Virus record (IMG/VR): IMGVR_UViG_3300033074_002003 | Length of the DNA: 64,000 nt | Source of the DNA: a virus | Strand: one strand, 5' to 3' | Shown here: positions 1 to 64,000 of the stretch, in pieces | Layout: each line of letters starts with the position of its first letter | Position numbering within the stretch: position 1 is the stretch's first letter | The notes under the pieces: generated by a model | What the model was told of the DNA's origin: nothing | Database searches by the model: none | The model's input: only the letters and a program-made list of their open reading frames with translations | Made by a program: the position numbers and the translations under genes

Positions 1-254
1 ACAAGGACGGTGACATCCCGTTCTGAGGGATATATAACGGTCTTAGGTCCCCGTGACGGTCGCCAATGCGGGGCTCGGACACCAGAGCGACGGCTGCGCA
101 CCCAGCTTGATCAGGTGCATCGCGGGAAGACGCTCAGGAAGGGCACGGGTGGTGCCGCCTGCAAGGGTCGAGCGTGTCAGGCTGGGTTCAACTCCCGGCT
201 TCCCGACAAGAGCGAGCTCGTGTAAGTGATCCCGAGAGGGGGTACTATCGAGTC

Positions 255-461
255 ATGAAGCAAATCGGATCTGTCAACGTGTCCGAGGTCCTGTGGGGTC
301 GCCTGCACGTCGCGGAGGAAGCGCGTCGACGCGACCTCGTCTTCATCAGACAGGTCACCGTTCCCAACGACACGCCCGGGAGTGACTCGAGCACGTTTGT
401 GCTCTATCACGGGTACGACGGGAAGCTCACGGTGTTCCAGGTCGACCCCAACGGTGAGTAG
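255..461 (+). CDS. Small early protein (69 aa)
   Basis: ATG at 255 preceded by gggggtactatcgagtc (TACTAT -10-like). ORF-track frame 174..461 trimmed to the promoter-proximal Met. Confidence 0.4.
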   Translation: MKQIGSVNVSEVLWGRLHVAEEARRRDLVFIRQVTVPNDTPGSDSSTFVLYHGYDGKLTVFQVDPNGE

Positions 462-596
462 GTACGGTGCCTCGCCGGGAGGCGCTCGGGCAGCTTCAGG
501 CCCGGGATGGGTGTGCCTACCTCAGTGAGACGGTGGGTCACCGCGAGGCACGAGATCGAGCGTGTAATCGAGTGAGTGGAAGGATATACTCTCATC

Positions 597-875
597 ATGA
601 GCAAAACCCTCGCAGACGAAATCGACCGGCTCGACCTCAACGCGAAGTCCATGGCCGAGATGGCGGAGCTCCTGGGATACACGGATCCCTGGGGACAGCT
701 CCAGTTCGACAACCGCGCGTACGCGAGTAACCTCATCAACTTCCTCAACGACAATCCCGACGCCTGCGCGGCGCTGGTCACGTGGGTGCTCGACCACGGG
801 TACACGCGTGAGGGGATGAGGCCGCAATCGGTCGAGGTCGAGAGCGACGAGGAAGAGGAAGAGGAGGACACGTGA
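597..875 (+). CDS. Small early protein (93 aa) with poly-acidic C-terminal tail (ESDEEEEEEDT)
   Basis: aggatatactctcatcATG cassette. ORF-track frame 576..875 trimmed to the internal Met after the promoter. Confidence 0.55.
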   Translation: MSKTLADEIDRLDLNAKSMAEMAELLGYTDPWGQLQFDNRAYASNLINFLNDNPDACAALVTWVLDHGYTREGMRPQSVEVESDEEEEEEDT

Positions 876-1082
876 AGATCACAGGTTCACTTCTCTGTGA
901 CTGTTGCAAGACGATTCAGGTGACGTGCCTGAAGAACCGGGACGCGAACGGGCAGTCGCTCTGCGACTCGTGCCTGCGCTCCCTCCGCAGCGGGTACCGT
1001 CCCGCGAAGTGGCGCTCGGAAGATCGTCAGAGCTCGTGACCCCGATCTCGATTCGAGATAGATTCATCTCAAGGAGCCAATC

Positions 1083-1295
1083 ATGAACATCGACGCCTTC
1101 TCCCCCGCCCGCGGTCACCTGTTCGTCAAGATGTCCGAGCTCGGTGCCGTCATCACCGCCCCCGGCACCCCCGAGGACGTGGCCGCACGCGAGCTCGTCG
1201 CCTTCGGTCGCGCCTACCGCATGCCCGGGAGCATCTCGTGCTACGCCCCGGAGCGTCGCATCGATCCCGCTCGCGAGAACCGCGTGACCCTCTGA
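1083..1295 (+). CDS. Small early protein (70 aa)
   Basis: ATG preceded by aaggagccaatc (SD-like) and gagatagattc (-10-like). Confidence 0.5.
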   Translation: MNIDAFSPARGHLFVKMSELGAVITAPGTPEDVAARELVAFGRAYRMPGSISCYAPERRIDPARENRVTL

Positions 1296-1299
1296 GCCC

Positions 1300-1327
1300 G
1301 GTGGGATAGAGTCTCATCATGGACAAC
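1300..1327 (+). promoter_or_regulatory. Extended -10 leaderless promoter (ggtgggatagagtctcatcATGgacaac)
   Basis: TGgGATAGAGT-type extended -10, then 7 nt, then ATG. Matches the repeated cassette. Confidence 0.6.
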
Positions 1328-1639
1328 ACCAACAAGTCAAGGCTTCAGATCTTCCTCGAGGAAACCTACGAGGGCCGCGTGATGGAGTACTCGGGCAGGG
1401 GAATGTACGGTAAGAAGTGCCTCGCGGTGAACCTCGAGTTCTCGCGTGACGAGGCCGCCCTGATCCTCGCGGCCGACATCATCGCGGCTTCCCACTCGAT
1501 CGCAGAGCGTGATTTGCACGAGATCGGTGATGCTGTGAAGAATACCCGGGTCGATAACCTCGGGAAGGGCAGCGTGTGTTACTGGCCCTGTGAGGCGTTC
1601 GTCGAGGACGAAGAGGAAGAGGATCTCGAGGACGCGTGA
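1319..1639 (+). CDS. Small early protein (106 aa), acidic C-terminus (EDEEEEDLEDA)
   Basis: Cassette promoter; starts MDNT. Confidence 0.6.
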   Translation: MDNTNKSRLQIFLEETYEGRVMEYSGRGMYGKKCLAVNLEFSRDEAALILAADIIAASHSIAERDLHEIGDAVKNTRVDNLGKGSVCYWPCEAFVEDEEEEDLEDA

Positions 1640-1653
1640 AATCGGCGGGGGAG

Positions 1654-1679
1654 GGTGGTAGAGTCTATCCATGGACAAC
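1654..1679 (+). promoter_or_regulatory. Extended -10 leaderless promoter (ggtggtagagtctatccATGgacaacaac)
   Basis: TGgTAGAGT then 8 nt then ATGGACAAC. Confidence 0.6.
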
Positions 1680-1985
1680 AACACTCCCTCCCCCATCGAA
1701 GTCGGCACGGGCGTCACCTTCCACTGCGGTAGCGACTGCTACCCCTACACGATCGTCGAGGTGAAGTCGCCCCGAAAGATCATCGTCCAGAGTGACAACT
1801 GGAAGCGGACGGACAAGAACGGGATCTCCGAGGACCAGACATACGAGTACATGCCCAACCCGAACGGCGAGCGGCGTGTCATCACCCTCCGGAAGAACGG
1901 GCGGTGGTGCGAGGTCGGGTCGAACGCCAGCTCGTGTCCCTACACTGTGGGCCACCGGCGGATGTACAGCGACCCCTGCAAGTAG
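1671..1985 (+). CDS. Small early protein (104 aa)
   Basis: Cassette promoter; starts MDNN. Confidence 0.6.
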   Translation: MDNNTPSPIEVGTGVTFHCGSDCYPYTIVEVKSPRKIIVQSDNWKRTDKNGISEDQTYEYMPNPNGERRVITLRKNGRWCEVGSNASSCPYTVGHRRMYSDPCK

Positions 1986-2024
1986 GCGCGTGACTCCGAT
2001 CACCGAGAAGGGTATAGTTCGATC

Positions 2025-2231
2025 ATGGACAACATCAACATCGGTGATCGCGTGACGCAGGCCCGTGCAATGGAGGGCATGCGCGAGAGTCAGAAGTACG
2101 TGGGCCTGCGCGGTGTGGTCCAGGAGATCTTCGTTGACGAGCGTGGCAACACCCACGCGTTCGTGAAGTGCGACCCTGGACAGTGGCTCGTGGAGTTCTG
2201 GGCGCCCGCCCACCTCTTCGACCGCGAATAG
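2025..2231 (+). CDS. Small early protein (68 aa), KOW/SH3-like (IGDRV...GVV)
   Basis: Cassette promoter gggtatagttcgatcATG. Followed by hairpin 2276-2305. Confidence 0.6.
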   Translation: MDNINIGDRVTQARAMEGMRESQKYVGLRGVVQEIFVDERGNTHAFVKCDPGQWLVEFWAPAHLFDRE

Positions 2232-2370
2232 TGCCTCGCGGGTGACCCGAGAGGGTCCCGGACATCGCGGGCAGGGTGTGACCCATTGGGTGAGGTGGGT
2301 CACACTCGGGTGGACGTCGGGGTCGAGTGCGTGAGTGTAGGTGAGTGAGAGGGATGGTATAGTCTTCATC

Positions 2371-2667
2371 ATGGACAAGGACATCTCTCTCTCCACCCTC
2401 GCCTCGGCTATCCTCTATGCACTTAACAACGTGCAACAGGAGGGCACCGGCTCCACACGCTTCCCGTCCTCCGAAGCCTACACCGAGTTCGACAACACCA
2501 TCGAGAGCTACGACCTCCGCCCACAGGTTAACGGTGATGGCACCGTCGACATCAACTTCTACCGCGAGGTGAACGACCTCCGCACGTGCAAAGACGGCGA
2601 TGTCTTCCGTAAGGTCTGGTGTGTCACCATGACCATGAAGGTCATCGAGGACAAGTTCGAGGAGTGA
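2371..2667 (+). CDS. Small early protein (98 aa)
   Basis: Cassette ggtatagtcttcatcATGgacaag. Trimmed from ORF 2341..2667. Confidence 0.55.
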   Translation: MDKDISLSTLASAILYALNNVQQEGTGSTRFPSSEAYTEFDNTIESYDLRPQVNGDGTVDINFYREVNDLRTCKDGDVFRKVWCVTMTMKVIEDKFEE

Positions 2668-2718
2668 CACGGGCGTGAGCGCGTGCTGGCCCGTGATCGA
2701 GATGTTATAGTCTCGATC

Positions 2719-2934
2719 ATGGACCGGCACACCAAAGACCAAATCGACAACTTCGCGTGGGACTGTGTCGTCGGCTCTGGGATGGGTCCCGAGTGGGCCG
2801 AGCTCGGTGTCGAGCCCGACCGTGACGTGCTACGTGCGCTGTCAGGCCTCCTCGGGCACCGGCTCACGGGTGAGGAACACAGCGCGTTCGTCGACGCGTG
2901 GAACAAGTGTCTCCAGGAGTGTGCCCACCCGTGA
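2719..2934 (+). CDS. Small early protein (71 aa)
   Basis: Cassette gatgttatagtctcgatcATGgaccgg. Trimmed from ORF 2683..2934. Confidence 0.55.
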   Translation: MDRHTKDQIDNFAWDCVVGSGMGPEWAELGVEPDRDVLRALSGLLGHRLTGEEHSAFVDAWNKCLQECAHP

Positions 2935-2965
2935 TAGGATGCGGGTGATGTGGTAGAGTTCGATC

Positions 2966-3355
2966 ATGGTGTGCTACCCGACGATCAGGTGCAACTGCGC
3001 AGAGCCGTTCTTGTACACACCCATCGGGTGGGACGCGGGTGACTACGTCTACATGCCGATGTGGAGCACTGTGATCGCCGCCCGCGCCCACCTGCGTCGA
3101 GACAGTATCATGACGCGTTGGGAGGCCACACGTGACGAGTTTCTCTGTCGCATCCCGAAAGGAGCGGCGCTGAGAGCACGCGATCTCTTCCCCGACGCAA
3201 AGGAGTTCTACACCATCCCCCGCGATCTCGGGACGATGGCTGAGGTGACACAGGCGGGTGCACTGCTTCGACTCATCGAGGCTCGCGACCCGTATATCAC
3301 GTGGGCAATTGCACACCTCGACGGGCGCGTACTCGTGCAAAACGTGAGAGGGTAG
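2966..3355 (+). CDS. Small early protein (129 aa)
   Basis: Cassette gtggtagagttcgatcATG. Confidence 0.55.
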   Translation: MVCYPTIRCNCAEPFLYTPIGWDAGDYVYMPMWSTVIAARAHLRRDSIMTRWEATRDEFLCRIPKGAALRARDLFPDAKEFYTIPRDLGTMAEVTQAGALLRLIEARDPYITWAIAHLDGRVLVQNVRG

Positions 3356-3396
3356 TTCCCGTGTAACGATGTGTGGGTGATGATATAGTCTCGATC

Positions 3397-3696
3397 ATGG
3401 ACAACAACCCCAAGTTCAAGTTCACCAGCAACCCCCACGCTTCGCTCAATGGCACGTCGTTCCACAACATCGAGCTACGTGCACCCATCGAGCGCCTCGT
3501 CGAGCTCTTCGGGGAACCCATCACGGGCTGCGACTCGAAGACCAAACACGAGTGGATCCTCGAGGGGTCCGACGGGTCAGTCGTCTCGCTCTACGACTAC
3601 AAATACGACGGCGCCCGTGAGGGGTACTGGCACGTGGGTGGGCGCACCGTTGGCGCGTGCAGGACCTTCGTTCTCTGGTTCTGCGACCAGGGATGA
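3397..3696 (+). CDS. Small early protein (99 aa)
   Basis: Cassette gatgatatagtctcgatcATGgacaacaac. Trimmed from ORF 3373..3696. Confidence 0.55.
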   Translation: MDNNPKFKFTSNPHASLNGTSFHNIELRAPIERLVELFGEPITGCDSKTKHEWILEGSDGSVVSLYDYKYDGAREGYWHVGGRTVGACRTFVLWFCDQG

Positions 3697-3738
3697 GAAT
3701 CTCGTGTTGATCCATGGGTAGGGTGTTATACTCTACCC

Positions 3739-4215
3739 ATGGACCCCACATACATCGACCGAGCGTACGTGTACGCACTGGACACGTGCTCGCAGGCGCT
3801 CGACCTCCTCACGGCGCACTGCTGGCACAGCATCGAACCCGACCAGCGGTGGTGGCTCGATGTGAAAGCGGGTGCTCTTCCCCCGTGGGCCAACGAAGAA
3901 GACGCCCGCTTCCGCGAGCGGTTGGAGATGTGGACGTGCGGCTTCTGTGAAGAGCTCGAGCACGGTACGTGCTTCTCGCTCGAGAGACAGTTCGCGAGCA
4001 TCGTTCGGTGTGCTGCCAGCATGGCAGACGAGAACAGGCACCTGATGCACAAGATGGCGAACGAGCTGATCGCCAGGTGCCACGCTCGGTTCGCCTGGGT
4101 GAAGAACGTGCTCGTCCCACGCGACAGGTTCGCCGGGACAGGACTCACCGAGGTGGCACAGATGAAGTCGCTGCGCCTCCAACTCGAGGGACCCGTGTCT
4201 CCCGAGAGAGAGTGA
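3739..4215 (+). CDS. Early protein (158 aa)
   Basis: Cassette gtgttatactctacccATGgacccc. Confidence 0.55.
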   Translation: MDPTYIDRAYVYALDTCSQALDLLTAHCWHSIEPDQRWWLDVKAGALPPWANEEDARFRERLEMWTCGFCEELEHGTCFSLERQFASIVRCAASMADENRHLMHKMANELIARCHARFAWVKNVLVPRDRFAGTGLTEVAQMKSLRLQLEGPVSPERE

Positions 4216-4239
4216 GATATAGTCTCGATCATGGACAAC
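4210..4239 (+). promoter_or_regulatory. Extended -10 leaderless promoter (gagtgagatatagtctcgatcATGgacaac)
   Basis: TGaGATATAGT then 7 nt then ATGGACAAC. Near-consensus copy. Confidence 0.6.
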
Positions 4240-4506
4240 ATTCCTGCCTCAGCCCGTCGCCCCATCGTCCGCATCATCGACGCGCTGACGAACGCAGAGT
4301 GCAAAATCACGTGCACGAGCGCGGAAGAGCTCGAGCTCGCCGCGAAGCTTCTAACGTCTGCTGGATGTATCCAGCACGAGCGCCGACTCCTGAACATCAT
4401 GCAGATGCTCAACATCGTGTCTGCCGAGATGAACGACATCCGTGAACAGCTCGTCGGCATCGCCCGTGCGGAGGCGAAGATGAAGGCCCGTCCCGAGGGC
4501 GCGTGA
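4231..4506 (+). CDS. Small early protein (91 aa)
   Basis: Consensus cassette; starts MDNI. Confidence 0.6.
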   Translation: MDNIPASARRPIVRIIDALTNAECKITCTSAEELELAAKLLTSAGCIQHERRLLNIMQMLNIVSAEMNDIREQLVGIARAEAKMKARPEGA

Positions 4507-4538
4507 CCCCGACTCGCGGGTGAGATAGAGTCTACTTC

Positions 4539-4904
4539 ATGGACAACATCATCGCCCTCGCGGAAAAGATCGTCAAGGCCATCCCGGGACTCCGGGACGA
4601 GACACAGGAGTTCTCGTGTGAGGACAACATTTCGTCGTTCGACGGGTTCTCTGTTTCGGAGAATCGGGACGACGAGTGGGACGTGTACCTCACTTACACT
4701 TCACCGTACGCGAAGGTCGAAGGGGCCCTCGAGGTGACCCTCGGCGAACCACACGAGTCGCACTGTCGTGGTGGGGACGACGCCTCTGACGTCTGGAAGA
4801 TCGACGGTGTCACGATCGTCCACTGTCGCGGGCGAATCGAACTCCACGGTGAGTTCGTGAAGGTCCCGAAGAGGGCCAAGAAGAAGTCCATGAAGAAGAA
4901 GTGA
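4539..4904 (+). CDS. Small early protein (121 aa), Lys-rich C-terminus (KRAKKKSMKKK)
   Basis: Cassette gtgagatagagtctacttcATGgacaac. Confidence 0.6.
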   Translation: MDNIIALAEKIVKAIPGLRDETQEFSCEDNISSFDGFSVSENRDDEWDVYLTYTSPYAKVEGALEVTLGEPHESHCRGGDDASDVWKIDGVTIVHCRGRIELHGEFVKVPKRAKKKSMKKK

Positions 4905-4945
4905 ACCCGCGTGTCGGTCTGTGGGTAGGGTGATACATTCTACCC

Positions 4946-5194
4946 ATGGACAACACCAAGACCGCCAAGTCGATCGCCTCTGTTGACGCGCAGCTCTCGA
5001 TGGCCGCCGATGCACTCTGTGATGCCCTCGAGACCCAGAACGACTTCGCCGACAACATCGAGGCCCTTCAGGACGTTACACCGTCCCAGTGGGCTGGGCA
5101 GGTTGCACGTGCGCAGGCCGAGCTCCGCGAGCGTGTCACGAAGCTGTACGAGGAGATGAACGACAAGCTCCTCGGTGGCGAGTTCGCCCAGTAA
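4946..5194 (+). CDS. Small early protein (82 aa)
   Basis: Cassette ggtgatacattctacccATGgacaac. Followed by the 91-nt structured element. Confidence 0.6.
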   Translation: MDNTKTAKSIASVDAQLSMAADALCDALETQNDFADNIEALQDVTPSQWAGQVARAQAELRERVTKLYEEMNDKLLGGEFAQ

Positions 5195-5348
5195 CTGATT
5201 CAGGAGGCACCTCACCCGTGCCTCGCAGTGACCCACGGAACAACTCTGTCCAGGTCGACAGGTAATTCCACCTTCGGCGTTCCGTGGGTCACTGCGAGGC
5301 ACGGGGATCGCGAGTGCAATGGCGTGTGCGTGAGGGTATACTCTACCC

Positions 5349-5678
5349 ATGGCCACACACCACTACTCCCAACTTCGTCCCTCCTCTCGTAAGATGATCC
5401 AGACCACCCTCTCAGAGAAGGGTGTTCCAACCAACTCAGATGGTGCACTCGACCGGACGGACTCGGATGCGTACAGTCACGCATTCTACATCATGGAGAA
5501 GTGTCCGAAGGGTCACAAGATCCTCGAGATCCGAAACGGGTCAGATGACGTATCGTTCTGGTACTACAAGACCGAAAAGGAGCTCGTGCACAAGTTCACC
5601 AGTGCACAGCACCACAACCAGTACGAGGGTGATGACGAGGACGGGGATTTCGAGGAGGAAGAGGGTGACGAGGACTGA
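5349..5678 (+). CDS. Small early protein (109 aa), acidic tail (DDEDGDFEEEEGDED)
   Basis: Cassette gagggtatactctacccATGgcc. Confidence 0.6.
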   Translation: MATHHYSQLRPSSRKMIQTTLSEKGVPTNSDGALDRTDSDAYSHAFYIMEKCPKGHKILEIRNGSDDVSFWYYKTEKELVHKFTSAQHHNQYEGDDEDGDFEEEEGDED

Positions 5679-5721
5679 GAAGTCTGTGTAGGTGGTGGTG
5701 AGGGGTGATATAGTCTTGATC

Positions 5722-6009
5722 ATGGACACACCCCTCAACATCGCCATCGAGAAGCTCAAGGCCAAGGTCGCGACCCTCGAGTTGCTCAAACCCTTCCCGG
5801 GTGCATACGACGAACTCCTCGACCACATCGAGGTCACCTGGGGACCCATGTTGGAGGACGAGGGTGACATGGCGGAGGACTTCGTCTTCGAGCTGGGTCT
5901 CGACGTGACGGACGGCATCCTACAGTTCGAGATCGAGATGGACCACTCGTGGTGGTGTTGGGACCCTATCACGAAGACTTGGTTCAATCCCGAAGATGCG
6001 AGGGTCTGA
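5722..6009 (+). CDS. Small early protein (95 aa)
   Basis: Cassette ggtgatatagtcttgatcATGgacaca. Trimmed from ORF 5692..6009. Confidence 0.55.
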   Translation: MDTPLNIAIEKLKAKVATLELLKPFPGAYDELLDHIEVTWGPMLEDEGDMAEDFVFELGLDVTDGILQFEIEMDHSWWCWDPITKTWFNPEDARV

Positions 6010-6225
6010 GAGGTACGCGTGACACGCACCGGACAGGATGGTAATGTTCTGTCCGGTGCACGACACCGAAGATTCGGGGACAGCACTCGGCGTGCAGAGA
6101 CCCGCTGGCGCCTGCGTAAGTCAACCGCGATTTTGGATTCAGCTCCATCATTCAAGGCACTCGCAGGATGGGGTCTCCCGGGAGGTTCGAATCCTCCTGT
6201 CTCCACCCGTGTATGACTGCTGACT
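6010..6225 (+). ncRNA. Promoter-less structured non-coding gap: 10-bp hairpin (6027-6058) plus tRNA-like 3' module (T-arm GGAGG-TTCGAAT-CCTCC, acceptor TGTCTCC, ACC at 6181-6207)
   Basis: This is the only >200 bp interval in the early array without a promoter cassette. It carries a canonical T-loop TTCGAAT and an ACC end. GGGGACA at 6076 is a possible 5' acceptor partner (7 bp with one G.U), which would give a 132-nt element. Confidence 0.35.
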
Positions 6226-6243
6226 GTGAGGTATACTCTACCC

Positions 6244-6480
6244 ATGGACAACAACATCTCTAAGTGGAAGATCCCTTCGTGGATGATCGCTGGCGTGCGG
6301 TGTAAGGTCGTCCGTGGGCGAAAGGTGAAGATTGGTGAAGTTGGAACTATCATCGACACCTTCACCACGGGGAACGGACACAAAGCGCGTGTCCATTTGG
6401 ATTCGACGGGTCCCATCCAGCGCGTGAACCCGCAGCTGTCCTACACGCGTATCGCAGTCCAGAACCTAGAACCTATCTAA
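6244..6480 (+). CDS. Small early protein (78 aa), KOW-like
   Basis: Cassette gaggtatactctacccATGgacaacaac. Confidence 0.6.
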   Translation: MDNNISKWKIPSWMIAGVRCKVVRGRKVKIGEVGTIIDTFTTGNGHKARVHLDSTGPIQRVNPQLSYTRIAVQNLEPI

Positions 6481-6513
6481 CACTTCACTGAACGCGTGAA
6501 TGGCCGTGGGTGG

Positions 6514-6539
6514 GGTGATATACTCTATCCATGGACAAC
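6514..6539 (+). promoter_or_regulatory. Extended -10 leaderless promoter (ggtgatatactctatccATGgacaacacc)
   Basis: TGaTATACT then 8 nt then ATGGACAAC. Confidence 0.6.
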
Positions 6540-6770
6540 ACCTGCCCCGAACTTCCGCGAAGTCCCGCTATGCCCCCATGGCTCGACGGCCTCTGTGCCA
6601 TCTGGCTCGAGTGGGATGAGGGCGTCGGACACTGCCGGGACCTCGAGCTCGAGGAGCTCTGTGCGTGCCTCGACGCCGACTGGTCGATCGACTGTGGTGA
6701 GTTCTCGGGCCACCGGCAGTGGGACGACGTGATGTCACGGTGCTCGGATCGGATCGCCTACACGAGCTGA
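6531..6770 (+). CDS. Small early protein (79 aa), Cys-rich
   Basis: Cassette promoter; starts MDNT. Confidence 0.55.
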   Translation: MDNTCPELPRSPAMPPWLDGLCAIWLEWDEGVGHCRDLELEELCACLDADWSIDCGEFSGHRQWDDVMSRCSDRIAYTS

Positions 6771-6811
6771 GGGCACGTGATGGTCTGTGGCCAGTGAGGT
6801 ATCATCTATCC

Positions 6812-7135
6812 ATGGACCAAATCGCCATCGACTCAAACTACGCCATCCTCGCGAAGGAAGTGGTCGCCAAGGAGTTTCCCGCGGCAGTCACCGCCATCGC
6901 CAACCACGGCAACTGCGAGGGATGCAACCTCTTTGACGCGGGTGAGGTCTTCTACCTCTTCACCAACCCGGGAGGCGGCAAGGACCTTCACGTCGTCGTC
7001 GACCAGGACGCCGAGGTCTACAGCTGGGACGGTGACAGCTGGAATGAGTTGGAAAACTGGATGGCTGATGGCGAGACACGGTCGTGGCTTCGCCGCCACG
7101 CCAAGAAGCACGGGTTGGTCTACACCCAAGAGTAG
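6812..7135 (+). CDS. Small early protein (107 aa)
   Basis: Cassette gaggtatcatctatccATGgaccaaatc. Trimmed from ORF 6719..7135. Confidence 0.55.
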   Translation: MDQIAIDSNYAILAKEVVAKEFPAAVTAIANHGNCEGCNLFDAGEVFYLFTNPGGGKDLHVVVDQDAEVYSWDGDSWNELENWMADGETRSWLRRHAKKHGLVYTQE

Positions 7136-7193
7136 GTCTGGGTCGCGGGTCCCATCTCGTGTATGGATGGGACCCGCGTGGTAGAGTTTACCC

Positions 7194-7442
7194 ATGGACC
7201 AAATCTACAAGCTCGCACGCAAGATCGCCCGTTGCCTCTACAGCGACTCGCACGTGCCCGTTGCGGAGTCGCTCCCCAAGATCTCCGCTGGACTCGAGAG
7301 CGACATGTCGGTGCCAGGCTCGCGCCTCCCTGACGACGGTGAGGTCGAGTTCCTCGTGTACGGGGGCGATGAGGGTTCGACCCCCGAGGAGGTGATGGCA
7401 AAGTGGCCGAAGACCTACGAAGCCATCGGGTCGTTCTTCTGA
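7194..7442 (+). CDS. Small early protein (82 aa)
   Basis: Cassette ggtagagtttacccATGgaccaaatc. Confidence 0.55.
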   Translation: MDQIYKLARKIARCLYSDSHVPVAESLPKISAGLESDMSVPGSRLPDDGEVEFLVYGGDEGSTPEEVMAKWPKTYEAIGSFF

Positions 7443-7481
7443 GCGCGTGAATGCAGGTGGGCTTCGTGGTAGAGTCTTCTC

Positions 7482-7967
7482 ATGGCAAAGAAGACCACGA
7501 AGCCCAAGGCTCCCAAGTTCCTAGCGGGCGACCGCGTGAAACTCCTCCCGTTCGAGGGCCAACCCGAGGAGTTGGGTGTCGTCATCGAGTACGAGGGAAA
7601 CAACTTGTACTGTGTTAGCGTCGACCGTCGCTTCCGCACGAAGGAAGACGATGGCCTCAGAGAGGTCGACGGTGACCAGCTCGAGGCTTCTTCCGAGCCG
7701 CTCGAGCCCGTCAAAACCAAGATCACGACCCTCTTCCGCATCTCTGCGCGGGCCGCACAGAAGCTCTTCAAGAAGGAATTCAAAGAAGCGATGGTCGATC
7801 TCGACGACGTCGATCCGCGTGACATCGACTGGTTCATCGACTCGAAGGGAAACCTCTGGACGAACGACGCCCTCGACGACCACGGGTACACGTTCTTCAA
7901 CCTCGCGACGCCGACTTTGTCGTTCGACCGTTCGGAGGTCAAGGTCCTCGACGACCTCAACGACTAA
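7482..7967 (+). CDS. Early protein (161 aa), Lys-rich N-terminus, KOW-like AGDRVKLL
   Basis: Cassette ggtagagtcttctcATG. Confidence 0.6.
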   Translation: MAKKTTKPKAPKFLAGDRVKLLPFEGQPEELGVVIEYEGNNLYCVSVDRRFRTKEDDGLREVDGDQLEASSEPLEPVKTKITTLFRISARAAQKLFKKEFKEAMVDLDDVDPRDIDWFIDSKGNLWTNDALDDHGYTFFNLATPTLSFDRSEVKVLDDLND

Positions 7968-8007
7968 GCGCGTGAACCCGAGCGGGTGAGGGTGTAGAGT
8001 CTACTTC

Positions 8008-8268
8008 ATGGACACCACACTCACCGTTGCCATCGCCAAGTTCCCCTCGACCTTCGGCCTGCGCGCCTTCCCGGGCGACACGTTCCGCGTGAGCCCCTCG
8101 GCCTCGTACATGACCGACGCGTACCGCTGGGACCGTGAGACGAACACGACAGTGCGGGTCACCCCCGTCCCGATGCTCTACACCGAGCGCCTCTGCGAGG
8201 ACGGTGTGTGGCGCGACTTCGCGAAGGGGACCACCGAGGAGCTCCTCCAGAACGTCGTGAAGCTCTGA
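8008..8268 (+). CDS. Small early protein (86 aa)
   Basis: Cassette gtgtagagtctacttcATGgacacc. Confidence 0.55.
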   Translation: MDTTLTVAIAKFPSTFGLRAFPGDTFRVSPSASYMTDAYRWDRETNTTVRVTPVPMLYTERLCEDGVWRDFAKGTTEELLQNVVKL

Positions 8269-8291
8269 TCTCAGGGAGGTAGAGTCTCACT

Positions 8292-8579
8292 ATGGTCCAC
8301 ATCTTCTACCGTACCCTCGACGCCATCTCAGAGGCCCCTGTCGCCCTCACGGTGCCGACTGACGGGCTTCGAAAAGAAGACTACGAGCTTGTTCACGTGC
8401 TCGATAACTCGGCTCCGCACCTCGAGGCGATCTACCGGATGATGAACGTCATCTCGGGGAACGAGCTCCCTGTGCGGCTCGGCATCCGAACTATGACCGT
8501 GGGTGACGTCATTGTCGACGAGGACGGGACCGTGTGGTTTGCGGGCGCGTCTGACTGGGAAGAGACGAGCTGGTTCTGA
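8292..8579 (+). CDS. Small early protein (95 aa)
   Basis: Cassette gaggtagagtctcactATG. Followed by conserved terminator hairpin 8587-8625. Confidence 0.5.
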   Translation: MVHIFYRTLDAISEAPVALTVPTDGLRKEDYELVHVLDNSAPHLEAIYRMMNVISGNELPVRLGIRTMTVGDVIVDEDGTVWFAGASDWEETSWF

Positions 8580-8586
8580 CCTCGCC

Positions 8587-8625
8587 GTGACCCGCTCGGG
8601 CCCCCACGGGCCCGAGATGGGTTCC
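8587..8625 (+). terminator. Conserved GC hairpin gtgacccgCTCGGGCCCccacGGGCCCGAGatgggttcc (copy 1)
   Basis: 9-bp stem with 4-nt loop, 8 nt after the stop at 8579. 36/39 nt identical to the copy at 9588-9626. Confidence 0.55.
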
Positions 8626-8801
8626 CATACCACCCACACGTCCCGAGTGACCCCAGCCTCCCAGAAGGGATACAACTCACCTCATGGAACTCATCTACCT
8701 CGCGGTCGGTCTCGTCGTGGTCGCCCTCCCGGGCGCGGTCATCTCCCTCGCCGCCTTCGGCCTCGAGTGACAGTGTGGGCGGGAGAGGATAGGATCTGAA
8801 C

Positions 8802-8999
8802 ATGGTCAAGAGCAACGTCTCACGCCCCGTGAAGCGCTACATCGTGCGGTTCTTTCACCAGGACATGGGCGGGTGCGAGTGCCCGTTCGAGGCCGATGAA
8901 CATGACGATGCCCGCGAGCGCAGGGACGAGATCAACGCGGGACAGTACTCTCGCATGAGCGACGCTAGCATCGTGCGTGTCTACGCGAAGGGGAAGTGA
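8802..8999 (+). CDS. Small early protein (65 aa)
   Basis: Cassette ggataggatctgaacATG. Confidence 0.5.
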   Translation: MVKSNVSRPVKRYIVRFFHQDMGGCECPFEADEHDDARERRDEINAGQYSRMSDASIVRVYAKGK

Positions 9000-9011
9000 T
9001 AGAGTCTACCC

Positions 9012-9197
9012 ATGGAAGAAATCGCTAGCAAGCCGCACGAGCACGCCTGGGGTTACGACAAGTGGGAGACCCTCTGCCACAACGGCCGTCGCATCGTGCA
9101 CCAGTGTAACGACTGCCTCGCCGTACGGGTCACCTTTCGCACCCACAACGCGGGCGACAAGGTGGTCGTCATCGACCCGCCCTACGTGAAGGACTGA
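9012..9197 (+). CDS. Small early protein (61 aa), His/Cys-rich (possible Zn binding)
   Basis: Cassette gtgatagagtctacccATGgaagaa. Confidence 0.5.
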   Translation: MEEIASKPHEHAWGYDKWETLCHNGRRIVHQCNDCLAVRVTFRTHNAGDKVVVIDPPYVKD

Positions 9198-9220
9198 ACG
9201 CGAGGGTGTAGAGTCTGGTT

Positions 9221-9574
9221 ATGGACAACAACATCGCCATCGACTTCGCGCGCCTCACCCCCGCCCAGTCCGCGCTGCTCGCCCGCATCCGCGTGTCCCT
9301 CGCCACGAACTCCCTCGCGGTGGAGCGGGCCATCACGGTCCTCTACGCGAACCAGACCACCGACGAGCGGGCGGTCTCCGCGACCAAGCACCAGAACGCC
9401 AAGGGGTTCAACTCCGCCGACGCGAGTCGGCTCTCGTACTACGCCCGCTGGGTCGGGTCGGGTCGCCACCTCACGGGTCACCACCTCGACCGTGCGCGTG
9501 CCACGGTCGGCAAGTACTGGCGCCAGCTCCTGCGCGCGGCGGTTGCGAAGGCGCAGGTGGCACAGGGCGCCTGA
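9221..9574 (+). CDS. Small early protein (117 aa)
   Basis: Cassette ggtgtagagtctggttATGgacaacaac. Followed by hairpin copy 2. Confidence 0.55.
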   Translation: MDNNIAIDFARLTPAQSALLARIRVSLATNSLAVERAITVLYANQTTDERAVSATKHQNAKGFNSADASRLSYYARWVGSGRHLTGHHLDRARATVGKYWRQLLRAAVAKAQVAQGA

Positions 9575-9587
9575 CCCGGGCCTCGCG

Positions 9588-9626
9588 GTGACCCGCTCGG
9601 GCCCTCACGGGCCCGGGATGGGTTCC
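9588..9626 (+). terminator. Conserved GC hairpin gtgacccgCTCGGGCCCtcacGGGCCCGGGatgggttcc (copy 2)
   Basis: Same element as 8587-8625, 14 nt after the stop at 9574. Confidence 0.55.
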
Positions 9627-9707
9627 ACCACCTCGGCGGGCTCGACCTCTCTGCGAGGCACGAGCCGAGAACGTGAATCCCCGTGCGCGGGAGGATAGAG
9701 TACTCTC

Positions 9708-10439
9708 ATGCCGCTCATCACCCAGAAGCATGGTTTCGATGTCGCGACCCAGCGCTACACCCGGAAGGGTGACCCCATCACGGAGCACGAGGGCCGGGTG
9801 GTCGCCCGGTACGACCTGCACCTCACCCGCAACCACTCCGACACGCTGGACTACACCGACTTCCAGACCGCCCAGGTCGTGAAGATCGTCGTGAAGCTCG
9901 ACGCTCCCCTCGCGGATCCCTACCACTACTACTCCAACCCGCTCTACCGGAAGGGCGACCCCTTCGTGGAGATCGAGGTGTTCTCCTCCCAGTACACGTG
10001 GCGATGCCCGAGCGACTTCGTGAGTGCCACGGTGGACGCCTCCCCCGAGCTCATCGCGGAGCACGAGGCCTTCCTCGCCGGTCGGCGAGCGGAGATGGCC
10101 GCTGAGGCCGCTCGGGTGGCCCAGGAGAAGCTCGAGGCCGAGAAGAAGGAGGCTGCCAAGCGAGCGGTCGCGGAGGCCCGAGAGGCCGCTCGGAAGGCTC
10201 AGGCGGAGGCCGTCCTCGCTGGGATGCCCGAGAAGGGAACCCGCGTCACGGTGTGCGGGATGAAGTATCCCGAGCCTGTGGTCGGCACGGTGTTCTGGAA
10301 GGGAGTCACGAAGTACCGCGGGAAGTGGGCCGCGAAGATCGGCGTGAAGCGCAACCCGAAGGACCGGGACGAGGACCCGATGTGGGTGGGGGACGGCGAG
10401 TACACCGTGGAGCGGGTCGTGAAGTTGGGCGCCGCGTGA
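9708..10439 (+). CDS. Early protein (243 aa) with Ala/Glu/Lys-rich coiled-coil segment
   Basis: Cassette ggaggatagagtactctcATG. Largest gene of the array. Confidence 0.6.
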   Translation: MPLITQKHGFDVATQRYTRKGDPITEHEGRVVARYDLHLTRNHSDTLDYTDFQTAQVVKIVVKLDAPLADPYHYYSNPLYRKGDPFVEIEVFSSQYTWRCPSDFVSATVDASPELIAEHEAFLAGRRAEMAAEAARVAQEKLEAEKKEAAKRAVAEAREAARKAQAEAVLAGMPEKGTRVTVCGMKYPEPVVGTVFWKGVTKYRGKWAAKIGVKRNPKDRDEDPMWVGDGEYTVERVVKLGAA

Positions 10440-10453
10440 AATCTGTGCGGGTG

Positions 10454-10479
10454 GGTGGTAGAGTCTACCCATGGACAAC
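10454..10479 (+). promoter_or_regulatory. Extended -10 leaderless promoter (ggtggtagagtctacccATGgacaacaac)
   Basis: Same cassette; last copy of the early array. Confidence 0.6.
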
Positions 10480-10686
10480 AACGTACCGAAGTACGAACTC
10501 GCCGTGGGCGCCCGTGTCGTCGTCTACAAGGGAACCGGACAGATTGTCCCGCGCGGGTCGACTGGCGTCATCCTTCGCTTCCGACCCACGGGCTCCGCGA
10601 TCGATGACCTCGTGTGTGTTGACTTCGACAACGATGGGTGCGGACACTGGGTCCACCGGTCCCACCTCGCGATCATCGCCGACTGA
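10471..10686 (+). CDS. Small early protein (71 aa), KOW/SH3-like (VGARVVVYKGTG)
   Basis: Consensus cassette; starts MDNN. Confidence 0.6.
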   Translation: MDNNVPKYELAVGARVVVYKGTGQIVPRGSTGVILRFRPTGSAIDDLVCVDFDNDGCGHWVHRSHLAIIAD

Positions 10687-10689
10687 CAC

Positions 10690-10800
10690 GCACGTGACGG
10701 GGCGGCCGGGGCCTGGTGGCTCTAACGGGGCTGCCGCCCCGGGGGCCCCCTGACACGCTGTAACGGGGCCCCCCGGCCCCCCGGCCCCGTGCATTCCTCC
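10690..10800 (+). terminator. Cluster of GC-only hairpins (ggggcggccggggcc ... ggccccccggcccc) closing the early array
   Basis: Several G/C-run inverted repeats directly after the last early gene. No T-tract. Confidence 0.4.
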
Positions 10801-10918
10801 TGAGGGGCCCTCTGGGGGCCACAGGGCGCTAACTGCCCGCGCAAATCTCGGGACAAATTTCTCGAGCGGTTGTCACTCCTCACTAGACCACAATCCCAAA
10901 AATTTCTCGGGACAAATT

Positions 10919-11380
10919 TCACTTCGATCGCCTTGAAGCTTCAGCACCCAAGCGTCCCCACTCGCGAAACCTCGAGCGTTCCTCTTCTGTCATGTCCTCT
11001 GCTCTCCGAGAATGCTGCGATTTCTTGGGCGTGAACCGCCCGTGTTCGCCCCAAGCGATTGGGTCAGGCAGCTCGTGCGAGACGTACATGAGGAGCCTCT
11101 GAAGGGTCTCGAGGGTGTTATCAGATTTCATGCGATTCGCGCGGTGACTTATGACAGCGATGTTGCCCGGAATGTAACCCTTGGAGTTATCGATTCGATC
11201 GATCGAGGGCGCGCGCTCGGGATCTGTGATGTCTAGCTCGACACCGAGAATGGGACAGAATTGAGGAATGACGATGTCTTCGGGCAAGATTGAGAAATCG
11301 CGTCCCGTCCTCCTCACCCTTCGTTTTATCTGGTGATACAGTCTGACGTTGTGTGGCTGAATCTTGCGTCGCTTCTGCAT
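10919..11380 (-). CDS. HNH homing endonuclease (HNH_3-like)
   Basis: CPILGVELD...DRIDNSKGYIPGNIAVISHRANRMK is the classic HNH motif. GC content is lower than the flanks. Confidence 0.8.
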   Translation of the reverse strand: MQKRRKIQPHNVRLYHQIKRRVRRTGRDFSILPEDIVIPQFCPILGVELDITDPERAPSIDRIDNSKGYIPGNIAVISHRANRMKSDNTLETLQRLLMYVSHELPDPIAWGEHGRFTPKKSQHSRRAEDMTEEERSRFREWGRLGAEASRRSK

Positions 11381-11443
11381 GATTGCATCATACTAGCGAT
11401 GTAACGGATGTTCGTGTCAGCCAGTGTTCACATACTTAGTGGG

Positions 11444-12190
11444 ATGGCAAGTGACGCGCTCATTCGCGCCCTCCTGAGGGAGATCCTCGTCGAGGGGCGG
11501 GTAGACGATGCGGCCGCTGTGTGGGCGGCGGGCGGGGGTTCGCCCGAGACGTTCAGGGACATCGTCGCGGCACAGCCGCTCAAGAGCTCGAACAAGTTCC
11601 TCGGGTGGACGGTGCGGGCGATCCTGAGAGATCCCGGGATGGGTACCGACGTCGACGCGATCGGGTTGGACGTCGTGTTCAACCTCCTGAAGGAGTTTGA
11701 GGGCGTGGTCGAGTTCCTGCCGCGGGAGAGGCGAGACATCTCGGGGTACTCGAGCTTCAAGGAGCTCTCCCACGTGGTGCTCGACGCGGCCGCCCTGAGG
11801 TCCGAAGCCCTGAGCGCCAGGGTGGGTCCCGGTGACGTTGATCGCGTCTGGGAGGGCGGCGGGTGGATCGTCGTTCGGCCCCGGACGATGGGCGCGGCGA
11901 TCAAGTACGGGAAGGGGACGAAGTGGTGCATCTCGGCGCTCCGTCACAACAAGTTCGATGACTACGACGAGTCGGGATCGGTGCACTTCTTCGCGATCGA
12001 CCGCTCGCCCCTCGCGGACGGTGACGACATGTCGAGGATCGCGGTGACAGTTGCGGTTGACGGTGATGAGGAGTTCCACGACGCCCGGGACAGGGAGATC
12101 GACGAGTCGCTCGTGGAGCTGCACCTCGGTCGCGAGGTGTGGGGCGAGATCCGTCGCGCGATCTCATCGAACCTGAAGTCCCATACTTAG
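11444..12190 (+). CDS. Hypothetical protein (249 aa), very GC-rich
   Basis: Start taken at the ATG inside the motif catacttagtgggATGg. ORF-track frame 11408..12190. Confidence 0.45.
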   Translation: MASDALIRALLREILVEGRVDDAAAVWAAGGGSPETFRDIVAAQPLKSSNKFLGWTVRAILRDPGMGTDVDAIGLDVVFNLLKEFEGVVEFLPRERRDISGYSSFKELSHVVLDAAALRSEALSARVGPGDVDRVWEGGGWIVVRPRTMGAAIKYGKGTKWCISALRHNKFDDYDESGSVHFFAIDRSPLADGDDMSRIAVTVAVDGDEEFHDARDREIDESLVELHLGREVWGEIRRAISSNLKSHT

Positions 12191-12194
12191 TGTG

Positions 12195-14021
12195 ATGGGA
12201 ATCAAAACGAGGGTTACGAGCCGCGGGATCGTGTCGTCGCTCTCTCCGGGCGAGGGCGACTCCTTTGACTGCGATGTGTCGCTCGGTACGGGCGCGATCG
12301 GTGGCGTGATCGGGAACACCTGGGTCGTGACGCCCACATCGTCGTCCGCGGGCGACCTCGCGGCGTGGAGGGAGGCCGCGGGGGCCGCCGCGCTCGTGGG
12401 CGGTCGCGTCCTCGTGAGGTCTGGGACGCTCAGCATCGCGTCCGACGTGACGAGCTCGCTGGGCGTCACTGTCGAGTTCCAGAGGGGCGCGGTCCTCGAC
12501 GTCGCGACGGGCTCTGTGGCGCTCTTCTGCGGTCCAGTCGTCGGTGGAGACATCGTGAAGGTCACGGGCGCGGGCGTCGCTCGGTGGCGCGGGCGGTCGG
12601 TGCAGTCGCTCTGGCTCGTGGGGGATTCCCTCGGCGTGGGTTCTGGCGTCCCGTTTGTGGGCGGCTGGCGCACGGGCATCGAGGCGTCCCTGCGCCGCTT
12701 CAGGTCCGATTTCGATTTTGTGGGCGACAGGATGACGCTCGCCTCTTCCTCGGCGGGAACGGGCCTCGCGTGGCACTCCTGCGTCTCGGGCGAGACCATC
12801 GGGGGCGCGACGGCGCTCGTCACCCAGCAGCTCTCGGGCTGCCTCGTGACACCGGACGCCGTCGTGGCCGTCCTCGGGACGAACGATATCGTTGGCGGGC
12901 AGACGCTCGCGCAGATGAAAGCCTCGTGGGCGTCGTACGAGTCGGCGCTCTTCTCCGCCCTTCCGAACGCCCAGCTCTTCGCCGTCGCGCCGCCTGTCTT
13001 TGTCGCGGGTTCGTCGGTGGGCGCGAACCTCTCCGCCTGGAACTCGACGCGGTCGTCGTACGCCGCCTGGCTCTCCGCGAGGTCGCTCGCCGATACCCGC
13101 CTCGTTTTCGTCGACCCCTGCGCGTCTCCTGGGATGTCGGCCGCCGAATTCCAGAGCGACGGCGTGCACTTCAACAGGCTGGGCAACGCGTCGTTCGGCG
13201 GGGCGATCGCAGACGCGATCGACACGTGGCTGGGTCCTGTGAGGAAGGGCGCGCTGCCCGTCCCGCGGATGTTCAGGCAGCGCAACGTCGCGGGTTCCGT
13301 CCTCGTCGATGCCGCGGGCGACGTGCGCGTCGTCACGGGCGCCGGGTGTGACATTCCCGCCGTCGGCGGGTTCGCTGTCGCGATTGACGTCTACCCGACG
13401 GCTCTCGGCGCGGGCCCGCTTGCGGTGCTCGCGATCGGCCCGAGGAACGCGAACCCGGCGATGTGGCTCTGCATCAGGCAGCTCGGTGCCGCGCTCGACC
13501 TCGGGGGTTACAGCGGCGCGGGGACGTGGGTCACGTCGGCGTTCTCGTCTCCGGAGGATCGCTGCCTCGTCGTGAACAAGTGGCACAGGATCGTCGCGAT
13601 CATTCACAGGGGGACAGGGTCGCTGCAGGGGTCTGCGGGCCTCTACGTGAACGGTCGCCTCGTGGGCACGATCTACGGGCTCGCGAACACGTGGCCCGCG
13701 TCGGCGCAGACGCTCTACCTGGGAAACTCTCCCGATTACGTCTCGTGTCCCGGGTACTACTCCTCGCTCCGCGTCTGGTCCGGGCCGCTCGTCCCACGGC
13801 CGGGATCGATGGCCGCCCTTCGCGCTGTGGAGGCGAACTTCTTCAACGACGAGCCCGTCGTCCCGGGCGCAACGACGTCTGTCAGGGAGTTCGACGGCGA
13901 CCTCCTCGACGCTGTGAGCGGTTCGGTGGCTGCTGGGCTCTTCAACGGTTCGACGGCGCTCGCCTCCGCGTACCCGCAGGGAACACCCCTGCGCCCCTGG
14001 GAGATCGGCGCCGATTACTGA
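12195..14021 (+). CDS. SGNH/GDSL hydrolase fused to C-terminal LamG/ConA-like domain (putative virion-associated polysaccharide esterase/depolymerase)
   Basis: LWLVGDSLGVG (GDS block), GTNDI, DGVHFN (SGNH blocks III/V). C-terminal ~200 aa is Gly/Ser-rich beta-rich, LamG-like. Starts at the second copy of catacttagtgtgATGg. The 788-aa antisense ORF is a GC artefact. Confidence 0.6.
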   Translation: MGIKTRVTSRGIVSSLSPGEGDSFDCDVSLGTGAIGGVIGNTWVVTPTSSSAGDLAAWREAAGAAALVGGRVLVRSGTLSIASDVTSSLGVTVEFQRGAVLDVATGSVALFCGPVVGGDIVKVTGAGVARWRGRSVQSLWLVGDSLGVGSGVPFVGGWRTGIEASLRRFRSDFDFVGDRMTLASSSAGTGLAWHSCVSGETIGGATALVTQQLSGCLVTPDAVVAVLGTNDIVGGQTLAQMKASWASYESALFSALPNAQLFAVAPPVFVAGSSVGANLSAWNSTRSSYAAWLSARSLADTRLVFVDPCASPGMSAAEFQSDGVHFNRLGNASFGGAIADAIDTWLGPVRKGALPVPRMFRQRNVAGSVLVDAAGDVRVVTGAGCDIPAVGGFAVAIDVYPTALGAGPLAVLAIGPRNANPAMWLCIRQLGAALDLGGYSGAGTWVTSAFSSPEDRCLVVNKWHRIVAIIHRGTGSLQGSAGLYVNGRLVGTIYGLANTWPASAQTLYLGNSPDYVSCPGYYSSLRVWSGPLVPRPGSMAALRAVEANFFNDEPVVPGATTSVREFDGDLLDAVSGSVAAGLFNGSTALASAYPQGTPLRPWEIGADY

Positions 14022-14056
14022 TCCCCTCTCTCCCTGTAAACTGCCCCCTGTGCGGA

Positions 14057-14075
14057 GTACAGTGGCTCCATGGGA
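14057..14075 (+). promoter_or_regulatory. Early-type leaderless promoter gtacagtggctccATGg for the 14.07-19.93 kb operon
   Basis: TACAGT -10-like then 6 nt then ATGG. Same geometry as the early cassettes (ggtagagtctacccATGg). Confidence 0.45.
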
Positions 14076-14480
14076 AATCGGACTGAGAAGAAGAGCGACG
14101 TCGAGCGCCCGCTCGACGAGCTGGAACGCGAGTACGACGAGATGTGCGATCGGTTCGAGGACTCTCTCGTAGACCTGCGCCTCGCGATCCGCGACCACGC
14201 GAAGAAAGAGAAGAAGGGCGGCGGGCCCCCGGGCGATCAGGTGATCCTCGGCTGGCTCGTGAAGCACCTGAACTCCCCCGACGACCAGGTGTGGTACACG
14301 AGTGGGGGATGGTGGCGATCTACCCTTCGCGAGTGTAACAAGTTCTCTATTCGCGAAGAGGCGATCGAGGCGCTCCGTTCACAGCGACGGTACTGGTCCG
14401 ATATACACCCAGAGTGGCGATTCGGTCTCGTGAGGATCGTCCCCCGCGGGACCCGTGGGAAGAAGAAGGGCGGGAAGTGA
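14070..14480 (+). CDS. GW-KKKGG family protein A (136 aa)
   Basis: C-terminus GWLVKHL...SGGWWRS...EAIEALRSQ...LVRIVPRGTRGKKKGGK shares ~70 aa with three other operon members. Stop overlaps the next start (TGATG). Confidence 0.55.
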   Translation: MGNRTEKKSDVERPLDELEREYDEMCDRFEDSLVDLRLAIRDHAKKEKKGGGPPGDQVILGWLVKHLNSPDDQVWYTSGGWWRSTLRECNKFSIREEAIEALRSQRRYWSDIHPEWRFGLVRIVPRGTRGKKKGGK

Positions 14481-15076
14481 TGGAGAACCACAGCGATGTT
14501 TGGCCCGTCCGCGTGGGGGTCATCTCGGAGCTCAACTCCCGTGAGCTGCCGTCACCCGAACGGGTCGCGAAGATCAGGAGCGGGTTGCAACGCTACATTA
14601 CCGCGAAGTTCGGCTGGCTCTCGGAGATCCGGCGCGAGACGTGCCACTACATCACCCTCCGCGGTCCCCTGCGCGGGTGTACGCAGTACGTTGACGCCTA
14701 CATCGAGGCGGACGACGAGAGCGTCACCCTTACCCTGAGGGTTAGCGAGGACGCGGTGCCTGATCCCAGGAACGTGGGAGAGTCGTGCGCTGTCGCGTGG
14801 CGGTGGCGAGAAGGTGCGGCCGTCGACCTTGATTGTCCGGAAGATTACTTCGAGTGGGTTGTCGCGCTTCCCTGGCTCGCAGAGCGGCTGCCGCTCGCGA
14901 TGTTCGAGAGGGTTGAGAACGAGCGCGAACAGCTGCGCGCACTCGCGGAGATCGAGGCGCTCGGAGATCCTGAGGACCTCGAGGAGGGTGTAGAAGACGA
15001 TCTCGAAGAAGAAGAGACTCTGTGCGAGACCTGTGAGTGCAATACCTGCGAGTGCTGGAAGGGCGGGCGGCTATGA
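14480..15076 (+). CDS. Acidic, Cys-rich protein (198 aa; C-terminus CETCECNTCECWKGG)
   Basis: Start ATG 14480 overlaps the upstream stop. The ORF-track N-terminal extension (14414) lies inside the previous gene and is spurious. Confidence 0.5.
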   Translation: MENHSDVWPVRVGVISELNSRELPSPERVAKIRSGLQRYITAKFGWLSEIRRETCHYITLRGPLRGCTQYVDAYIEADDESVTLTLRVSEDAVPDPRNVGESCAVAWRWREGAAVDLDCPEDYFEWVVALPWLAERLPLAMFERVENEREQLRALAEIEALGDPEDLEEGVEDDLEEEETLCETCECNTCECWKGGRL

Positions 15077-15447
15077 AGAAGAAGAGCGAAGCGAGCGAAT
15101 CTCTGTGTGACCGCGTTTCCGCGGGTGCTGCCGCAGAGCTCGTCGCGGCGAACGGGCGGCTGCGCGAGCGGGTCCTCTCGGCATTTGCCGTGTACGACGC
15201 GGAACTGTCTCGGCTGTTCAATTCCACGAGGGAGATCGTTGGGTGGGTGTTCAGAGACGACGAGAGCGAGGAATACTTCGGCGCGGGCGGGTGGGAGGAG
15301 ACGAGGTCACGGGCCGTTCCTTTCTCGTCTCCCGCGGCGGCTCGCGAGGCTCTCGCCGAGTTTTTCAGGAGTTGCGACGCGGATCCTACACCCACAACGC
15401 TCGTGCGGGTGTGGCGCAAGAAGAAGAAGGGCGGGGCCGCGAGATGA
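15073..15447 (+). CDS. GW-KKKGG family protein C (124 aa)
   Basis: VGWVFRDD...GAGGWEET...AAREALAEF...LVRVWRKKKKGGAAR. ATGA overlap with the upstream stop. Confidence 0.55.
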   Translation: MKKKSEASESLCDRVSAGAAAELVAANGRLRERVLSAFAVYDAELSRLFNSTREIVGWVFRDDESEEYFGAGGWEETRSRAVPFSSPAAAREALAEFFRSCDADPTPTTLVRVWRKKKKGGAAR

Positions 15448-15950
15448 GCTCCACGGGATATGCTGCACACCTGCGAACGATCACCCGGGCTGCGATCGAG
15501 AAGCGAGAGGCCGATGACGCCGCACGTGCGGATCGCGAGTTCATGGACCTCTGGAAATCGTTCACTGCTGTCGCGGCGAACAGGGCCGCTGACGGGAAGT
15601 TTGATGCTCCGTTCTCTTTCGTTGAGCGAGGGAGCAACGCGATCTTCCCCGGCGCCGTGGAGCGGTTCTACGCGAGGCTGTCGGCGGAGGGTTTCACGCG
15701 GGGCGAGCGTTGGATCGATTGCGAACTCACGACGGTAAAGATCGGGTGGGAGGAGTCTGCTGACCCTTCGGCGCCCGCCAAAGAAGTTGTAGAGCGTACC
15801 GTCGTAGAAGTGTGCTCGTGCTCGTGCGGCGGCGACCCGGACGCATGCCTTGCGTGCAACCCGGACGAGGATTCATGCTGGCGCGGGATGTCGGCAGAGC
15901 GCAGGGCGCGCTCGAGGAGGCTCGAGGAGGCTCGAGGCGACTCGCCCTGA
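15443..15950 (+). CDS. Cys-cluster protein (168 aa; CSCSCGGDPDACLACNPDEDSC)
   Basis: ATGA overlap with the upstream gene. The ORF-track frame 15243..15950 has a spurious Arg-rich N-terminus. Confidence 0.5.
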
Positions 15951-15972
15951 CTCGCAGCGGAAGGAGGAGTAG

Positions 15973-16333
15973 CGTGACGTTCTCAATCGCTGTTATCATC
16001 GCGCTCCTCATGGGCGAGGGCGTCGGGCGGGCCCTGCTCGTTGGGCTGCTCGCGGAGCTCGTGTGGAGCGGGATCGCCGAGGGGCTGGGTGCCGAGGGCG
16101 GCAATGTTTTCTTCTGGTTTCGCCGGTGGCACGCGAGGAGGAAGAGGGCGAAGCGTCGCGAGGAGCTCATGAAGATGCGCGTCGGCACGGCGATCCCACC
16201 CACGACCTACCGCGCCGTCCCAGCACCCGGGGGTCACACGGACGAGGAACTGCGTCGCATCGAGGAGGAGCTCGATGCAGAGCTCTCGGGCGAAACAGTG
16301 AACAAGAAGGGCGTGCTGAAGGGCCTGAGGTGA
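15973..16333 (+). CDS. Small membrane protein (120 aa, GTG start after GGAGG)
   Basis: Hydrophobic N-terminal half (FSIAVIIALLMGEGVGRALLVGLLAELVW). SD ggaaggagg 6 nt upstream of GTG. Confidence 0.4.
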
Positions 16334-16448
16334 GAGCAGAATATCGAGCTCGGGAGCGCGCAATCCTTGTCGTGATGTGCAGTGAGGAATTTGGCCCGGG
16401 TGATCGGGTGCAACCCGTCGTCCCGTGTGTTAGGATGGTGAGAAGAGC

Positions 16449-17534
16449 ATGAACAAAGAAGACGATAAGAAGGCGGCGACTTGGGGACCCGTGAGTCACG
16501 AGACTGTGGGTGGTTCGATGGTGCGGCTCACGGGTCTCATGCCCACGCGCGCAGTGCTGGAGATCGTCCGGCCTAGCAACGAGATCTACCGGGGTTCCCC
16601 TCCTTCGCTGTTCACGGGCATCGATCGCGGGGACGCAAGAGACATCATACTCACGCTCGAGGCGTGGCTGAAGAGCGATGCGCCTGACGACAGTGTGACT
16701 GCGGTCGACATCGCAGACGAGGTCTTTGCCCGCGAGCTCGTGCGGCGACTCAATCACGGGATCGAATCGTGCGAGTCGATGCGCACGATGTGTGACCGTG
16801 CCCTCAACCAGGAGGGCCGATGGGCGCCGTGGATGCTCGGGTTCGTCAGCGAGACGCTCGGTTCTGACTTTGTGGTTGGGCTCGTGAACGGGCCCGGCGG
16901 CGAGTTCTGCGGGTTCGAGCTCTTGCGAGGCGACGGTGCCGCGCGCGAGGCCGTTCCCGGGACATCGCCCGGGGAGAGACCCGCCGCGACCGATCACCTC
17001 GCTGTTCGTGTCGAGGCGCTCGAGCGCGCGCTCGAAGATCTCAGGCTGGCGAAGAACAGGGAGGTCGAGACGCTCGAGGGCCTGGTTCACGGGCTCGACG
17101 AGCGCCTCAGTGATGTCGAGGGCGAGACGTGCGACACACACCTCGTCTCGTGTGCCGCTGCGAGGCGCGCGACTAGCGATGGTCGTGACGACGAAGTGTT
17201 TCTCGGAACCGTCCTCGAGAACATCATCGCGCGCCTCGAGGACCTCGAGATTGCGGCGGATGACGCGAGTGCAGAGGTGAAGTATAAACCGGAGAAGAAA
17301 GAGAAGGAAGAGCGCGTCGTCACTGGATGGCTGTGGAAGCACGCGGCGCCCTGTACGAATCCCTACGGCGGCGAGAACGGCTGGAAGGGCTCTGTAAAGG
17401 CCGCCAGCCCGTTCAGGACGCGAGTGGCCGCTCGAGAGTTCGCGGATCGCCACGGCGACGTGCGCAACAACATCCTCGCGGGCTACACCAAGCTCGTGCC
17501 CGTGACGCGAAAGAAGAAGGGCGGTGGGAAGTGA
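16449..17534 (+). CDS. GW-KKKGG family protein G (361 aa), central coiled-coil
   Basis: C-terminus VVTGWLWKHAAPCTNPYGGENGWKGS...AAREFADR...LVPVTRKKKGGGK. Confidence 0.55.
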   Translation: MNKEDDKKAATWGPVSHETVGGSMVRLTGLMPTRAVLEIVRPSNEIYRGSPPSLFTGIDRGDARDIILTLEAWLKSDAPDDSVTAVDIADEVFARELVRRLNHGIESCESMRTMCDRALNQEGRWAPWMLGFVSETLGSDFVVGLVNGPGGEFCGFELLRGDGAAREAVPGTSPGERPAATDHLAVRVEALERALEDLRLAKNREVETLEGLVHGLDERLSDVEGETCDTHLVSCAAARRATSDGRDDEVFLGTVLENIIARLEDLEIAADDASAEVKYKPEKKEKEERVVTGWLWKHAAPCTNPYGGENGWKGSVKAASPFRTRVAAREFADRHGDVRNNILAGYTKLVPVTRKKKGGGK

Positions 17535-18535
17535 AAATCAACGGGCTCAAGAGTTCGGACGATGGAATTGGGACGCTTCACGTCAATGTCGATCAATCTG
17601 AGGGTGGTGGCAGAGCGAGTGTTGACATCGCAATCAACGTCTGGAACGATAAGAAGCAGTTCTTTAGCGCGTCACCGGCTATCGCGGTATCATTTTCTGA
17701 CATCGGCACGCTGATCGAAGAGCTGCAAGCGTGGCGATCCCGCGTCTGTGCGCACACGATCCAAGAGAAGTGTGGCTGTCTCATCGAGCCGCTTGACGCG
17801 GCAACGCCGCCCTGTGAGCTCGAGGTCGGACACGCGGGGCCGCACGAGTTCACTGACAGGACGGGAACCACGAAGTGGCCCCAGGGATCGGGCGTGGATA
17901 TCTGTCCCGCGAAGAGCCCAAAGACCGGGAAGAGGTGCACGTGGCACCGTGAGCACGTCGCGATCGATCACAAGGCAGATGAGCTCGGCGATAGCTGGTC
18001 ACTTGCGACGGGGCGGCGCGTCGCCACGATCACCGACCCGGGCGCTTACTATCCCGGTATCAGCTCCCAAGATCACGTATCTATGCCCTGGCCCAGCGAA
18101 CACGTGAGGAAGCTCGCGGGTGAAGACAGCTGGGGCGATTGGCGTCCGGTGATCGGCATGCGGGGGTTCATTGTCTCTGAGGAGATGAGGCACCCCACAT
18201 CACATGCGAAACTATACCTCATCGACTTCGGTGAGAACCACTATGCTGTGTTCGCCACGAGGGGCGTTGATGTCTCGGAAGGGGCGGGCGAGATCGCCAA
18301 AGAGCCCAAAGAGGCCAAGGAGATCGTCGGCTGGATCTGGCGGTCTGAAACGCTCAGCGCGGGCCTTTTCTTCTTCGGAACGAACGGTTGGAAGGGAACT
18401 CGGCGAGGTGCTGGGATTTTTCCGACAATCGATGCGGCAAGAGCTGCTCGAAAGTCTGATTGTCCTTCTGCTGTCCTGAAGAGGGTCGTGCGCAAGCGAA
18501 AACTGGCCGACAGCACGGGTGAGGGAGCGAAGTGA
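17530..18535 (+). CDS. GW-KKKGG family protein H (335 aa) with Cys clusters
   Basis: GTG start overlapping the upstream stop (GTGA). CGCLIEP...PPCELEV / CPAKSPKTGKRCTWHREH. C-terminus IVGWIWRSETLSAGLFFFGTNGWKGT...AARAARKS...LKRVVRKRK. Confidence 0.5.
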
Positions 18536-19005
18536 TGGCTGACGATCGAGATCCAGAGGGGAAGTTCAAGGCCTTTGAGGACGCCCTCACGGAAGCGCTG
18601 CACGCGGTGGGTAGCACCCTGAATCGTCCCAGAACGCGCGGCTACGCCAAAGACGTCACTTCGGCCCTTCGCGAGCTCCTGGTGCCACCCGAAGCTTCTG
18701 TTGCAGAACAACAGCAAGTGGAACCAGGTGACGAGTTCTTGAGAGCCCACTGCGAGTGTCCGTCACCGAAGATGAGCAGCGCTCCGGACGGTGCGTGGCA
18801 GTCCGGTGACGATTACTACTGCACAACCTGTAGCGGCGTCGTGAGAAGTGGCGCGCCAAATTACTGGTGTTGGCACACCAACAGAGAGATCTCGTCGGTG
18901 CTCAGAGATTGCTACACCGCAGCGTACGAACCCAAAAGAGCATCTGAGATGCAGACGGCTCTCAGTCGAGCTATCAACCTCTTGAAGAAGCTGGAGAAGC
19001 GATGA
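18535..19005 (+). CDS. Cys-rich protein (157 aa)
   Basis: TGATG overlap. CECPSPK...YYCTTCSG...YWCWH. Confidence 0.45.
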   Translation: MADDRDPEGKFKAFEDALTEALHAVGSTLNRPRTRGYAKDVTSALRELLVPPEASVAEQQQVEPGDEFLRAHCECPSPKMSSAPDGAWQSGDDYYCTTCSGVVRSGAPNYWCWHTNREISSVLRDCYTAAYEPKRASEMQTALSRAINLLKKLEKR

Positions 19006-19583
19006 TGAGCGAGAGAGACGCAGATTTTATCGCAGCATCGACAGAGAAGCGCCTCGTCGAGGCCGAAGCGCAGCTGAAGTTCTACCGGGACCGCGAGGAA
19101 CACTTCGCGCGTGTCCTGATGGTGAGCGACGGCGGGCAATACAGGGCGGACTGGGACTCGCGGATCAGGGCGATCATCGCGGAACGCGATCGGGCGATCG
19201 GAGATGCGAAGCGACTCGAGCACGAGCTTCACGAGGTCGTGAGAGCGTTCGAGAAATTCGGAGAGGCTGACGCGCTCGCAGACGCGAATGGGAACATCAC
19301 GCCGTACCTCGGCGTCCTACGCACGCTCGAGAGGCTTCACTCGGCCGAAGACAGCGCCGAGCTGCTTGGACTCGGCGTCGCAAAAATTAGCAGGCACATC
19401 ACAGAGAGGCTTCCCTACGTGCGCGCGACGCTCTCGCCGGGAAATCGCAGAGCACTCACGAACGGAATGTGCAGCATTGACGCCGGCAGAGCGGAACAAT
19501 CATATTTGTTCATCGAACACATTCTCGATATCGTAAAATCGGTTGTGTCTGAAGTGACGAAAGGTGACGGGAAAGAAAAATGA
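19002..19583 (+). CDS. Hypothetical protein (193 aa)
   Basis: ATGATGA overlap with the upstream gene. Helical. Confidence 0.5.
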   Translation: MMSERDADFIAASTEKRLVEAEAQLKFYRDREEHFARVLMVSDGGQYRADWDSRIRAIIAERDRAIGDAKRLEHELHEVVRAFEKFGEADALADANGNITPYLGVLRTLERLHSAEDSAELLGLGVAKISRHITERLPYVRATLSPGNRRALTNGMCSIDAGRAEQSYLFIEHILDIVKSVVSEVTKGDGKEK

Positions 19584-19933
19584 AACTAGAGATGACGCTC
19601 GTTGACCTGATGATTCGCGTCGCGATCGGCTGCGTGTTCCTCGCACTTGTCGTGGGCGGCGTGTTCAAGGTGAGCTCTGGGTGTTCTGGCATCGATCACC
19701 AGTACGCAGAGAGCGAGGCGAGGCGGTGGTCGCAGCAGATGGGCATCGAGCCCGTCGGTGTGTCCTGTGCGAACGTCGACTCTGACGGTGACGGGTACGT
19801 GTCGTGCACCGTCTCGAGCAGGGGACCCGACGGCAAGGTCGACCTTCATCCGATCGAGTGCGCTGTCAGGGTGTCGATCAACTCGGGATGCAGGTCGCAG
19901 CGCCCTGGTGTGTGGGGCGGTGTGAAGCAGTAA
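19580..19933 (+). CDS. Signal-anchored/secreted Cys-rich protein (117 aa)
   Basis: N-terminal hydrophobic segment IRVAIGCVFLALVVGGVF, then 8 Cys. ATGA overlap. Confidence 0.5.
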   Translation: MKLEMTLVDLMIRVAIGCVFLALVVGGVFKVSSGCSGIDHQYAESEARRWSQQMGIEPVGVSCANVDSDGDGYVSCTVSSRGPDGKVDLHPIECAVRVSINSGCRSQRPGVWGGVKQ

Positions 19934-19950
19934 TCACTCGCGCTGCTAAC

Positions 19951-19993
19951 ACAAAGGGTGGTGGAGCGACGCTCCACCACCCTTTGTTGTTTG
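19951..19993 (+). terminator. Rho-independent terminator of the 14.07-19.93 kb operon
   Basis: Perfect 18-bp stem ACAAAGGGTGGTGGAGCG / CGCTCCACCACCCTTTGT followed by TTGTTGTTTG. Confidence 0.75.
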
Positions 19994-20072
19994 CCCTCCG
20001 TGACACACGTGAAAATTGCCGGGTGATGTGTTATGTTTCCACCATGCCCATGGTCCTCATCTCTGGTGCCAA

Positions 20073-20549
20073 ATGAGCTACGTCACGATGGAGTCGAAGG
20101 ACGTCCTCGCGCTCCACGCGAAGCTGGCGGCCAGCATCTTACATTCGGAAGAGGTTCACCTGAGCATGTCTCGCGCGCCCATCAACATGCTCAGAGAGTC
20201 GTGGGAACTCGTCAGCTCGTCAGTCAGCGGCGACGTCGTATTCGTCAGCTCGATAGAAGTCGTCACGACCGTGAACGCGACAATCGAAGCGATCGACAGC
20301 TTCAACAGAGACTTCGTCGTCTCTTACGCGTCGCTGGGTGTCAGGGAACGCATCAGGAAATGGCTAACGCTCCGTGAGGCACGCGCGGCGACGGTGAAAA
20401 TACGCACGTCCCTCGTCGATTTCAGGCGGCAGCTGATGAAGCACGGCTCGTGGGAGAGGCGTGACGTCGCAGTCGACAGCAACTTCATCGAGGCGGCACA
20501 CAAGTTTGTGAAACGGTTTGCAGAGGAGCACACGGAGCGGTACAGGTAA
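20073..20549 (+). CDS. Hypothetical protein (~158 aa)
   Basis: First ATG (MSYVTMESKD) in the frame of ORF 20016..20549, whose listed start is TTG. Confidence 0.4.
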   Translation: MSYVTMESKDVLALHAKLAASILHSEEVHLSMSRAPINMLRESWELVSSSVSGDVVFVSSIEVVTTVNATIEAIDSFNRDFVVSYASLGVRERIRKWLTLREARAATVKIRTSLVDFRRQLMKHGSWERRDVAVDSNFIEAAHKFVKRFAEEHTERYR

Positions 20550-20556
20550 GTCCCTC

Positions 20557-20642
20557 AGTGACACACAGGGGGGTTGATGTGACTTGTATGGGTACCAACC
20601 CACCAAATCCACCAACCTCCCTGTGTGTCACTCGTGGGTCGT
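20557..20642. terminator. Bidirectional hairpin between convergent genes
   Basis: AGTGACACACAGGG.GG / CC.CCCTGTGTGTCACT arms (~16 bp) with a ~50-nt loop. Confidence 0.45.
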
Positions 20643-20650
20643 AAATTACG

Positions 20651-21181
20651 TCACGGGACTTTAGAGTGCCAGAAACTTTCGCTCCCGCAGAATCGACAGC
20701 GAAACGACAAGTGCGACACGGTCTGCGAGCATTTTGCGCACTGTTTGTATCTTGGCGTTACCGCGGGTGTCTCTTTTAGCTGTGTGGCCTCTTCTAGACG
20801 AGCGACGCGGTCCTCGAGTGCCTTGATGCGATCCGAACCCGCGTCTGTGGGACCGCACACACCGTATTTTTCGATGATTTCTTTGCTGGCTGGCTGCGGG
20901 GTTAGTAATTCTCGGATCGCTGGTACGCTATCGGACGTCTCGAGAAGGAAACGTTTGTCGCGCTTCCCATTTGGCCATTCTACGAGCTCTTCGAACTCGC
21001 GCTCCTTTCGGACCCAGAGGGTGTTGGCATTTGGGCGGCCCGCGCCGACTGCACGGTAGACGATAAGCGTCAACTCGGGATCATCCGAAGAGCGTGCTCG
21101 GTGAAGGATCTCGTAGAGGGTACCCTTGAAGTGACGGTAGAAGAGGTCTTCTGTGACCATTGTTTTCCCTATTTCTCGCAC
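20651..21181 (-). CDS. DUF1653-like domain protein with C-terminal CxxC...CxxC zinc ribbon
   Basis: YRHFKGTLYEILHRARSSDDPELTLIVYRA resembles DUF1653 as I recall it. C-terminal CAKCS...CRFCG. Confidence 0.5.
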   Translation of the reverse strand: MREIGKTMVTEDLFYRHFKGTLYEILHRARSSDDPELTLIVYRAVGAGRPNANTLWVRKEREFEELVEWPNGKRDKRFLLETSDSVPAIRELLTPQPASKEIIEKYGVCGPTDAGSDRIKALEDRVARLEEATQLKETPAVTPRYKQCAKCSQTVSHLSFRCRFCGSESFWHSKVP

Positions 21182-21522
21182 ATGAGTACAGTGCGAACGT
21201 ATTGTTCATCTGTCAGATCACACGCAGTACACCCGAGGTGAAACTCGTCGTGGGCCGAACAGGACCTCGTGCGAAGGGCAGAGATTCGAGCCTGTAGCTC
21301 TTTGATCTGCCTCCGACAATCGTCGATCGCCGCGTGTCTCTCTTCGCGTGTGCAGGGATGGGTCATGGTGTTTCTTCCTGATGCAAGCTCGTAATCACCG
21401 CCCTGAGCGCGGATCTGGCGCCTGAGGTCTGTGTTCTCCTCGTACGAGCGGAAGAGGAGGACACCCATGAGAAGCGTGCCGAGAGCAAAAGCGATCGCCG
21501 ACACAAAGAAGACAAACATCAT
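21169..21522 (-). CDS. N-terminal TM plus periplasmic coiled-coil protein (i-spanin-like candidate)
   Basis: MMFVFFVSAIAFALGTLLMGVLLF, then helical heptads and C-terminal Cys residues. Start trimmed from ORF 21169..21621. Confidence 0.35.
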   Translation of the reverse strand: MMFVFFVSAIAFALGTLLMGVLLFRSYEENTDLRRQIRAQGGDYELASGRNTMTHPCTREERHAAIDDCRRQIKELQARISALRTRSCSAHDEFHLGCTACDLTDEQYVRTVLMCEK

Positions 21523-21542
21523 CTTCTTCAGGTCTGCGCGCG

Positions 21543-21812
21543 TCACTTCTCCTTCGGTACCGGCGGGTGTGCGCACAGGCACGTGTCCTTCTCTACGATC
21601 GCGGTGTTCGGCGGCGGACATAGCTTGCGACAGGAGTTGAGGTCGTCGAGGTACGTCACATAACTTGCCGTCGTGAGCACCGCAAACAGAGCAAATACGG
21701 CGACCCAGAAATATGTAACCTGAGTACGTTCAGACGCATTACTGCCAGCTGTGGGCAAATCCTCATGCGAGGGCATTAAACTTTCTCCGTATCTGCTAGT
21801 GCCTCTGGACAC
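21543..21812 (-). CDS. Small single-TM protein (89 aa)
   Basis: Hydrophobic segment FWVAVFALFAVLTTASYV. Confidence 0.3.
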   Translation of the reverse strand: MSRGTSRYGESLMPSHEDLPTAGSNASERTQVTYFWVAVFALFAVLTTASYVTYLDDLNSCRKLCPPPNTAIVEKDTCLCAHPPVPKEK

Positions 21813-22147
21813 CAGCTCGGCAGCGATCTATACACGACGGGACATCCGAGGTCCGTTGCGTGTTTGATTCCCAGTTCCATCCCTCGCGACGTTCCGAGGT
21901 CAGTGTAAACAACGGTCTTGCACCGCACTGCCTCGCGCCACGCGAATCCCGCTGCTATGCCATGAGCGCGCTCTGCGGGATCTGCGTCGCTGAGAACGCC
22001 AGGCTGAGTGTAAAGCGCGTGTGAGGCAAACGGTGCTTCTCCTCTCAGGAGACAGTCACGCATCGCGGCCCTCGCGTACGCTAGATTTTTTTCGATATCA
22101 CCGGCAAATGGTGACTCAAGGATGACAGTCTCAAATTTTGTGGGCAT
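21776..22147 (-). CDS. DUF4406 / nucleoside 2-deoxyribosyltransferase-like protein
   Basis: MPTKFETVILESPFAGD...ARAAMRDCLLRGEAPFASH...VVYTDLGTSRGMELG pattern. Start trimmed to the internal Met adjoining the upstream stop. Confidence 0.45.
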   Translation of the reverse strand: MPTKFETVILESPFAGDIEKNLAYARAAMRDCLLRGEAPFASHALYTQPGVLSDADPAERAHGIAAGFAWREAVRCKTVVYTDLGTSRGMELGIKHATDLGCPVVYRSLPSWCPEALADTEKV

Positions 22148-22581
22148 CACTTGAGCACCCGCGTAAGGAAATCGAGCGCCCCTTCGATGGCTCGTTCGCG
22201 CAGTGAGGGTTTCTCGACTGGCTTCATTCTGATCCACCTATTGAGCTCTTCGAAATCGAGCTTAGCGTCCTCGAGCTCTTCCTCCAGTCGCTCGCACTCT
22301 TCCTCGAGGCGAAGCCTCTCGCCATTCGCAGTGAGATAATCTTGCTGCCAATTGTCCGCGCCCTGGGCCGTCGTGCTGAGATCGCGTTCGAGTCGGTTCA
22401 CTCTGACGAGCTGTAGATTATCAGGATCCCAGTTCCGCATGCGCCACAACTTCTTCGCGAGAGCCTTCCACGTCGCGGCCCTGCGAAGAAGTGTCTCCTG
22501 CTCGTCCTCCGCCCAAGCTCCCTCTGTCTCTAGGAGCGCGTCGAGATCGCTCAAATCAAAGTCTTTGTTCACGGTTTCCAT
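22147..22581 (-). CDS. Coiled-coil protein (144 aa)
   Basis: Glu/Leu-rich heptads. Confidence 0.45.
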   Translation of the reverse strand: METVNKDFDLSDLDALLETEGAWAEDEQETLLRRAATWKALAKKLWRMRNWDPDNLQLVRVNRLERDLSTTAQGADNWQQDYLTANGERLRLEEECERLEEELEDAKLDFEELNRWIRMKPVEKPSLRERAIEGALDFLTRVLK

Positions 22582-23014
22582 CTCCGAGGTAGCGGTTGCG
22601 TCGCGCTCTGCCTAATCTTCTGCGTGTCTTTGACGTCTAACTGTCGCCCGCAGTGAACACACTTCACGTGCGTATCGACTGAACACGCCGAGAAATTCGT
22701 CTGTCCCCCGCACTCGCAGGCGAGGTCTTCCTTGCTACACATGCAGCCCGCGGGCTGGACCAATGTTACGACAGCAGTTTTCACGGGATGACATCCCCAT
22801 AGATGTTCTGGGCCCTCGCGGCGAGCGCACTGAGCTGCTTGCGCAGGTCGTACACCCACTGTGCCTGTGCTCGCGCGGACTTGCGCGCTGCGATAAGCTC
22901 TTCGAACGCTGCAATGAGCATGTGTGCCTCAGCCTGTCGCGCGGAATTCAGGAGACCGTTGAGCTCTTCGTCAGTGAGCAACTTTGACATGCAGAAATTA
23001 TCTGCTTCGTCACA

Positions 23015-23311
23015 TCAGTGTACAAGCGTCGGGTCGCAGTGCGGGTGCCCGCCCACTCTCACGACGATGCCGCGGCGCCCATCGAGCGTCAGGCACGGTT
23101 CGCCGGGAAGCGCGTCGCACGGGAACGTGAGAAGCGGGCGCGGTCCCGGCCTCTCGGGGAGCGTCCCATCGTGACACTGCAGGGGTTCGGGCCGCGATTC
23201 GACAGCGGGCGCGAGATGCTTCTTTTCGGGAGCTGGGAGGATGTCGGGGCGCTCTGCACATCCAGAGACACAACAAAGACAAACGATCGCAAGGGACACA
23301 AGCTTCTTCAC
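23015..23311 (-). CDS. Pro-rich lipoprotein (o-spanin-like candidate)
   Basis: MKKLVSLAIVCLCCVSGC has lipobox VSGC. Mature part is Pro-rich with 5 Cys. Preferred over the antisense ORF 23018..23341. Confidence 0.5.
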   Translation of the reverse strand: MKKLVSLAIVCLCCVSGCAERPDILPAPEKKHLAPAVESRPEPLQCHDGTLPERPGPRPLLTFPCDALPGEPCLTLDGRRGIVVRVGGHPHCDPTLVH

Positions 23312-23314
23312 ATT

Positions 23315-23515
23315 TCACCTCACGACGGTAAAACCCTCTAGCTCGTCTGCTGTGCGAACGAACTCTTTGCGAGTTTCGTTGAGATCGTTCCAGAATATCT
23401 GAAATCGATTGTCAGCATATTCGATCGGCTCTGCGTGACGAGTCGCGACACCCATCCACGCAAATCGCTGACTCACGATCAGATCACCGATGTGAAGGAA
23501 TTTGTCGCGCGTCAT
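23315..23515 (-). CDS. RVGDL-IFW small beta-barrel family, tandem copy 1 (66 aa)
   Basis: HIGDLIV...WMGVAT...FQIFWNDL...FTVVR. 4-nt overlap with the next copy. Confidence 0.55.
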   Translation of the reverse strand: MTRDKFLHIGDLIVSQRFAWMGVATRHAEPIEYADNRFQIFWNDLNETRKEFVRTADELEGFTVVR

Positions 23516-23706
23516 CGAACGATCCTGTAGATTTCGCTGAAGCCCTGATCGACAGTGTTAGTCTCAATCCGCATCAAATCTATCCAGAATATATCACACT
23601 TTGCGCCCTGTTCTAGAACAGTAGTTGTCAGCGCGGCGCCTATGAAAGCACCGACGTGACTGTGAATGCACAGGTCACCCACGCGGATAATTTCGCCCGC
23701 CCTCAT
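23512..23706 (-). CDS. RVGDL-IFW family, tandem copy 2
   Basis: RVGDLCIHSHVGAFIGAAL...CDIFWIDL...YRIVR. Confidence 0.55.
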   Translation of the reverse strand: MRAGEIIRVGDLCIHSHVGAFIGAALTTTVLEQGAKCDIFWIDLMRIETNTVDQGFSEIYRIVR

Positions 23707-23930
23707 CTGACGATCCTATAGTTTTTGAGGACGTCGCAATTGAACAATCCCTCTTCAGCTCTCATAGAATCTGACCAAAATATGTCACACGCCGCCGGTG
23801 TTAGACGATCTCGCGCGCCGGGCCTCAATACGACAGTGTCAAGCGCGATGCCGATATATCGCGCGACATGGTGAGAGATGCAAAGATCGCCCACGCGAAT
23901 GATTACGCTCGCTTTCATCGCGTGAGCCAA
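23703..23930 (-). CDS. RVGDL-IFW family, tandem copy 3
   Basis: RVGDLCISHHVARYIGIAL...CDIFWSDS...YRIVR. Confidence 0.55.
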   Translation of the reverse strand: MAHAMKASVIIRVGDLCISHHVARYIGIALDTVVLRPGARDRLTPAACDIFWSDSMRAEEGLFNCDVLKNYRIVR

Positions 23931-24133
23931 TTGACAGCACCGCCAGTCACGAGCTCAAATGCTTGTTCGAGTAAGTTGTTGTTTTCTCGATCTGCCCACA
24001 TCGCAAAGGTTCTGTCTTCCACTCGACGTGTCACGACACCGAGTTCAATCATTGTCCTCGAGCGCAGGCGCCAGCGAAATTCGACGAGGTCCCCCACGCG
24101 ACATGCTTCAGTTGATGTAGGGATCGCAGTCAC
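23915..24133 (-). CDS. RVGDL-IFW family, tandem copy 4 (divergent)
   Basis: RVGDLVEFRW...LGVVTRRV...FAMWADRE. Confidence 0.45.
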   Translation of the reverse strand: MTAIPTSTEACRVGDLVEFRWRLRSRTMIELGVVTRRVEDRTFAMWADRENNNLLEQAFELVTGGAVNWLTR

Positions 24134-24134
24134 G

Positions 24135-24332
24135 TTACCTCACTCGTAAGTAGATAGCAGGAAGAGTCCACCACCACGAAGGGAGCTCACCGGTGCCGTC
24201 AGCCCAGAAAATGTCAAAGTAGGCTTCACCATCAGAGCGTGTTGGGCCGCTTCTGGTGACGACTCCGATCAACGATGATCGCTTCCGATGTACCAGCAGA
24301 TCACCCAGGCGCATGTCATCGTGATCACTCAT
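24135..24332 (-). CDS. RVGDL-IFW family, tandem copy 5
   Basis: RLGDLLVHRKRSSLIGVVTR...FDIFWADG...YLRVR. Confidence 0.55.
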   Translation of the reverse strand: MSDHDDMRLGDLLVHRKRSSLIGVVTRSGPTRSDGEAYFDIFWADGTGELPSWWWTLPAIYLRVR

Positions 24333-24601
24333 CGCTCGAGCACCCTGATGTGCGGATTGTCGAGGGGTTCAAATTCGGTGTGAAATCCCTCCGAACCGTA
24401 AACACAAAAATACGATGGCACAGCGTCGTAAGCGTCAATTCGTTCCTGATACGACACAGACTTCGTAATGACACCGATAGCCGCGATGGCATTGCTCTCT
24501 AGGGAGGGAATGAGGCAGATCAGGTCGCCCACCCTGTGATTCAGAAACTTGTGAGGAGCGGTTACGCGACCCACTACACGATGAGTTGTGATTTCGATCA
24601 T
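24329..24601 (-). CDS. RVGDL-IFW family, tandem copy 6
   Basis: RVGDLICLIP...AIGVITKS...IRVLER. Confidence 0.5.
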   Translation of the reverse strand: MIEITTHRVVGRVTAPHKFLNHRVGDLICLIPSLESNAIAAIGVITKSVSYQERIDAYDAVPSYFCVYGSEGFHTEFEPLDNPHIRVLER

Positions 24602-24819
24602 CGCGCGATCAATTTGATCGAATTGTTCCGGTGCGGCTGGAACTGGGTTTCTTGGCCCGTGTTGCTACTTCCTATTTGACAATTCCACACGCAGAAAGAA
24701 TACTCGGCTGCCCATTCCGCTTCGTGTAACGTGACCAATTTTGTGATGACGCCGACGGGACTGTGTGGAGGATTCATCACGATGAGATCGCCGACCCTGT
24801 AGTCAAGGATAGAACTCAC
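24598..24819 (-). CDS. RVGDL-IFW family, tandem copy 7 (GTG start after AAGGAG)
   Basis: VSSILDYRVGDLIVMNPPHSPVGVITKL...IKLIAR. The ORF-track N-terminal extension to 24924 looks spurious. Confidence 0.45.
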   Translation of the reverse strand: MSSILDYRVGDLIVMNPPHSPVGVITKLVTLHEAEWAAEYSFCVWNCQIGSSNTGQETQFQPHRNNSIKLIAR

Positions 24820-24976
24820 TCGCGCTCCTTGTACCACATATAGATCACAGCAATGACTACAGCGGGCCACAGCAAGATCGTGAACATAGTGTCGTCCCAC
24901 CGCACAGGGTTGTTGTCCGTCCACGCGACCACAACGCCGACGAGGAAGTAAGTCGCGTAGAGCGCGTAGAAGAGTG

Positions 24977-25414
24977 TCACTGTGTCGCCTCGACTTTCTC
25001 GATCAGTTCAAACGCTCGTGCTGCAGCACACGAGTACGGGACGGGGTGTTCGTCGCCCAAGTGCCCGCACTGTCCGATATCGGCTATGCTACAGCGAGCG
25101 CGAAATGGGCACACGGTGTGAGCTGGGATTCGACCGTCCGCTAGACGCGGTAGACTCAGCACGCGTCGCTGCCGAATTTCGGCCCGTGCGGTTGTTTCCG
25201 CTGCACCGAGCTTCACTGCAGCTCTTCTGCGTGCAGGTGTGAGATCGTAGTGATTCGCGACGCGGTGCGACTGAAACCACTCGCGCTTCATCCCGAGCCT
25301 CGCCGCGAACTCGTGAAGCTCCTCGTCGCTGTCGGCAAATAGGTGACACGACCCGCGAGAAAAAATCCCGCGCGCACCTGGGTAAATTCGCAGCTCGTCG
25401 ACCCTGACTGCCAT
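24977..25414 (-). CDS. DUF4031-like protein
   Basis: MAVRVDELR...GSCHLFADSDEELHEFAARLGMKREWFQ...HYDLTP matches my recollection of DUF4031. Confidence 0.5.
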   Translation of the reverse strand: MAVRVDELRIYPGARGIFSRGSCHLFADSDEELHEFAARLGMKREWFQSHRVANHYDLTPARRRAAVKLGAAETTARAEIRQRRVLSLPRLADGRIPAHTVCPFRARCSIADIGQCGHLGDEHPVPYSCAAARAFELIEKVEATQ

Positions 25415-34996: not shown

Positions 34997-35371
34997 ATGA
35001 AAAAGATCGCCGACATGATGCGCTCTGAGCTCATAGCTGAGGTAGCACGCCTGCGCGCACATGTCGGCGCACTCGAGGACAAGCTGAGGTCGCAGGTTGA
35101 GGAGTGTGAGCTCCTGAGATCTCAGAACGATTACCTGCAAGAACTCCTTGAAGAGGACAAGAGCAACCACGCGAGGACGCTTCCTGTCCCGTCTGACGGA
35201 CCGACAACGCGCCCGTCCTCGCCCAGGGCAATTCACCTCGACGAGCTTGCTGCTGCGCTTGAGGCGTCAGAGACAGCGCGCAAAGAGCGCGCGAGCGAGG
35301 CATGCCCGCTGTGTGGGAAGACTGAGATCCACGCTCACGAGTTTGAGTGGGACGATGAAGACGTCAACTGA
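34997..35371 (+). CDS. Coiled-coil protein (124 aa)
   Basis: Leu/Glu heptads. Confidence 0.45.
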   Translation: MKKIADMMRSELIAEVARLRAHVGALEDKLRSQVEECELLRSQNDYLQELLEEDKSNHARTLPVPSDGPTTRPSSPRAIHLDELAAALEASETARKERASEACPLCGKTEIHAHEFEWDDEDVN

Positions 35372-35439
35372 TACCGCGTGAATTCACACCGCCCGTGTGG
35401 TAATTTGTCACCTGCAGCGCACAGAGCGCAGGAGGAAAC

Positions 35440-36582
35440 ATGACCGATTTTGCCACTAGCGGGAACCGTGAGATCGTCATTTCGTTCGACGATACGGGCA
35501 GCATGCACACGATCAGGGCGCGCGTGCGTCGCCACGTCAACGATCTTACGAGGCGGCTCTTCTCGACGGATCCAAGCATTCGCCTGGGAGTCGTGGCACA
35601 CGGTGACTACTGTGACGACCTCGATTCGAATCGCAGGGCACACGGCTTCTACCTCATGAAGTCGTGCCCGCTCACGAACGATCCCATGGCGATCTCGAGG
35701 TTCATCAACGAGGTGGGTCCGACGGGCGGCTGTGGCCCTTACGCGGCGTACGAGTACGTCCTCAACAAGATGCGTACCTTCAACTGGACTGCCGGCATCT
35801 CGAAGGCGATCGTGCTCATCGGCGACGAGCCCCCGCACGACACGTCGTGGCCCGAAATGCGATCGCTGGTGGGTCACACCATCGACTGGCGCAACGAGGC
35901 GGCGATCCTGCGCGACGCGGGCATCAAGGTCTTCGCGGTCCAGGCCCTTCGCAAGGGATACGCGACGCCGTTCTATCGCGATCTCGCGCAGATGACGAAC
36001 GGCTTTTACCTCGAGCTCGACCAGTTCGACAGCATCGTCGAGATCATCGAGGCGATCGCGATGAAGCAAGTGAGCGACGATCACCTCACCTCGTTCGAGG
36101 AGAGGCTCCTGCAGCAGGGTAGGATGAATCGAAACCTCGATAGCGTCATCGGAACGCTCTCGGGTCGCACTCCCGCAGTCCAGTCGAAGTTCGCCCAGAA
36201 GTGGGGTGGCGGGCCGAGCCTCGACGCTGTGGTGCCAGGTCGCTTCCAGTCGATGCTCGTGTACAACGACACCGTGATCAAGGGCTTCGTGGAGGAGAAC
36301 GCGCTGAAGTTCGAGAAGGGCAAGGGCTTCTACGAGCTCACGAAGTCCGAGACGATCCAGCCCTACAAGGAGATCGTGCTCGAGGACAAGAACACGGGTG
36401 ACATGTTCACGGGTCGCAAGGCGCGAGATCTCATCGGGCTCGCGCAGGACCAGGAGGTCTCTTTCACCTCTACGCGCAAGTCGTGGTCGAGCCAGTACCG
36501 CGTCTTCGTGCAGTCCACGTCCTACAATCGCAAGCTCGTCGCTGGGACGCGATTCCTGTACGAGGTCGACCAGAACGCGTGA
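35440..36582 (+). CDS. von Willebrand factor A (vWA) domain protein
   Basis: MIDAS DxTxS in IVISFDDTGSMH. Rossmann-like alternation. SD GGAGGAAAC upstream. The 430-aa antisense ORF is an artefact. Confidence 0.6.
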   Translation: MTDFATSGNREIVISFDDTGSMHTIRARVRRHVNDLTRRLFSTDPSIRLGVVAHGDYCDDLDSNRRAHGFYLMKSCPLTNDPMAISRFINEVGPTGGCGPYAAYEYVLNKMRTFNWTAGISKAIVLIGDEPPHDTSWPEMRSLVGHTIDWRNEAAILRDAGIKVFAVQALRKGYATPFYRDLAQMTNGFYLELDQFDSIVEIIEAIAMKQVSDDHLTSFEERLLQQGRMNRNLDSVIGTLSGRTPAVQSKFAQKWGGGPSLDAVVPGRFQSMLVYNDTVIKGFVEENALKFEKGKGFYELTKSETIQPYKEIVLEDKNTGDMFTGRKARDLIGLAQDQEVSFTSTRKSWSSQYRVFVQSTSYNRKLVAGTRFLYEVDQNA

Positions 36583-36800
36583 CCTACAAACGAGGTCGCA
36601 ACGACTACGATACGGACGAGCGGACACGGGCCGTAGATTCGCACCTGCTCTACGCCCGCGTCGGCGACCTCGTCTATGATTCCGTATACCTCGTCGCAGG
36701 TGTGGTTCTCAGAACAGAATACACGCACGTAGTACTGTTCTTGATGGACGACGGGTGCCCTTTCAACGTTCCGATCGAGTACGTGCGGAGACTCGCGTAA
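36578..36800 (+). CDS. RVGDL-family paralog (GTG start, 73 aa)
   Basis: ARVGDLVYDSVYLVAGVVLRTE...VRRLA. Confidence 0.35.
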
Positions 36801-36804
36801 GTTA

Positions 36805-36821
36805 CCTATTTAGCTCTCGTG
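36805..36821 (+). promoter_or_regulatory. Late-type leaderless promoter CCTATTTAGCTCTC-GTG
   Basis: Matches the late motif. Confidence 0.45.
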
Positions 36822-37715
36822 TCGGAAAAGTTGACGCTACGAGAGCTGCTGGGTACTGACAGCGCGAATCTGGTGACGGAGCGCGAGTTTCGCGACCAGA
36901 ATTTTTGCAGGTATGAGAGACTGGTGATCCGCTCTCTGCGTCGCGCGGGCATCATCGGAAACATTCGCAGTGCGAACTGCAACGACTCGAACGCCCCTGA
37001 CGCTGACATGGTGGTGGGCGACGAAATCTACTACGTGGAGGTGAAAGCCTCTGATCGCGCTCGAATGGGATCCGCGTCAGTCGGATATTCCTATCTCGAG
37101 CGCGAGTTCTATTCGACTGGTCTCAACGTCGAGCTGAGCGAACTCGTTGTGTCGCTACTTGAGACTTCGTCGTCGACGCTCAAGAAATCGCTAGATCGCC
37201 TCGTGCGAGCGGTCGCGGTCGGATCGCCTGACAGGAAGCGCGTCCTCAGGGGCTTTCCGATGAGCGGATTCACCGCATCAGCGTGGTCAGGCGCGCGCGA
37301 AGCGGGACTGTTGCAACCGCTTAACTCGCAGTTCGAGGGAAGCATAGACATCATCGGTTCGCACTACGCCCGCAAAGGCGTTTCATACATCCAGGTGGGC
37401 GGCCGCGGCCTGTTCTACCTCTCTTCGAACCCGGCGAACCTACCCGTTCCGAAACTAGAGGGTACAGTCGTCCTAGAGGTTACGGTGAGCAAAGCCGGCG
37501 ATATTCCGGGTCGCGAGACGTCTCGTGCGGCGATCCGCGTGCACCCGCGCATCGAAATTTCGGGAGAATCTCCCTACACGCTCGACGATCCCGCGAGCGT
37601 CATTGCGCTCATTGCCGCGACGGAAAATGTAAATCCGCCGCAGGGGGCTGTACAATCCCCCAATGGGATCTCGAATTCTCGCGCAGGGCGTCCTGGAGCA
37701 ACTGTCAGTTCGTGA
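36819..37715 (+). CDS. PD-(D/E)XK nuclease-fold protein (tentative)
   Basis: DADMVVGDEIYYVEVKA (D...E-V-K). Confidence 0.35.
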   Translation: MSEKLTLRELLGTDSANLVTEREFRDQNFCRYERLVIRSLRRAGIIGNIRSANCNDSNAPDADMVVGDEIYYVEVKASDRARMGSASVGYSYLEREFYSTGLNVELSELVVSLLETSSSTLKKSLDRLVRAVAVGSPDRKRVLRGFPMSGFTASAWSGAREAGLLQPLNSQFEGSIDIIGSHYARKGVSYIQVGGRGLFYLSSNPANLPVPKLEGTVVLEVTVSKAGDIPGRETSRAAIRVHPRIEISGESPYTLDDPASVIALIAATENVNPPQGAVQSPNGISNSRAGRPGATVSS

Positions 37716-38883
37716 GCTGGAGGAGAGGTGGGGCGTAAACATCAGCGTCTCTGGCTCGCGCCCACGTAAGTTCAGCATCAACTACGACCAGATCGAGAGC
37801 AAGCCGAGCCCGCTGGTGAACGAGTGCCGTGGAGTGGTCCTCCTCGCGAACAGGGAGTTGCCACGCCTCAAGTCAGAGCTCGCAGACGTGATCATCGGTG
37901 AGACGCAGTTGCTCGCTCGCCCGTTCGATCGCTTCTTCAATCACGGCGATCCGAACGCCGCGAACATCGACTGGGACGATCCTGGGCTCACTGTCGTCGA
38001 GAAGCTCGATGGCACTCTCGCGATCGTGTACTACGACGACCCTGCGAGCGAGTGGTGCATGGCGACGCGCTCTGTCCCAGACGCCGACCTCCCGTTCGAC
38101 GGTGGCAGCATGACGTTCAGGAAGCTGTTCGACCGAGCGCTCGTCGAGACGACCGGTAGCGACTCGCTTGGGTTCTTCATGGACACGACCGACCGCGACC
38201 TCACATTTTGCTTCGAGCTCACGACTCCCCTCAACAGGATCGTCGTAGAGTACAATACGTACGACCTCACTTGGATCGGGACGCGCCACCGCAAGACGGG
38301 TAAGGAGCTGACCTATCGCGATACCTTGAAGCGCGTTGCGCCCCACACCGCGCGGCACATGCCCCCGGCCGCGAAGACGTGGGCAGTTGGGTCGCTCGAG
38401 GAGATCACTGTCGCACTCGAGGCGTCTAGCCCAACAGAGCTCGAGGGCGTCGTTGTCGTCGACAGCGAGTTCCAAAGGCTGAAGATCAAGTCGCTTGCGT
38501 GGCTCTCGGCCAACAAGGCGAAGTCGTCGTGCTCGTCACCGCGCGCGATCCTGACACTGATCCTGCAGGAGAAGATCGACGACGTGCTTCCCCTGCTGCC
38601 GCCCGACATTTGCCTCACCGTTGACCGCATGAAGGCCTCACTCACCGAGCTGTATCACACCACCGACAGGCGGTACAGTGAGTTTCTAGCGGCCTCTGGG
38701 GGCAACAGAAAGGCCTTCGCACTGTCCGTGCAGGCTGACCCAAGCGTGTGGCCCGCGGCAATGTTTGGGCTGTACGTGAAGCCGCAGTCGATGCGCGAGT
38801 GGGTTGCCTCGCGCGGCGGCGAAGGCGGGTGGCCCGATTCGTTCCTCGACAACATCCTGAAGGCGATCGGTGAGAAGCAGTGA
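37663..38883 (+). CDS. ATP-dependent RNA ligase (Rnl-like nucleotidyltransferase)
   Basis: Motif I KLDGT, motif IV EGVVVVD, motif V LKIKS. The true start may lie downstream of 37663, because this frame overlaps the previous gene. Confidence 0.55.
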   Translation: MGSRILAQGVLEQLSVRELEERWGVNISVSGSRPRKFSINYDQIESKPSPLVNECRGVVLLANRELPRLKSELADVIIGETQLLARPFDRFFNHGDPNAANIDWDDPGLTVVEKLDGTLAIVYYDDPASEWCMATRSVPDADLPFDGGSMTFRKLFDRALVETTGSDSLGFFMDTTDRDLTFCFELTTPLNRIVVEYNTYDLTWIGTRHRKTGKELTYRDTLKRVAPHTARHMPPAAKTWAVGSLEEITVALEASSPTELEGVVVVDSEFQRLKIKSLAWLSANKAKSSCSSPRAILTLILQEKIDDVLPLLPPDICLTVDRMKASLTELYHTTDRRYSEFLAASGGNRKAFALSVQADPSVWPAAMFGLYVKPQSMREWVASRGGEGGWPDSFLDNILKAIGEKQ

Positions 38884-39278
38884 GTCACTCTCCATTTCCG
38901 AAGTACGTGAAGCATGCTATCGATCTCGTTAGCGAGCACACGTATGAGTCGCACCTCGAGTATAACCTCGCAGCCGTAATTGTCGCGGGCGGAAGTGTGC
39001 TGTCTGTCGGGTACAACTCATCGAAGGTGACGAGCTTCATAAGAGCGTTCGGACTCGAGCGCAATCACATGCACGCCGAGTGCGACGCTATCCTCAGTGC
39101 GCGAAACAAGATCGATCTCAACGGATCGAAACTCTATGTCGCGAGGCTGACCCTCAAGCGAGGTGTCGTCGGGAACGCGAAGCCGTGTGACATGTGCATG
39201 CACGCGGCATTCATGTACGGGATCAAGAGGATCTACTACACGGTGAACGAGAACACGTACGCTGTTATCAGACCGTGA
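38880..39278 (+). CDS. CDA-fold zinc deaminase (TadA / dCMP deaminase-like)
   Basis: HAECDAI (HAE) and PCDMCMHAAFMYGIKRIYY (PCxxC) zinc motifs. N-terminal helix resembles TadA. Confidence 0.65.
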   Translation: MSHSPFPKYVKHAIDLVSEHTYESHLEYNLAAVIVAGGSVLSVGYNSSKVTSFIRAFGLERNHMHAECDAILSARNKIDLNGSKLYVARLTLKRGVVGNAKPCDMCMHAAFMYGIKRIYYTVNENTYAVIRP

Positions 39279-39281
39279 AGC

Positions 39282-41897
39282 TTACATTCCGATGTTGAAT
39301 TTCTGCCCAAAGTATTTCATGACTTTGAACACTTGATCTGGACGCAGTGCTGGGCTGTAAATAGCTATCGCGGCTATAGAGCCTGACAGTCCAAACGTCG
39401 GCGATGTTACGGGTCGAGCGTTCCCTCGTGCGCCGATGTACATGGTGTCTGTACATACATTCGATGTGCCAGGGTCATTTGTCGTTCCGTCGTTCATTCT
39501 TTCGTCGACATTTCGGACAAAAAGTCGATGCGATGCGTGTGTACCGTTAAATTGGTGTACAAGCACGGTGGGATACGTCTGTTGGGCGCCCCACGATCCA
39601 CCGTAAGTGTTGTCTTTAGTGGATTGAACGCCAGCTCTTTTCACCAGTGCAGAACTTCCGATACCAGTGTACAGGTATGAAGCGCTGGTGAATGACAGCT
39701 GATTGGGGGTGTGCTCGTAAATGAATCCAGAGTTGTTTTTTGTAGACAGCACGAAGAACATTGAAAATGAAGACAGTGCCATAGGCAGGGACGATGTCAG
39801 TATTTGTGCTGCTTGAAATTCCACCGTGGGCAGGTTTCCCCAATCAAAATTCGCTGGCTGCCAAATTGGTTGAAGAGCTTTGGTTGCTATTCCGAGGTGA
39901 TTGCTACCCGTGCTTAGGTCGCGCCACTCGCGGACGCTGGGCGTTCCTGTGCCGTCTAGTGTGATGCTGCCTGTTTGCGCTTCATACCAGCCTACAAGCC
40001 CAGGAAAGTCAGCTGGTGAACCCGCGACGAACGATGAGCTGATTATGATCTGGCTCTGCGAGCCAGTTGTTATCGTGATTCCATTAGAAGCTGTTAGCAA
40101 CAACGTGCTGCTACTTCCTCCGCCACCATCATTCAGAACAACAGAAGAGCTGACGTGATACTTGTACAGCCCAGTTTGGTAGAGCGTCATGATCTCGTCT
40201 GCTGTCCTAGCACACGTTTCTATTCTTACGTCGTCAATAGACCCGGAGTAGTATTCACCGGACGCGGGATTGCCGCCAATGAGCCAGTCTCCGCTACCGT
40301 TTGTTACGGGTCCGCTAACTGCTACTGTTGCGGCAAATTCGCCATTGACATACCCTCTGAGCCTATCGCCGGTCCAAACAAGAGCTAGATGATTCCAGCG
40401 ATCATAGGCTATCTTGTAATCGACGAGCGTTGTTACCGTCGTTCCGTTGAGACGAAATTCGATCAAGCGATTGTCTGACAAGGCTTGGTACATCGAAAGT
40501 GGCGAAGCAAAGGGCGAAGTGTGTGTTCCTGTCGCGTGTTGTTTTGCTATGATGCTACGCCACGCATTTGTTCCGACAAATGCGGGCTTAATCCAGAGGT
40601 GAACAGTCAGTCTGCTTAGAGCTGCAAGGCTTCCCCAACGGGCCCCGCCCGCATATGACGATCCGTTGAATCCGATACCATTGTTGTACATGGCACCGCT
40701 AGTGAGATTTGTTACGCCGACATTCGTGCCTGTAAGGTGCCACGAACCCGTAGTGCCAGTATCAGCGAAACTAAGCCCACTCGTCTCGTCAAATTTCCAG
40801 TGAACCAGCGTTTGGCTTCCCGCCGCGGGATAAATGGGAGAAAATTTAGCAGCTGCAGAGCTTCCCCCGGTGGAACTGATGACAATTTGCCCGTTAGATT
40901 GTGATGTAATCGTAACGTTTGATCCCGCGACCAGATATGACACACCGGATGTCGTCTGTTGTAGCGAACCAGAGAGTCCATTTCCCGCATTGACGACGCC
41001 GCGAAATGTGGAGCCAGACAGGCTCGCGAAGATCGCGTCGTTCACACCGACCGTGACGCTGCTGTTTGCACCGCCGTCAGCGATATACGCTCCGACTCCC
41101 GCTGTTAGCGCTCTTTCGGCCGTTAGAGTGCCGTCGTTTCCGATTGTGACATAAGCAGATCCGATCGGTGCTCCGCTCCCACCTCCCGTACCGTTTGACG
41201 CGGACGTGATTCTACCTTTTGCATCTACAGCAAATCCAGCGTTTGTATACGTTCCGGCAACTACTGTCGTCGAGGAGAGCCCTAGCGTGACGCTGCTGTT
41301 TGCGCCACCGTCAGCGAGCGAGAGGTCAGAGCTTACTGCGAGGGCGCGTTCCTGTGTCAACGAACCGTTATTTGTGAGCGTAACGTACGTAGCATTTGTC
41401 GGAGCGCCGCCTCCACCGCCCGCGGTGTTTGACACGAAAATCACAGACCATTCAGTGCCGGTCCACATGAACCCAACACCCAAATAATCTAGTGTCAACT
41501 CATAAGATGTGGCACCGTCGATCGTTTTTGTTCCGGAAGGAATGACACGTGGGACGATCGTCGCCGCGGTACCCCCGACGTCTTTCACGACGTGGAGCTG
41601 CCCGATAGCAGGATCGCTGGGCAACATGACGTCGAACCTATTTCCGGACGAGTCATATCCTGACGCTGGCGCGACGCAGATCGTAACGTCGCTCTTCCGA
41701 ACTGCTACGGGCCCGCGCGTCTTCGAAACAGACTGCAGTGATAGGCCCGTTCGCAGCACGGTCGTCGCGTCTGGTCCGTCGGCGTTCGTTCCGACGTGAA
41801 GCGAGTTCGGGAAGATGATCCTCATGATCTTCCCGTCCTTCGATTCAACGAGGTACGGCGAAGTTTTGAGGTCCTGTATCGTGGGATTGATCTTCAC
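39282..41897 (-). CDS. Tail fibre protein with LamG/ConA-like domain and internal tandem repeats
   Basis: LTVHLWIKP...WNHLALVWTGDRLRGYVNGEF (LamG). Repeated ~70-aa Gly/Ser/Thr-rich segments. GTG start directly after the late motif. Confidence 0.65.
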   Translation of the reverse strand: MKINPTIQDLKTSPYLVESKDGKIMRIIFPNSLHVGTNADGPDATTVLRTGLSLQSVSKTRGPVAVRKSDVTICVAPASGYDSSGNRFDVMLPSDPAIGQLHVVKDVGGTAATIVPRVIPSGTKTIDGATSYELTLDYLGVGFMWTGTEWSVIFVSNTAGGGGGAPTNATYVTLTNNGSLTQERALAVSSDLSLADGGANSSVTLGLSSTTVVAGTYTNAGFAVDAKGRITSASNGTGGGSGAPIGSAYVTIGNDGTLTAERALTAGVGAYIADGGANSSVTVGVNDAIFASLSGSTFRGVVNAGNGLSGSLQQTTSGVSYLVAGSNVTITSQSNGQIVISSTGGSSAAAKFSPIYPAAGSQTLVHWKFDETSGLSFADTGTTGSWHLTGTNVGVTNLTSGAMYNNGIGFNGSSYAGGARWGSLAALSRLTVHLWIKPAFVGTNAWRSIIAKQHATGTHTSPFASPLSMYQALSDNRLIEFRLNGTTVTTLVDYKIAYDRWNHLALVWTGDRLRGYVNGEFAATVAVSGPVTNGSGDWLIGGNPASGEYYSGSIDDVRIETCARTADEIMTLYQTGLYKYHVSSSVVLNDGGGGSSSTLLLTASNGITITTGSQSQIIISSSFVAGSPADFPGLVGWYEAQTGSITLDGTGTPSVREWRDLSTGSNHLGIATKALQPIWQPANFDWGNLPTVEFQAAQILTSSLPMALSSFSMFFVLSTKNNSGFIYEHTPNQLSFTSASYLYTGIGSSALVKRAGVQSTKDNTYGGSWGAQQTYPTVLVHQFNGTHASHRLFVRNVDERMNDGTTNDPGTSNVCTDTMYIGARGNARPVTSPTFGLSGSIAAIAIYSPALRPDQVFKVMKYFGQKFNIGM

Positions 41898-41911
41898 GTG
41901 TCTAAATAGCG
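41898..41911 (-). promoter_or_regulatory. Late leaderless promoter CGCTATTTAGACAC-GTG
   Basis: Motif shared with 49576-49590, 53468-53483, 33331 and 36805. Confidence 0.55.
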
Positions 41912-41915
41912 ATCA

Positions 41916-44903
41916 TCAGCTCAATACGAATGGCGCGGCGAGCGACGTGCCGAGGCGGGCGTATAGAATCGGATTTCTGTTTGTTGACACTCCATCAACG
42001 AAAGGCAACGATGATGTCGCTTCCAGCGATAGGTTAGAACAGCTCGTTGATTCTGGATCTACTGACACTCCGTCGGTGCCGACGAATCTGGCAGACACGG
42101 GAGACGTCTGCCTGCCGATGATGCCGCCGAACGTACCGTCAGACTTGTACCCGACAGTATCGTAGAAAGAAGAATACGCGCGCTGCTCGAGCATATCACG
42201 CACGTGTCCAAATCGATCTCTTCTGAAAATGGCGCGTGAGTACTGCGGGACGCCGTTCAGAATACCGTATTTCCAGCCGCGAATTTCAACTCCGACAATA
42301 GCTGTCGCCGAACCACCGCCAGTGTATACAGTAGCAGACATTCTCTTTCTGAACCGCGGAAACGATGTACACCCGTAAGGAACATCGGGATAATCTGGAT
42401 CTGCAACGTGCGAATCATTCATCGTATTCTCGTCGCCGATACCAAAGAAAAATTTGTTGATGTCATTCTTGGATGCCGCAACGAGCTGCGTACCAGCGTA
42501 GACATTGCTATCACCAAACAGTGCGGGTGAACGGCCCGTCTCGAACAGTAGCGCGGCACCAATTGTTTCGGGACGAACTTCTACAATTGCAGCTGTCACC
42601 ATTTTGTTCGCGCCCTTGAAGCGTTTGACTTCTAGCTTCCTGTCGAGCGTAGAATATTGTGGAGCGAACGGGTATCCTTTGCTAAATTCATAGTCAGCAC
42701 GCAGTACACCTTTAGCGTCAACAGCAAGAGTGATTACGTCATCTCCGGGAATAGCAGCATTGGCAAACGAGTTCCAGCCCATCCACGCTCTGGCACCATC
42801 AGCGAGAGCAATTTCGTCAACGCCCGGAACCATCGAATCCCAGAACCTCTCGTTCGGTGACGAGGCTTGCGCAAATAGTTGCGTGCCCGCGACGATTTCA
42901 TACGGGTATTTGAGGCGGTCTGAGAGCATCTGCGAAGTTGCGATCGACGATGTGATGGATGATCTCGATCCAATCGCTCCGCGAGCACTTGAACCGTTGA
43001 CCAGCGCGGCGCTGCCCGTAACGTAGACATCTGTGTATGATCCACTGTATGTAGACCGCGCTTCAAGGTTCCACTGATCGACGACAGGTGATCCGACGAT
43101 TGTTGAGTAGTGAACTGCGTTGGATGTCACGTTCTGGTTCAGCGTATCGTGAAACTCTGCCTGCTCTCTCACCTGAGAGCCGAACAGTGTCATCTTGATC
43201 GTTCCTACTGGAATGGTAACGTCGTGCGACGCCGTGAGTGGGAACGAGTTGTAAGAAGCCGAAACTGTCTGCTCTTGCGGCGAAGAGTGATACTTTGACA
43301 CAACGAGGACGAGATTGTCTGTTGACGTCAAGAGATACGGCGAAATTACGTTTCCCTGAACGTTCTGAATCGCGAGATCGCTTAGACTTCCGGACGCTGT
43401 TCCGTATACATCGAGGCGCGCGCCCAACTCTTTGAGGCGTACAATTTTTGAGTTACCAGGAGATCCCACGTCACGACCAAATATCGATCTTCCTGAAACC
43501 TCACCTGACTTGCTTCTTCCGAAAGGAGAAACCGTGTAAACGTAACCCGCTGGTTCACTCTGAAATGGAGACAGTGGAGCTGTCGTCGTCGTATAAGACG
43601 CATAATCAGCGTACGTGCGGAAATAGGGCTTCATGTACACGAGGCCATTTGACACACGCGCTTCCATGTCAAATCTCAACGTACCAGCGAATTGGTGTGA
43701 GCTGCCTGAGGGAATTACTACAGTTGGTTTTGCGCCGAGAGCCGTAAATCCTTGAACTGAACGGTACTGCTTGTACCCGGGTGCTGGCGCGAATGGTGGT
43801 ACAGACGTCGAGCGAATGATTTCAGACGTATCATCTCCTTGCGGGATGATTGATGCTGACATGATTAGTTCTCGGCGCGTGGGCGAAATCTGATTGAACA
43901 GTGAAACCATGACACACGGTCCACCGAGACCCAAACAAGTTTCGTCATTCACACCGTGCGATTGCGCGACGCGTGTCCTATCATTGAACCAGTTACTGCC
44001 CGCCTGAAAAGGAAATTCAAGTGTCGCCCTTTCGAGAAGAAATGGCGTATCAGAAAAATCACCGACGTTAAATGACTGTGATGTCGACGCGGCGTATTTT
44101 GAATTTCGCGTGACGCCAGCATCATCATTTGATATTAGCGTTTCGACGCCCTCTTCCTGAAGTGCATTTGAGTAGAATGGCGCAAAACGAGCATATGATG
44201 CGAATGAGTATACGTCAGAGATGTATGACACCATCTTCCCGAACGCGCCCGAAGACGCGTAATTGCCGAGAGCGTCAAAAAACTTCACATCGAGGAATGG
44301 GTACGAAAATGCAAAACGTGATGGTGTCCCCTGAATGATCGGATTCGGATCTGTCTTCTCAGAGGGAGCGATTTCTTGGAACGTGCCTTCAACCTTGTTG
44401 TAGTAGTACGCGCTGGACGTAAGTGGATCTAGCGTCACGGCTGTCTTTACAGGAAGCTCAAATCGTATCTTTGTCTTCTCACCGAGCGGGGCTTTGAACC
44501 CAAGCCCTAGCTCACTGACGTTGCTGCCCGTTCGATACATGACACTCGACTTATCGAGGTCCTGTTCGTGCAGGCCCAATTCGATGAATGGTTTGTACGT
44601 GCTGAGTGTTCTAGTGACCGTGACGAAATTTTCTGCCACGCCTTGTGTGAATGAACCGACAGCAGAAATGCTACTCGTGAGGTCAGACGCGAGATTTCTG
44701 TTGTCTGTTGGCAGTGTTGTCGGGTACGAAACAGTTCTGCTTCGCGAGTAGATCAACGTGTCGTTGTCGTTGAACGGACCACCAGATGTACCGATGCGAG
44801 GATCGCCCGTCCTGCGTGTGTGTGGGTACCTCGACTCAGCGTTGTCGAGATTTCTCAGCGTTGTCCTGGGCAGAAGTCGTCTCATGTTAGAATTTGAACC
44901 CAC
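41916..44903 (-). CDS. Large virion structural protein (995 aa)
   Basis: Ser/Thr/Gly/Asn-rich beta protein in the late operon. No enzymatic motif seen. Confidence 0.5.
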   Translation of the reverse strand: MGSNSNMRRLLPRTTLRNLDNAESRYPHTRRTGDPRIGTSGGPFNDNDTLIYSRSRTVSYPTTLPTDNRNLASDLTSSISAVGSFTQGVAENFVTVTRTLSTYKPFIELGLHEQDLDKSSVMYRTGSNVSELGLGFKAPLGEKTKIRFELPVKTAVTLDPLTSSAYYYNKVEGTFQEIAPSEKTDPNPIIQGTPSRFAFSYPFLDVKFFDALGNYASSGAFGKMVSYISDVYSFASYARFAPFYSNALQEEGVETLISNDDAGVTRNSKYAASTSQSFNVGDFSDTPFLLERATLEFPFQAGSNWFNDRTRVAQSHGVNDETCLGLGGPCVMVSLFNQISPTRRELIMSASIIPQGDDTSEIIRSTSVPPFAPAPGYKQYRSVQGFTALGAKPTVVIPSGSSHQFAGTLRFDMEARVSNGLVYMKPYFRTYADYASYTTTTAPLSPFQSEPAGYVYTVSPFGRSKSGEVSGRSIFGRDVGSPGNSKIVRLKELGARLDVYGTASGSLSDLAIQNVQGNVISPYLLTSTDNLVLVVSKYHSSPQEQTVSASYNSFPLTASHDVTIPVGTIKMTLFGSQVREQAEFHDTLNQNVTSNAVHYSTIVGSPVVDQWNLEARSTYSGSYTDVYVTGSAALVNGSSARGAIGSRSSITSSIATSQMLSDRLKYPYEIVAGTQLFAQASSPNERFWDSMVPGVDEIALADGARAWMGWNSFANAAIPGDDVITLAVDAKGVLRADYEFSKGYPFAPQYSTLDRKLEVKRFKGANKMVTAAIVEVRPETIGAALLFETGRSPALFGDSNVYAGTQLVAASKNDINKFFFGIGDENTMNDSHVADPDYPDVPYGCTSFPRFRKRMSATVYTGGGSATAIVGVEIRGWKYGILNGVPQYSRAIFRRDRFGHVRDMLEQRAYSSFYDTVGYKSDGTFGGIIGRQTSPVSARFVGTDGVSVDPESTSCSNLSLEATSSLPFVDGVSTNRNPILYARLGTSLAAPFVLS

Positions 44904-45621
44904 CGAAAGCTAGCGAGTCTGTACCCTTTTGCGCTCCGTCGTAAGTAAACCCGACGCCCATCGATTTCGATCCGCTCAAGAGTCGAGTATTAGCATCAGT
45001 CCCACTCATCGCAAGTCGTGCTGATACGTGAAGTTGCGATGCACTAACTGGCAACACGAGCCCGATTTTATACGGAAATGCGTCGCTGTAAGGCGAAATC
45101 ACCGCAAATTTCGGAACACGACCGGTTCGATACGTTTCGCGCGTGATGAGCGCCCGGCTGTCGACAAATGGGCCCATTGTTCCCGTTCGTCCGGGCACGA
45201 ACTGGTCGGCAATGTCATCAACTTCGCCGAACTCATTTTCGTTGCCCGATTGAATCGCGCCTTTGATTCCCAGCACTTCTTTTGGGAAGAATTCGTTCGA
45301 TCCTGACGCAGAACCGAGAGGATGCAGCGCACCGTCGAAGTAACGTGCTACCCTATCACGGGTCATTCTCTCGAAGCACGCCCGGCCCTGACTTGTTTGT
45401 ATGAATTCGGACGACACGTAGCGCTGCTGTTCTTCAAATGGCGCGGGGTAATCAAACTGTCCAACTTGCCCGAACTCAACCTGTGGCAGTTTGTGATCGT
45501 CGTACCCAGACCAGATTTTTGCGACACCGGCCGCTACGTGCTCTGGTGCTGTTATTTCGACGCCCTGACGGTATCCGTCTACTTCACGTGTATCGATTGT
45601 GCCACTCGGGTGCGTTGCCAT
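44887..45621 (-). CDS. Structural protein (244 aa)
   Basis: Late operon. Confidence 0.5.
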   Translation of the reverse strand: MATHPSGTIDTREVDGYRQGVEITAPEHVAAGVAKIWSGYDDHKLPQVEFGQVGQFDYPAPFEEQQRYVSSEFIQTSQGRACFERMTRDRVARYFDGALHPLGSASGSNEFFPKEVLGIKGAIQSGNENEFGEVDDIADQFVPGRTGTMGPFVDSRALITRETYRTGRVPKFAVISPYSDAFPYKIGLVLPVSASQLHVSARLAMSGTDANTRLLSGSKSMGVGFTYDGAQKGTDSLAFGGFKF

Positions 45622-46098
45622 TTACACCCTCCTCTTGACGATATTTCGCTGTGCATCATTGAATGCGGGTGCTTTTCCGTAACTTCCCGGCGGCGCGATG
45701 AGACGCGTCGAAAGCGCGGTGGGTTGATCTCTGCTGGCAAGGCTTGCGTCGGTGACTTCGCCCGAAACAACGGCTATTGTGTACTGAACATCAGGTATGT
45801 CTGAGTATGCGGTGATGGCGTAGATGCCCGATTGCGTCGCTGTGAAGACTACTGATTTTTTTCCGACGCCCGTCCATGTCGCGACGACGGGTGTAGCTGG
45901 TGGTAGAGGCGGCGTGGGCCACGAAATTAGAACTGTCATCCCAGTCGTAGGGAAGTTCACAATGCAAGAATAGACGCCGCCAGCAACGTCAATGTTGCAA
46001 GAGTGAACTCTTTGGTAGCGTCCCTTTGATGCGCACGCGGCAGTAAGCGTTTCGGACGTTTCAACGCCAATAGTCGACGTTCCAGTACAACCTGCCAT
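45622..46098 (-). CDS. Structural protein (158 aa), Ig-like
   Basis: Late operon. Confidence 0.45.
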   Translation of the reverse strand: MAGCTGTSTIGVETSETLTAACASKGRYQRVHSCNIDVAGGVYSCIVNFPTTGMTVLISWPTPPLPPATPVVATWTGVGKKSVVFTATQSGIYAITAYSDIPDVQYTIAVVSGEVTDASLASRDQPTALSTRLIAPPGSYGKAPAFNDAQRNIVKRRV

Positions 46099-49000
46099 TA
46101 GAACTTCCTCATAGAACCGACGACCTGCTGTACCAAAATATCCCGTGGTGACAGAATTCTCGCGGTTTCACCGAGGTACGTGTCACCGTGGAAATACCTC
46201 TTCCTCGCCCTCTCCAACATGTGAGATTCTACTACGAAGTTCGTTCCGAAGAAGCGTGTCTTGCGTGGGATGAGCTGCTCGATGAAAGAGCTGATCGACG
46301 CATCAAACCACTTGAAGTACTCAAAGAACGCGCGCAGGTTTACTTTTCCCGTGAGGCGATTGAAGTAAATGTCCCTGATGTTTACGAGACCGGGATAATC
46401 GGAATCAAACATCAGCTGCGGATCTCCCAGAGAGTTGTCGAGATCGCTGAGCGTCGCAAAGATGTTCGTGATGTCGCGGTTGAGCGCATCGATGACTGAA
46501 AACTCGATAGTGAATCGCGTATCGTCAGTTGGTGTCTCGCTCGGTTCTGGGTCGTAGACAGGCGCGACACCCGCAACATCTGACTCGACGACGTTCTTAT
46601 ACGATAGGAAGCTGCGCGCTCGTACCTTGTCTGTTGTCGCCGCCTCGTCGATCGCCGGCGAGATCATAGAGTACGAGAACGTGTCAGAGAGAAGGTATTT
46701 TCTGTTCGCTGTGAGCCCACTGCCCGCGAGGTGAAATGCGTTCTGCGAGAAATCGAAGAGTTGCAGCGTCCCCTGCGAAGACGCGCTAAGCGTTGTTTGT
46801 TCGATCGAGATGTCTGTCCTCAGCCTCCCGAAAGTGCCTGTGGCGACTGTGTTGAAAGAGAACTGTGACCATGGCGATGACACACCGACAGAACGATAGT
46901 TTCGCGCGTGTTCGCGCCACTCGTCTTCTGTGAGCGCTCGCGACCAGAACTTGATCATGCTGAACTGACCTTCGAACGTCGACGCGCGGGCTTCTGCTAC
47001 TACGTTTGTCGAATCGTTCAAGAAGTCAAGCGACGCACCAGATGATACCGTTCGATTTCCGATGACAATGCAGCTGCCCGACGCATTTGTCGAGCCTGTA
47101 ATGAACTCAAACGCGGGTTTGATCGACGACGAGCCGCGATCGCTAAAGTAAGACGACGTCACGTAGCTCTCTACGATCTCAGAACCATCCTGTCTCGCGA
47201 GGCGAAGGAAGTAAGAAGACGATGCGTACGATCCGAACTCGTCGTTCCTGCTCCTGCCGAATGACACGCTCCACTTTTCGCCGTCAAATACGTTCGCGCC
47301 CGTAATCTGCATGACAAGTGTGGGAGCGATTGCACCCAGATTTTCTCTGCCTCTGACATACGCGCGAACGGCGGGAATGTCGGTGAACGTACTGCCCGAG
47401 GTCGCCACAATGTTTACCAACGTACCCCAGCCGTCAGACGTGCCCGTAAACGCCGATCCGGTAACAACCAGTCTTACGAGGCTCTGCGTAGAGACGGGAG
47501 TGATTCTCCTACCGATAGGGTACTTGTACGTGCCCTCGAAAGTAAAAGATCCAGACGTTAGCAGCGCATCGCTCGCGGAGTTAGAAATACCGTGCGGCGG
47601 GTACGTCTCTTTTCGCACCATCGTCCCAACGGGTAGCGGGAATCCGACCTCAGTTCTACTGCCCGATAGCGGTGGTGAGACAAAGTATCCCGACCTGTCA
47701 CTCATGTCAACGACATAGTGCTGCTGTGTGCGCCTCTCACGCACAGACGACAGTTGGCGCCGCGTCGGTCCACCGAACTCTCGAATCCTGATACTGTTGT
47801 CTGGGTCGATTCCGATTGCTCGTATGAAAGCCTTCACCGAGTGAATCGTTCCCTTTGACTTGATGACATCACTGAGATTTGTCAGGATTCGACGGTGAAT
47901 TTGGTTCTGCACGTACTGCAGGGCGTGCTGATTTGTGCCGAAGTCACCCTGAATGTTCTCGGCGTCAATGTACTGTTGGATCGACGCATCAGAGAAGAAC
48001 GACGGTACCTCGAATCCCATTTGTGAGAAGAGAAACGGGAGGAAGTTGTCGGGCGCCGTGTCAGGGTTGTTGTAATCGATGTTGTTCAGCGTCGCGAAGG
48101 CGTCTATGTAGAGCTTCATTTCGTCGAAAAACTTTGCCCAGACATACAGGAACGAAGATAGAAGCTGTGCAGCGCCGAGCTCGCCGGTACCAGGAGCGCC
48201 GGTTCCCGTGTACGAATCACCGATCGTTCCCTCTTCTGACTCCATGCCATCAAGCTCTTTCCCTTCCCTGAAATAATGCGAGGGAACGAGACGGGTAATG
48301 AGGTTTGGGTTGGTCCCGTCATATTCTGAGGCCGAAAGAAGTAGGTTTGTGTTTAGCGACAGGGTGTCAGTAAATGCTGGGAAGAGAACGGGCGAGAGCT
48401 CTACTTTTTCGTTCGTGATGGGTGGTGTCAGGCTTCCCGTAGAGCGATTTGCAAACGAAAAATTCGAGACGTACGCGTGAAGCTCATTACCAGAACTGTC
48501 AATGACAATTCCATTGTCTGCTGCTGTCGTCGAACCAAGTAGCGTACCAGAGGGTTCGTTGAACTTGTAGTACAGTTTCAGCGCGGGTGACGCAAAGACG
48601 CTCTTGGTTGCCGAAGCGCGCAGTGCTTCTTCGCTCCTCGCCTCGTGATAAAATCTGAACTCATCGATCGATCCGGAGAATGTCTGTCCTGGCGTGACAG
48701 TGATGCCGTTGAATCTCACGGCAGAGCCAGAACCGATTGTAAGTGCGGCGGCAGCAGAACCCAGATTTCCTAGAGCGTACGAGCTCGTCGATTCGGCCAC
48801 GAGTCGCGCGTCTACGAAGATCTGTGCTTTGTTCTTGCGCGGCGAACGATCGAAAGATACGCAGATGTGATTGAAACGTCCCTTTGTCAGTGGGAACGAC
48901 GTGAAAACACACTCGCTGCCAGACACTACGGCGAGCGTTCCGACACACTGTGTCGTAGAACCCGTCTGTTCGAGGTGGAAAGAGAAACCGTTCGTGCCGC

Positions 49001-49571
49001 CAGAGAGCTTCTGGAAAACGATTTGGTTTCCGTTTGTCTGTTGCGGGATGTAGACGTGTGACTCGAGGGAAAATGACCTGAGCCCAGGATCTAGGACGTT
49101 TGTTCCCAGCTTGTCCGTCGACAGGGTGGGAATGCCCGCGCCATTTAGGCCGCTGACAGAGATGAACGTGCCGACAGATCCGGTAGCCGCACTGCCACTG
49201 AAGTTGAGGTACCCGACGTTCTTTGGGAAGCGATCGTATACCCATTTTTCGAACCCGGTGAGGCTCTCGAAGAACTTCTCGAGGTCTCGCTTCGCACCGT
49301 CAAACGGAAAGTGATTGACGACCCTGTCAAAAGCAACGTTCGTGCTTACCTCAGCAGAGTTGAAGAAGACGTGATTCTGAAACTTTGACCAGTCTACATT
49401 TAGCTGCTGTGTTGACTTTAGCCCGCTTCCGGGAACGTCGTAGTAGAACGACGCGGTACTCTCGGAGTTCGTGTCAGACATCTCAGAAAGAGTCGCTCGC
49501 ACCTCTCTATTTCTTGAGAGAAGCGCTTTTACGAAGGAAGGTGATCCGAGCTGCCCGAGCGAAGATGCCAT
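46098..49571 (-). CDS. Very large baseplate/fibre-associated protein (1157 aa) with LamG-like region
   Basis: HVYIPQQTNGNQIVFQKLSGGTNGFSFHLEQ (LamG-like). ATG preceded by the late motif. Confidence 0.55.
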   Translation of the reverse strand: MASSLGQLGSPSFVKALLSRNREVRATLSEMSDTNSESTASFYYDVPGSGLKSTQQLNVDWSKFQNHVFFNSAEVSTNVAFDRVVNHFPFDGAKRDLEKFFESLTGFEKWVYDRFPKNVGYLNFSGSAATGSVGTFISVSGLNGAGIPTLSTDKLGTNVLDPGLRSFSLESHVYIPQQTNGNQIVFQKLSGGTNGFSFHLEQTGSTTQCVGTLAVVSGSECVFTSFPLTKGRFNHICVSFDRSPRKNKAQIFVDARLVAESTSSYALGNLGSAAAALTIGSGSAVRFNGITVTPGQTFSGSIDEFRFYHEARSEEALRASATKSVFASPALKLYYKFNEPSGTLLGSTTAADNGIVIDSSGNELHAYVSNFSFANRSTGSLTPPITNEKVELSPVLFPAFTDTLSLNTNLLLSASEYDGTNPNLITRLVPSHYFREGKELDGMESEEGTIGDSYTGTGAPGTGELGAAQLLSSFLYVWAKFFDEMKLYIDAFATLNNIDYNNPDTAPDNFLPFLFSQMGFEVPSFFSDASIQQYIDAENIQGDFGTNQHALQYVQNQIHRRILTNLSDVIKSKGTIHSVKAFIRAIGIDPDNSIRIREFGGPTRRQLSSVRERRTQQHYVVDMSDRSGYFVSPPLSGSRTEVGFPLPVGTMVRKETYPPHGISNSASDALLTSGSFTFEGTYKYPIGRRITPVSTQSLVRLVVTGSAFTGTSDGWGTLVNIVATSGSTFTDIPAVRAYVRGRENLGAIAPTLVMQITGANVFDGEKWSVSFGRSRNDEFGSYASSSYFLRLARQDGSEIVESYVTSSYFSDRGSSSIKPAFEFITGSTNASGSCIVIGNRTVSSGASLDFLNDSTNVVAEARASTFEGQFSMIKFWSRALTEDEWREHARNYRSVGVSSPWSQFSFNTVATGTFGRLRTDISIEQTTLSASSQGTLQLFDFSQNAFHLAGSGLTANRKYLLSDTFSYSMISPAIDEAATTDKVRARSFLSYKNVVESDVAGVAPVYDPEPSETPTDDTRFTIEFSVIDALNRDITNIFATLSDLDNSLGDPQLMFDSDYPGLVNIRDIYFNRLTGKVNLRAFFEYFKWFDASISSFIEQLIPRKTRFFGTNFVVESHMLERARKRYFHGDTYLGETARILSPRDILVQQVVGSMRKF

Positions 49572-49575
49572 TTCA

Positions 49576-49590
49576 GTGTCTTAAATAGAC
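49576..49590 (-). promoter_or_regulatory. Late leaderless promoter GTCTATTTAAGACAC-tgaa-ATG
   Basis: Late motif. Confidence 0.55.
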
Positions 49591-49614
49591 GTGCTGAAAT
49601 TATACTGCGCGCTC

Positions 49615-51135
49615 TCAACGAGGTTCGTTGACCCTGAAATTTCCGCCGACATTTCGGTGTATGACCCTTGAGTCGCCCTCTTTGATCATGACATCAACGG
49701 CGTAAGAACGACCCGCGACAAATGTATCCATGAACAGCTTGAACCTGAGACCCAGCGAGTCTGATGACATCTTCGTCGAGTTGCTCGATTCGTCAAATGG
49801 GATCACCACGTCATTCGTGACTGCGTCTCGAACGCTGTAGTGAACAGCCTCCGGTATGTAAGATTTTGCGAGCCGCGTGACTTTCGTACTTGTGTCAGCA
49901 ACACCGAGCTTGCGAACAAAGGCACGGAGATGTACAGCTTGATCAGTCGTATACTCTTCTTGCACGTTCGTAAGAGACACGACGTACTGGACTGGCATCA
50001 GACCGAACGTCTGCGCGTCCTGTGACTTTAGTGTGAGTGTCTGCGAAAGAAATGGAACTGTACCGTCTAGAGACGACCAGATTTCCGTGAACGTCACAGA
50101 CCCGCTGGTTGCGAGCTGCTCTCTGATCGCTGGGATCGACGTCGGCACAGCTACAGACGCGTAATACGTTCCGCTCGTGTACGGCGCAGATGTGTACTGT
50201 GATGCAGGGAACGTGAATGTGTAGATACCACCCGACACCGGTGTCTCGAGGCGAAGTGAGATGCAATTTGGTCCCGTAAGCGAAGACAGGGCCGCACCTG
50301 ACACGAGATTCTTCAGCCCGCCCGGGACGTGGTTGTAGAGAAACAGCGTGCCTGACACGTCGAGCGTCATGTTATTTCGATCGTCGCTCACCGCGTCGTT
50401 CCAACGGGCAATGAGTCGCGGGCGCTTCCAGGGATCGTTCGCAGATCGAGACCCGAATCTCTTGACAAACCTTGACTTTGTATCGTTCTCTTCTGCTGAC
50501 ACAAAAGAGATGCGGAAACCCTTGTCAGGGATCAACCCCGCAATCGTCGCGGATATCAGAGAGGTGATGTCTAGAAGCAGATCTTCTGTTCCGAGCGCAA
50601 AAGACTGCGACACGCCAAATTGTGTGATGCCGGCGCCGATGTTGCCGCTCGTAATGATGTCGATGTTCGATGAACCGAGAAGGCCCTGTCCGTTGGCACC
50701 CGAAGCAAACCACACGCTCACTCCGCCGCTCCATGACGCTGTCAAGAAATTAGCTGTGTCGCGGTCGCGATAGTATGCGACATCGCGGCCTGTACCCTCA
50801 TCAAATGAACGCGACAGTGGGTAGAGCACGAGCGAAAAGTTAGCGGGTGTTGTCTGCGAGCCGTAGACATCTGAGAGCTTCAACAGAACGCTGAACGTTG
50901 GGTCATTGACAGCGATCCCGGCAGATGACATCTGTGCTTGCAGGTCAGAGAGGTCAAATTTGATGAGGGCGCGCGACAACTCAACGTTCGGAACACTTCC
51001 GGACGACGTCACGCCGTAGAGCTTGAAGAGATCAAGCGTGCCAGCTCTTCCCAGATTTGCACCGGTGACGCGGCGACCGGAAATCACGCGATCCGTGATG
51101 TACGTGTCTTTTTCGGCAAACAGAATTCGGTACAT
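49615..51135 (-). CDS. Baseplate protein (506 aa)
   Basis: Translationally coupled (TAATG) to the upstream 616-aa gene. Confidence 0.5.
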   Translation of the reverse strand: MYRILFAEKDTYITDRVISGRRVTGANLGRAGTLDLFKLYGVTSSGSVPNVELSRALIKFDLSDLQAQMSSAGIAVNDPTFSVLLKLSDVYGSQTTPANFSLVLYPLSRSFDEGTGRDVAYYRDRDTANFLTASWSGGVSVWFASGANGQGLLGSSNIDIITSGNIGAGITQFGVSQSFALGTEDLLLDITSLISATIAGLIPDKGFRISFVSAEENDTKSRFVKRFGSRSANDPWKRPRLIARWNDAVSDDRNNMTLDVSGTLFLYNHVPGGLKNLVSGAALSSLTGPNCISLRLETPVSGGIYTFTFPASQYTSAPYTSGTYYASVAVPTSIPAIREQLATSGSVTFTEIWSSLDGTVPFLSQTLTLKSQDAQTFGLMPVQYVVSLTNVQEEYTTDQAVHLRAFVRKLGVADTSTKVTRLAKSYIPEAVHYSVRDAVTNDVVIPFDESSNSTKMSSDSLGLRFKLFMDTFVAGRSYAVDVMIKEGDSRVIHRNVGGNFRVNEPR

Positions 51136-52985
51136 TAGGTCGCGATCCCCACTAGATCTATGTCAGGAAACCTAACTTCAAACATGCCACCGGGCGGTGG
51201 GATAAGCATATCGTGCTTTGTGTTTGAGTCTACATCGAAAGAAAAATCGCTGTAAGTGTTCGAACCAACAACACCAGCAGCACTCACGAACTTAATCTGA
51301 TTCACAGATACGACGCCCGAAGTGTTGAAGATGATGTTGTGTACGTCAGAGAGCACGATCGGTTTGTCTATCGTGAAGTTCTTCACATCAAAGAAACGCT
51401 TCAGTTTCGTCAAGATTGACTGCAATACCAGGTTCTTGTTCATTCCTGGCTCTACTGTCACGCGAAATCTCAGCTGGAGATCGACGATCTTGCCGTCGTA
51501 GATGTCTATCGCATCGGAGATCATCCTGTACGTGTTCAAGTACGTTACGAGATTTTTCTTCAGCGTGTCTGGCGAGGTGATGAGGCGACCGTCCTCATCG
51601 CGACTGATTACATAGAGCTCAGTGACGAGCGGATTGCTCGAACTGGAACGGATACCCGCCCGGAAGACGCGCCCGAAGTTAGACGGTAGCGTGTAGATGC
51701 GCGCGAGAATGTCGGGCCGGGTTACGATCCTCGACTGTGCGCTACGTGCTGCTGGGATGAGGCGCTTCAACTCGTCTGTCGTCGGTGGATCTTCACCGCC
51801 TGACGCGCGAAACGGGTTTCTGACATCTACAGAGTTCCGTACGCGCGAGGCGAGGGCGGCCGAAGGTCCACCCGGGAATACCATTTTCACCGTCGGGATC
51901 GCATTGATCGTACCAGCTGCGACGTTGTGGCTGAGACCCCCGCCGTGTTGGTACGCGATTGTCAGCGTAGTATTCGTGCCAGCTACACCCAACGTCCTCG
52001 TGTTGAGAAGTGTGCCAGGATCGATAGACGTCCGCGTAAATGTCCTCTTGCCGTAGAGCGGTAGCGCAAAATCTGTGGGATCTGGGATGGCGTCATCTTC
52101 TAGCGTGTCTGCTGACCCACCACCGAAAACAAGCGTTGTTGTGCGGGACGACGTTGACGTTTTTCTGACGTATCTGTACGGAGCGGGTGTGAGCATCAGA
52201 ACGTCAGTGACCACATCGCCGTCGTCATTTACGTTTGGGACTCGTGAATAGACGACGTCCTGTGTGTGACGCTCGACCTCGTAGTACGTATTTCCGATGT
52301 CGTCGCTGACCTTCATGATCTCTGTCACGTTAGGATTGGACAGAGATACCTCACGGAACTGCACGAAATCGGAGCCGATCGCAAAGCTCTCCTGCGTTCG
52401 AAATCCAGACATGCACACGCCGACGGCAGTAACGACATATGTTGCTGGTGAACCGTCTGACAACACGTCTGCGAACCTGACAGTTGCCTTGAGATCACCG
52501 AGTTTGTTTCTCTCCGAGAAGTCAAGGTCGTCAAGAAGAACAAATTCTGTACCATTGTCAGCGATGCAGATCGTTCCCTCTTGCAAGACTGGTAGTGCGC
52601 TCGTTTGTACTCGCTTGCCACCAAAGCTGTCAGGTTCCGCTGGGACTTCGATGCTGAACTCGCAGAGGACAACTGCGGGTGACGCGCCCGTAATCTTTAC
52701 GTCTGCAGAGCGCAGGGCACGCTCGATGTTCTGATTTTCAACGGCGTCTTCTGAGCTCAGCTCTGAAAATTGGTGATCAAGGTAGAATGAGAGGTTGTCA
52801 CCGACGAATGCAGCAAAATCGATGAGGACACCGCCAAGACCTGATTCTGAAAAATCGCGGATCTTGTCGTCATAGTACGTCCGCGCGTACTCAACGATGT
52901 CCTGCCTGAGTCCCGCAAAGCTCTTGTTGAGGTAGCGTCGGGCCCTGACTGACTGGATTACGTCTTTCTTTGTGTCTACGGCCAT
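51135..52985 (-). CDS. Baseplate wedge protein, gp6/J-like candidate (616 aa)
   Basis: Size and position immediately downstream of the gp25-like gene. Confidence 0.45.
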   Translation of the reverse strand: MAVDTKKDVIQSVRARRYLNKSFAGLRQDIVEYARTYYDDKIRDFSESGLGGVLIDFAAFVGDNLSFYLDHQFSELSSEDAVENQNIERALRSADVKITGASPAVVLCEFSIEVPAEPDSFGGKRVQTSALPVLQEGTICIADNGTEFVLLDDLDFSERNKLGDLKATVRFADVLSDGSPATYVVTAVGVCMSGFRTQESFAIGSDFVQFREVSLSNPNVTEIMKVSDDIGNTYYEVERHTQDVVYSRVPNVNDDGDVVTDVLMLTPAPYRYVRKTSTSSRTTTLVFGGGSADTLEDDAIPDPTDFALPLYGKRTFTRTSIDPGTLLNTRTLGVAGTNTTLTIAYQHGGGLSHNVAAGTINAIPTVKMVFPGGPSAALASRVRNSVDVRNPFRASGGEDPPTTDELKRLIPAARSAQSRIVTRPDILARIYTLPSNFGRVFRAGIRSSSSNPLVTELYVISRDEDGRLITSPDTLKKNLVTYLNTYRMISDAIDIYDGKIVDLQLRFRVTVEPGMNKNLVLQSILTKLKRFFDVKNFTIDKPIVLSDVHNIIFNTSGVVSVNQIKFVSAAGVVGSNTYSDFSFDVDSNTKHDMLIPPPGGMFEVRFPDIDLVGIAT

Positions 52986-52986
52986 T

Positions 52987-53466
52987 TTATCCGATCGTGT
53001 ACAGCGTTACCAGGAGCTGACGTTCCTTGATGCTAAGTAGCGGGATGTTGTACGTTATGCGAATCTGCACGATCGCCGCGTTATTGGGATCGGTGAAATC
53101 TATGTTTGACACGTAGTCGACGGGCTGCACGTACGGCATCCACTTGTTGATCGCTCCCGCGATTCTTACGATCGCCTCCGAATCGAAATCCTCCTCAGAA
53201 GACAGTTCGGTGGTCAGTTCACGCAGGTTTGCGCCAAAATCGTACAACATGACGCGCTCACCCCAGTTCGTCAGGATCAGATTCCTGAGGTTGTCGTGAA
53301 GTTGGTCCGCGAGCGAGTAGTGCATTGCAAACACACCTTCAGAATTTCCGCCGAATCGGAGCGGTGTCATGAACCCAATGGGTGTCAGCGATCCGGACAC
53401 GGCAGAAGCGTCTTCTGCGCGCTTCTGAGACGTTTTGCCCACGCTCTTGAAGCTGATTGTTCCCAT
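52987..53466 (-). CDS. Baseplate wedge protein gp25/GPW-like
   Basis: LRNLILTNWGERVMLYDFGANLREL...AINKWMPY conserved core. Confidence 0.65.
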   Translation of the reverse strand: MGTISFKSVGKTSQKRAEDASAVSGSLTPIGFMTPLRFGGNSEGVFAMHYSLADQLHDNLRNLILTNWGERVMLYDFGANLRELTTELSSEEDFDSEAIVRIAGAINKWMPYVQPVDYVSNIDFTDPNNAAIVQIRITYNIPLLSIKERQLLVTLYTIG

Positions 53467-53467
53467 T

Positions 53468-53483
53468 GAGTCCTAAATAGGCG
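53468..53483 (-). promoter_or_regulatory. Late leaderless promoter GCCTATTTAGGACTCA-ATG
   Basis: Late motif. Confidence 0.55.
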
Positions 53484-53492
53484 CGACCGCAA

Positions 53493-54425
53493 TCACACGA
53501 GCCCGCAAAGCTTCGCCCCTGTCTTTGCGAAATTTCCCGAACCAACGAGCATCCCGATTATCACTGTCACGATCATCCCGACGACATTTTTCAGGTACAC
53601 GAGGAGGCACGCGATGAGAAGCTTCGGTGTTATGAGCAAGAGATTGAGTTCTGTCAGAATCCCGAGAAGTGATTCGAAACAGAGATCGAACACTTTCAAC
53701 GGAAGCTCGGGTAGTTTCAGCGCAAGATCTAGAGAGGGTGGAATGATGAGCTTCTTCAGGACAATGAATGGCAACTCGAGAAGTTTGGTTACGAATTCTG
53801 GTAGGATGAGCGTCGGCGGAGGCAGTGGAATTGTCGGGAGGTCGGGTGGAATTCCCGGGGGTGGGAAGGGAATTGCGAAGGGTGGGATGGGCGGTGGGAA
53901 CTTGATGCCCAACTTTGCCATCAACACCGGGATCGTAAGCTCAGGTATCGTTAGTTTCAACTCTCCGAGCTTCGGAATGAAATCGTCAGGAAATTTCGGT
54001 GGGAAAGGAAAATCGGGGCCGAACGCGAATGACATATCACACACGGGCGCAAAGGGTGTCGAGCCCGCGAGGTCAAGGGCGTTTGCTGTGCCCTCGAAGA
54101 GCGTGTCTAGGAAGATAGTGTGAAGTATGGGCGCGTTAGCTCGCGTTTTGATGTGTGCCGCTTGTTCTGCGGCGAATGGGTCAGCTCCGAACCAGAAAAT
54201 CTTCTCTTTCTGCAGAGTGGTAACATTGACAATTTCAGGTAGCGGATCTACGGGTGGGAGGGCAAATAGAGACGTGAGCCCGCCCTTCAGACCGTGACCG
54301 CCCTCGTTCCCGGCTACGAGAAGTGTCGTCACTTCTTCGAAGTACTTATCACGCGCCGCAGAGGTCAATTTCTTGGCGCTCAGGAGACCGACAGACGTGA
54401 GAATTGGATCGTAGAGTCCCATCAC
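53493..54425 (-). CDS. Pro-rich virion protein (310 aa) with hydrophobic C-terminus
   Basis: PPIPPFAIPFPPPGIPPDLPTIPLPPP. GTGA overlap with the upstream gene. Confidence 0.4.
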   Translation of the reverse strand: MMGLYDPILTSVGLLSAKKLTSAARDKYFEEVTTLLVAGNEGGHGLKGGLTSLFALPPVDPLPEIVNVTTLQKEKIFWFGADPFAAEQAAHIKTRANAPILHTIFLDTLFEGTANALDLAGSTPFAPVCDMSFAFGPDFPFPPKFPDDFIPKLGELKLTIPELTIPVLMAKLGIKFPPPIPPFAIPFPPPGIPPDLPTIPLPPPTLILPEFVTKLLELPFIVLKKLIIPPSLDLALKLPELPLKVFDLCFESLLGILTELNLLLITPKLLIACLLVYLKNVVGMIVTVIIGMLVGSGNFAKTGAKLCGLV

Positions 54426-55765
54426 TTCACCAAGACGCGCGTCGCGAATTTCCCGTTCAGTCCGTCAGCTCCGCCCTGCGAGCCGCCCATACTGTCAACG
54501 ATAGGACTTGCAGATACGCGACCTGATGCATTTACGACACCGGCGTGTGTCCCTAGAAGTGCCATGTCTGCATCGTCGCCACCGAGCTTTATCACACCCT
54601 TCTCTGAGGGAATGAAGACAATATCACCGCTCTTCTTTATGACGATCATCGCAGCGTCAGAATCAGGTGTCTCGGCTGTGGCTTTCACGAGAAGCTTGAT
54701 ATCTTCGCGCGCAATGATCCTCACCTGATCCGCTTTGACAACGGCCGCGGACGCTTGTGCAGAAGATGTGTCTTTGAGCTTCCCGTGCTTCACAGCAAAG
54801 TTTCGATCTGCTTTCGTTGACATAGAGAGCACGATCGTTGCGGCGTCATTGTCAAAATCAAAGTCGCCCTCACTACGCGATTCTTGCGTGCCAACAGTCT
54901 TGTCGATCTCGTCTTTTCCACGCGCGTTCTTGACCCTCTTACCAGAAGTCTTCGGCTTCCGTCCCCTACCGACACTCGCCGTGATTGTTCCGGACTTTGC
55001 AGTAACGTCTGCGGCAGGCAGCGAACCGTCCGGATTTGCCGCGAGAGAAGATCGATCTGTGCCCAAGACAAGCAATGCGTTATTTGCACCCTGAAGCGCG
55101 AGATCACCTGGTCGCTTTGTGAAGCGCGGGACATCTTCCATCTCGGTAGCTCGCGCGGCTTTCGACACAGAGACAATGTTCTTGTACGCGTCTGGGCCGC
55201 CCGGGATGCTGCCTGTGCCCTTCAACGTGACGTCTTCGCCGTCAAGCAGCCCGACTGCTCCGTTGTGAAATCCCGGAACGGGCGGGGGCGTACCGAGACC
55301 TTTGTCGGAAGTTTTCTTTGACGCGCGCCTATCAAACTTGCGGTCTGCGTGTGTGTAGTTGACATCATCGACGGAGCGCATCTCAGCAACGCGATCGATC
55401 CAGAACCCCTGTGCATCGACCATCGACGGGTCCTCAAACATAACCCAAACTTGCTCACCGGGACTTACGGGGAGGCACAGGTGCGGCGAGAAAAATGGAT
55501 AGAAGATCTCTGGGCCGTTTACTTCCGTTGCGCCGGTCCTTATTCTCTCGGCAATGACGGAATTTCGCGGCAGATTGCGGATGTTGTTTGTGAACCTAAC
55601 GCGCGAACGTATTGAGTCAATCTCTTCGTCAGTAAGCGAAACAGGATCGAAAATGACATCATGCACAACAGCTCTCTGATAGAGAGGTGCTGACCCCGCG
55701 GCACCGCCGCGACCATGTGGGCCAACAGAGCCGTCTGCAATAGATTTTGAACCGTTATTGTCCAT
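54422..55765 (-). CDS. Baseplate hub/central spike candidate (447 aa)
   Basis: OB-fold-like N-terminus (VSPGEQVWVMFEDPSMVDAQGFWIDRV). Start trimmed from ORF 54422..56020 to MDNNGSK, which overlaps the upstream stop (ATGA). Confidence 0.4.
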   Translation of the reverse strand: MDNNGSKSIADGSVGPHGRGGAAGSAPLYQRAVVHDVIFDPVSLTDEEIDSIRSRVRFTNNIRNLPRNSVIAERIRTGATEVNGPEIFYPFFSPHLCLPVSPGEQVWVMFEDPSMVDAQGFWIDRVAEMRSVDDVNYTHADRKFDRRASKKTSDKGLGTPPPVPGFHNGAVGLLDGEDVTLKGTGSIPGGPDAYKNIVSVSKAARATEMEDVPRFTKRPGDLALQGANNALLVLGTDRSSLAANPDGSLPAADVTAKSGTITASVGRGRKPKTSGKRVKNARGKDEIDKTVGTQESRSEGDFDFDNDAATIVLSMSTKADRNFAVKHGKLKDTSSAQASAAVVKADQVRIIAREDIKLLVKATAETPDSDAAMIVIKKSGDIVFIPSEKGVIKLGGDDADMALLGTHAGVVNASGRVSASPIVDSMGGSQGGADGLNGKFATRVLVK

Positions 55766-56118
55766 CACCTGAGAGCTTTTGCTTTTCCGAAAATCTCGTC
55801 TTGGTTCAAGTTCTCGCTCGCTCGCTGGGCCGCGGAGATCATCTCGGCGAGCTTCATCAGCTGGTCGGTGCTCCTGCTCATTCTTTCGATGTACTTTGCG
55901 AGCTGTGGTCCCTGGATTGCGTGCTGCGTCGGATCGCTCTGCACGAGATCGTGAAGCTCGGTGAAGAGCATGTGCGCGTTGATTCGATCCGTGATCGCGT
56001 TCTCGTAGATTTCCACCCACAGCGCGCGGACCTTGTCGTCGAGTGACTCGATATCCTCAAGAAGGCCGGAAAAGTCCTTGACGTGTTTCTCGATTGTTGT
56101 GGGATCTGTATTTGCCAT
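55765..56118 (-). CDS. Hypothetical protein (117 aa)
   Basis: Helical. Possible weak late motif CTATGTAATC upstream. Confidence 0.45.
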   Translation of the reverse strand: MANTDPTTIEKHVKDFSGLLEDIESLDDKVRALWVEIYENAITDRINAHMLFTELHDLVQSDPTQHAIQGPQLAKYIERMSRSTDQLMKLAEMISAAQRASENLNQDEIFGKAKALR

Positions 56119-56122
56119 GAGA

Positions 56123-56938
56123 TTACATAGTTTCGCTCTTGATTTTTCGATACTGCTTCTTGAGAGAGTGCAGCGTTGCTGTCAGTTGCTTCGGAGACAT
56201 GCCGGAGAGCTCGCGGATGTAGAGAAGAATCGCACTCTTGCTCAGCAAGTCAACGCTGTCAATGTTCTCAAAGATGGTCATGATCGAGTTCATGCAAGCG
56301 AGCTCGTTCTGCGTCTTCACAGAGTCACGGATCGTGTTCAACATGTCGGTGAGACCGTTCACGAAATTTGCCGATTCGATCATCGTCTCTTGCGAGGGGA
56401 CGACGTTTCGCTCCTCCATGATCTTCATCTCACGCGCTGACATTCCATCTATATCATCGAGACTGACATTTCTCTTGATACGCGTCGACTTCTGCTTCGT
56501 ACGGATGATGAGCCAATTTTTGGCGATGATGTTGAAGTACGAAAACGCGTTCGTGCCGCGACTGTTGTCAAACTTCCTGATCTGCTCAAAGAGAAACGTG
56601 ACACAGTCGTTCTTCAGATCGTCGTATGAATCATACAGGCCCGAGAACTTGTGAATGTTGATCAGATTCTCGACGAGTTTTTCGAACGCGGGAAAGATCT
56701 CTGTGACGTAAATCTGTTCCCTCTTCTTCTGTTCCGTCGCGTTCTGGTACTCGACGATCGCCGCCTGCGTCGCAGGTGTGAAGTAATACTTGCCGCCCGT
56801 ACCCTTCTTGCGACGCCTGATGATCCGCCTCTGCGGGGGCGCGGCAGGTGGAGATGATGTCTCACCCGCGTCTGTTGGCACCGCGACTGTCGTTGGTGCT
56901 GTAGGCTCAGCGATTTTCGTTTTCTTCTTCATTTTCAT
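56123..56938 (-). CDS. Phage sigma-70-like factor
   Basis: Region 2-like FEKLVENLINIHKFSGLYDSYDDLKNDCVTFLFEQIRKFDNSRGTNAFSYFNIIAKNW. Region 4-like C-terminal HTH. Start trimmed to MKMKKK. Confidence 0.55.
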   Translation of the reverse strand: MKMKKKTKIAEPTAPTTVAVPTDAGETSSPPAAPPQRRIIRRRKKGTGGKYYFTPATQAAIVEYQNATEQKKREQIYVTEIFPAFEKLVENLINIHKFSGLYDSYDDLKNDCVTFLFEQIRKFDNSRGTNAFSYFNIIAKNWLIIRTKQKSTRIKRNVSLDDIDGMSAREMKIMEERNVVPSQETMIESANFVNGLTDMLNTIRDSVKTQNELACMNSIMTIFENIDSVDLLSKSAILLYIRELSGMSPKQLTATLHSLKKQYRKIKSETM

Positions 56939-57217
56939 TCTCTTGCATCGTGACAAGCCGTGCAGCGGTAAGAACACTTCTCTGTGCCGCGCGAATTGTC
57001 GCCAGCACTCTCCTTGTGATTGGGTCATCCATGAGGACGGGCTTGCTCAGTGCGTCTTCGATGGCAAAATATGCGTCATTTAGGACATTTTGCGCGTCTT
57101 CGTAATTGTTCTCGAACCTCTCAACGAACTCGCTCTGCTTCAGATTTAGACGCACGCTCCACACTAGCGCTACTGACAGCGCAATTACAAGCAAAGAAAG
57201 TATGACGACTACGACAA

Positions 57218-58489
57218 TCACGGTGAGACGTACTTTCCGAGAGCATCGTCGTAGAGCGACGAGATCGCCTCAAAATTGTAGCGCTTTCGAATCTCTGCGC
57301 CGAGCTCTTTCGCCCACGAGGTCGGAACCTCGGGAGACGACCTGAACTTGAGAATCTTCTTCTTTGCGTCGTCAAGCTTCGGTTCCGCCCACCTCGAACC
57401 GCGTACGAAGATCGAGCCGTCTACTCTGCTACTCGGTACCTCTACGAGAGAGTACCCGATCTTGATGAACTTTCCGACGTCGAGGAAATCGCGGTGACCC
57501 GACCAGTCTGTCGCGATCACGGGAAGGCCAACAGCCGCTGCTTCTAGCAGAGGCAGTCCCCAACCCTCTCCTCGTGTGAGAGATACGAGCGCACGCGTAT
57601 TCGGGTGTGACATCAGCGTCTTCACACCGATATCAGTCGTGCTGCCGTGAAATACGTGGATGCGCGGTCGCCCGGGTTTGTTCTCGCCGAGAGCCTGTCT
57701 CAGCACTGACATCGTTACCTCCCTGTCGATCCGTGTGTTGCGCCCTGAGTTCGTCTTCAGGATGATTCCCACGTCACTGTCGCCCGCGAACGTCTCAGAG
57801 AGAAGCGATAGCGTATTGAACGTATTCTTGCGATCGCTCTTCGCGTCTCCCGTAAGCTGGCCAAAGACAAGGATGTTGAATGTTGTGTCGATGGCATTGA
57901 GCGCTGACTGTACGCGGGAATCGTGCGCGTAGCTCGAAAGCGCTAGAACGTCCGGAAATGACTCGGGAACGATGGACACCGGGACGCTGATCCTGCCCGC
58001 GGCCTCGAACGCGGCGAGGACATGCTTCGATGGGAACACGACGTGTGACATCCTGTTGCACGCAGCAACCCAGTCTGGGTGACAGCGATCTGACTCGACG
58101 CCCGCTGTCATTCCGATGTTCACGACACCCGGCTTTGGCTCCCACTCGTTCGGCAGCTTCAGCTGGATCGACACGTCGTGCTGTTCCGTCGGCGCGACAC
58201 TTCGCAGTTGAAGCGCGCCGATAAATCCGCCGTCGGCTTTCCCGTCGAGAATCCAGGGAGTGTTCCCCCACGGCACGGCGTGGATAAGCAGCTCGATCTG
58301 CCCCGCCTGGTGCTTCGCAAACAGCCAACGCGCCACCTGACGGGAGTGGACACCGTAGCCAGACTCGGTGAAAACTGGTGCTGACAACATGACACGCGGC
58401 TTCTTGCGCGAGGCACCAGAGATGAGGCGATTGAAATCTCCGATGCTCTTCTCGAGCTGCTCGGGGGTGAATGCGTCGAAACTCTTCAC
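57218..58489 (-). CDS. Glycosyltransferase, GT-B fold (GT4-like)
   Basis: EGWGLPLLEAAAVGLPVIATDWSGHRDF (E-x7-E donor-binding motif). Confidence 0.7.
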   Translation of the reverse strand: MKSFDAFTPEQLEKSIGDFNRLISGASRKKPRVMLSAPVFTESGYGVHSRQVARWLFAKHQAGQIELLIHAVPWGNTPWILDGKADGGFIGALQLRSVAPTEQHDVSIQLKLPNEWEPKPGVVNIGMTAGVESDRCHPDWVAACNRMSHVVFPSKHVLAAFEAAGRISVPVSIVPESFPDVLALSSYAHDSRVQSALNAIDTTFNILVFGQLTGDAKSDRKNTFNTLSLLSETFAGDSDVGIILKTNSGRNTRIDREVTMSVLRQALGENKPGRPRIHVFHGSTTDIGVKTLMSHPNTRALVSLTRGEGWGLPLLEAAAVGLPVIATDWSGHRDFLDVGKFIKIGYSLVEVPSSRVDGSIFVRGSRWAEPKLDDAKKKILKFRSSPEVPTSWAKELGAEIRKRYNFEAISSLYDDALGKYVSP

Positions 58490-59745
58490 AGCGTCCTCAT
58501 TTCCCAGGGCTTGTATCCCTCACCGCGCTTGAACTTCTCGATGGTCTCTTCCATTGTTGTGTCCCACGTCTCAACGATCTTCTCGTGAACGAACTCGGTG
58601 TTCACATAGTTGCGAGCTTTCTCGCCGAGCTTCGCTCGTCCCTCGGGACCGAGCTCGTACATCTCCATGAACGCCTTCGCCACCGTCTCGTGTGAGATGT
58701 GGTCCTCGACGATGAACGGAATGTTCTGCGAGCCGCAGACGCGCTTCACTTCTGGCTCCAGCGCGATTCCGTTCAGCGAACCGTCGCGGTGGTCAACGAC
58801 CTGCCGCGTGAGCCCTCCCGTCTTCAGCGCGATAGCCGGCCGTCCGACATATGCCGCCTCGAGCGTCGGTAGGCCGAAACCTTCTGCCGACGAGATGTTG
58901 ACAGTGAAGTCACACATGTTGTAGAAGGCGTTCATGTCTGGGAACGACACGCGGTTGACAGAGAACGTCACGTTCTCGAACAGCTTCAGGTGCTCCACGA
59001 TCTTGATGAGGTTCGGTCCCTCGTGATCGTGTGGGTCAGTGTGCATCACGAGCGTCGCCTTCGTGTGCCCGTGTTTCTCCTTCAGCGCGTCAATGAAGAG
59101 GCGCCACGACATCAGGACGTCACCGGGACGTTTCCTGTGCGCGTTCCTGTTTACCCAGAGGCCAACAAACTCGTCTTGTGGCTTGCCAGGGAGCGCTTGC
59201 GCCCTGATCGACGCGCGCTGCTCGGGTGTCATCTGGAAGTAGAGACCCTTTGGGAGGGCGTGTGGCACCCAGTTGGTCCGCTCGGGCACCCAGGACTTCA
59301 CTGCGGTATACGTCGGCCAGTTAATACAGTTCACCAGGTCCGTCGACTCGTAGAGCACCCGATTGAAATCAGGCGGCATATCGCACTGGTCCCACAGGTG
59401 CCAGTACACGATCGGACAAATTTGGTGGACCTCTTCTTCCATTTCCCAGACCCAAAGGAAGAATCTAGGGTCTGTAAACAGGAAAAGCGCGTCAGGACGC
59501 TCTTTCGCAAGCATGATTCGCAGCCGATCACGGCCACCAAATCCATCAACTGGTACGATCGTCAGATCGGGATGTGGTTTTACCACTTCGTACGACTCGT
59601 GTTTAATCGCGCCGCCCAACACAATGAATTCGTATTTTCCCGTCCGTAGAAGCCCATCTATCAGGAATCTTGCTTGGGTCCCCACACCCGAAGTCGATAA
59701 CGGGTGATCCGTTAGCATCAAAATCTTCTTTTTTGCCGTTGCCAT
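58486..59745 (-). CDS. Glycosyltransferase, GT-B fold (GT1/GT4-like)
   Basis: AEGFGLPTLEAAYVGRPAIALKTGGL. Confidence 0.7.
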   Translation of the reverse strand: MATAKKKILMLTDHPLSTSGVGTQARFLIDGLLRTGKYEFIVLGGAIKHESYEVVKPHPDLTIVPVDGFGGRDRLRIMLAKERPDALFLFTDPRFFLWVWEMEEEVHQICPIVYWHLWDQCDMPPDFNRVLYESTDLVNCINWPTYTAVKSWVPERTNWVPHALPKGLYFQMTPEQRASIRAQALPGKPQDEFVGLWVNRNAHRKRPGDVLMSWRLFIDALKEKHGHTKATLVMHTDPHDHEGPNLIKIVEHLKLFENVTFSVNRVSFPDMNAFYNMCDFTVNISSAEGFGLPTLEAAYVGRPAIALKTGGLTRQVVDHRDGSLNGIALEPEVKRVCGSQNIPFIVEDHISHETVAKAFMEMYELGPEGRAKLGEKARNYVNTEFVHEKIVETWDTTMEETIEKFKRGEGYKPWEMRTL

Positions 59746-59765
59746 TCCTCAGAACTATAGGACGA
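59746..59765 (-). promoter_or_regulatory. Early-type leaderless promoter CCTATAGTTCTGAGGA-ATG for the GT-GT-sigma operon
   Basis: TATAGT hexamer 8 nt before the ATG, the same geometry as the early cassettes. Confidence 0.45.
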
Positions 59766-59817
59766 CAAACGAGCAAGTATATGCGTCACGCGTCAAAAGT
59801 CAACGAGAAAATGCTTG

Positions 59818-60453
59818 TTATGATTTAGCATTATGAAGTGAAGACAGAGCAGAACGACTTGACCCGTCTCTCTTCCGACGCGGGCGTTTGGTGACCGCAG
59901 CACGCATCTGATGCCATAGCTGTTTTCTAATTTCCGCTGTAGCGGGATCGTCTTTGATCTCAGAATCAAGGAGACCCCTGAGCCATGGCGGTATCAACTT
60001 GCGACTATAGTATGTCGCTTCTGGCCCATCACCGAAGATTCGTAGTTTTCCGGGCAATTTCTTGTCCGTGAGGCCGTGATTTACACAAATCGTATCGCCG
60101 AGCAGTTCATCAATTTCAGTGAACTCTTGTGGCACGATACAGACTTCTCCGCCGCCATAAAACTGAATCATCTTGCCACCACAACAGTCTCCAGACTTCA
60201 CGTCTTCAACTCTTGCCGTCGGTGTGTATTGTGATCTGAGTCCTCGTTTGCTAATTTCGTTGGCAAGATGTGGCCACCAACCGTGTGACATGCTCGTGAC
60301 ACCGCACGCGACATCTAGTGCCATTTGTACAAGCGCTTCATCTGAAGCTTCGTCACACTTGCGCGCGAACGCCTGAAATTCTCGCTGTCGTTGTTCTTGA
60401 TACTGTTTGCTGAATTCTGCGAGTTGTGACTTTATCTGTTCGTCATTTAGCAT
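59818..60453 (-). CDS. Hypothetical protein (211 aa)
   Basis: No recognisable motif. Confidence 0.4.
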   Translation of the reverse strand: MLNDEQIKSQLAEFSKQYQEQRQREFQAFARKCDEASDEALVQMALDVACGVTSMSHGWWPHLANEISKRGLRSQYTPTARVEDVKSGDCCGGKMIQFYGGGEVCIVPQEFTEIDELLGDTICVNHGLTDKKLPGKLRIFGDGPEATYYSRKLIPPWLRGLLDSEIKDDPATAEIRKQLWHQMRAAVTKRPRRKRDGSSRSALSSLHNAKS

Positions 60454-60880
60454 GAGAATAAGTATAGTGCAACTAAGTACGAACTACCTCAAATACAATG
60501 TCGTTGGGCACAACTCTCCAGATTTTACGACACTTTTCCGTCTTCGCCGATCCGAGATACAGGCGGATTGCCAGCCGCGAGTCTTACGGGATGCTGGGCA
60601 CAATGCGTCTCTGCCTGAGTGAGAAGCGACTCTACTATTGAATCTAACACTTCTGATCGTGAGAGTTCGAAGCGTAAACTTTCCATCAATACCCTCTTCA
60701 TGTCTTCGTGATCATAGTCAGGGTGCTCTAATGTCCACGATCCCATGAGTGGGATTCGAAATCTCATCGATGTTTGGAAGCGCTCGTGATCAGGAGGAAA
60801 ATCATCGCGACCGCGATTGTGACATGATGTATTGCCGTCCAGCATTGCTAGTTCGAATATCGCGCGAAATATGCTGCGAC

Positions 60881-61756
60881 TCATGGACAGTGCTCACTAT
60901 TTTTGAAATCGCACCAGGTGCAGTTGTTCCTGTTCTTCAGGAAGACGTTTCGCTCCAAGGACGCTAGCATGTTTGAGACGATCTTGAGCGCCCGCGTGAG
61001 GGTGACCTCACCGACAGACACCTTCATGAGCTCGCACTTCTTCCCGGGCTTCGGGCGGCGCTTCAGGATGACGAAGCCGCACCTCACGTCACGCAGTGCC
61101 GGGACCTCCTCACCAGCAGTGCCAACTTGGTCCATCCAGAACTTCTTGTAGAGCGTCAGCTGCAGGCCCAGGAGCGGCTCGCGCTTCTTCATGGGTGTCC
61201 AACCCGACCCGCTCGTCTTCCAGTCGAGGATCCAGACCTTCTCCTTGCCCTTCGCGTCGGGAGCGGCAATGATACAGTCGATGAAGCCCTTGAACTTTGC
61301 GCCCTTCGCGTTGATCGCCTCGTAGAGCGCCCTCTCGGCGTCAATGAGCCGCCAACCTGGGAAGTTCTTCTCGAGGAACTCTGGGACGTCGGCAAGGATC
61401 TCTGTCGCCTGCAGCTTCAGCTTGTCGAGCGAGAAGTCTTTCTCTTTCGGCTCGGCCCTCGCGTACTCAGGACGCCAGAGCTTGTCTAGCTGCTCGTACG
61501 CAATCTCGGGCTTCATCTCGCGCGTCTTGAGGTAGTGCTCGAGCGCGGCGTGGACAGCAGTTCCGAACGCCAGGTGGTACGAAGGCCGAAATACGTTGAT
61601 CTTGTCAACGTGTTTCAGCTTGTGGCGAAACGAACAGTCGTTCCAGTCTTTCAGCTCAGAGAAGCTGATGTGAGGCTTGCCCGTGATGAGTGTGAACTTC
61701 GGCGTCTCTTCTTCGACGGGCGCATCTAGAACCGAACCAGTGACTTCTTCTGACAT
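60881..61756 (-). CDS. Cas4/RecB-family PD-(D/E)XK exonuclease with 4-Cys cluster
   Basis: GFIDCI...WILDWKTS...QLTLYK (D, DxK, QxxxY). Cys in DWNDCSF plus C-terminal CTWCDFKNSEHC. Confidence 0.55.
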   Translation of the reverse strand: MSEEVTGSVLDAPVEEETPKFTLITGKPHISFSELKDWNDCSFRHKLKHVDKINVFRPSYHLAFGTAVHAALEHYLKTREMKPEIAYEQLDKLWRPEYARAEPKEKDFSLDKLKLQATEILADVPEFLEKNFPGWRLIDAERALYEAINAKGAKFKGFIDCIIAAPDAKGKEKVWILDWKTSGSGWTPMKKREPLLGLQLTLYKKFWMDQVGTAGEEVPALRDVRCGFVILKRRPKPGKKCELMKVSVGEVTLTRALKIVSNMLASLERNVFLKNRNNCTWCDFKNSEHCP

Positions 61757-62036
61757 GCAGAAGAATATACTGCATCTTCTACACTTGATCAGTCTTCAGT
61801 CAAGTTCAACCATCGCGAGGTGGTGTCGAACCTCGGCGATTGCAAGCCTCACGACAGCGGGATGACCGTCGGTGTCCTTCTTCTTGCGAAGCGCTCCGTC
61901 GCCGCTCCGCGTGATCCACGCATCATGCTTCTCTTTGCCACTCTCGATGACCACGTAGTAGTCAGTCTGCCAAGGATAGTAGATGATGTCGCGAATCGTG
62001 ATCATGCGCCCCCGTATATGAATATAGAGAACGTTT

Positions 62037-62111
62037 GCGCCCGTGACGAGAATCGAACTCGCACATACCGGAACATAACCTCCGGAGTTCTTCCTTTGAA
62101 CTACACGGACT
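62037..62111 (-). tRNA. tRNA gene (anticodon uncertain; 8-nt anticodon loop GGUUAUGU in my fold; 3' end ...G-CA, CCA not fully encoded)
   Basis: The reverse complement folds with acceptor GTCCGTG/CACGGGC, D stem GTTC/GAAC, anticodon stem CCGGA/TCCGG, variable TATGT, T-arm GCGAG-TTCGATT-CTCGT. Confidence 0.5.
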
Positions 62112-62730
62112 TACTGTGCTTGTCTAGCTTCAAAGAGTGTTCTTGGTTGTAGAGCTCCTGGGTGATGAGATTCTTCAGAGTGTGCAGCTTCACGAGATTT
62201 GCGTCGTGTGTGAGTGTGACCATCTTGTCGAAGAGCGGGATGTATTTTGTGCGCGTCTCTGCGAGCTGCTTCTCACGGAAAGCAAAGTCAGTTCCCGCGA
62301 GCGAACGGAGGTTGTCCAACCTGTCGCACGCTTTGATGGCGAACGGACGCCAATCAACACAGTCGTGGAACCGATCGAGGTAACCGTCAGCGGGACATTT
62401 GCTCAGCACCTTGACGATGCGTGTGACCTCCGGTCCGAAACAGTGCTCGATCATGTCAGCTGAAATGTCTTCGGTATCTTCCAACGAGTCGTGGAGGAGC
62501 GCGGCGATGGCAAGCTCTGAAGAGTAACAGCGAGCTTCATCAAGCAGTGAGATGGCCACGCGCCGCAGGTGTTCGAAGTACCTGAGAGCGTGACCTTCGC
62601 TATCGACCTCTTTGCGCGTTTGTGCACGGTGTCCGAATTTGGCGAGCATGTACGCAAGCCGAATGTCTCGCACCTCAGAGGGCGTAAAGTGAATCTCGAT
62701 GCGCTTGAAGAAGCTCGCCTTGTTTTCCAC
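62101..62730 (-). CDS. HD-domain hydrolase, RelA/SpoT (Mesh1/SAH-like) (p)ppGpp or alarmone hydrolase
   Basis: HD pair in FGHRAQTRK...AALLHDSLEDT. Confidence 0.65.
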   Translation of the reverse strand: MENKASFFKRIEIHFTPSEVRDIRLAYMLAKFGHRAQTRKEVDSEGHALRYFEHLRRVAISLLDEARCYSSELAIAALLHDSLEDTEDISADMIEHCFGPEVTRIVKVLSKCPADGYLDRFHDCVDWRPFAIKACDRLDNLRSLAGTDFAFREKQLAETRTKYIPLFDKMVTLTHDANLVKLHTLKNLITQELYNQEHSLKLDKHSKSV

Positions 62731-63089
62731 TATCCCACCCTCACACCTGGTAGTGCATCGGCTGGGGGCGTGATCATAGCCAGACCGCGTGTGGGATCGA
62801 GAGGCCCTAGCGGGTTAGTATCGACGGCAAGAAGCATGCCGTGACTCTCGACTCCCATCATGTTCCGCGGAGCGAGGTTGACAACAGCCAGAACTTTCAC
62901 GCCGACCAATGATTCGGGAGTGTAAGCTGTGGCAATACCAGCCAAGATCGTTCTTATGCTGAGCTCTGGCCCGAGGTAGACAGAGAGCTTCAAGAGCTTC
63001 TTGCTCTTCGGCACTGTCTCGGCCGTGAGAATGATGCCCACGCGAATGTCGACCTTCTGAAACTCTTCGAATGTGATCTCTTCGGTCAT
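62730..63089 (-). CDS. tRNA-binding domain protein (CsaA/Trbp111/EMAP-like OB fold)
   Basis: FQKVDIRVGIILTAETVPKSKKLLKLSVYLG...LVGVKVLAVVNL. Confidence 0.65.
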   Translation of the reverse strand: MTEEITFEEFQKVDIRVGIILTAETVPKSKKLLKLSVYLGPELSIRTILAGIATAYTPESLVGVKVLAVVNLAPRNMMGVESHGMLLAVDTNPLGPLDPTRGLAMITPPADALPGVRVG

Positions 63090-63538
63090 GGCGATCCTTT
63101 CAGTGCGAGGGGCAGGTGTTCGCACAGCTTGCGCGTCCGTTCGCCAGGACCGAGCGCGATAGCCGTGATCTTCCCACCGACGTCCGGTTCTCGGAATGCC
63201 GACGCCGGAACGTCGGCATCGTGTGCTGAAACCAACAGACGCATCAGCTCGATCTCAGACGGAGCGGACAGCAGCGCGAGGTAGTTCGAGTTCGTGAACC
63301 ACACCGAATCAACGTCCGGGTGATCGTGCGTAAACTGACGCATCGCGTGGCACGACTGGACGGCCTGGTAGCCCGGCGCAAGGTCCGCTCGGGTCACCAG
63401 ATAAAGCTTGTCTCCCGGCTTCACAGTGTGACCTGTCGTTCCGACGTGGGAATTTCCTGCGGTCCCTGTGTGTTTCCCGTCCACTTTGACTTTGGACGAG
63501 GCGCCTGCTTTTCCGCTGCGGGCTCTGCTAGCAACCAT
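63086..63538 (-). CDS. Peptidyl-tRNA hydrolase, PTH2 (archaeal/eukaryotic type)
   Basis: KLYLVTRADLAPGYQAVQSCHA...ITAIALGPG aligns with the PTH2 core (KMVLVVRxDLxMGxGKxAAQCxHA...TVLxIGPG). Confidence 0.6.
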   Translation of the reverse strand: MVASRARSGKAGASSKVKVDGKHTGTAGNSHVGTTGHTVKPGDKLYLVTRADLAPGYQAVQSCHAMRQFTHDHPDVDSVWFTNSNYLALLSAPSEIELMRLLVSAHDADVPASAFREPDVGGKITAIALGPGERTRKLCEHLPLALKGSP

Positions 63539-63879
63539 TTCGTAATATCACTTTCGCTGATACGCTTGTAGGTGAACTGCTCGGCGAGCTTTGCGATCCT
63601 CCCGGCAAGGAACGCCGTTGCGTCACTCGTACCGAGCTCAGTGCGACTCTCGACGACGCGGAAACTGACACCGCGCAGGTACGCATACGCCAAGAAGTAC
63701 AGGCGAGCACGCTCGCCGAGGGACCTCTTGATCGTCCAGTGACCGAAACGCTCATCGCCCGATGAGGACTGAATGAGCTTCCTAGATTTGGCGCCCGCAC
63801 CTGCAAGGCCCCTGACGATTCCCTTCAAAACAATGTGATTGATTTTGTCCATAATATCCTCCGATTCACTCAATTGCAC
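63421..63879 (-). CDS. Hypothetical protein (152 aa)
   Basis: SD GGAGG 9 nt upstream. Confidence 0.4.
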   Translation of the reverse strand: MQLSESEDIMDKINHIVLKGIVRGLAGAGAKSRKLIQSSSGDERFGHWTIKRSLGERARLYFLAYAYLRGVSFRVVESRTELGTSDATAFLAGRIAKLAEQFTYKRISESDITKWLLAEPAAEKQAPRPKSKWTGNTQGPQEIPTSERQVTL

Positions 63880-64000
63880 GCAAACTGCAGTGACAACGAG
63901 CGGAGGTGGACCCCTTATTCGAGTGCGGTTACAAGCCGCTTCACATTATCGACATATTTCTATCCTAATCACCATTTTTGCGTTGTACAGGCATCGTATT

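Follow-up and report, generated by a model that had tools for sequence, protein, structure and literature searches.

The window, by which we mean the whole 64,000-nucleotide stretch of the IMG/VR virus record IMGVR_UViG_3300033074_002003, carries on its + strand between positions 219 and 10,479 a series of 27 high-scoring promoter cassettes and one degenerate copy (Table 1), confirming that the array reported in a preliminary description is real, lies where it was placed and runs in one direction. The array represents a hyperplastic block of small orphan genes, and the phage carrying it is large, tailed and uncultured. Each cassette comprises a -35-like CGTGWA, a G-rich spacer of 17 bp, a -10 box TAKAST, 6 or 7 nt and an ATG, the usual start sequence being ATGGACAAC. 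The length is approximately 45-50 bp and not the 25-28 bp first given, which overlooked the -35 box, although its GTG, 17 bp 5' of the -10 box, is nearly invariant (27/28). Alignment of 28 cassettes shows T1 and A2 of the -10 hexamer in all copies and T6 in 27, and the distance from its end to the ATG is 6 nt in 20 and 7 nt in 8. The extended -10 element holds for the G (26/28), while the complete TG occurs in only 13. Position -1 is C in 26 and position -2 a pyrimidine in 27; conservation continues downstream of the ATG with G+4 (25/28), A+5 (21/28), C+6 (22/28), A+10 (23/28) and C+12 (24/28). All high-scoring starts are ATG (27/27).

A promoter-only matrix, built without the ATG columns, gave 27 matches in the array at 17-38 bits, compared with 1.4 matches at ≥10 bits in Markov shuffles of the whole window, and leave-one-out scores ranged from 11.5 to 35 bits. 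A strict 45-nt pattern matched nine times (0.00 expected), and an independent repeat search returned a 50-nt repeat family with 17 members. Spacers are diverse, and T1, A2 and T6 of the -10 box, the GTG and the 17-bp spacing are near-invariant; such position-specific conservation fits a sigma-70 promoter and not a plain repeat. A selfish repeat without expression function, either a miniature transposable element or a recent tandem duplication with gene conversion, could account for the high copy number and for sub-families sharing identical cores of 20-30 nt, but it is extremely improbable and already contradicted by the cassette anatomy. The transposable-element origin raised in the preliminary description as a possible refutation fails, as neither terminal inverted repeats, target duplications nor a transposase were found, every copy has the same orientation and keeps register with a start codon, the functional positions are fixed among diverse spacers, and the design persists in two phages without nucleotide similarity (L008 and L014).

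The cassette was said to precede each small gene, which is the case except for gene 872-1039, which lacks one and whose GTG start overlaps the stop of gene 597-875, and for gene 1083, whose promoter is followed by a leader. The promoter of gene 4231 sits within the 3' end of the preceding gene, the two genes being 15 nt apart, and that of gene 9012 entirely within the upstream ORF, whose stop TGA abuts the -10 box. The membership of the degenerate copy in the array is doubtful. Three copies had also been claimed outside the array. The one at 33715 corresponds to a cassette-like site at 33719, while the sites at 14058 (given as 14057; -11.8 bits) and 59746 on the - strand (-0.7 bits) are merely a -10-like hexamer near an ATG, and the ORFs of the latter region, described as a glycosyltransferase-sigma operon, yielded no sigma-factor domain. 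Four further outside copies, at 20032, 29588, 35401 and, on the - strand, 25426, score higher than any of these three. The outside promoter at 20032 is conserved in the relative L011 at 20368.

Table 1. Cassettes, genes and structured elements of the array, and cassette-like copies elsewhere in the window.
Feature	Gene or sequence behind	Coordinates	Strand	Score or basis
Cassette 1, CGTGTA-17-TACTAT-6-ATG	255-461 (68 aa, MKQ)	219..263	+	17.3 bits
Structured intergenic element, copy 1: outer stem GCCTCGC / GCGAGGC, inner hairpin		464..552	+	repeats, folding
Cassette CGTGTA-17-TATACT-6-ATG	597-875 (92 aa)	561..605	+	30.7 bits
Cassette-type promoter CGTGAC-17-TAGATT, 11-nt leader starting AAGGAG	1083-1295	1035..1085	+	12.1 bits
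Cassette	1319-1639 (MDNTN)	1283..1327	+	32.2 bits
Cassette; upstream stop TGA within -35 box	1671-1985 (MDNNT)	1635..1679	+	33.6 bits
Cassette	2025-2231 (MDNIN)	1989..2033	+	21.8 bits
Cassette, 7 nt	2371-2667 (MDKDI)	2334..2379	+	33.3 bits
Cassette, 7 nt	2719-2934 (MDRHT)	2682..2727	+	matrix, inverted repeat
Cassette	2966-3355 (MVCYP)	2930..2974	+	27.1 bits
Cassette, 7 nt	3397-3696 (MDNNP)	3360..3405	+	33.2 bits
Cassette	3739-4215 (MDPTY)	3703..3747	+	matrix, hairpin
Cassette, 7 nt	4231-4506 (MDNIP)	4194..4239	+	25.7 bits
Cassette, 7 nt	4539-4904 (MDNII)	4502..4547	+	matrix
Cassette	4946-5194 (MDNTK)	4910..4954	+	32.9 bits
Perfect 27-bp inverted repeat in 154-nt intergenic gap		5215..5305	+	-75.3 kcal/mol, z = -9.2
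Cassette	5349-5678 (MATHH)	5313..5357	+	26.5 bits
Cassette, 7 nt	5722-6009 (MDTPL)	5685..5730	+	27.4 bits
Cassette-type promoter CGTGAC-17-TAATGT	no ORF; ~160 nt structured RNA	6018..6215	+	15.6 bits
Cassette	6244-6480 (MDNNI)	6208..6252	+	26.3 bits
Cassette, top score of array	6531-6770 (MDNTC)	6495..6539	+	37.8 bits
Cassette	6812-7135 (MDQIA)	6776..6820	+	27.1 bits
Cassette	7194-7442 (MDQIY)	7158..7202	+	25.2 bits
Cassette	7482-7967 (MAKKT, 161 aa)	7446..7490	+	32.9 bits
Cassette, 7 nt	8008-8268 (MDTTL)	7971..8016	+	32.0 bits
Cassette, within 3' end of upstream gene	8292-8579 (MVHIF)	8256..8300	+	26.4 bits
Structured intergenic element, copy 2		8580..8650	+	z = -3.7
Degenerate cassette (TACAAC, -35 offset by 1)	8684-8770 (28-aa hydrophobic ORF)	8647..8692	+	-24.3 bits
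Cassette	8802-8999 (MVKSN)	8766..8810	+	matrix
Cassette	9012-9197 (MEEIA)	8976..9020	+	29.0 bits
Cassette	9221-9574 (MDNNI)	9185..9229	+	27.4 bits
Structured intergenic element, copy 3		9577..9665	+	repeats, folding
Cassette	9708-10439 (MPLIT, 243 aa)	9672..9716	+	26.5 bits
Last cassette	10471-10686 (MDNNV)	10435..10479	+	28.9 bits
Cassette-type promoter CGTGAA-17-TATGTT-6-ATGCCC (site 20032)		20008..20058	+	12.9 bits
Outside copy		25426	-	9.2 bits
Outside copy		29588		13.8 bits
Weak cassette CGTGTA-17-TATATT-6-ATGGACCCC (site 33719)		33695..33739	+	8.2 bits
Outside copy with leader and AGGAGG		35401		9.0 bits

The 30 array proteins, whose host-takeover and anti-defence roles as first described are putative, showed no significant similarity when compared with one another and are thus not paralogs, and a Pfam search of them returned nothing significant. 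Three match PHROG families of unknown function (e.g., PHROG 21015 for the product of gene 9221-9574). As for the host, the nearest genomic CCA-adding enzymes, from Polyangia and Treponema, reach only 43% identity. Because the array proteins are mutually unrelated, the MD(N) start common to them is a property of the cassette. More than half of the products had been described as starting with MDN, MDNN or MDQ, which is true of MD (18/28) but not of MDN (11/28) plus MDQ (2/28), i.e., 46%. Selection on the proteins, with MD(N) as a stability tag, a determinant of initiator-Met retention or a targeting or packaging signal, would fit the excess of Asp at residue 2 (18/27 cassette genes vs 7.8% in gene bodies) and of Asn at residue 3 (11/27 vs 3.2%). 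GAC and AAC are also the codons preferred by the genome, so these two codons alone cannot decide between RNA and protein level. However, the bias against G and towards A and C reaches codons 4-8 regardless of the amino acid, and third positions move from G to C (codons 2-6: C 71%, G 13%; gene bodies: C 48%, G 36%). The number of AAC (Asn) codons varies between orthologs, and PHROG matches begin at residue 9-22, with homologs that have no MD(N) prefix. We therefore regard protein-level selection as quite unlikely, and the earlier view that conservation into the ORF is not a property of the proteins is upheld by the lack of paralogy, the third-position shift and the low 5' structure described below.

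The full sigma-70 layout, i.e., a -35 box, 17 bp, an extended -10 box, a pyrimidine at -1 and an A at +1, should make the A of the ATG the first transcribed base, and the mRNAs would consequently be leaderless. The geometry leaves no space for a Shine-Dalgarno sequence, in agreement with the self-contained promoters abutting the start codon proposed before, which are supported in silico. In Deinococcus-Thermus, leaderless genes have a TANNNT motif 6-7 bp 5' of the ORF (PMC12340547), a spacing equal to that of the cassettes. Leaderless initiation requires ATG (PMC8459731), and leaderless translation is raised by an accessible start codon and a CA-rich downstream sequence (PMC8459731, PMC9031893). 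The first 36 nt of the array genes are weakly structured (-3.25 vs -8.56 kcal/mol in gene interiors, p = 1e-13), poor in G (15% vs 32%) and enriched in A and C. Gene calls made by the pipeline on related contigs pick the same ATGs.

Relatives were found with gene 9708-10439 as query, and related metagenomic phages have the same cassette design. The distant phage L014 follows a different consensus that lacks MDN, its genes starting with ME, MK, MA or MD, and its -35 box also contains GTG (GTGYAAA). With a pattern that does not require an ATG, L014 showed 27 sites on one strand and none on the other; an ATG follows directly in 24, and the other three have AT...AAGGAGG...ATG leaders beginning at the same position. 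Leader variants were also seen at window position 1059 and in L095 (4671 and 5073), and the one before gene 1083 recurs in the same form in L097; wherever a genuine Shine-Dalgarno sequence is present (window 1059, L014, L095), it lies 3' of the predicted transcription start. The low structure was replicated in L014 (-3.34 vs -9.83 kcal/mol, p = 4e-13), and so was the A enrichment, despite the different start peptides, which further argues against the protein-level explanation. Selection on the initial sequence, as first suggested, is supported in silico for an unstructured, A-rich 5' end; the MDN start itself is specific to the window's lineage, and its conservation may stem partly from recombinational exchange among cassettes and base pairing to the G-rich spacer.

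Hairpins extend across the -10 box in five or six cassettes, and spacers pair more stably with their native start regions than in chimeric combinations (permutation p = 0.007). In that of gene 2719, a 20-nt inverted repeat (2683-2702 / 2711-2730) brackets it (-35.8 kcal/mol), in that of gene 3739 the hairpin CCATGGGTAG / CTACCCATGG does so (-26.7 kcal/mol), and in that of gene 4946 a hairpin overlaps it (-27.9 kcal/mol). Such partial dyads, together with many intergenic copies in a single orientation, would be expected of binding sites for a phage regulator that overlap or replace promoters. Cluster A mycobacteriophages have one-directional stoperator sites, which this arrangement would resemble. 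Most copies, however, have no dyad, conservation tracks the two promoter hexamers and the spacing between them, the neighbourhood of the array showed no repressor-like gene, and an operator leaves unexplained why the ATG always follows at 6-7 nt, making regulator sites a highly unlikely explanation.

Strong hairpins occupy only 6 of the 29 intergenic gaps. The inverted repeat at 5215..5305 is a candidate terminator or RNA-stabilising hairpin dividing the array. The structured RNA at 6018..6215 ends in a T-arm-like GGAGGTTCGAATCCTCC, and the element is conserved with its promoter in L097. With terminators missing from most gaps, few promoters could suffice for long polycistronic RNAs in which the repeat is a processing site generating 5'-AUG ends or a ribosome signal other than Shine-Dalgarno. 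In read-through RNA, base pairing between spacer and start region is possible for about one-third of the cassettes, and GGAG, GAGG or AGGA tetramers occur in about half of the G-rich spacers and could act weakly on such RNA. Yet these tetramers lie 12-20 nt 5' of the ATG, beyond the usual range, the 60-nt read-through context folds no more strongly than gene interiors (-17.4 vs -18.0 kcal/mol), the conserved positions (hexamers at 17 bp; T1, A2, T6) are those that sigma factors read as double-stranded DNA, and genuine Shine-Dalgarno sequences are placed after the predicted start. We consider a polycistronic origin very unlikely.

It is instead likely that the array consists of autonomous leaderless promoter-gene modules whose cores serve as recombination homologies. 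In this scheme, a bacterial sigma-70-type promoter would be fused straight to each ORF, and RNA polymerase would initiate at the A of the ATG, 6-7 nt past the -10 box and after pyrimidines. Ribosomes would then engage the 5'-terminal AUG directly, with no Shine-Dalgarno sequence, aided by the unstructured, A/C-rich and G-poor first 10-12 codons, a stretch that in the window's lineage would have settled on ATG GAC AAC (AAC). Since genes in a read-through transcript would have no ribosome-binding site, each would need its own promoter, hence one per roughly 375 bp. Most array transcripts would nevertheless run through several genes, which seems wasteful and speaks against autonomous modules. We infer from sequence the start site of transcription, the polymerase and sigma factor involved, the strength of the promoters, leaderless translation and early timing, and the array genes probably belong to the early class.

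The -35 box is GTG and not the canonical TTG in 27 of 28 cassettes and in L014, so the recognising sigma factor could be unusual or supplied by the phage. Promoters dedicated to a phage-specific system, i.e., a virion-delivered or early sigma factor or RNA polymerase in place of the host housekeeping holoenzyme, would explain why this box is more uniform than usual host -35 boxes, and the phage resembles huge phages, some of which encode their own polymerases (AR9, phiKZ; PMC5312081, PMC8244752). The ATG start and leaderless mRNA could hold in that case as well. On the other hand, the two-part motif, 17-bp spacing, TANNNT and upstream (T)G characterise promoters of the sigma-70 family, the window ORFs that were scanned yielded neither a polymerase nor a sigma-factor domain, and phiKZ-type early promoters have a single AT-rich motif and give transcripts with leaders of 30-40 nt, none of them leaderless. 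A phage-specific system is thus unlikely.

Under the module model, the conserved cores (the -35 box, and the -10 box through ATGGAC) would act as short homologies for gene insertion, deletion, replacement and reordering. Between the window and the relative R2, 19 of the 30 genes are common, 11 are unique to each, and the order of genes 8802-8999 and 9012 is swapped; the breakpoints of gains, losses and the swap among relatives fall inside cassette cores, at TAGAGTCTCATCATGG, ATGGACAA, the spacer or AGCGCGTGAA. Cassette 1 is identical in L005 and L011. Genes 2371-2667 and 2966-3355 are missing from R1 and R2, and gene 4539-4904 from R2, as is gene 7482-7967, with the junction in the AGCGCGTGAA common to both flanking -35 boxes. 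The cassette of gene 1319 is a hybrid of the two between which R2 and R3 carry an additional 140-aa gene. In R2, the promoter corresponding to the gene 2025 cassette is fused to a homolog of gene 2719, and overall gene and cassette have become uncoupled in 6 of the 19 ortholog pairs. A seventh, low-identity pair was rejected as a cassette swap, the start having been miscalled in the relative. To some extent, breakpoints are bound to fall at conserved sequence, since the limits of homology can hardly be placed anywhere else, and we infer recombination as their cause. The repeated promoter units would thus double as sites where related phages gain, lose and swap genes. The PeSL cassettes of T4-type phages are likewise sites of gene shuffling, and hairpins across the -10 box are found in PeSLs as well (PMC2839356); the window cassettes differ from them in having no Shine-Dalgarno sequence.

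Window ORFs were called with a codon-model gene finder, and the 50 nt before each ATG of the array ORFs were aligned. The first 11,000 nt carry 30 small ORFs of 28-243 aa, all on the + strand and mostly spaced by 12-59 nt, and the same element was detected before 28 of them. This cassette consists of a first box C-G-T-G-(A/T)-(A/C), with GTG present in 27 of the 28 copies, a variable, G-rich spacer of 17 bp, which ends in (T/G)-G-(G/A) and whose sequence differs freely among cassettes, and a second box T-A-(G/T)-A-(G/C)-T, in which T1 and A2 are invariant (28/28) and T6 is nearly so (27/28). The stretch between this -10 box and the ATG, most often CTAYCC or CTCGATC, is 6 nt long in 20 cassettes and 7 nt long in 8, with C at position -1 in 26/28 and a pyrimidine at position -2 in 27/28 cassettes. 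A promoter-only weight matrix (i.e., without ATG columns) recovered 27 array sites at 17-38 bits (11.5-35 bits in leave-one-out scoring), compared to 1.4 sites at ≥10 bits in first-order Markov shuffles of the whole 64-kb window, and a strict 45-nt pattern gave nine matches against 0.00 expected. A general repeat finder independently yielded a family of 17 copies of 50 nt. These results support the preliminary description in that the repeated cassettes at small-gene starts are real, but the unit is about twice as long as the 25-28 bp proposed there, as it includes the -35-like box that had been missed.

The 27 copies lie within 10.5 kb, which corresponds to one promoter per roughly 375 bp. The copy at 8647-8692 is degenerate and precedes a 28-aa hydrophobic ORF, and gene 872 (genes are named by their start coordinate) has no cassette, its GTG start, the sole one in the array, overlapping the upstream stop. 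Gene 1083 is preceded by a cassette-type promoter and an 11-nt leader starting AAGGAG, and no ORF follows another promoter of the cassette type at 6018-6047. Outside the array, copies of the same type were detected at 20032, 29588, 35401 and, on the - strand, at 25426. Three other, poorer outside copies had been reported earlier, of which the one at 33719 was retained as a weak member (8.2 bits), while those at 14058 (-11.8 bits) and 59746 (-0.7 bits) were not.

Based on the two hexamers 17 bp apart, the TANNNT form of the -10 and the (T)G just upstream of it, the cassette layout is most likely that of a sigma-70-family promoter. The second box conforms to the TANNNT pattern of sigma-70-type -10 hexamers, and in 27/28 cassettes a -35 hexamer GTG(A/T)(A/C)N is located exactly 17 bp upstream, agreeing with the T, G and A positions of TTGACA, with the first T replaced by an invariant G. 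A scanner using the E. coli consensus found 2 of 27 cassette promoters and is uninformative here. The invariant GTG is unusual at a -35 position and would suit a phage-specific sigma factor or polymerase that recognizes the cassettes, but no sigma-factor domain was detected among the window ORFs scanned, including those of the region described earlier as a glycosyltransferase-sigma operon, and we consider this alternative unlikely. A signal for RNA processing or ribosome binding within a polycistronic RNA would leave the two conserved hexamers and their spacing unexplained and is very improbable; a role of the cassettes as operator sites is rated marginally lower still. The preliminary description had also considered the terminal repeats of a transposable element, but neither a transposase domain nor flanking duplications were seen at the cassettes, and all of the cassettes are on one strand and in register with the ATGs. 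A selfish repeat does not fit the cassette anatomy and is barely credible. An archaeal-virus reading was rejected as well, on the grounds that -27 carries nothing TATA-like, that the conserved boxes occupy -35 and -10, and that use is made of AGGAGG sites.

The position of the start codon relative to the -10 box points to leaderless transcripts. The A of the ATG lies 6-7 nt past the -10 box, follows pyrimidines and has no other purine close to it, in agreement with the sigma-70 preference for a purine 6-8 nt after the -10 with a pyrimidine before it. Judging from this geometry, a polymerase of the sigma-70 type would start at the A of the ATG, and the predicted leader would measure 0-1 nt. All 27 cassette genes start with ATG. 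A leader of that length leaves no space for a Shine-Dalgarno sequence between the transcript start and the ATG, in line with the earlier observation that none precedes the cassette ATGs. Real AGGAGG sites are present elsewhere in the window (35440, 45621, 25887 and 1083), thus the host system can use a Shine-Dalgarno sequence.

The conservation continues into the coding sequence. Past the ATG, G+4 (25/28), A+5 (21/28), C+6 (22/28), A+10 (23/28) and C+12 (24/28) are conserved, giving ATG GAC AAC A-C. Of the 28 start peptides, 18 begin with MD, among them 11 with MDN and 2 with MDQ; the statement that more than half begin MDN, MDNN or MDQ is therefore not supported (46% for MDN plus MDQ), although it applies to MD (64%). 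The first 36 nt are C- and A-rich (e.g., ATGGACAACAAC...) and weakly folded, with a mean of -3.25 kcal/mol compared to -8.56 kcal/mol for 679 interior windows (p = 1e-13). The 5' ends of the cassette genes are depleted in G (15% vs 32%) and enriched in A (36% vs 20%), and third codon positions contain 71% C and 13% G, compared to 48% and 36% in the gene bodies. This third-position shift affects synonymous sites and reaches codons 4-8, beyond GAC-AAC, which argues for selection on the RNA and not on the protein. Besides, no significant similarity was found among the 30 array proteins, the PHROG homologs of three of them align from residue 9-22 onward only, and the number of AAC codons differs between orthologs in relatives (e.g., MDNN vs MDN), all of which indicates that the shared start belongs to the cassette. 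The earlier proposal of selection on the 5' sequence is thus supported in its core. Selection of MDN at the protein level is improbable considering the third-position shift, the varying number of Asn codons and the different start peptides of the distant relative L014.

Relatives of the phage were obtained from one pattern scan of metagenome contigs, in which the cassette consensus recovered four further phage variants, and from two protein searches. Three additional contigs from the scan (L002, L003 and L006) were rejected as chance matches, with no ORF behind the match or with 40% GC, and two cassette patterns gave no match against IMG/VR contigs. In the relatives R2 and R3, 27-33 such cassettes were counted on the coding strand and none on the opposite one, and the independent gene calls of the pipeline on the relatives start at the cassette ATGs. 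Relative to the R2 homolog of the first window gene, the array extends a further ~10 kb upstream in that relative, with 13 additional promoter hits; the window thus shows the array in part. The most informative of the relatives, L014, has a consensus of its own, GTG(C/T)AAA, 17 nt, TA-N4, NN(G/A)ACC. Searched without an ATG requirement, this pattern occurs 27 times on one strand and never on the opposite one, with an ATG directly after 24 of the sites; the remaining three read AT...AAGGAGG...ATG, a Shine-Dalgarno leader of 13-17 nt beginning at the same A. The leaders of the relatives either have the Shine-Dalgarno sequence itself as their 5' end (AAGGAGCAAGGAAC-ATG) or start with AT (ATCAAGGAGGTTCC-ATG), and the R2 variant TAGAGT-aatctc-AAGGAGCAAGGAACATG resembles one at 1059 in the window. 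That these variants would start at the same position lends indirect support to the predicted transcription start, and they indicate that these phages use Shine-Dalgarno sequences when a leader is present. The two promoter forms, leaderless and leader-bearing, suggest easy interconversion. As in the window, the 5' ends of L014 genes are weakly folded (-3.34 vs -9.83 kcal/mol, p = 4e-13) and A-rich (39% vs 20%), and its proteins begin with ME, MK, MA or MD, so that MDN appears as a local solution of the window's lineage.

A comparison between the window and R2 suggests recombination at the cassettes. Both share 19 of 30 array genes, with 11 unique to each, a difference in content of about 37%, and genes 8802 and 9012 are in swapped order in R2. 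Nucleotide-level mapping placed the breakpoints of six events in conserved cassette cores. The window cassette at 1283-1327 combines the left half of an R2/R3 cassette with the right half of the cassette that follows it there; the two meet in their common TAGAGTCTCATCATGG, and a 140-aa gene found in both R2 and R3 is lost at this crossover. Loss or gain of genes 2025 and 2371 has its junction at ATGGACAA, that of gene 7482 in a AGCGCGTGAA common to two -35 boxes, and one junction of the 8802/9012 swap lies in a spacer. Furthermore, 6 of 19 ortholog pairs have unrelated cassettes (≤62% identity) and coding sequences that are 60-92% identical; a seventh case of low cassette identity (gene 5722) was excluded because of a miscalled start in R2.

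The array is tightly packed, as 23 of 29 intergenic gaps are ≤59 nt long and made up of the cassette alone. Five promoters sit within the 3' end of the preceding ORF, in five other cassettes the GTGA -35 box incorporates the TGA stop of the preceding gene (coordinates of these and other features are listed in the table below), and the TGA at 8997-8999 abuts the -10 box (TGA-TAGAGT). Coding and regulatory sequences are thereby packed to an extreme degree where stop codons double as promoter parts. Strong hairpins are confined to the six long gaps of the array, and structured elements (a three-copy element, a 27-bp inverted repeat and a further one at 2232-2340) occur in every long gap. None of these elements contains a U-tract, and Rfam searches at gathering and E-value thresholds returned only spurious miRNA-hairpin matches to the inverted repeat. 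These long-gap elements may act as U-tail-less terminators, stabilise RNA or represent small RNAs.

Features of the window and of related metagenomic phage contigs
Feature	Position or contig	Strand	Remarks
Cassettes with TGA stop inside the -35 box	1636-1641, 2931-2936, 4503-4508, 8767-8772, 10436-10441		
Perfect 27-bp inverted repeat	5215-5305		strongest hairpin, z = -9.2
Three-copy structured intergenic element	464-552, 8580-8650, 9577-9665		CCTCGCSGTGACCCGCTCGGGCCC-N4-GGGCCCGRGATGGGT within outer GCCTCGC / GCGAGGC stem
ORF-less promoter plus structured RNA, ~160 nt	6018-6215	+	behind ORF-less cassette-type promoter (15.6 bits)
Second T-arm-like sequence GGCTGGGTTCAACTCCCGGCT	100-215	+	flanked by GCGGGAAG...CTTCCCGAC; just upstream of first cassette
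CCA-adding enzyme	28242-29543	+	tRNA/translation gene
863-aa protein	30690-33281	+	major-vault-protein (MVP) shoulder and repeat domains, SPFH/Band 7 domain
T4-type RNA ligase	37663-38883	+	tRNA/translation gene
tRNA	62037-62110	-	tRNA/translation gene
HD_4 protein	62101-62730	-	tRNA/translation gene
PTH2	63086-63538	-	tRNA/translation gene
CTATTTAG (or CTATTTAA)	36806 (+), 41902 (-), 53473 (-), 49581 (-)		also CATACTTAG near 11430 and 12180
Relative R1	L004, L005, L007, L009, L010		75-85% nucleotide identity
Relative R2	L011, L095		
Relative R3	L097		nearly identical to window
Relative L008	L008		no nucleotide similarity; 7 cassettes
Distant relative L014	L014		only a 34%-identical homolog of gene 9708
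Leader-bearing promoter variants	L014: 2459, 9972, 12065; L095: 4671, 5073		

The structured RNA within 6018-6215 has a 7-bp acceptor-like stem at its ends (GGGGACA...TGTCTCC-ACC) and a canonical T-arm (GGAGG-TTCGAAT-CCTCC), and by these features it looks like a tRNA with an insertion of roughly 75 nt. It is kept in L097 and missing from R2. The T-arm-like element at 100-215 is 92% conserved in R2 (L011 2566-2806) and not alignable with the 6055-6215 element. Neither tRNA-like element gave an Rfam match or an ARAGORN call, intron and tmRNA modes included. At the end of the array (10687-10920), extremely GC-rich GGGGCC-type repeats form nested hairpins, followed by two direct copies of TCTCGGGACAAATTTC and by a convergent 153-aa ORF (10919-11380, - strand) without a Pfam match, in place of which R2 has a different 69-aa gene.

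The window derives from a large uncultured tailed phage. When the array was compared by megablast with 50,697 deposited phage records, no nucleotide match emerged; an identical sequence is present in a Logan assembly. Structural proteins are 29-45% identical to those of Flavobacterium and Microcystis jumbo phages and of huge metagenomic phages, with 29% for the baseplate-wedge-like protein against the Flavobacterium and Microcystis proteins, and the vault-domain protein has counterparts at 44-45% identity in metagenomic huge phages of 462-735 kb (LR756500, LR756501 and LR756503). The tblastn matches of the array proteins were toward phages of Proteobacteria (32-44%), and the nearest genomic matches of the CCA-adding enzyme were Polyangia and Treponema (≤43% identity). 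Pfam gave nothing significant for the 30 array proteins, three match PHROGs of unknown function, and 27 have no family. Several (597-875, 1319-1639, 5349-5678, 5722-6009 and 6531-6770) are strongly acidic (e.g., 22 Asp+Glu vs 6 Lys+Arg), some with poly-Glu C-termini, and resemble DNA-mimic anti-restriction proteins, with no homology behind the likeness. Among the translation-related genes, HD_4 is a RelA/SpoT-type hydrolase domain, PTH2 a peptidyl-tRNA hydrolase, and the anticodon of the tRNA was not assigned by ARAGORN; this cluster might bear on how the phage biases translation. Outside the array, long genes of structural or late-looking type with likely starts at 36819, 41897, 53466 and 49571 are preceded by CTATTTAG or CTATTTAA at a distance of 5-9 nt. 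This motif could represent a second, late promoter class, also with very short leaders; its count is not above chance, and only its positions are striking.

Taken together, we consider it likely that each array gene would be driven by its own sigma-70-type promoter fused to the ATG and expressed from a leaderless mRNA, with the cassettes acting as recombination modules. An E. coli-consensus terminator scan gave counts at the shuffle level, so that canonical terminators are not enriched in the array; together with the restriction of strong hairpins to the long gaps, this implies that transcripts should read through several genes. The internal ORFs of such transcripts would have no ribosome-binding site, and each gene would be translated only from an mRNA beginning at its own AUG. 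A promoter would then be needed for every gene, which would explain the promoter density. Expression should depend on the -10 box, the leaderless ATG start and the unstructured GACAACAAC, and should tolerate amino-acid changes. More tentatively, and with considerable doubt, this lineage may have merged transcription and translation initiation into one event for an entire gene class. A portable unit of ~47 bp, in which the promoter and the 5'-AUG are combined with a CA-rich, unstructured enhancer (ATGGACAAC), would serve as the sole expression signal and, at the same time, as the recombination site through which any ORF could be inserted, excised or relocated. The phage might also shift its host toward leaderless translation, with changes in initiation factors, (p)ppGpp or ribosomes as candidate routes; the HD_4 hydrolase, PTH2, the CCA-adding enzyme and the RNA ligase are encoded nearby. 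The leaderless design itself would in that case be a host-shutoff strategy.

Such an array would provide a clear example from nature of leaderless genes with one promoter each, and would show how a genome can be arranged when ribosomes bind by way of the 5' end of the message instead of a Shine-Dalgarno sequence. The cassette would also offer a compact, sequence-defined part (~47 bp) for leaderless expression, and its consensus may serve as a cheap metagenome marker for early orphan genes that evolve fast and are candidates for host takeover or anti-defence. Leaderless genes adjacent to a -10 box, leaderless phage gene classes and shuffling promoter cassettes are each known separately. We found no description in the searchable literature of a leaderless early-gene cassette array in a phage, nor of the combination of at least 27 tandem promoter-ATG fusions with a shared 5' coding motif and gene shuffling, as a design retained across divergent uncultured phages. 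In the host-takeover module of SPO1, about two dozen small early genes are densely packed and have strong promoters, and in Cluster K mycobacteriophages a conserved short sequence is tied to the translation starts of many genes. Both systems rely on Shine-Dalgarno-led translation, and neither is known to fuse the promoter to the start codon.

The determinants of leaderless translation are a 5'-AUG, zero leader length and an accessible start codon (PMC8459731), while GUG and UUG starts work poorly without a leader, and downstream CA-rich sequence is stated to favour it (Martin-Farmer and Janssen 1999, as cited in PMC9031893). The cassette genes share the ATG, the predicted 0-1-nt leader and the unstructured CA-rich first 36 nt; these rules come from Caulobacter and E. 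coli reporters and not from this host, and a fixed GAC-AAC motif is not among them. In Deinococcus, TANNNT is found 6-7 bp before about a third of the ORFs (PMC12340547), and host leaderless genes have the identical geometry and no Shine-Dalgarno sequence (Deinococcus-Thermus, PMC12340547; Actinobacteria, PMC3898074; survey, PMC3160421). Those genes are, however, scattered and their -35 conservation is weak or absent, whereas the 27 cassettes are in tandem, have the -35 box, the discriminator and the first 3-4 codons in common, and undergo turnover as modules. The large Thermus myovirus phiYS40 is described as expressing most middle and late genes from leaderless mRNAs, with a shift in the IF2/IF3 balance and non-canonical initiation during infection (PMC3594737). 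A temporal gene class without leaders would be common to both phages, but the array looks early and its promoters have a -35 box, no translation-altering factor has been identified for the window phage, and this summary of phiYS40 describes no one-promoter-per-gene array with a shared start sequence.

The PeSL (promoter-early stem-loop) cassettes of T4-type phages are also repeated, sigma-70-like and found in hyperplastic regions (Arbiol et al. 2010, PMC2839356; Comeau et al. 2014, PMC4122927), where PeSL junctions mark insertions, deletions and replacements between close relatives, and they give rise to encapsidated mini-circles. As in those regions, a small orphan gene directly follows each cassette, the gene before the cassette has its stop codon within or next to it, and gene turnover has its junctions in the cassettes, which probably recombine with one another. 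The stem-loop is integral to each PeSL cassette, whereas here convincing hairpins across the -10 box were found in only 5-6 of 27 cassettes (2719, 3739, 4946, 5349, 6531 and 6812), the majority having none. In these hairpins the G-rich spacer pairs with the discriminator and ATGG(AC) (e.g., CCATGGGTAG...CTACCCATGG at 3739), and native combinations of spacer and start exceed chimeric ones in stability (permutation p = 0.007). A globally more structured read-through RNA at the cassettes was rejected (-17.4 vs -18.0 kcal/mol). Unlike PeSL, the cassettes have no Shine-Dalgarno sequence, 5' UTR or AT-rich upstream element, the promoter is fused to the ATG, the -35 is GTGA and not TTGACA, and the genome is GC-rich without detectable nucleotide similarity to deposited phages. 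Lacking the Shine-Dalgarno sequence, leader and AT-rich region, and for the most part the stem-loop, the cassettes are PeSL-like in their working and not members of the PeSL family, and with them the concept that regulatory cassettes double as recombination modules reaches beyond T4-type coliphages, to an unrelated group of GC-rich uncultured phages.

Follow-up and report, generated by a model that had tools for sequence, protein, structure and literature searches.

Phage tRNA genes are usually taken to serve codon supply or anti-defence, and pipelines for annotation detect only canonical cloverleafs. In such tRNAs, U8, A14 and G18 hold the elbow of the molecule together. Phage T4 encodes stable RNAs of ~120–140 nt among its tRNA genes ('species 1 and 2', or RNAs C and D), with tRNA-like processing. 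Group I introns have a catalytic P3–P8 core and a length of ~200 nt or more, with U marking the 5′ splice site and G closing the intron. Phages also often integrate at the 3′ ends of tRNA or tmRNA genes, attP carrying those 20–45 nt. The RNA ends of YrlA, a bacterial Y RNA, lie within a long stem, and a loop closes its acceptor-like stem. YrlA has a tRNA-like domain (PMC4201824).

The locus described here lies in a window of 64,000 nt (the whole stretch of DNA analysed), part of a myovirus-like phage genome of ~306 kb. The observations that a preliminary description had made in the gap at 6010–6225 were partly confirmed, and its interpretation is partly supported. We read 6016–6207 as one complete slot of the early gene array with an RNA, not an ORF, as its payload, and hold this explanation as a whole with about even confidence. 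The parts of the slot are as follows.

6016–6047, + strand: promoter cassette of the RNA gene, from the register of the other cassettes and the matrix score.
6026–6059, no strand assigned: 11-bp perfect inverted repeat (GCACCGGACAG/CTGTCCGGTGC; arms 6026–6036 and 6049–6059) flanking the −10 box.
6055–6075, + strand: predicted 5′ leader, ~21 nt, from the cassette register and G1 at 6076.
6076–6082, + strand: acceptor 5′ strand GGGGACA, pairing 7/7 with 6198–6204, including G3·U70.
6083–6099, + strand: D region, remodelled, in gap-free alignment with tRNA-Ala positions 8–24.
6100–6108, + strand: insertion 1 (9 nt, ACCCGCTGG), between tRNA positions 24 and 25 in the covariance-model alignment.
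6109–6117, + strand: C25, G26, anticodon stem 5′ strand CCTGC, G32 and U33; CGCCTGCGT matches a tRNA-Ala(GGC) at every base and falls in the identical 24-nt run that appears once the insertions are collapsed.
6118–6155, + strand: insertion 2 (38 nt, A/U-rich, weakly structured), in the old anticodon loop between U33 and G34.
6156–6167, + strand: relic anticodon GGC (6156–6158), A37, C38, insertion 3 (TC, 6161–6162) and stem 3′ strand GCAGG (6163–6167).
6168–6180, + strand: variable region, 13 nt long instead of 5 owing to insertion 4 (8 nt).
6181–6197, + strand: T arm GGAGG-TTCGAAT-CCTCC, 5 bp, canonical loop.
6198–6207, + strand: acceptor 3′ strand TGTCTCC, discriminator A6205 and CC, the CC overlapping the next cassette from 6206.

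The gap had been called promoter-less, which is wrong: a cassette stands in exact register at 6016–6047, laid out as CGCGTGA (−35-like, 6016–6022), 16 nt and TGGTAATGT, with TG at 6039–6040 and the −10 TAATGT at 6042–6047. It thus has the CGCGTGA-like box, 16-nt spacer, TGnTAnnnT motif and fixed register of the pattern, and a matrix derived from the remaining cassettes gives it 13.7 bits. The 30 + strand sites that score ≥13.7 bits are all cassettes and the − strand has none; the cassette of the RNA gene is the weakest promoter of the array set. None of the cassettes of this phage is picked up by a generic sigma-70 scan. The cassette at 6016–6047 has no ATG behind it and lacks the CTACCC-ATGG leaderless start of protein-gene cassettes; from the register, transcription is predicted to start at ~6054–6056. 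No terminator was found 3′ of the RNA gene. The 10-bp hairpin reported earlier (arms CACCGGACAG, 6027–6036, and CTGTCCGGTG, 6049–6058) is present and in full spans 11 bp; it is an inverted repeat that flanks the −10 box of the cassette, and similar inverted repeats surround the −10 in at least four other cassettes (2680, 3701, 4908 and 29562). None of the three + strand frames of the gap has a coding signature, with per-codon scores of −0.39 to −0.53 (versus +0.21 to +0.74 in 24 array genes) and GC3 of 0.49–0.68 (versus 0.71–0.94 in array genes).

The ends of a canonical tRNA are kept in the RNA: the 7-bp acceptor stem (7/7), the T stem (5/5), the loop TTCGAAT and discriminator A6205. The T arm at 6181–6197 and the complementary GGGGACA at 6076–6082, which gives a span of 132 nt, are both as first described. 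The acceptor 3′ strand (6198–6204), A6205 and CC (6206–6207) are likewise all present, but the CC is weak evidence for an encoded CCA because these two bases also open the following cassette (CCCGTGTA, from 6206). In a null of Markov-shuffled 64-kb windows, searched on both strands for a 5-bp T arm with a TTCRANY loop, the combination of T arm, 7/7 acceptor closure and NCC tail was found in 0.015 of windows. Applied to the real window, the closure test finds only the tRNA at 62037–62110, the RNA locus and a tRNA-like element at 123–206; in ~110 kb of related phage DNA it picks real tRNAs and one intron-containing tRNA, its other matches there being the two tRNA-like elements of the phage and one similar RNA in an unrelated viral contig. 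Read from the sequence, the RNA carries the tRNA-Ala identity set (G3·U70, A73, G1–C72, G2–C71 and G4–C69), and Eremiobacterota MAGs have real tRNA-Ala(UGC) genes with an identical acceptor.

As had been noted, no standard tRNA is found at the locus: ARAGORN at default settings calls none in native 6076–6207, and Rfam RF00005 gives no match at gathering or E ≤ 10, the sole related match being tRNA-Sec (16.2 bits, E 1.4). The same search with curated models found no tmRNA family over 5500–6500 at E ≤ 10 (RF00023 and the alpha, beta, cyano and mitochondrial variants), and no ribozyme, intron or known sRNA matched the insert, of which the window holds no further copies. A canonical anticodon arm is absent, the homologous stem CCTGC/GCAGG closing a loop of 45–47 nt, and a 7-nt anticodon loop arises only after in silico deletion. 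Bases of the tertiary core are also replaced (G8, G14 and U18 for U8, A14 and G18), with G19 and A21 kept.

Judged by sequence homology, the RNA demonstrably descends from tRNA-Ala(GGC). A single-sequence covariance model built from 6076–6207 places real tRNA-Ala at the top (40.1, 38.1, 35.5 and 33.8 bits) versus 29.3 bits for the highest-scoring tRNA of another identity; two of the four tRNA-Ala genes had come in as bystanders, not through the search pattern. Once four blocks (9, 38, 2 and 8 nt) are taken out, the remaining 75-mer matches a tRNA-Ala(GGC) at 54/75 positions (72%), gap-free, with an identical run of 24 nt, and ARAGORN at default settings calls it tRNA-Ala(GGC). The inner helix and its flanks are nearly identical to the anticodon arm of tRNA-Ala(GGC). 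The earlier proposal of a tRNA disrupted by an insertion, or a tRNA-like RNA, is therefore upheld as to tRNA-Ala derivation, with four insertions instead of one.

The minimum free energy (MFE) fold consists of the acceptor, a small hairpin, a long two-part arm and the T arm, with a fold z-score of only −1.7. The 9-nt and 8-nt insertions are complementary and form a 7-bp helix beneath the old anticodon stem, giving the long arm. The 5′ strand of this helix A is GAG (6097–6099) plus ACCC of insertion 1 and its 3′ strand is GGGTCTC (6171–6177); its seven contiguous Watson–Crick pairs (6097–6103/6171–6177) are reached by 1.2% of shuffles. In the MFE fold and the covariance-model alignment the D region forms a GCAC/GUGC hairpin (6083–6086/6092–6095) with a UCGGC loop and 4/4 Watson–Crick pairs, versus 0/4 in two tRNA-Ala references. 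Both strings of the nested GCACG/CGTGC hairpin described before are present (6058–6062 and 6091–6095), but their pairing appears in no predicted fold; CGTGC is part of the hairpin at 6083–6095.

With the alanine-loading end kept and the decoding end rebuilt by four insertions, the RNA is probably a tRNA mimic and not a normal tRNA. We propose, at about equal chances for and against, that it is an early-acting, non-decoding mimic able to accept alanine. Transcription would begin near 6055, host RNase P would cut the ~21-nt leader off at G6076, and the 3′ end would be cut back to A6205 and then restored by a CCA-adding enzyme, for which the phage-encoded enzyme (28242–29543) is a candidate. AlaRS reads the acceptor end only, so alanine loading would be expected, and a 45-nt loop on a long kinked arm would make ribosomal decoding impossible, which points to an early non-decoding mimic of tRNA-Ala. 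We infer expression, processing and charging alike. The changes at U8, A14 and G18 may compromise the L-shape expected by RNase P, the CCA-adding enzyme and EF-Tu. As a mimic or decoy, the RNA could titrate host factors for which the acceptor/T half of tRNA is the recognised part; alternatively, it might carry alanine for a non-decoding purpose.

More tentatively, the phage may have independently repeated the step that created tmRNA, keeping the acceptor/T half of tRNA-Ala and turning the rest into a new long arm; such a mimic might be a decoy for host tRNA-directed defences or enzymes, or might deliver alanine outside decoding. In a sub-variant, an RNA ligase pathway of the phage would remove the elaborated arm, which would amount to protein-dependent tRNA splicing in a bacterial virus. 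The enzymes encoded by the phage include the CCA-adding enzyme, an Rnl1-type RNA ligase (PF09511), a metallophosphoesterase and an HD phosphohydrolase.

The upstream gene was found in 18 contigs, 10 of which were fetched and compared over 5625–8232. All 10 other copies of the RNA are identical, but they are uninformative on covariation because the whole 5625–8232 stretch is identical too; these 10 copies thus give no covariation evidence for the RNA. Other relatives were found through a 243-aa protein (9708–10439), at 85% aa identity in L131 and ~31–34% in L136, L147 and L148. The related lineage L131 lacks window positions 6024–7166 and L140 lacks 4959–6231, so the RNA gene is dispensable. 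L136, L147 and L148 have normal or group I-interrupted tRNAs and no homologue of the RNA, and distant relatives carry 8–11 ordinary tRNA genes within the same kind of early array. The 95-aa protein encoded upstream has no match besides itself, and the 78-aa protein encoded downstream has one relative (97%), whose contig lacks the RNA. Cultured phages gave no DNA match, and protein matches of ≤36%.

Of 120 matches in a degenerate metagenome scan, 111 were 3′ parts of soil tmRNAs with an internal GGGGACA. Scans of viral sequences and genomes returned tRNA-Ala genes of the ordinary kind, together with a small number of unrelated RNAs of ~130 nt that are tRNA-like (L139, L065/L144, L092 and L097); these share the acceptor because the search pattern required it, score only 25–28 bits with the model and show no shared inner structure. 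Possible analogues occur in unrelated viral and metagenomic contigs, and one further tRNA-like element lies within the window, at 123–206. That element is 98% conserved in a relative, with flanks ~92% identical, and both T-stem substitutions in the relative keep pairing; non-canonical tRNA-like RNAs are therefore maintained in the phage lineage. A literature search found, among the papers covered, no report of short non-group-I inserts or tRNA-Ala mimics in phages.

The same locus could be a decaying tRNA-Ala pseudogene, a former member of a tRNA array with insertions and core mutations that has no function and, with a cassette in every slot, is still transcribed. U8, A14 and G18 are lost, the anticodon loop is destroyed, the copies offer no covariation, the promoter is the weakest in the array, the gene is missing in L131 and L140, and where relatives carry full tRNA arrays this phage has next to none. 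However, none of the 12 acceptor and T-arm pairs is lost, and the T loop, G3·U70 and A73 are likewise preserved amid change elsewhere; the anticodon stem is longer, not eroded. Complementary insertions form a perfect 7-bp helix (1.2% of shuffles) and six D-region substitutions jointly make a 4/4 Watson–Crick hairpin; random decay does not build helices. Decay is accordingly an unlikely account, albeit one to be taken seriously.

Alternatively, the gene may be an interrupted but functional tRNA-Ala(GGC), from which the hairpin would be cut out and the halves rejoined by proteins, the product decoding GCC/GCU; the phage Rnl1-type ligase and end-healing enzymes would be candidate rejoiners. With introns allowed (93% threshold), ARAGORN calls a tRNA-Ala(GGC) at 6076–6207 with a 58-nt insert (6110–6167), removal of which leaves the canonical loop CUGGCAU and a 74-mer that passes default thresholds. 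The Ala anticodon agrees with G3·U70/A73, a combination found in 0/100 shuffled windows, and the window encodes an RNA ligase (PF09511), a metallophosphoesterase and a CCA-adding enzyme. GCC makes up 138/443 Ala codons in sampled early and middle genes, and a group I intron splits a tRNA in a distant relative. Against this, homology puts the ancestral anticodon stem inside the supposed intron, so that the 'anticodon stem' of ARAGORN, with its G31·G39 mismatch, is an insertion, and the homology reading demands removal of four separate blocks. Relaxed ARAGORN also finds 0.78 'spliceable' matches per shuffled window; after this null and the homology alignment the intron reading was downgraded as main model. 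The insert is below group I intron size and matches no Rfam intron or ribozyme. There is no bulge-helix-bulge, both junctions being at the base of one helix (6111–6116/6162–6167) that faces a 7-nt/3-nt internal loop, without staggered bulges, and no splicing endonuclease was found among the ORFs scanned. We regard a spliced, decoding tRNA as quite improbable.

The suggestion of a tmRNA-like RNA survives as an analogy only (Ala-type acceptor, long arm at the place of the anticodon arm), as beyond the acceptor and T arm the RNA has no tmRNA-defining feature. A miniature tmRNA would be charged with alanine and enter stalled ribosomes with SmpB for rescue or tagging. The GGGG start, G3·U70 and A73 are common to every tmRNA, a long helix replaces the anticodon arm, and GTCTCCACC is the 3′ end of many soil tmRNAs. 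However, ARAGORN in tmRNA mode (-m) returned nothing at default or lowered (80–90%) thresholds, Rfam gave no family at E ≤ 10, and the D region is a stem-loop without a GGNUUCGAC-type loop. No complement able to form a pseudoknot was noticed, with folding tools that do not predict pseudoknots. The only in-RNA stop in any frame is UAA 6117, without a plausible resume site before it; within 6104–6207 no frame ends in a stop after this codon. The length is 132 nt versus the usual 250–400 nt. With models and defining features failing, tmRNA identity was rejected and is very unlikely.

Chance resemblance within untranslated spacer sequence, or a gene for a small protein (ORFs 6019–6216 or 6038–6223), would fit the lack of a match to any curated RNA model and the modest fold z-score, but every frame scores as non-coding, the combined signature is expected 0.015 times per window and identity to a real tRNA-Ala is 72%, gap-free, once the insertions are collapsed, leaving it extremely unlikely. 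An attP-type copy of a host tRNA 3′ end for integration, a third earlier suggestion, was rejected and has a next to negligible probability: integration into tRNA or tmRNA 3′ ends is common in phages, but the tRNA-derived body at the locus is complete and includes a 5′ acceptor strand, the 22-nt 3′ module (GGTTCGAATCCTCCTGTCTCCA) recurs exactly neither in IMG/VR nor in any of 185,579 species genomes (GTDB), no integrase was found among the ~40 ORF products scanned, and the genome is myovirus-like at ~306 kb.

The locus is thus a tRNA-derived gene that every standard detector misses, yet it retains base for base what RNase P, CCA addition and alanine charging require. If functional, the RNA would be a second case, beside tmRNA, of conversion of tRNA-Ala to a non-decoding RNA, and a tractable 130-nt model of that conversion. 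If only a pseudogene, it would show decay of tRNA arrays and promoter cassettes as recombination joints in such genomes. Our results suggest that early arrays of large phages hide more tRNA-like RNAs.

Compared with the tRNA genes of large-phage arrays (including L147 and L148), the RNA gene shares the place in an early small-gene array, the acceptor stem, T arm and discriminator and descent from tRNA-Ala(GGC). For both, CCA is not reliably encoded and a CCA-adding enzyme is therefore needed. Unlike these genes, it gives an RNA of 132 nt (versus 73–90) with four insertions, an anticodon loop of 45 nt and a D arm without U8, A14 and G18, which fails ARAGORN default and RF00005. It also has its own promoter, whereas the neighbouring tRNA-Arg, which the phage carries upstream of the window, is co-transcribed. 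The group I-interrupted tRNA of L136 (4157–4443), with acceptor and T arm matching the tRNA-Lys of L147, is similar in being an early-array phage tRNA with extra sequence in the anticodon loop. However, the insert of the RNA is 38–58 nt versus ~205 nt or more, RF00028 scores 70.5 bits on L136 and nothing on the RNA, which has no core, and insertions are found beyond the anticodon loop too. A short self-pairing insert in the anticodon loop recalls archaeal/eukaryal bulge-helix-bulge pre-tRNAs; the RNA differs in lacking two 3-nt bulges 4 bp apart, in an insert that is not at 37/38 in the homology reading, in bacterial-type promoters and in the absence of a splicing endonuclease among the phage ORFs scanned.

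YrlA is likewise a non-coding RNA of ~100–130 nt that partly mimics tRNA (T arm, D arm) and has a long helix, often linked to RNA-repair genes. The phage RNA, in contrast, ends at a true acceptor stem and has no Rfam match, and no Ro60/TROVE protein was identified in the window. RNAs C and D of T4 are likewise phage-encoded, with tRNA-like processing and similar size, a likeness in description. From tmRNA (SsrA) the RNA differs in having no pseudoknots (none noticed), tag frame, tmRNA-type D loop or model matches, in being one third as long and in an ancestral anticodon stem that is still recognisable. With the tRNA-like domain of tmRNA it shares tRNA-Ala origin, the GGGG start, G3·U70, A73, a canonical T arm and a long helix in place of the anticodon arm, and charging by AlaRS without decoding would be expected for it as well. 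By this analogy, we propose that the phage RNA and the tRNA-like domain of tmRNA represent the same evolutionary trick, reached independently.

The early array of the window contains a promoter-led, non-coding gene derived from tRNA-Ala (acceptor-to-acceptor span 6076–6207), in which the alanine-type acceptor/T half is intact and the body is rebuilt. The phage (~306 kb, the window being part of its contig) recurs in several metagenomes; none of 50,697 deposited phages matches it at the DNA level, and protein matches among them are distant. Its early array occupies the first 11 kb of the window and consists of small + strand genes, each behind a 38-nt promoter cassette (CGCGTGA-like box, 16-nt spacer, TGnTAnnnT, 6 nt, then ATGG), the 6-nt distance implying leaderless mRNAs. 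About 30 + strand copies (CGCGTGA-N16-TGnTAnnnT-N6-ATGG) lie between 559 and 10470 and at 20006, 29562 and 33693 taken together, and most of the leaderless genes that they drive start MD(N)N. Perfect inverted repeats (7–11 bp) surround the -10 box in five cassettes and would bury the next start codon in read-through RNA. A 27-bp perfect inverted repeat (5215–5241/5279–5305, 37-nt spacer) occupies the gap preceding the cassette at 5311, with a similar repeat in the related phage L131, and a 46-nt element, hairpin GCTCGGGCCC...GGGCCCGAG then ATGGGTTCC, is present three times (470–515, 8580–8625, 9581–9626) and may be a terminator or processing signal.

The locus had been described as promoter-less, but a cassette at 6016–6047 (CGCGTGA-N16-TGGTAATGT) is in identical register to the others. 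It scores 13.7 bits with a matrix built from 19 cassettes, and all 30 + strand positions scoring at least this are cassettes, with none on the entire - strand. It is the weakest cassette and lacks the CTACCC-ATGG start, so transcription is expected from ~6054–6056, giving a transcript without a start codon. The perfect 10-bp hairpin of the preliminary description exists, as an 11-bp repeat, and belongs to the promoter, not the RNA: its loop is the -10 box, and a repeat of this type occurs in four or more other cassettes. The locus is non-coding (three + frames, -0.39 to -0.53 per codon vs +0.21 to +0.74 in 24 array genes; GC3 low). No terminator was found after it, and the CC following the discriminator is common to the next cassette, which starts at 6206.

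All motifs named in the preliminary description were found at their coordinates, and it was right that no standard tRNA can be called: ARAGORN finds none, and Rfam gives no tRNA, tmRNA or other family even at E ≤ 10. RNAfold of 6076–6208 gives four elements: besides the acceptor stem and the T arm, these are a small GCAC-UCGGC-GUGC hairpin and a long arm in two parts (helices A and B) capped by a 45-nt loop. The acceptor carries the alanine identity set (G1-C72, G2-C71, G3·U70, G4-C69, A73), and its GGGGACA/UGUCUCC stem is also used by real tRNA-Ala(UGC) genes of Eremiobacterota. A covariance model built from the single locus sequence was searched against ~258 kb of fetched loci that include many ordinary tRNA genes; the best four foreign matches are all tRNA-Ala (40.1, 38.1, 35.5 and 33.8 bits; top non-Ala tRNA, 29.3 bits), two of them (in L065 and L071) bystanders not selected by the search pattern. 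In the alignments helix B falls on the tRNA-Ala anticodon stem and the D region is gap-free.

Elements of the tRNA-Ala-derived locus (+ strand)
6097–6103/6171–6177, helix A, lower helix of the long arm (RNAfold)
6111–6116/6162–6167, helix B of the long arm (RNAfold)
6100–6108, block 1, 9 nt
6118–6155, block 2, 38 nt
6161–6162, block 3, 2 nt
within 6171–6180, block 4, 8 nt
6156–6158, relic anticodon

Removal of the four blocks leaves a 75-mer that matches the tRNA-Ala(GGC) of L071 without gaps (54/75 identical, including a 24-nt run, AGAGCGCCTGCGTGGCACGCAGGA) and that ARAGORN at defaults calls tRNA-Ala(GGC), with a perfect anticodon arm. This identity and this call indicate that the RNA is very probably a tRNA-Ala(GGC) derivative; the earlier suggestion of a tRNA disrupted by an insertion thus survives as to origin, with four blocks in place of one.

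The pattern of change looks like rebuilt architecture, not erosion. The acceptor and T arms keep all 12 of their pairs, and the T loop, G3·U70 and A73 are intact; insertions 1 and 4 are complementary and build, together with the GAG strand of the former D stem, a 7-bp helix without mismatches (reached by 1.2% of shuffles); D-region positions 8–11/17–20 have gone, through six substitutions, from 0/4 to 4/4 Watson-Crick pairs; and the anticodon stem has gained a sixth pair. These features argue against a decaying tRNA-Ala pseudogene, which we consider rather unlikely. Against a rebuilt architecture stand the loss of U8, A14 and G18, a fold z-score of just -1.7 and a lack of covariation; the other copies are all identical, but so is the entire stretch 5625–8232. 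The gene is dispensable, as judged from related phages: L131 (flanks ~83% identical) lacks 6024–7166 and L140 lacks 4959–6231, in both cases with the breakpoints inside cassettes. Cassettes are recombination joints, related contigs differing by whole slots with breakpoints within them (also in the near-identical L005, left of ~5625).

With introns allowed, ARAGORN (93% of thresholds) takes the upper part of helix A as anticodon stem, CUGGC^AU as loop and 6110–6167 as a 58-nt intron, which would make this a spliced, functional tRNA-Ala. Shuffled windows hold 0.78 intron-type matches each with a spliced product passing default thresholds, only 0.04 also having a 7/7 acceptor and TTCRA loop, while the Ala anticodon with G3·U70 occurred in 0/100 shuffled windows; by these rates the tRNA-like signature is solid, in contrast to this specific intron model. 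Splicing is improbable, favoured by the anticodon–G3·U70 combination but contradicted by the homology alignment, because the supposed intron holds the ancestral anticodon arm. A group I intron was rejected (insert too short, no Rfam intron or ribozyme match), as was a bulge-helix-bulge (both insert junctions at the base of one helix).

A mini-tmRNA, following the tmRNA-like RNA proposed initially, is very unlikely, ARAGORN and Rfam calling no tmRNA here even at E ≤ 10. Chance does not account for the tRNA-like 3′ module: the combination of a TTCRANY-looped 5-bp T arm, perfect 7-bp acceptor closure and NCC tail was seen in 0.015 of shuffled windows, and across the window and ~110 kb of related phage DNA closure was found only in true tRNAs, one intron-containing tRNA, the locus, the element at 123–206 and, in an unrelated viral contig, a single similar RNA. 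This rate and the frame scores make chance resemblance or a protein-coding gene highly implausible. An attP-type copy of a host tRNA 3′ end, also raised initially, is rejected: the locus has a complete tRNA body, exact matches to its 3′ module are absent from 185,579 species genomes and from IMG/VR, no integrase occurs among ~40 ORF products scanned, and the genome is that of a large myovirus-like phage.

Other tRNA-like RNAs
123–206, +, second tRNA-like element, possible promoter at ~7–38
L139 (IMG/VR contig) 10856–10990, 120–135-nt class
L097 ~659–785 and 798–922 (-), 120–135-nt class
L065/L144, two tandem copies, 120–135-nt class

Within early arrays of the same kind, two distant relatives have 11 and 8 ordinary tRNA genes; in the early array of a further distant relative (L136, 4157–4443) a tRNA gene whose acceptor and T arm match tRNA-Lys of L147 is split by a ~205-nt group I intron (Rfam, 70.5 bits). 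A normal tRNA-Arg(UCU) of the window phage lies immediately upstream of the window; it has no cassette to itself and is co-transcribed. The 123–206 element closes its acceptor 7/7 (CGGGAAG/CTTCCCG; C1-G72, A73) and has a T arm (CTGGG-TTCAACT-CCCGG), with a body that is not a cloverleaf and no call by ARAGORN default or Rfam. In L131 it is 98% conserved vs ~92% in the flanks, and pairing survives both T-stem substitutions (U·G to C-G; G-C to G·U). This lineage thus seems to maintain non-canonical tRNA-like RNAs. A genuine tRNA (62037–62110, -; Rfam, 46.7 bits) has an abnormal 8-nt anticodon loop (CCGGA-GGUUAUGU-UCCGG), is labelled tRNA-?(Stop|Ile) by ARAGORN and could be a suppressor or quadruplet-type decoder. 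RNAs of 120–135 nt elsewhere combine a perfect acceptor/T half with a 50–60-nt large domain in place of the anticodon arm; they adjoin or sit within tRNA arrays (that of L139, with an ACCA end, lies beside tRNA-Arg), and no detector calls them except the L097 660–785 copy (Rfam tRNA model, 47.5 bits). They are possible analogues of the window RNA. A metagenome scan with GGGGACA-N(86-116)-GGTTCRANTCC-N4-GTCTCC gave 120 matches, of which 111 are 3′ portions of soil-bacterial tmRNAs, with a conserved internal GGGGACA ~135 nt before the end ...CGTCTCCAC.

Protein genes of the window
28242–29543, CCA-adding enzyme
29850–30620, Sir2 protein
37663–38883, T4 Rnl1-type RNA ligase

The CCA-adding enzyme and ligase belong to an RNA/tRNA-handling cluster (24977–29543, 37663–39278, 62101–62730) with DUF4031, metallophosphoesterase, HNH endonuclease, cytidine/dCMP-type deaminase and HD phosphohydrolase members; baseplate and tail genes are also encoded. 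An 863-aa protein (30690–33281, +) joins major-vault-protein shoulder and repeat domains to a Band 7/SPFH domain, with a VWA-domain protein nearby (35440–36582, +), which is unusual for a phage. A 1.85-kb segment (12181–14026) encoding a 609-aa GDSL-lipase/LamG protein is missing from the near-identical L001–L005; the more distant L131 and L137 have it.

The most likely reading of the locus, held as a whole with moderate confidence and based on one sequence, is a mimic of Ala-tRNA that does not decode and acts early in infection. Transcription would start near 6055, RNase P would cleave at G6076, and 3′ trimming and CCA completion would follow, for which the phage CCA-adding enzyme is available. 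The product would be alanylated by AlaRS, for which the anticodon is not a recognition element, and the 45-nt loop and elongated arm would preclude decoding. Such a mimic might occupy host factors directed at tRNA, as a decoy or sponge, or might carry alanine for a use other than decoding. Neither Rfam nor the literature searched yielded a tRNA-Ala that combines four insertions, two of them pairing into a new arm, with an early promoter of its own; the kind is already known, as phage tRNA-derived genes and tRNA mimics. The locus RNA also offers an attractive parallel to the origin of tmRNA.

Follow-up and report, generated by a model that had tools for sequence, protein, structure and literature searches.

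This locus raises two questions: whether neighbouring phage genes with dissimilar N-terminal regions (heads) end in one and the same C-terminal domain, here termed the GW module, and what such a domain would do for the proteins that carry it. Both go back to a reading of the DNA without database searches (the sequence-only reading), in which an eleven-gene operon was suggested to encode cargo with a shared tag, such as ejected virion proteins or polymorphic effectors. The locus is part of a 64,000-nucleotide stretch of viral DNA, referred to as the window.

Phage and genome context

The window holds genes for a baseplate wedge, a late sigma factor, an RnlA-like ligase and a CCA-adding enzyme/tRNA nucleotidyltransferase. 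The baseplate wedge belongs to PHROG 219; in tblastn searches it was 29% identical to the baseplate wedge protein of Flavobacterium phage immuto and to a 484-kb uncultured phage. Based on these phage hallmark genes and on related contigs of genome size (305,889 bp and 329,329 bp), the phage is an uncultured jumbo myovirus of ~300 kb (306–329 kb). Megablast and tblastn searches of INPHARED gave no matches for the operon cluster or for a 1157-aa protein, and a scan of IMG/VR for related phages was negative. The operon adjoins an early-gene array, and the structural genes are located ~20 kb away. A candidate late motif, CTATTTAR, was found before the structural genes and has no copy in the operon region (10-33 kb).

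Organization of the gene cluster

The run of plus-strand genes spans positions 14070 to 19933 and is summarized in Table 1. The locus is a translationally coupled operon, with all genes on one strand, overlapping reading frames and a terminal hairpin followed by a U-tract. Overlap of stop and start codons, which is ordinary in phage genomes, had been described for every junction; it was observed at seven of the nine, by 1 or 4 nt, while g4 and g5 are separated by a 23-nt gap containing GGAGG and g5 and g7 by 115 nt. The start of g8, previously placed at 17530, is the GTG at 17531. The intrinsic terminator, also proposed earlier, was recovered as a hairpin of 17-20 bp at ~19948-19991, followed by TTGTTTG (folding z = -6.2). 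In the relative L009, a hairpin with a different stem sequence occurs at the same place (z = -5.2), and the terminator structure is thus conserved, with a stem that covaries. An early-class promoter follows the terminator, at 20006.

Table 1. Positions of the genes, GW modules and putative signals of the operon in the window (gene numbers follow the eleven-gene reading)
Feature	Position	Strand	Description	Remarks
Promoter-like element	14035..14069	+	TGTAAA-N17-TACAGT-GGCTCC-ATG, directly 5' of g1	Kept in four lineages
g1	14070..14480	+	136 aa, acidic helical head (aa 1-55) and GW module (aa 56-136)	
g1 GW module	14235-14477 (DNA)	+		
g2	14480..15076	+	198 aa, very acidic (net -23), C-terminal CETCECNTCEC, without GW module	
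g3	15073..15447	+	124 aa, helical head and GW module (DNA 15226-15444)	
g4	15444..15950	+	168 aa, Cys-cluster protein (CSCSCGG..CLAC..C)	
g5	15974..16333	+	119 aa, GTG start, N-terminal transmembrane segment(s) and basic juxtamembrane stretch	
g5-g7 spacer	16334..16448	+	Conserved; corresponds to g6 (16330-16452) of the eleven-gene reading	Probably regulatory DNA
g7	16449..17534	+	361 aa, acidic head (net -21), coiled-coil-like stretches, and GW module (DNA 17307-17531)	
g8	17531..18535	+	334 aa, GTG start, Cys/His-rich head and GW module (DNA 18311-18532)	
g9	18532..19005	+	157 aa, CxC...CxxC protein	
g10	19002..19583	+	193 aa, helical protein	
g11	19580..19933	+	117 aa, N-terminal transmembrane or signal segment, then 6-Cys domain	
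Intrinsic terminator	19948..19998	+	Stem ~17-20 bp, 3-nt loop, then TTGTTTG	Fold z = -6.2

Ten of the eleven proposed genes are credible, and since the 40-aa g6 is doubtful, ten is the realistic count. Gene callers did not call g6 on nine related contigs. In L009, two 1-nt insertions break its frame from the GTG start, and the frame through the spacer is continuous with g7. At the DNA level the spacer is ~98% identical between relatives, whereas the flanking coding sequence is only ~75-80% identical; ~100 nt of the 115-nt element are near-invariant, and a promoter-like TGCAAC-N16-TAGGAT-GG is located at 16409-16438. The spacer is probably regulatory DNA and not a gene. A structured RNA was considered for the same element and rejected (fold z = +1.1, no Rfam match).

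The Cys clusters of g2 and g4 were found as originally described. Two membrane proteins and a secreted protein with eight Cys had also been proposed; transmembrane-like segments were observed only in g5 and g11, and the latter has six Cys. The N-terminal hydrophobic stretch of g5, FSIA[VF]IIALL, is kept in L009, and no other gene of the cluster is as conserved as g11 (87% amino acid identity to L009).

Homology of the GW module

The central claim, that g1, g3, g7 and g8 share a C-terminal module, held in both blastp and HMM comparisons; the module is ~70-80 aa long. Pairwise blastp gave E values of 8e-8 (g3/g8), 9e-7 (g7/g8), 4e-6 (g3/g7), 1e-5 (g1/g7), 4e-3 (g1/g3) and 0.6 (g1/g8), g1 (orthologs P0001, P0003, and P0004) being the most divergent of the four paralogs. 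When HMMs were built from the orthologs of a single paralog, the other three were the top matches among 1,243 six-frame ORF fragments of the window, with E values from 8e-9 to 0.016, the exception being g1 with the g8-family HMM (E = 0.85, rank sixth). The window contains exactly four copies of the module. Residues invariant across paralogs and orthologs are GW, GW, F, A, D, L, R, and K, and the heads show no detectable similarity to each other, as had been suggested.

Database searches assigned no known family either. In Pfam, hmmscan returned no match for any of the ten proteins (E <= 0.1) or for the modules taken alone (E <= 10). None of the ten proteins had a significant match in PHROGs, NCBIfam, or PADLOC, and the four proteins with a module, like the modules themselves, had no match at all; the only match in a PDB sequence profile search was non-significant (E = 1.7). 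The similarity thus neither collapsed on alignment nor turned out to be that of a known domain. DUF2188 and the AP2/integrase-type DNA-binding domains resemble the module in a local motif and in the order of secondary structure elements, but the modules have no Pfam match, and membership of AP2 or DUF2188 was rejected (hhalign against the only motif-level match, 24% probability). To judge from these comparisons, the module is a genuine homologous domain, previously undescribed and confined to this phage clade.

Predicted fold, charge, and the basic tail

Confidence was high in a single AlphaFold model out of five, with scores of 62-71 for the rest; the g3 module had a pLDDT of 83.9, with a disordered tail. 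The predicted fold consists of three short strands, one 15-residue helix, a final strand and a disordered basic run (R-K-K/R-K). For full-length g8 the pLDDT was 37, and its head could not be assigned by structure. The modules of g1, g7, and g8 have a net charge of +7 to +9 and a pI above 10, while the heads of the same proteins carry -3, -21, and -9, respectively; for the g3 module the net charge is just +1. Behind each of the two GW motifs and behind the last strand there are conserved K/R residues. Since all of the conserved W, F, A, and L residues may lie in the core, no surface is demonstrably conserved.

All four modules had been said to end in KKKGG. What is conserved is the basic run that follows the last strand; KKKGG itself is not invariant: g1, g3, and g7 end in GG plus 1-3 residues after the terminal beta strand, g8 ends in RKRKLADSTGEGAK, an RKRK... 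tail without GG, and the g3 equivalent of L009 ends in RKKKVSKS. Upstream of g2, g3, g4, and g8, GAAGGGCGGG is found 5-20 nt from the start codon; it also ends g2, a gene without a module. The terminal GG was probably shaped by this purine-rich ribosome-binding sequence of the next coupled gene. In g8, RKRK is encoded by different codons and lies ~25-35 nt from the next start. A generic by-product of coupling can be maintained only in part as an explanation of the polybasic tail: among 100 crude ORFs elsewhere in the window, just two have such a C-terminus. We infer that the basic run itself, and not the GG, is selected at the protein level.

Distribution, selection, and fluidity of the cluster

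An exhaustive HMM profile search of 1.84 billion representative proteins found the module only on orthologs of g1, g3, g7, and g8, which make up four representative clusters. The only other profile matches were the repeat proteins P0012 and P0013, with a G-W...F-[ST]-x-x-E-A motif; P0012 gave a weak score on DUF2188, and P0013 was not recognized as AP2. Searches with the g7 head only and with full-length g8 returned full-length orthologs only. Since the module is found on the same four heads everywhere, the heads are fixed partners and not a shuffled repertoire, and the analogy with polymorphic effectors in the sequence-only reading is not supported. Polymorphic toxin and effector loci also encode a constant domain and unrelated regions in tandem, but show many alternative heads across genomes, and their toxin, immunity, and secretion domains are lacking here.

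All operon genes are under purifying selection (dN/dS 0.15-0.49; g2 0.43, g4 0.36, g10 0.15). Constraint on the module exceeds that on the head in g1 (0.37 vs. 0.79), g7 (0.21 vs. 0.33), and g3 (module 0.23). By comparison of gene content, the operon is accessory, fluid, and partly dispensable: lineage L012/L013 lacks g3 through a deletion, L009 carries an in-frame g2-g3 fusion, g9-g11 are lost in L003 and L014, which both keep g7 and g8, and g5 is apparently frameshifted in L012.

Putative promoters

The promoter-like element of g1 is present in the four lineages with or without an upstream GDSL gene. The distance from its -10-like box to the g1 ATG is only 6 nt, and the mRNA would therefore be leaderless. 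A dense array of ~30 leaderless early promoters was observed in this phage. The pattern TGYAA-N17-19-TANNRTGG occurs four times in the window compared with 0.06 expected, two of the four being the sites by which it was defined post hoc. Members of the resulting promoter-like class lie before g1, before g7, and 5' of the gene for the late sigma factor; that one pattern fits both the g1 and g7 sites is only a lead. Assignment of these two sites to the early-promoter class was rejected, their PWM scores being 1.5 and 3.4 where shuffles reach up to ~19. The operon is probably driven by its own promoter and by a second, internal promoter before g7.

Possible functions of the GW module

Our preferred, though tentative, explanation is that the GW module is an anchor on acidic heads that binds nucleic acid or another polyanion. 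The GW family would have arisen by tandem duplication within the operon, and the module would then serve as a common electrostatic anchor, most likely for nucleic acid or another polyanion, through which heads that are acidic, Cys-rich, or coiled-coil would be held at a single target in the cell ahead of late gene expression. The charge split between heads and modules, the paralogy, the constraint on the module and the lack of a late motif argue for such an anchor. Against it are the near-neutral g3 module, the low hhalign probability, the lack of a demonstrably conserved surface, the single confident AlphaFold model, the misfit of the upstream sites to the early-promoter PWM and the post hoc nature of the promoter class; no nucleic-acid-binding family was detected by sequence or fold. 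A similar polyanion-anchor role, as proposed here, is known from the GW modules of Listeria (SH3_8/GW), which anchor proteins at the cell surface by binding lipoteichoic acid and are likewise ~80 aa, basic, marked by a Gly-Trp signature, and C-terminal on differing heads. The Listeria modules are, however, SH3-like and all-beta, whereas the phage module is predicted to contain a helix and is carried by proteins without signal peptides; neither an SH3_8 profile match nor an SH3-like predicted fold was obtained.

It is possible, although on the whole unlikely, that the four proteins share no address, and that the module is a stable fold or oligomerization unit multiplied by tandem duplication, with heads that diverged afterwards and a K/G-rich end that mainly reflects overlap with the ribosome-binding site. 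The four tandem members in one clade without shuffling onto other heads, the conserved residues, which are mostly hydrophobic or aromatic plus Gly as is typical of a core, the recurrence of GAAGGGCGGG at junctions including the end of the module-less g2, and the dispensability of g3 are in line with this. Arguments against it are provided by the basic run, which g8 and orthologs keep with different codons and at a distance from the next start, by the other coupled junctions in the window, which yield no polybasic tails, and by the stronger constraint on the module than on the head in three of the four paralogs.

We consider it unlikely that the module docks the four proteins on a single phage partner (scaffold, portal, or capsid interior) for packaging and ejection or in one complex. 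Different heads on one C-terminal domain, and the g2-g3 fusion in L009, which suggests physically associated products, speak for it. The T4 internal proteins and Alt offer a parallel in being unrelated cargo with a common targeting element, the CTS. This is a short N-terminal peptide of ~10 aa removed by gp21, whereas the GW module is folded, C-terminal, ~70 aa long, and retained. Paralogous internal or ejection proteins are in fact encoded by jumbo and T4-like phages, and the phiKZ/SPN3US families, such as PF12699 (phiKZ gp93/94/95/162/163), are the known giant-phage example of "many proteins, one destination" (PMC5694885). As in our operon, they comprise several paralogs with a shared domain in a jumbo myovirus, but phiKZ-type proteins are cleaved near the N terminus, the N-terminal fragment being cleared from the head (PMC5694885). 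These families consist of late, virion-associated proteins, many of which the prohead protease processes, in contrast to the early-side and partly dispensable GW cluster, in which members are lost or fused in sister lineages. Neither Pfam nor PHROGs gave a match to PF12699, the phiKZ-type internal head protein, or to any virion protein family. The cluster borders on the early-gene array, lies 20 kb away from the structural genes and has no CTATTTAR, which counts mildly against packaging.

More doubtful is a new folded C-terminal localization domain that sends unrelated effector heads to one destination, which would be DNA (of the phage or of the host) or, for co-injection, the capsid interior. 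If true, such an "address label" would be without counterpart among known capsid-targeting or nucleoid-targeting signals. A common label of this kind, whether for DNA, membrane, or capsid, would provide a handle on how giant phages organize accessory proteins and a portable tag for experiments.

There is still less to recommend a peripheral membrane anchor, in which the Trp-rich sheet and polybasic tail would bind anionic phospholipids and bring the heads to the inner membrane. The combination of Trp with a Lys/Arg tail, and cotranscription with the transmembrane-like g5 and g11, are compatible with such an anchor, but the tail is disordered with no amphipathic helix predicted. The loss of g9-g11 where g7 and g8 are kept, together with the disruption of g5 in L012, means that membrane partners are not obligatory. 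Ubiquitin-like conjugation, in which the final strand and KKKGG plus 1-3 residues would mimic a Ubl precursor cleaved after GG, was prompted by the ends of g1, g3, and g7 and was rejected as highly improbable, since GG is absent from g8, its orthologs, and the L009 g3 equivalent, the predicted order of three strands, a helix and one more strand does not correspond to a beta-grasp, and the cluster has no E1, E2, or JAB genes.

As it stands, the GW module is one more lineage-restricted orphan domain family from a metagenomic jumbo phage, and is chiefly of value as a clean and well-delimited test case, with four paralogs, a minimal version of 124-136 aa and natural deletion and fusion variants. 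Among the by-products of the analysis were the candidate late motif CTATTTAR and a vault-like protein; together with the promoter array, these may interest phage biologists more than the GW domain.

A C-terminal module shared by four proteins with unrelated heads

The last 73-81 residues of four operon proteins, g1, g3, g7, and g8, can be aligned and constitute the GW module (aa 52-124 in g3), the remainder of each protein being its head. Pairwise blastp among the four gave E values of 8e-8 to 4e-3, with the exception of g1/g8 (0.6). In a test regarded as fairer than pairwise blastp, HMMs were built from the orthologs of one paralog alone; when 1,243 ORF fragments from all six frames of the window were ranked, the other three paralogs came out on top (E of 8e-9 to 0.016), except that the g8-family HMM placed g1 sixth (E = 0.85). 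A six-frame scan of the window detected exactly four copies. Invariant across paralogs and orthologs are G-W in strand 1, G-W in strand 3, F, the helix A, D, L, R, and K, while head-to-head comparisons of the four proteins gave no significant similarity. The common C-terminal domain on unrelated heads proposed in the sequence-only reading is thus real by both blastp and HMM ranking. It was not recognized by any profile library, and a PDB sequence search returned a single non-significant match (E = 1.7). Membership of a DUF2188/AP2-like family, a weak lead from G-W...F-T-x-E-E-A, was rejected (hhalign probability of 24%).

The KKKGG ending, previously described as constant, varies: g8 ends in RKRKLADSTGEGAK and the g3 equivalent of the diverged relative L009 in RKKKVSKS. 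The DNA sequence GAAGGGCGGG is found 5-20 nt upstream of the next start at four junctions, and also at the end of the module-less g2. This DNA therefore resembles a ribosome-binding sequence for the downstream coupled gene, and the terminal Gly-Gly probably has no role in the protein itself. The basic run appears to be selected as protein; that of g8 uses other codons and lies distant from the next start, and few other proteins of the window have polybasic endings. Among a crude set of ORFs from the window, the only others were an early protein lacking the GW module, with the tail PKRAKKKSMKKK, and, as a weaker case, the late sigma factor at its C-terminal end.

AlphaFold2, run on the g3 module with nine sequences, gave one confident model (pLDDT 83.9, pTM 0.66), with the remaining four at 62-71. 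The predicted fold opens with a long strand and a short hairpin; a 15-residue helix and a final strand follow, and the basic tail at the end is disordered. The same secondary-structure pattern recurs in the failed model of g8. The module carries a net charge of +7 to +9 (pI above 10) in g1, g7, and g8, whose heads carry -3, -21, and -9, respectively; g2, joined to g3 in L009, has a charge of -23. Both GW motifs, like the last strand, are followed by conserved K/R residues. The simplest interpretation, we infer, is that the module would serve as a shared electrostatic anchor that binds nucleic acid or some other polyanion, joined to differing heads that are acidic, Cys-rich, or coiled-coil.

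Organization of the operon

The gene list of the operon was obtained by reading the ORFs and DNA of the window (see table). Overlaps of 1 or 4 nt (TGATG, ATGA, GTGA) occur at seven junctions, and the g4/g5 junction is a 23-nt gap containing GGAGG. Start/stop overlap of this kind is commonplace in phages. Transmembrane-like segments were confined to g5 and g11, and g11, earlier credited with eight Cys, contains six.

Operon genes and other features of the window
Feature	Position	Strand	Remarks
Early protein	4539-4904	+	polybasic tail
GDSL lipase/Laminin_G_3 gene	12192-14021	+	609 aa
g1	14070-14480	+	136 aa
g2	14480-15076	+	198 aa
g3	15073-15447	+	124 aa
g4	15444-15950	+	168 aa
g5	15974-16333	+	119 aa, GTG start
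'g6'	16330-16452	+	40 aa, doubtful
g5-g7 spacer	16334-16448		L009 9958-10070
g7	16449-17534	+	361 aa
g8	17531-18535	+	334 aa, GTG start
g9	18532-19005	+	157 aa
g10	19002-19583	+	193 aa
g11	19580-19933	+	117 aa
Terminator hairpin	19948-19991		z = -6.2
Vault-like or SPFH protein	30690-33281	+	863 aa
CTATTTAR	33331	+	candidate late promoter
CTATTTAR	36806	+	candidate late promoter
CTATTTAR	41902	-	candidate late promoter
CTATTTAR	49581	-	candidate late promoter
CTATTTAR	53473	-	candidate late promoter
Late, gp55-like sigma factor gene	56123-57028	-	
tRNA-like gene	62037-62110	-	ARAGORN

The run of + strand genes described as an eleven-gene operon is present, but its sixth member, 'g6', is doubtful: it is missing from the gene calls for nine related metagenomic contigs, and its frame, read from the GTG start, is broken in L009 by two single-base insertions. 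The spacer that it occupies includes ~100 nt that are nearly invariant (~98% identical between the window and L009), whereas the flanking coding DNA is just ~75-80% identical, which indicates an element conserved at the nucleotide level. When treated as RNA, the spacer does not outperform shuffled sequences in folding (z = +1.1), and Rfam contains no match to it. The 'g6' frame of L009 continues into g7, and the spacer is read there in frame with g7 (MCSEEFGPGDRV...). The spacer may act as a promoter or operator, or it may encode a conserved leader peptide.

A strong hairpin with TTGTTTG after it closes the operon. The equivalent position in L009 also carries a hairpin, whose stem sequence is different; since the structure is kept and the sequence is not, this is a genuine terminator.

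Predicted promoter classes

The early promoters of the phage fall into a very clear class, comprising ~30 near-identical promoter-like elements on the + strand between 200 and 10,500, plus elements at 20006, downstream of the operon terminator, and at 33693. The consensus is CGCGTGAa-N17-(G)TAGAGT/TATAGT/TATACT-CTaccC-ATGGACAAC, and the elements score 20-31 with the PWM, where shuffles reach at most ~19. Each element lies directly 5' of a small ORF, with conservation extending into the first codons (M-D-N...), and as the -10 box is just 6 nt from the ATG, the early mRNAs would be leaderless. The sequences upstream of g1 and g7 do not fit the early PWM; transcription there is proposed to begin at ~14070, which would leave the g1 mRNA leaderless, and at ~16445.

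The motif CTATTTAR occurs five times in the window against 0.39 expected, located 5-12 nt upstream of structural-region gene starts at the four sites checked, and is absent between 10 and 33 kb. The gp55-like sigma factor may use this motif as a late promoter. A 45-nt element conserved in all lineages precedes g1, and the pattern TGYAA-N17-19-TANNRTGG, defined post hoc, fits the regions upstream of g1 and g7 as well as two independent sites (four against 0.06 expected). One of these, at 57189 (-), precedes the late sigma factor gene by ~130 nt. The four sites hint at a middle promoter class, which we regard as only a lead.

Distribution and gene content

When 1.84 billion representative proteins were searched exhaustively with the profile, the module turned up in no more than four clusters, each holding the orthologs of one paralog; other matches were repeat artefacts or motif-level. 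Full-length g8 and the g7 head alone likewise recovered only full-length orthologs (64-100% identity), so the module is never found on other heads, nor the heads without the module. The suggestion that these are polymorphic effectors is not supported, as there is no head diversity across genomes.

Amino acid identity to L009 is 51-87%, with dN/dS of 0.15-0.49 in every gene. Constraint is stronger on the module than on the head in g1 (0.37 vs 0.79), g3 (0.23 vs 0.49), and g7 (0.21 vs 0.33), with the reverse observed in g8. Gene content differs among the related contigs. In L009, g2 and g3 form a single 327-aa ORF (8128-9111), while in L012 and L013 a clean deletion has removed g3, so that three module proteins remain, and g5 is apparently frameshifted. 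The genes g9-g11 are absent through loss in L003 and L014. Such fluidity is what accessory genes show, and not essential structural ones.

The same dispensability of members, together with the location of the operon and the motif evidence, leans against the module proteins being packaged virion cargo, for which the shared tail had been proposed as a targeting or packaging tag. The finding is a well-delimited orphan paralog family in a jumbo-phage accessory operon, of modest importance unless experiments confirm the idea of the module as an address label.

Two further differences were observed among the contigs. In L012 and L013, g2 has an extra N-terminal CxxC...CxxC extension (L012 4257-5042, 261 aa). 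The GDSL lipase/Laminin_G_3 gene directly upstream of the operon, at 69% GC the maximum of the window, is an insertion/deletion polymorphism (present in the window, L001, L002, and L009; absent from L003-L008 and L012) whose end coincides exactly with the conserved element preceding g1.

Source phage

The window encodes a baseplate wedge protein matching PHROG 219, which is 29% identical (tblastn) to the wedge protein of Flavobacterium phage immuto and to a 484-kb uncultured phage. Also encoded are a late sigma factor, an RnlA-like RNA ligase, a tRNA nucleotidyltransferase, large Laminin_G_3 proteins, and two GT1 glycosyltransferases. The same genes are found on metagenomic contigs of 305,889 and 329,329 bp, dense in small ORFs of no known function; the 306-kb contig is ERZ4198739 NODE_15, and the source samples are SRR32380195/200/201 and JGI 3300033066. 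The source is an uncultured jumbo myovirus; no close relative was found in INPHARED or IMG/VR. The window is strongly heterogeneous in GC content: its early and accessory part (1-20 kb) has 59-69%, its structural part (40-64 kb) 52-56%. ARAGORN reported one tRNA-like gene, its anticodon given as undetermined ('ta'). For the 863-aa protein, the matches are the shoulder domain of the Major Vault Protein (E = 3e-27), a vault repeat, and SPFH/Band 7; a vault-like or SPFH protein is unusual for a jumbo phage.

Follow-up and report, generated by a model that had tools for sequence, protein, structure and literature searches.

What kind of genes make up a tight run of very small open reading frames on the minus strand of an uncultured phage, how did the run arise, and what might its products do? 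The locus lies in a 64,000-nt stretch of viral DNA (hereafter the window), in which positions 23315-24819 of the minus strand carry seven paralogous small genes, head to tail, in an array of 1505 nt. The region was shown to be a conserved operon segment of a tailed phage of roughly 329 kb. The original prediction had read the locus as seven coupled copies of a small beta-barrel protein, rapidly amplified in tandem in a suspected arms race with the host, as an inhibitor of a host factor or a decoy.

Seven small genes arranged for translational coupling

Numbered from left to right along the window, copy 1 (c1) occupies 23315-23515 and encodes 66 aa (gene call P0002); it is followed by c2 at 23512-23706 (64 aa; the copy on which the structure was modelled), c3 at 23703-23918 (71 aa, from an ATG, beginning MKASV; P0001), c4 at 23915-24133 (72 aa), c5 at 24135-24332 (65 aa; P0004), c6 at 24329-24601 (90 aa, including a 24-residue N-terminal extension) and c7 at 24598-24819 (73 aa, running from VSSILDYRVGDL to IKLIAR; P0003), all on the minus strand. 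Four-nucleotide ATGA stop/start overlaps, which had been described for the copies at large, are present at five of the six internal junctions (c7/c6, c6/c5, c4/c3, c3/c2 and c2/c1). At the remaining one, c5/c4, the arrangement is TAA-C-GTG, with c4 starting at a GTG 1 nt past the c5 stop and preceded by GAGG. The long start of c4 is preferred to that of the 45-aa public call P0016 because the N-terminus that it adds, TEACRVGDLVEFRW, is conserved in the related contigs L001, L007 and L011. The seven head-to-tail copies stand as proposed, with a different upstream limit: the end at 24924 corresponds to the longest GTG-initiated frame, while the supported start of c7 is a GTG at 24819, which has an AAGGAG Shine-Dalgarno sequence, overlaps the upstream stop codon by 4 nt and agrees with orthologues that begin MSSI(L/I)DY.

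The reading frame changes at every junction, each gene has its own ATG or GTG, and the same layout recurs in three other lineages, L001 and L007 among them. Seven separate genes arranged for translational coupling are thereby supported, rather than one larger protein spanning the region. Layout and homology together are those of a translationally coupled tandem paralogue array, and a scan for terminators found no terminator-like site on the minus strand. The stop/start arrangement fits coupling by termination and reinitiation, which would yield roughly matched amounts of all seven products.

A conserved operon

The leftward operon begins with a gene for a 145-aa DUF4031-family protein (24977..25414, minus strand; Pfam PF13223, E 5.7e-19), found at the same position in relatives, whose stop codon shares 4 nt (GTGA) with the following start codon. 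The gene that follows is a 54-aa ORF (24816..24980, minus strand) with two hydrophobic helices, a putative membrane peptide judging from its sequence, which is 67-93% identical in relatives; its stop and the c7 start in turn form a 4-nt GTGA overlap, and AAGGAG lies 8 nt upstream. A separate 23-aa hydrophobic peptide had been suggested here; the hydrophobic stretch is real and forms the C-terminal part of the conserved 54-aa ORF. On the other side, a Pro-rich, putative lipoprotein of 98 aa (MKKLVSLAIVCLCCVSGC..., with a candidate lipobox; 23015..23311, minus strand) begins 3 nt past the c1 stop and is 85-90% identical in relatives.

The tightly packed leftward run continues over 20651..22990 on the minus strand, in an order shared with relatives, with small ORFs and two genes assigned by Pfam matches, one to DUF7768 (21776-22237) and one to DUF1653 (20651-21181). 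DUF1653, encoded downstream in the same run as the array, is itself an SH3-like barrel family. A gene for a CCA-adding enzyme lies 3.4 kb from the array, and the only match of an Rfam search across the whole window was a tRNA at 62038-62110, outside the array. The flanking order is kept in all related lineages whose contigs reach the flanks. The relatives with four and six copies retain the membrane peptide unchanged, and two of them (L011 and L013) also show the downstream lipoprotein gene.

A narrow family of stand-alone proteins

Pairwise identity among the seven copies ranges from 17 to 56%, the closest paralogues being c2 and c3 (56%) and the most divergent copy c4. In leave-one-out tests, an HMM built from any six copies found the seventh (E 1.9e-12 to 1.1e-3), the held-out copy ranking 7th among 1243 six-frame segments, with only the six training copies ahead of it; such similarity is far more than chance would give. 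The alignment bears out the motifs originally proposed: G10, D11, L12, the glycine of the IGV stretch (G22/23) and the C-terminal arginine are invariant, and all copies but one have the IFW tryptophan. The proteins have a pI of 5.5-8.6, are net negative at pH 7 in six cases, and carry no catalytic motif, signal peptide or hydrophobic segment.

Databases offer little to which these copies can be attached. Pfam-A hmmscan of all seven at E <= 10 gave only a spurious Daz repeat, so that the proposed membership in DUF2158/YodC, DUF3553 or KOW finds no model to rest on; DUF2158 (PF09926), KOW (PF00467), CarD_CdnL_TRCF (PF02559) and DUF1653 (PF07866) all went unmatched. No copy had a meaningful PHROGs match, a PDB sequence-profile search with A2 returned only YkuJ at the level of noise (E 0.54), and tblastn of c6 against GenBank phages gave noise only (E >= 2). 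Near-identical DNA for positions 20000-30000 was absent from GenBank phages, and literature searches on SH3-like phage paralogue arrays, DUF4031 and vault proteins in huge phages turned up nothing relevant. The family range is narrow, with 16 clusters among 5.8 billion and 10 profile matches among 1.84 billion representatives. The copies were shown to be anciently duplicated, separately translated paralogues in a lineage-restricted family of stand-alone proteins.

Related motifs in the window and in a marine phage

An N-terminal (H/R)(F/I/V)GDLV motif occurs 11 times in the window, as compared with 0.4 +/- 0.6 times in shuffled sequences, and ORFs at 29600, 34024, 34247 and 36579 had been proposed as further copies. 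They do have the N-terminal GDL motif. Family membership, taken here as a significant profile match across the whole domain rather than over the first hairpin alone, does not extend to them, as the family HMM failed to recover them: its best match outside the array was 36402-36797 (E 0.03), and among the other three only the 34247 ORF appeared (E 2.1). An iterated family HMM on the local database converged at 33 matches without any of the four, and hhalign against the family gave probabilities of 1% for 29600, 1-4% for 34024 and 34247 and 45% for 36579, with only 9-26 N-terminal residues aligned. Pfam and PHROGs scans of the ORFs at 29600, 34247 and 36483-36800 yielded nothing meaningful. Because the motif is so strongly enriched, a superfamily common to the array and these ORFs remains plausible.

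The four are not alike. The small ORF at 29600..29860 (plus strand), which has an HFGDLV motif in its N-terminal part, is 97% identical in L001 and is slow-evolving, unlike the array copies. Those at 34024 and 34247 belong to a second mini-array of three small plus-strand ORFs (33677-34027, 34024-34245 and 34247-34498) with (T/F/I)GD(A/L)V motifs, in which the first ORF is paralogous to the third (phmmer E 6e-6). The 73-aa ORF at 36579..36800 (plus strand; RVGDLV...AGVVLRT), coupled through GTGA to the 380-aa gene before it, was consistently the best non-array match in the leave-one-out HMMs (E 0.012-0.15) and is a borderline case of a distant relative. Its AlphaFold2 model was poor (pLDDT 57.5), as the homologue search gave only two near-identical proteins. 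Looser relatives had also been seen in ORFs at 2025, 6244 and 10471; these look KOW-like and form a separate set starting MDNN.

A comparable arrangement was found in a marine phage contig (L014; JGI 3300017775), which contains at least 11 consecutive overlapping small MK(V/I)GDL ORFs next to auxiliary genes matching Pfam Acb5 (PF26761) and Pyr_excise. One member of this run, P0018, whose neighbor is the Acb5 gene, is a distant relative with a significant match to the family HMM (E 1.8e-4 among 1.84 billion representatives), and a phmmer comparison within 31 sequences matched the segment 1576-1770 to c4 (E 6e-5). As in the window, small ORFs follow one another and share an N-terminal M(K)(V/I)GDL(V/I) motif; however, the run belongs to another phage, its overlaps are 11-14 nt instead of 4, its proteins end in EVISE(S/N)R, and most members are beyond detection by the HMM. 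A Pfam scan of the marine array gave nothing, and no description of such M(K)(V/I)GDL(V/I) arrays was found in the literature.

Predicted fold

The copies are confidently predicted, from structure modelling of c2, to adopt an SH3-like small beta-barrel fold of the Tudor/KOW class, that is, a compact barrel of at least five antiparallel strands in about 50-70 residues that superposes on SH3, Tudor or KOW domains. In Foldseek searches of PDB and BFVD no E-value reached significance, and the neighbors were consistently of SH3, Tudor or KOW type; they include KOW domains, EF-P domain I, PWWP-ssDNA complexes and ribosomal SH3-like proteins. Length differences and indels between paralogues all fall outside the modelled strands. 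The C-terminal Tudor domain of PcrA/UvrD (PDB 5DMA, 7EGS) and the N-terminal domain of CarD (4L5G) have no detectable sequence relationship to the copies and are parts of helicases or transcription factors, whereas the array encodes stand-alone proteins. Small stand-alone SH3-like proteins are found in YodC/DUF2158 (PF09926), DUF1653 (PF07866, PDB 3BE3) and the DsrB-like proteins, from which the array family differs in its particular signature of GDL, IGV, IFW.D and C-terminal Arg. Because those families are likewise uncharacterized, the likeness is uninformative about function.

Divergence, selection and copy loss

In the comparison of the window with L001, the array copies are 47-83% identical (dN 0.08-0.41), while most flanking genes are 79-99% identical, and the eleven flanking genes measured have dN of 0.007-0.12, apart from the 54-aa peptide (0.20). 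At dS similar to that of the array, flanking dN/dS is 0.03-0.22, again apart from the 54-aa peptide (0.32). Array dN is 2-10 times that of its neighbors. Nevertheless, gene-wide dN/dS, calculated over 4-5 lineages, was 0.11-0.54 in 26 of 27 orthologue comparisons, which identifies the ORFs as real coding genes; the remaining value, 1.08, comes from a pair with a dS of only 0.056. The array is the most divergent locus compared, yet it is under purifying selection. The best-conserved copy is c6, at 83-96% identity to its orthologues. Substitutions between orthologues are spread over the domain, with 33% of strand cells and 40% of loop cells variable, a pattern which, together with dN/dS below 1, is not that of a focused arms-race surface. 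Nor is the array changing fast within its lineage, since the eight other samples with full coverage match all 1505 nt at 100% identity, and a ninth does so over the 478 nt that it covers. The proposed arms-race role, as inhibitor or decoy, may hold all the same.

Seven copies are present in the window, in its identical copies and in L001-L009, six in L011 and four in L012 and L013; L010 is a 2-kb contig that ends inside the array. All of the observed changes in copy number are deletions. Of the four losses, three keep the reading frame and are anchored in the conserved coding stretches RVGDL or NYRIVR, and two of these three leave intact in-frame hybrid genes. The relatives have lost copies by recombination between copies. 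The opposite polarity, a four-copy ancestor with three later duplications, was considered and rejected: the L012 hybrid has a body only 1 DNA position away from L007 c6, joined to a c7 N-terminus, which fits only a recent deletion. The four-copy variants come from low-coverage short-read contigs (coverage 1.1-1.9) in two separate assemblies. Hybrids created by metagenome mis-assembly are unlikely, because the stretches shared at the junctions, about 14-17 nt as read from alignments of contigs at only 1-2x coverage, are shorter than usual assembly k-mers and the two assemblies agree.

The duplications themselves are old, because the copies are only 17-56% identical, contain no direct DNA repeat longer than 15 nt within the array, and all have one-to-one orthologues in lineages at dS 0.5-1.9. 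The earlier view of the array as fast-evolving and variable in copy number was correct, while rapid tandem amplification, its companion claim, is contradicted by these same features and by changes that are all losses. Viral gene accordions, such as that of poxvirus K3L, are adaptive tandem amplifications in which the copies are recent and near-identical. The array resembles them in being a tandem gene family of a large virus and in changing copy number through recombination between copies; unlike them, its seven copies are divergent, all older than the lineage split, and undergo contraction only. A recent adaptive amplification was ruled out on these grounds.

Possible functions

A conserved scaffold with variable loops, a mostly mildly acidic character and the lack of catalytic motif or signal peptide suggest, with not quite even confidence, that the copies are diversified, non-enzymatic protein-binding modules aimed at host factors. 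They would be made together during infection, each with its own target or its own variant of a common target, most likely host proteins, as host-takeover or counter-defence binders, and the make-up of the set would differ between phage lineages. A more elaborate version, which we consider distinctly unlikely, is a cassette system in which seven scaffolds with different loops each neutralize another host hub or defence protein. Recombination at RVGDL and at the YRIVR-stop/Shine-Dalgarno segment would exchange N- and C-terminal halves in frame, creating new binder specificities that are traded among lineages, and the MK(V/I)GDL mini-gene runs of marine phage may follow the same logic.

Polymerase-directed binding, a specific form of the binder idea, is one alternative: the copies might mimic Tudor-like RNA-polymerase-interacting domains (the PcrA/UvrD C-terminal Tudor domain, the polymerase-binding domains of CarD/CdnL and Mfd, or NusG KOW); docked on the beta subunit, they would displace host factors or give transcription a new direction. 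This is improbable, as such domains are the commonest bacterial SH3-like barrels in PDB and other barrels (UBE2O SH3, TraI, EF-P and endolysin SH3b) score the same; moreover, neither a CarD_TRCF or KOW match at E <= 10 nor a significant Foldseek E-value was obtained, and seven different polymerase binders would need further explanation. A similarly low probability is given to small nucleic-acid-binding barrels (KOW, Sm, cold-shock or PWWP-like) that would target RNA or DNA, of the phage or of the host, and might for instance chaperone RNA or modulate translation or the stability of transcripts, a reading favored by the nucleic-acid- and ribosome-associated proteins among the fold matches and by the nearby CCA-adding enzyme gene.

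The operon itself suggests a role in a membrane-linked phage function, shared with the 54-aa peptide and the 98-aa lipoprotein, such as superinfection exclusion, control of lysis timing or an envelope complex with the barrels as cytoplasmic adaptors. The membrane peptide lies directly upstream and the lipoprotein directly downstream in one tight operon whose order is kept in relatives, and adaptor roles are frequent among SH3-like domains. This role is unlikely, however, as the copies lack any signal peptide or hydrophobic segment of their own, the lipoprotein (85-90% identity) does not co-vary with them (47-83%), and relatives with four or six copies keep the peptide unchanged. That there are not seven genes at all, but one frameshifted or recoded larger protein or a set of non-coding chance ORFs, might be argued from gene callers, which differ on c4 and omit some copies in some contigs; it is extremely improbable given a junction layout that is identical in three other lineages, dN/dS below 1 copy by copy in each gene's own frame, and fusing deletions that leave intact hybrid ORFs. 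The tentative reading of the array remains a set of diversified binders of host factors.

Significance

Blocks of tiny, fast-evolving genes for which databases have no explanation are numerous in large phages, and the array is a clean, well-bounded example. If its copies are ordinary accessory genes with redundant function, it is routine phage dark matter; if the cassette reading were true, it would belong to a widespread, unrecognized class of phage host-interaction effectors. Its fold is confidently predicted, its operon is defined, several lineages have orthologues, and variants with seven, six and four copies occur naturally; the array is therefore a workable test case for the role of such mini-protein arrays, be it counter-defence, host takeover or another, and it allows one to ask whether motif-anchored recombination is a general route by which phages reshuffle small binding proteins.

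Organization of the array and its operon

The array consists of seven separately initiated, tightly coupled genes, c1 to c7, whose stand-alone protein products are predicted to fold as SH3-like barrels. As originally predicted, they lie head to tail on the minus strand, in the order c7 (24598-24819, 73 aa, GTG start), c6 (24329-24601, 90 aa, ATG), c5 (24135-24332, 65 aa, ATG), c4 (23915-24133, 72 aa, GTG), c3 (23703-23918, 71 aa, ATG), c2 (23512-23706, 64 aa, ATG) and c1 (23315-23515, 66 aa, ATG). Stop and start codons overlap as ATGA at five of the six internal junctions; the c5/c4 junction reads TAA-C-GTG, with GAGG immediately 5'. Because the reading frame shifts at every junction, a single larger protein is excluded. 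The outer limit first assigned to the region, 24924, reflects the longest possible GTG ORF of c7, but the start at 24819 is the one supported: AAGGAG lies 8 bases upstream, the GTG overlaps the stop of the previous gene by 4 nt, and the N-termini of c7 orthologues, MSSI(L/I)DY, agree with it.

Directly preceding c7 is a 54-aa ORF (24816-24980, minus strand) with two predicted hydrophobic helices; a 23-aa hydrophobic peptide proposed earlier is the C-terminal part of this ORF. Upstream of it, with GTGA coupling, is the gene for a DUF4031 protein (24977-25414, minus strand; Pfam E 5.7e-19). The DUF4031 gene was called at 145-147 aa in the window and in the related contigs L011 and L012; the L001-type lineage has a 94-aa call (L001 8377-8661), possibly through truncation or frameshift. 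Three bases past c1 lies a Pro-rich, lipoprotein-like ORF of 98 aa (23015-23311, minus strand) with a putative lipobox, VSGC. The leftward run stays tightly packed beyond it, with a DUF7768 protein and then a DUF1653 protein (20651-21181), and no terminator-like site was found on the minus strand across 20000-26500. The 54-aa peptide and the lipoprotein-like ORF, which flank the array on both sides and are kept in relatives, could form a pair of the spanin-like or exclusion type.

Homology among the copies

Pairwise identity among c1-c7 is 17-56%, with c2 and c3 the nearest pair. Few positions are invariant: Gly, Asp and Leu in the first motif, the glycine of IGV and an Arg at the C-terminus; in addition, six of the seven copies have the tryptophan of IFW. 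The similarity exceeds chance, and the proposed paralogy was borne out by hidden Markov models (HMMs) built from six copies, which always ranked the seventh next after the training six among 1243 six-frame segments (E from 1.9e-12 for c2 to 1.1e-3 for c4). DNA repeats in the array are limited to motif-coding stretches of ~15 nt, spaced 203-212 nt apart, and the duplications are therefore old.

Occurrence and narrow distribution

The phage in the window, known from a metagenomic contig of 329,329 bp, is only distantly related to any cultured phage: its baseplate wedge protein shares ~29% identity with the counterparts in Flavobacterium phage immuto, Microcystis phage Mel-JY01 and an uncultured phage of 484 kb. 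G+C content is strongly uneven along the window, at 69% around 12-14 kb (12001-14000), where a 609-aa GDSL-lipase and Laminin_G_3 protein is encoded, versus 52-53% in the structural module (42001-50000). A tRNA gene at 62037-62110 (minus strand; Rfam 46.7 bits, E 8e-7) was reported by ARAGORN without an amino-acid assignment, its anticodon given as '(ta)'.

The 1505-nt array was found at 100% identity over its whole length in eight other samples and over the 478 nt covered in a ninth, on contigs of up to 305,889 bp. The operon is present in three more lineages, L001-L006 (aquatic metagenomes, PRJNA377521), L007-L010 and L011, where the copies are one-to-one orthologues at the same positions (L011 lacking c2); the junction layout of L001 and L007 is that of the window. 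No match to c1-c7 came from Pfam models even at E <= 10, or from PHROG models even at E <= 1. Searching 5.8 billion protein clusters with a profile returned 16 proteins, every one from the window's phage group; 1.84 billion representatives, searched exhaustively with HMMER, yielded 10 array-family proteins, of which only P0018 and P0019, both from marine metagenomes, lie outside that group. The family is absent from GenBank phages. It is a new sequence family of very narrow distribution; that a large phage should carry tiny SH3-like proteins as a tandem family is in itself already known.

Divergence and copy-number variation

The array proteins are the most divergent in their neighborhood, and the array is the most divergent locus within the 13 kb compared between the window and L001. 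Of the eleven flanking genes measured (dS 0.23-0.77), all but the 54-aa peptide show 80-99% amino acid identity (dN 0.007-0.12, dN/dS 0.03-0.22), among them a vault-protein homologue (99%), SIR2 (94%), a metallophosphatase (95%) and the CCA-adding enzyme (87%); the lipoprotein ORF is 85% identical by tblastn. The 54-aa peptide is 68% identical (dN 0.20, dN/dS 0.32), and the seven copies are 47-83% identical (dN 0.08-0.41, dS 0.5-1.9, dN/dS 0.15-0.35). Comparing orthologues of the copies (Nei-Gojobori) gave dN/dS values of 0.11-0.54 in all but one of 27 cases, the sole outlier of 1.08 having a dS of just 0.056; the divergence reflects relaxed constraint or diversification, not gene-wide positive selection. 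Orthologue substitutions are spread fairly evenly (variable cells, 33% in strands and 40% in loops). Divergence is also mosaic: L001 and L007 share 95-97% identity in c2-c6 but 52% in c1, and the window and L011 share ~95% in c1, c3 and c6 but 68% in c5. This pattern suggests that single copies have been exchanged between lineages or replaced by recombination with divergent phages.

The vault-protein homologue (30690-33281, plus strand; 863 aa) matches domains found in major vault protein of eukaryotes (MVP_shoulder, E 3e-27; Vault_3, E 1.8e-9; Band_7/SPFH, E 2.8e-6), and its dN/dS between phage lineages is 0.03. Such a homologue is unusual in a huge phage, and a literature search found no description of one.

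Copy number varies among lineages. The rapid tandem amplification suggested at first is not supported, the duplications being old. In L011, the window's closest relative, six copies remain; the junction that removed c2 falls within a 25-nt 3' stretch common to c3 and c2, which encodes NYRIVR-stop and contains the AGGA belonging to the ribosome-binding site of the gene that follows. Two separate assemblies, L012 and L013, at a coverage of just 1-2x, have four copies each: a c7/c6 hybrid with its crossover in the common AGGGTCGGCGACCT stretch encoding RVGDL, a c4 that starts at the ATG of c5 after near-exact deletion of c5, a c3/c2 hybrid with its crossover in GGTGACCTGTGCATTCA, also in the RVGDL region, and an intact c1. 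The c7/c6 hybrid joins the N-terminus of c7 to a body one position different from c6 of L007; an ancestral four-copy state is thereby ruled out, and the deletions are recent. Copy loss between lineages is thus anchored at conserved motifs, the two RVGDL crossovers yielding in-frame hybrid genes and the YRIVR crossover a clean removal of c2. The short stretches conserved for protein structure and ribosome binding double as recombination anchors.

Other GDL-motif genes in the window and in a marine phage

Further array members had been proposed elsewhere in the window. A six-frame translation contains 11 instances of the strict motif [RKHQEFY][VILFA]GDL[VILC], versus 0.4 +/- 0.6 in shuffles; seven occurrences are the array copies and four lie in small plus-strand ORFs (29600-29860, 34024-34245, 34247-34498 and 36579-36800), in each 47-81 residues ahead of the stop. 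The motif is thus real in these ORFs, but the family HMM recovered none of the four (36579 ORF best, E 0.012-0.15; iteration brought no gain), and hhalign aligned only the first hairpin, at probabilities of 1-45%. Rather than further copies of the array gene, they are best regarded as distinct families, probably with the fold and first hairpin in common. Between the neighboring genes for the CCA-adding tRNA nucleotidyltransferase (28242-29543, plus strand) and the SIR2-family protein (29850-30620, plus strand) lies a small HFGDLV ORF, an order kept in relatives. At 33677-34498 (plus strand), three coupled small ORFs of 116, 73 and 83 aa with xGD(A/L)V motifs form a second mini-array, whose first and third members share the C-terminal motif ...VTVY(V/M)P(K/Q)(L/F)G....

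P0018, a distant relative, is encoded on a 3.2-kb marine phage contig, L014 (1-3194; marine metagenome, JGI 3300017775), downstream of genes with Pfam matches to Acb5 and Pyr_excise. This contig has at least 11 small ORFs with an N-terminal (V/I)GD(L/Y)(V/I), mostly starting M(K)(V/I)GDL(V/I), and none matched Pfam; several end ...EVISE(S/N)R, and the last eight are consecutive, with seven junctions of 11-14-nt overlap. Unrelated phages therefore repeatedly carry runs of GDL-type mini-barrel genes, and no description of them was found in the literature searched.

An all-against-all phmmer comparison of 31 small proteins points to a loose network, linking c4 to L014 1576-1770 (E 6e-5), c5 to P0018 (E 3e-7), the 33677 ORF to its mini-array paralogue at 34247 (E 6e-6) and the 29600 ORF to that at 34024 (E 0.011). 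Three plus-strand ORFs previously listed as looser KOW/SH3-like relatives (2025-2230; 6226-6480, start 6226/6244; 10471-10686) do have a KOW-like G-x-V-x-V...G...G-x-V pattern; with their MDNN(I/V) starts they look like another, separate small paralogue family. Those at 6244 and 10471 matched each other (E 0.006), and that at 2025 matched neither at E <= 0.05.

Predicted fold and possible role

AlphaFold2, given an 18-sequence family alignment, modeled c2 as seven short strands and one short helix (pLDDT 82.7). Fold neighbors of the model (scores in parentheses) were the UBE2O SH3 domain (5.8), the C-terminal Tudor domains of PcrA/UvrD (5.4-5.5), TraI barrel domains (5.2-5.4), EF-P domain I (5.1), CarD (5.0) and VapX (5.0). 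Foldseek returned neighbors of like kinds, none with a significant E-value. The nearest BFVD models were dozens of small uncharacterized phage proteins (probability near 1, TM ~0.6), several of them in one accession-number block and perhaps from a single phage. The small beta-barrel reading proposed originally is thus supported as far as fold class goes, but membership in DUF2158/YodC, DUF3553 or KOW is not, given the lack of Pfam matches; DUF1653 membership is likewise unsupported. Length variation among the paralogues is restricted to loops: every indel lies between modeled strands, either following strand 2 or on one or the other side of strand 5.

The array proteins lack a catalytic signature, an export signal and a basic surface, and the SH3-like barrel serves as a binding module throughout biology. 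Their most likely role, put forward tentatively, would therefore be as protein binders that are co-expressed and differ in their targets. Judging from the accessory genes around the array and how fast it changes, these targets would probably be host factors. That the array might act together with the flanking membrane peptide and lipoprotein is considered unlikely. Mimicry of RNA-polymerase-interacting domains is attractive in view of the structural matches to PcrA/UvrD, CarD and NusG, but these cannot be told apart from the other SH3-like matches, and such mimicry seems improbable. Equally doubtful is nucleic-acid binding, against which the negative net charge of six of the seven copies at pH 7 argues mildly. 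What stands out most is that in-frame hybrids arise at conserved motifs and that there is a link to similar arrays in marine phages.
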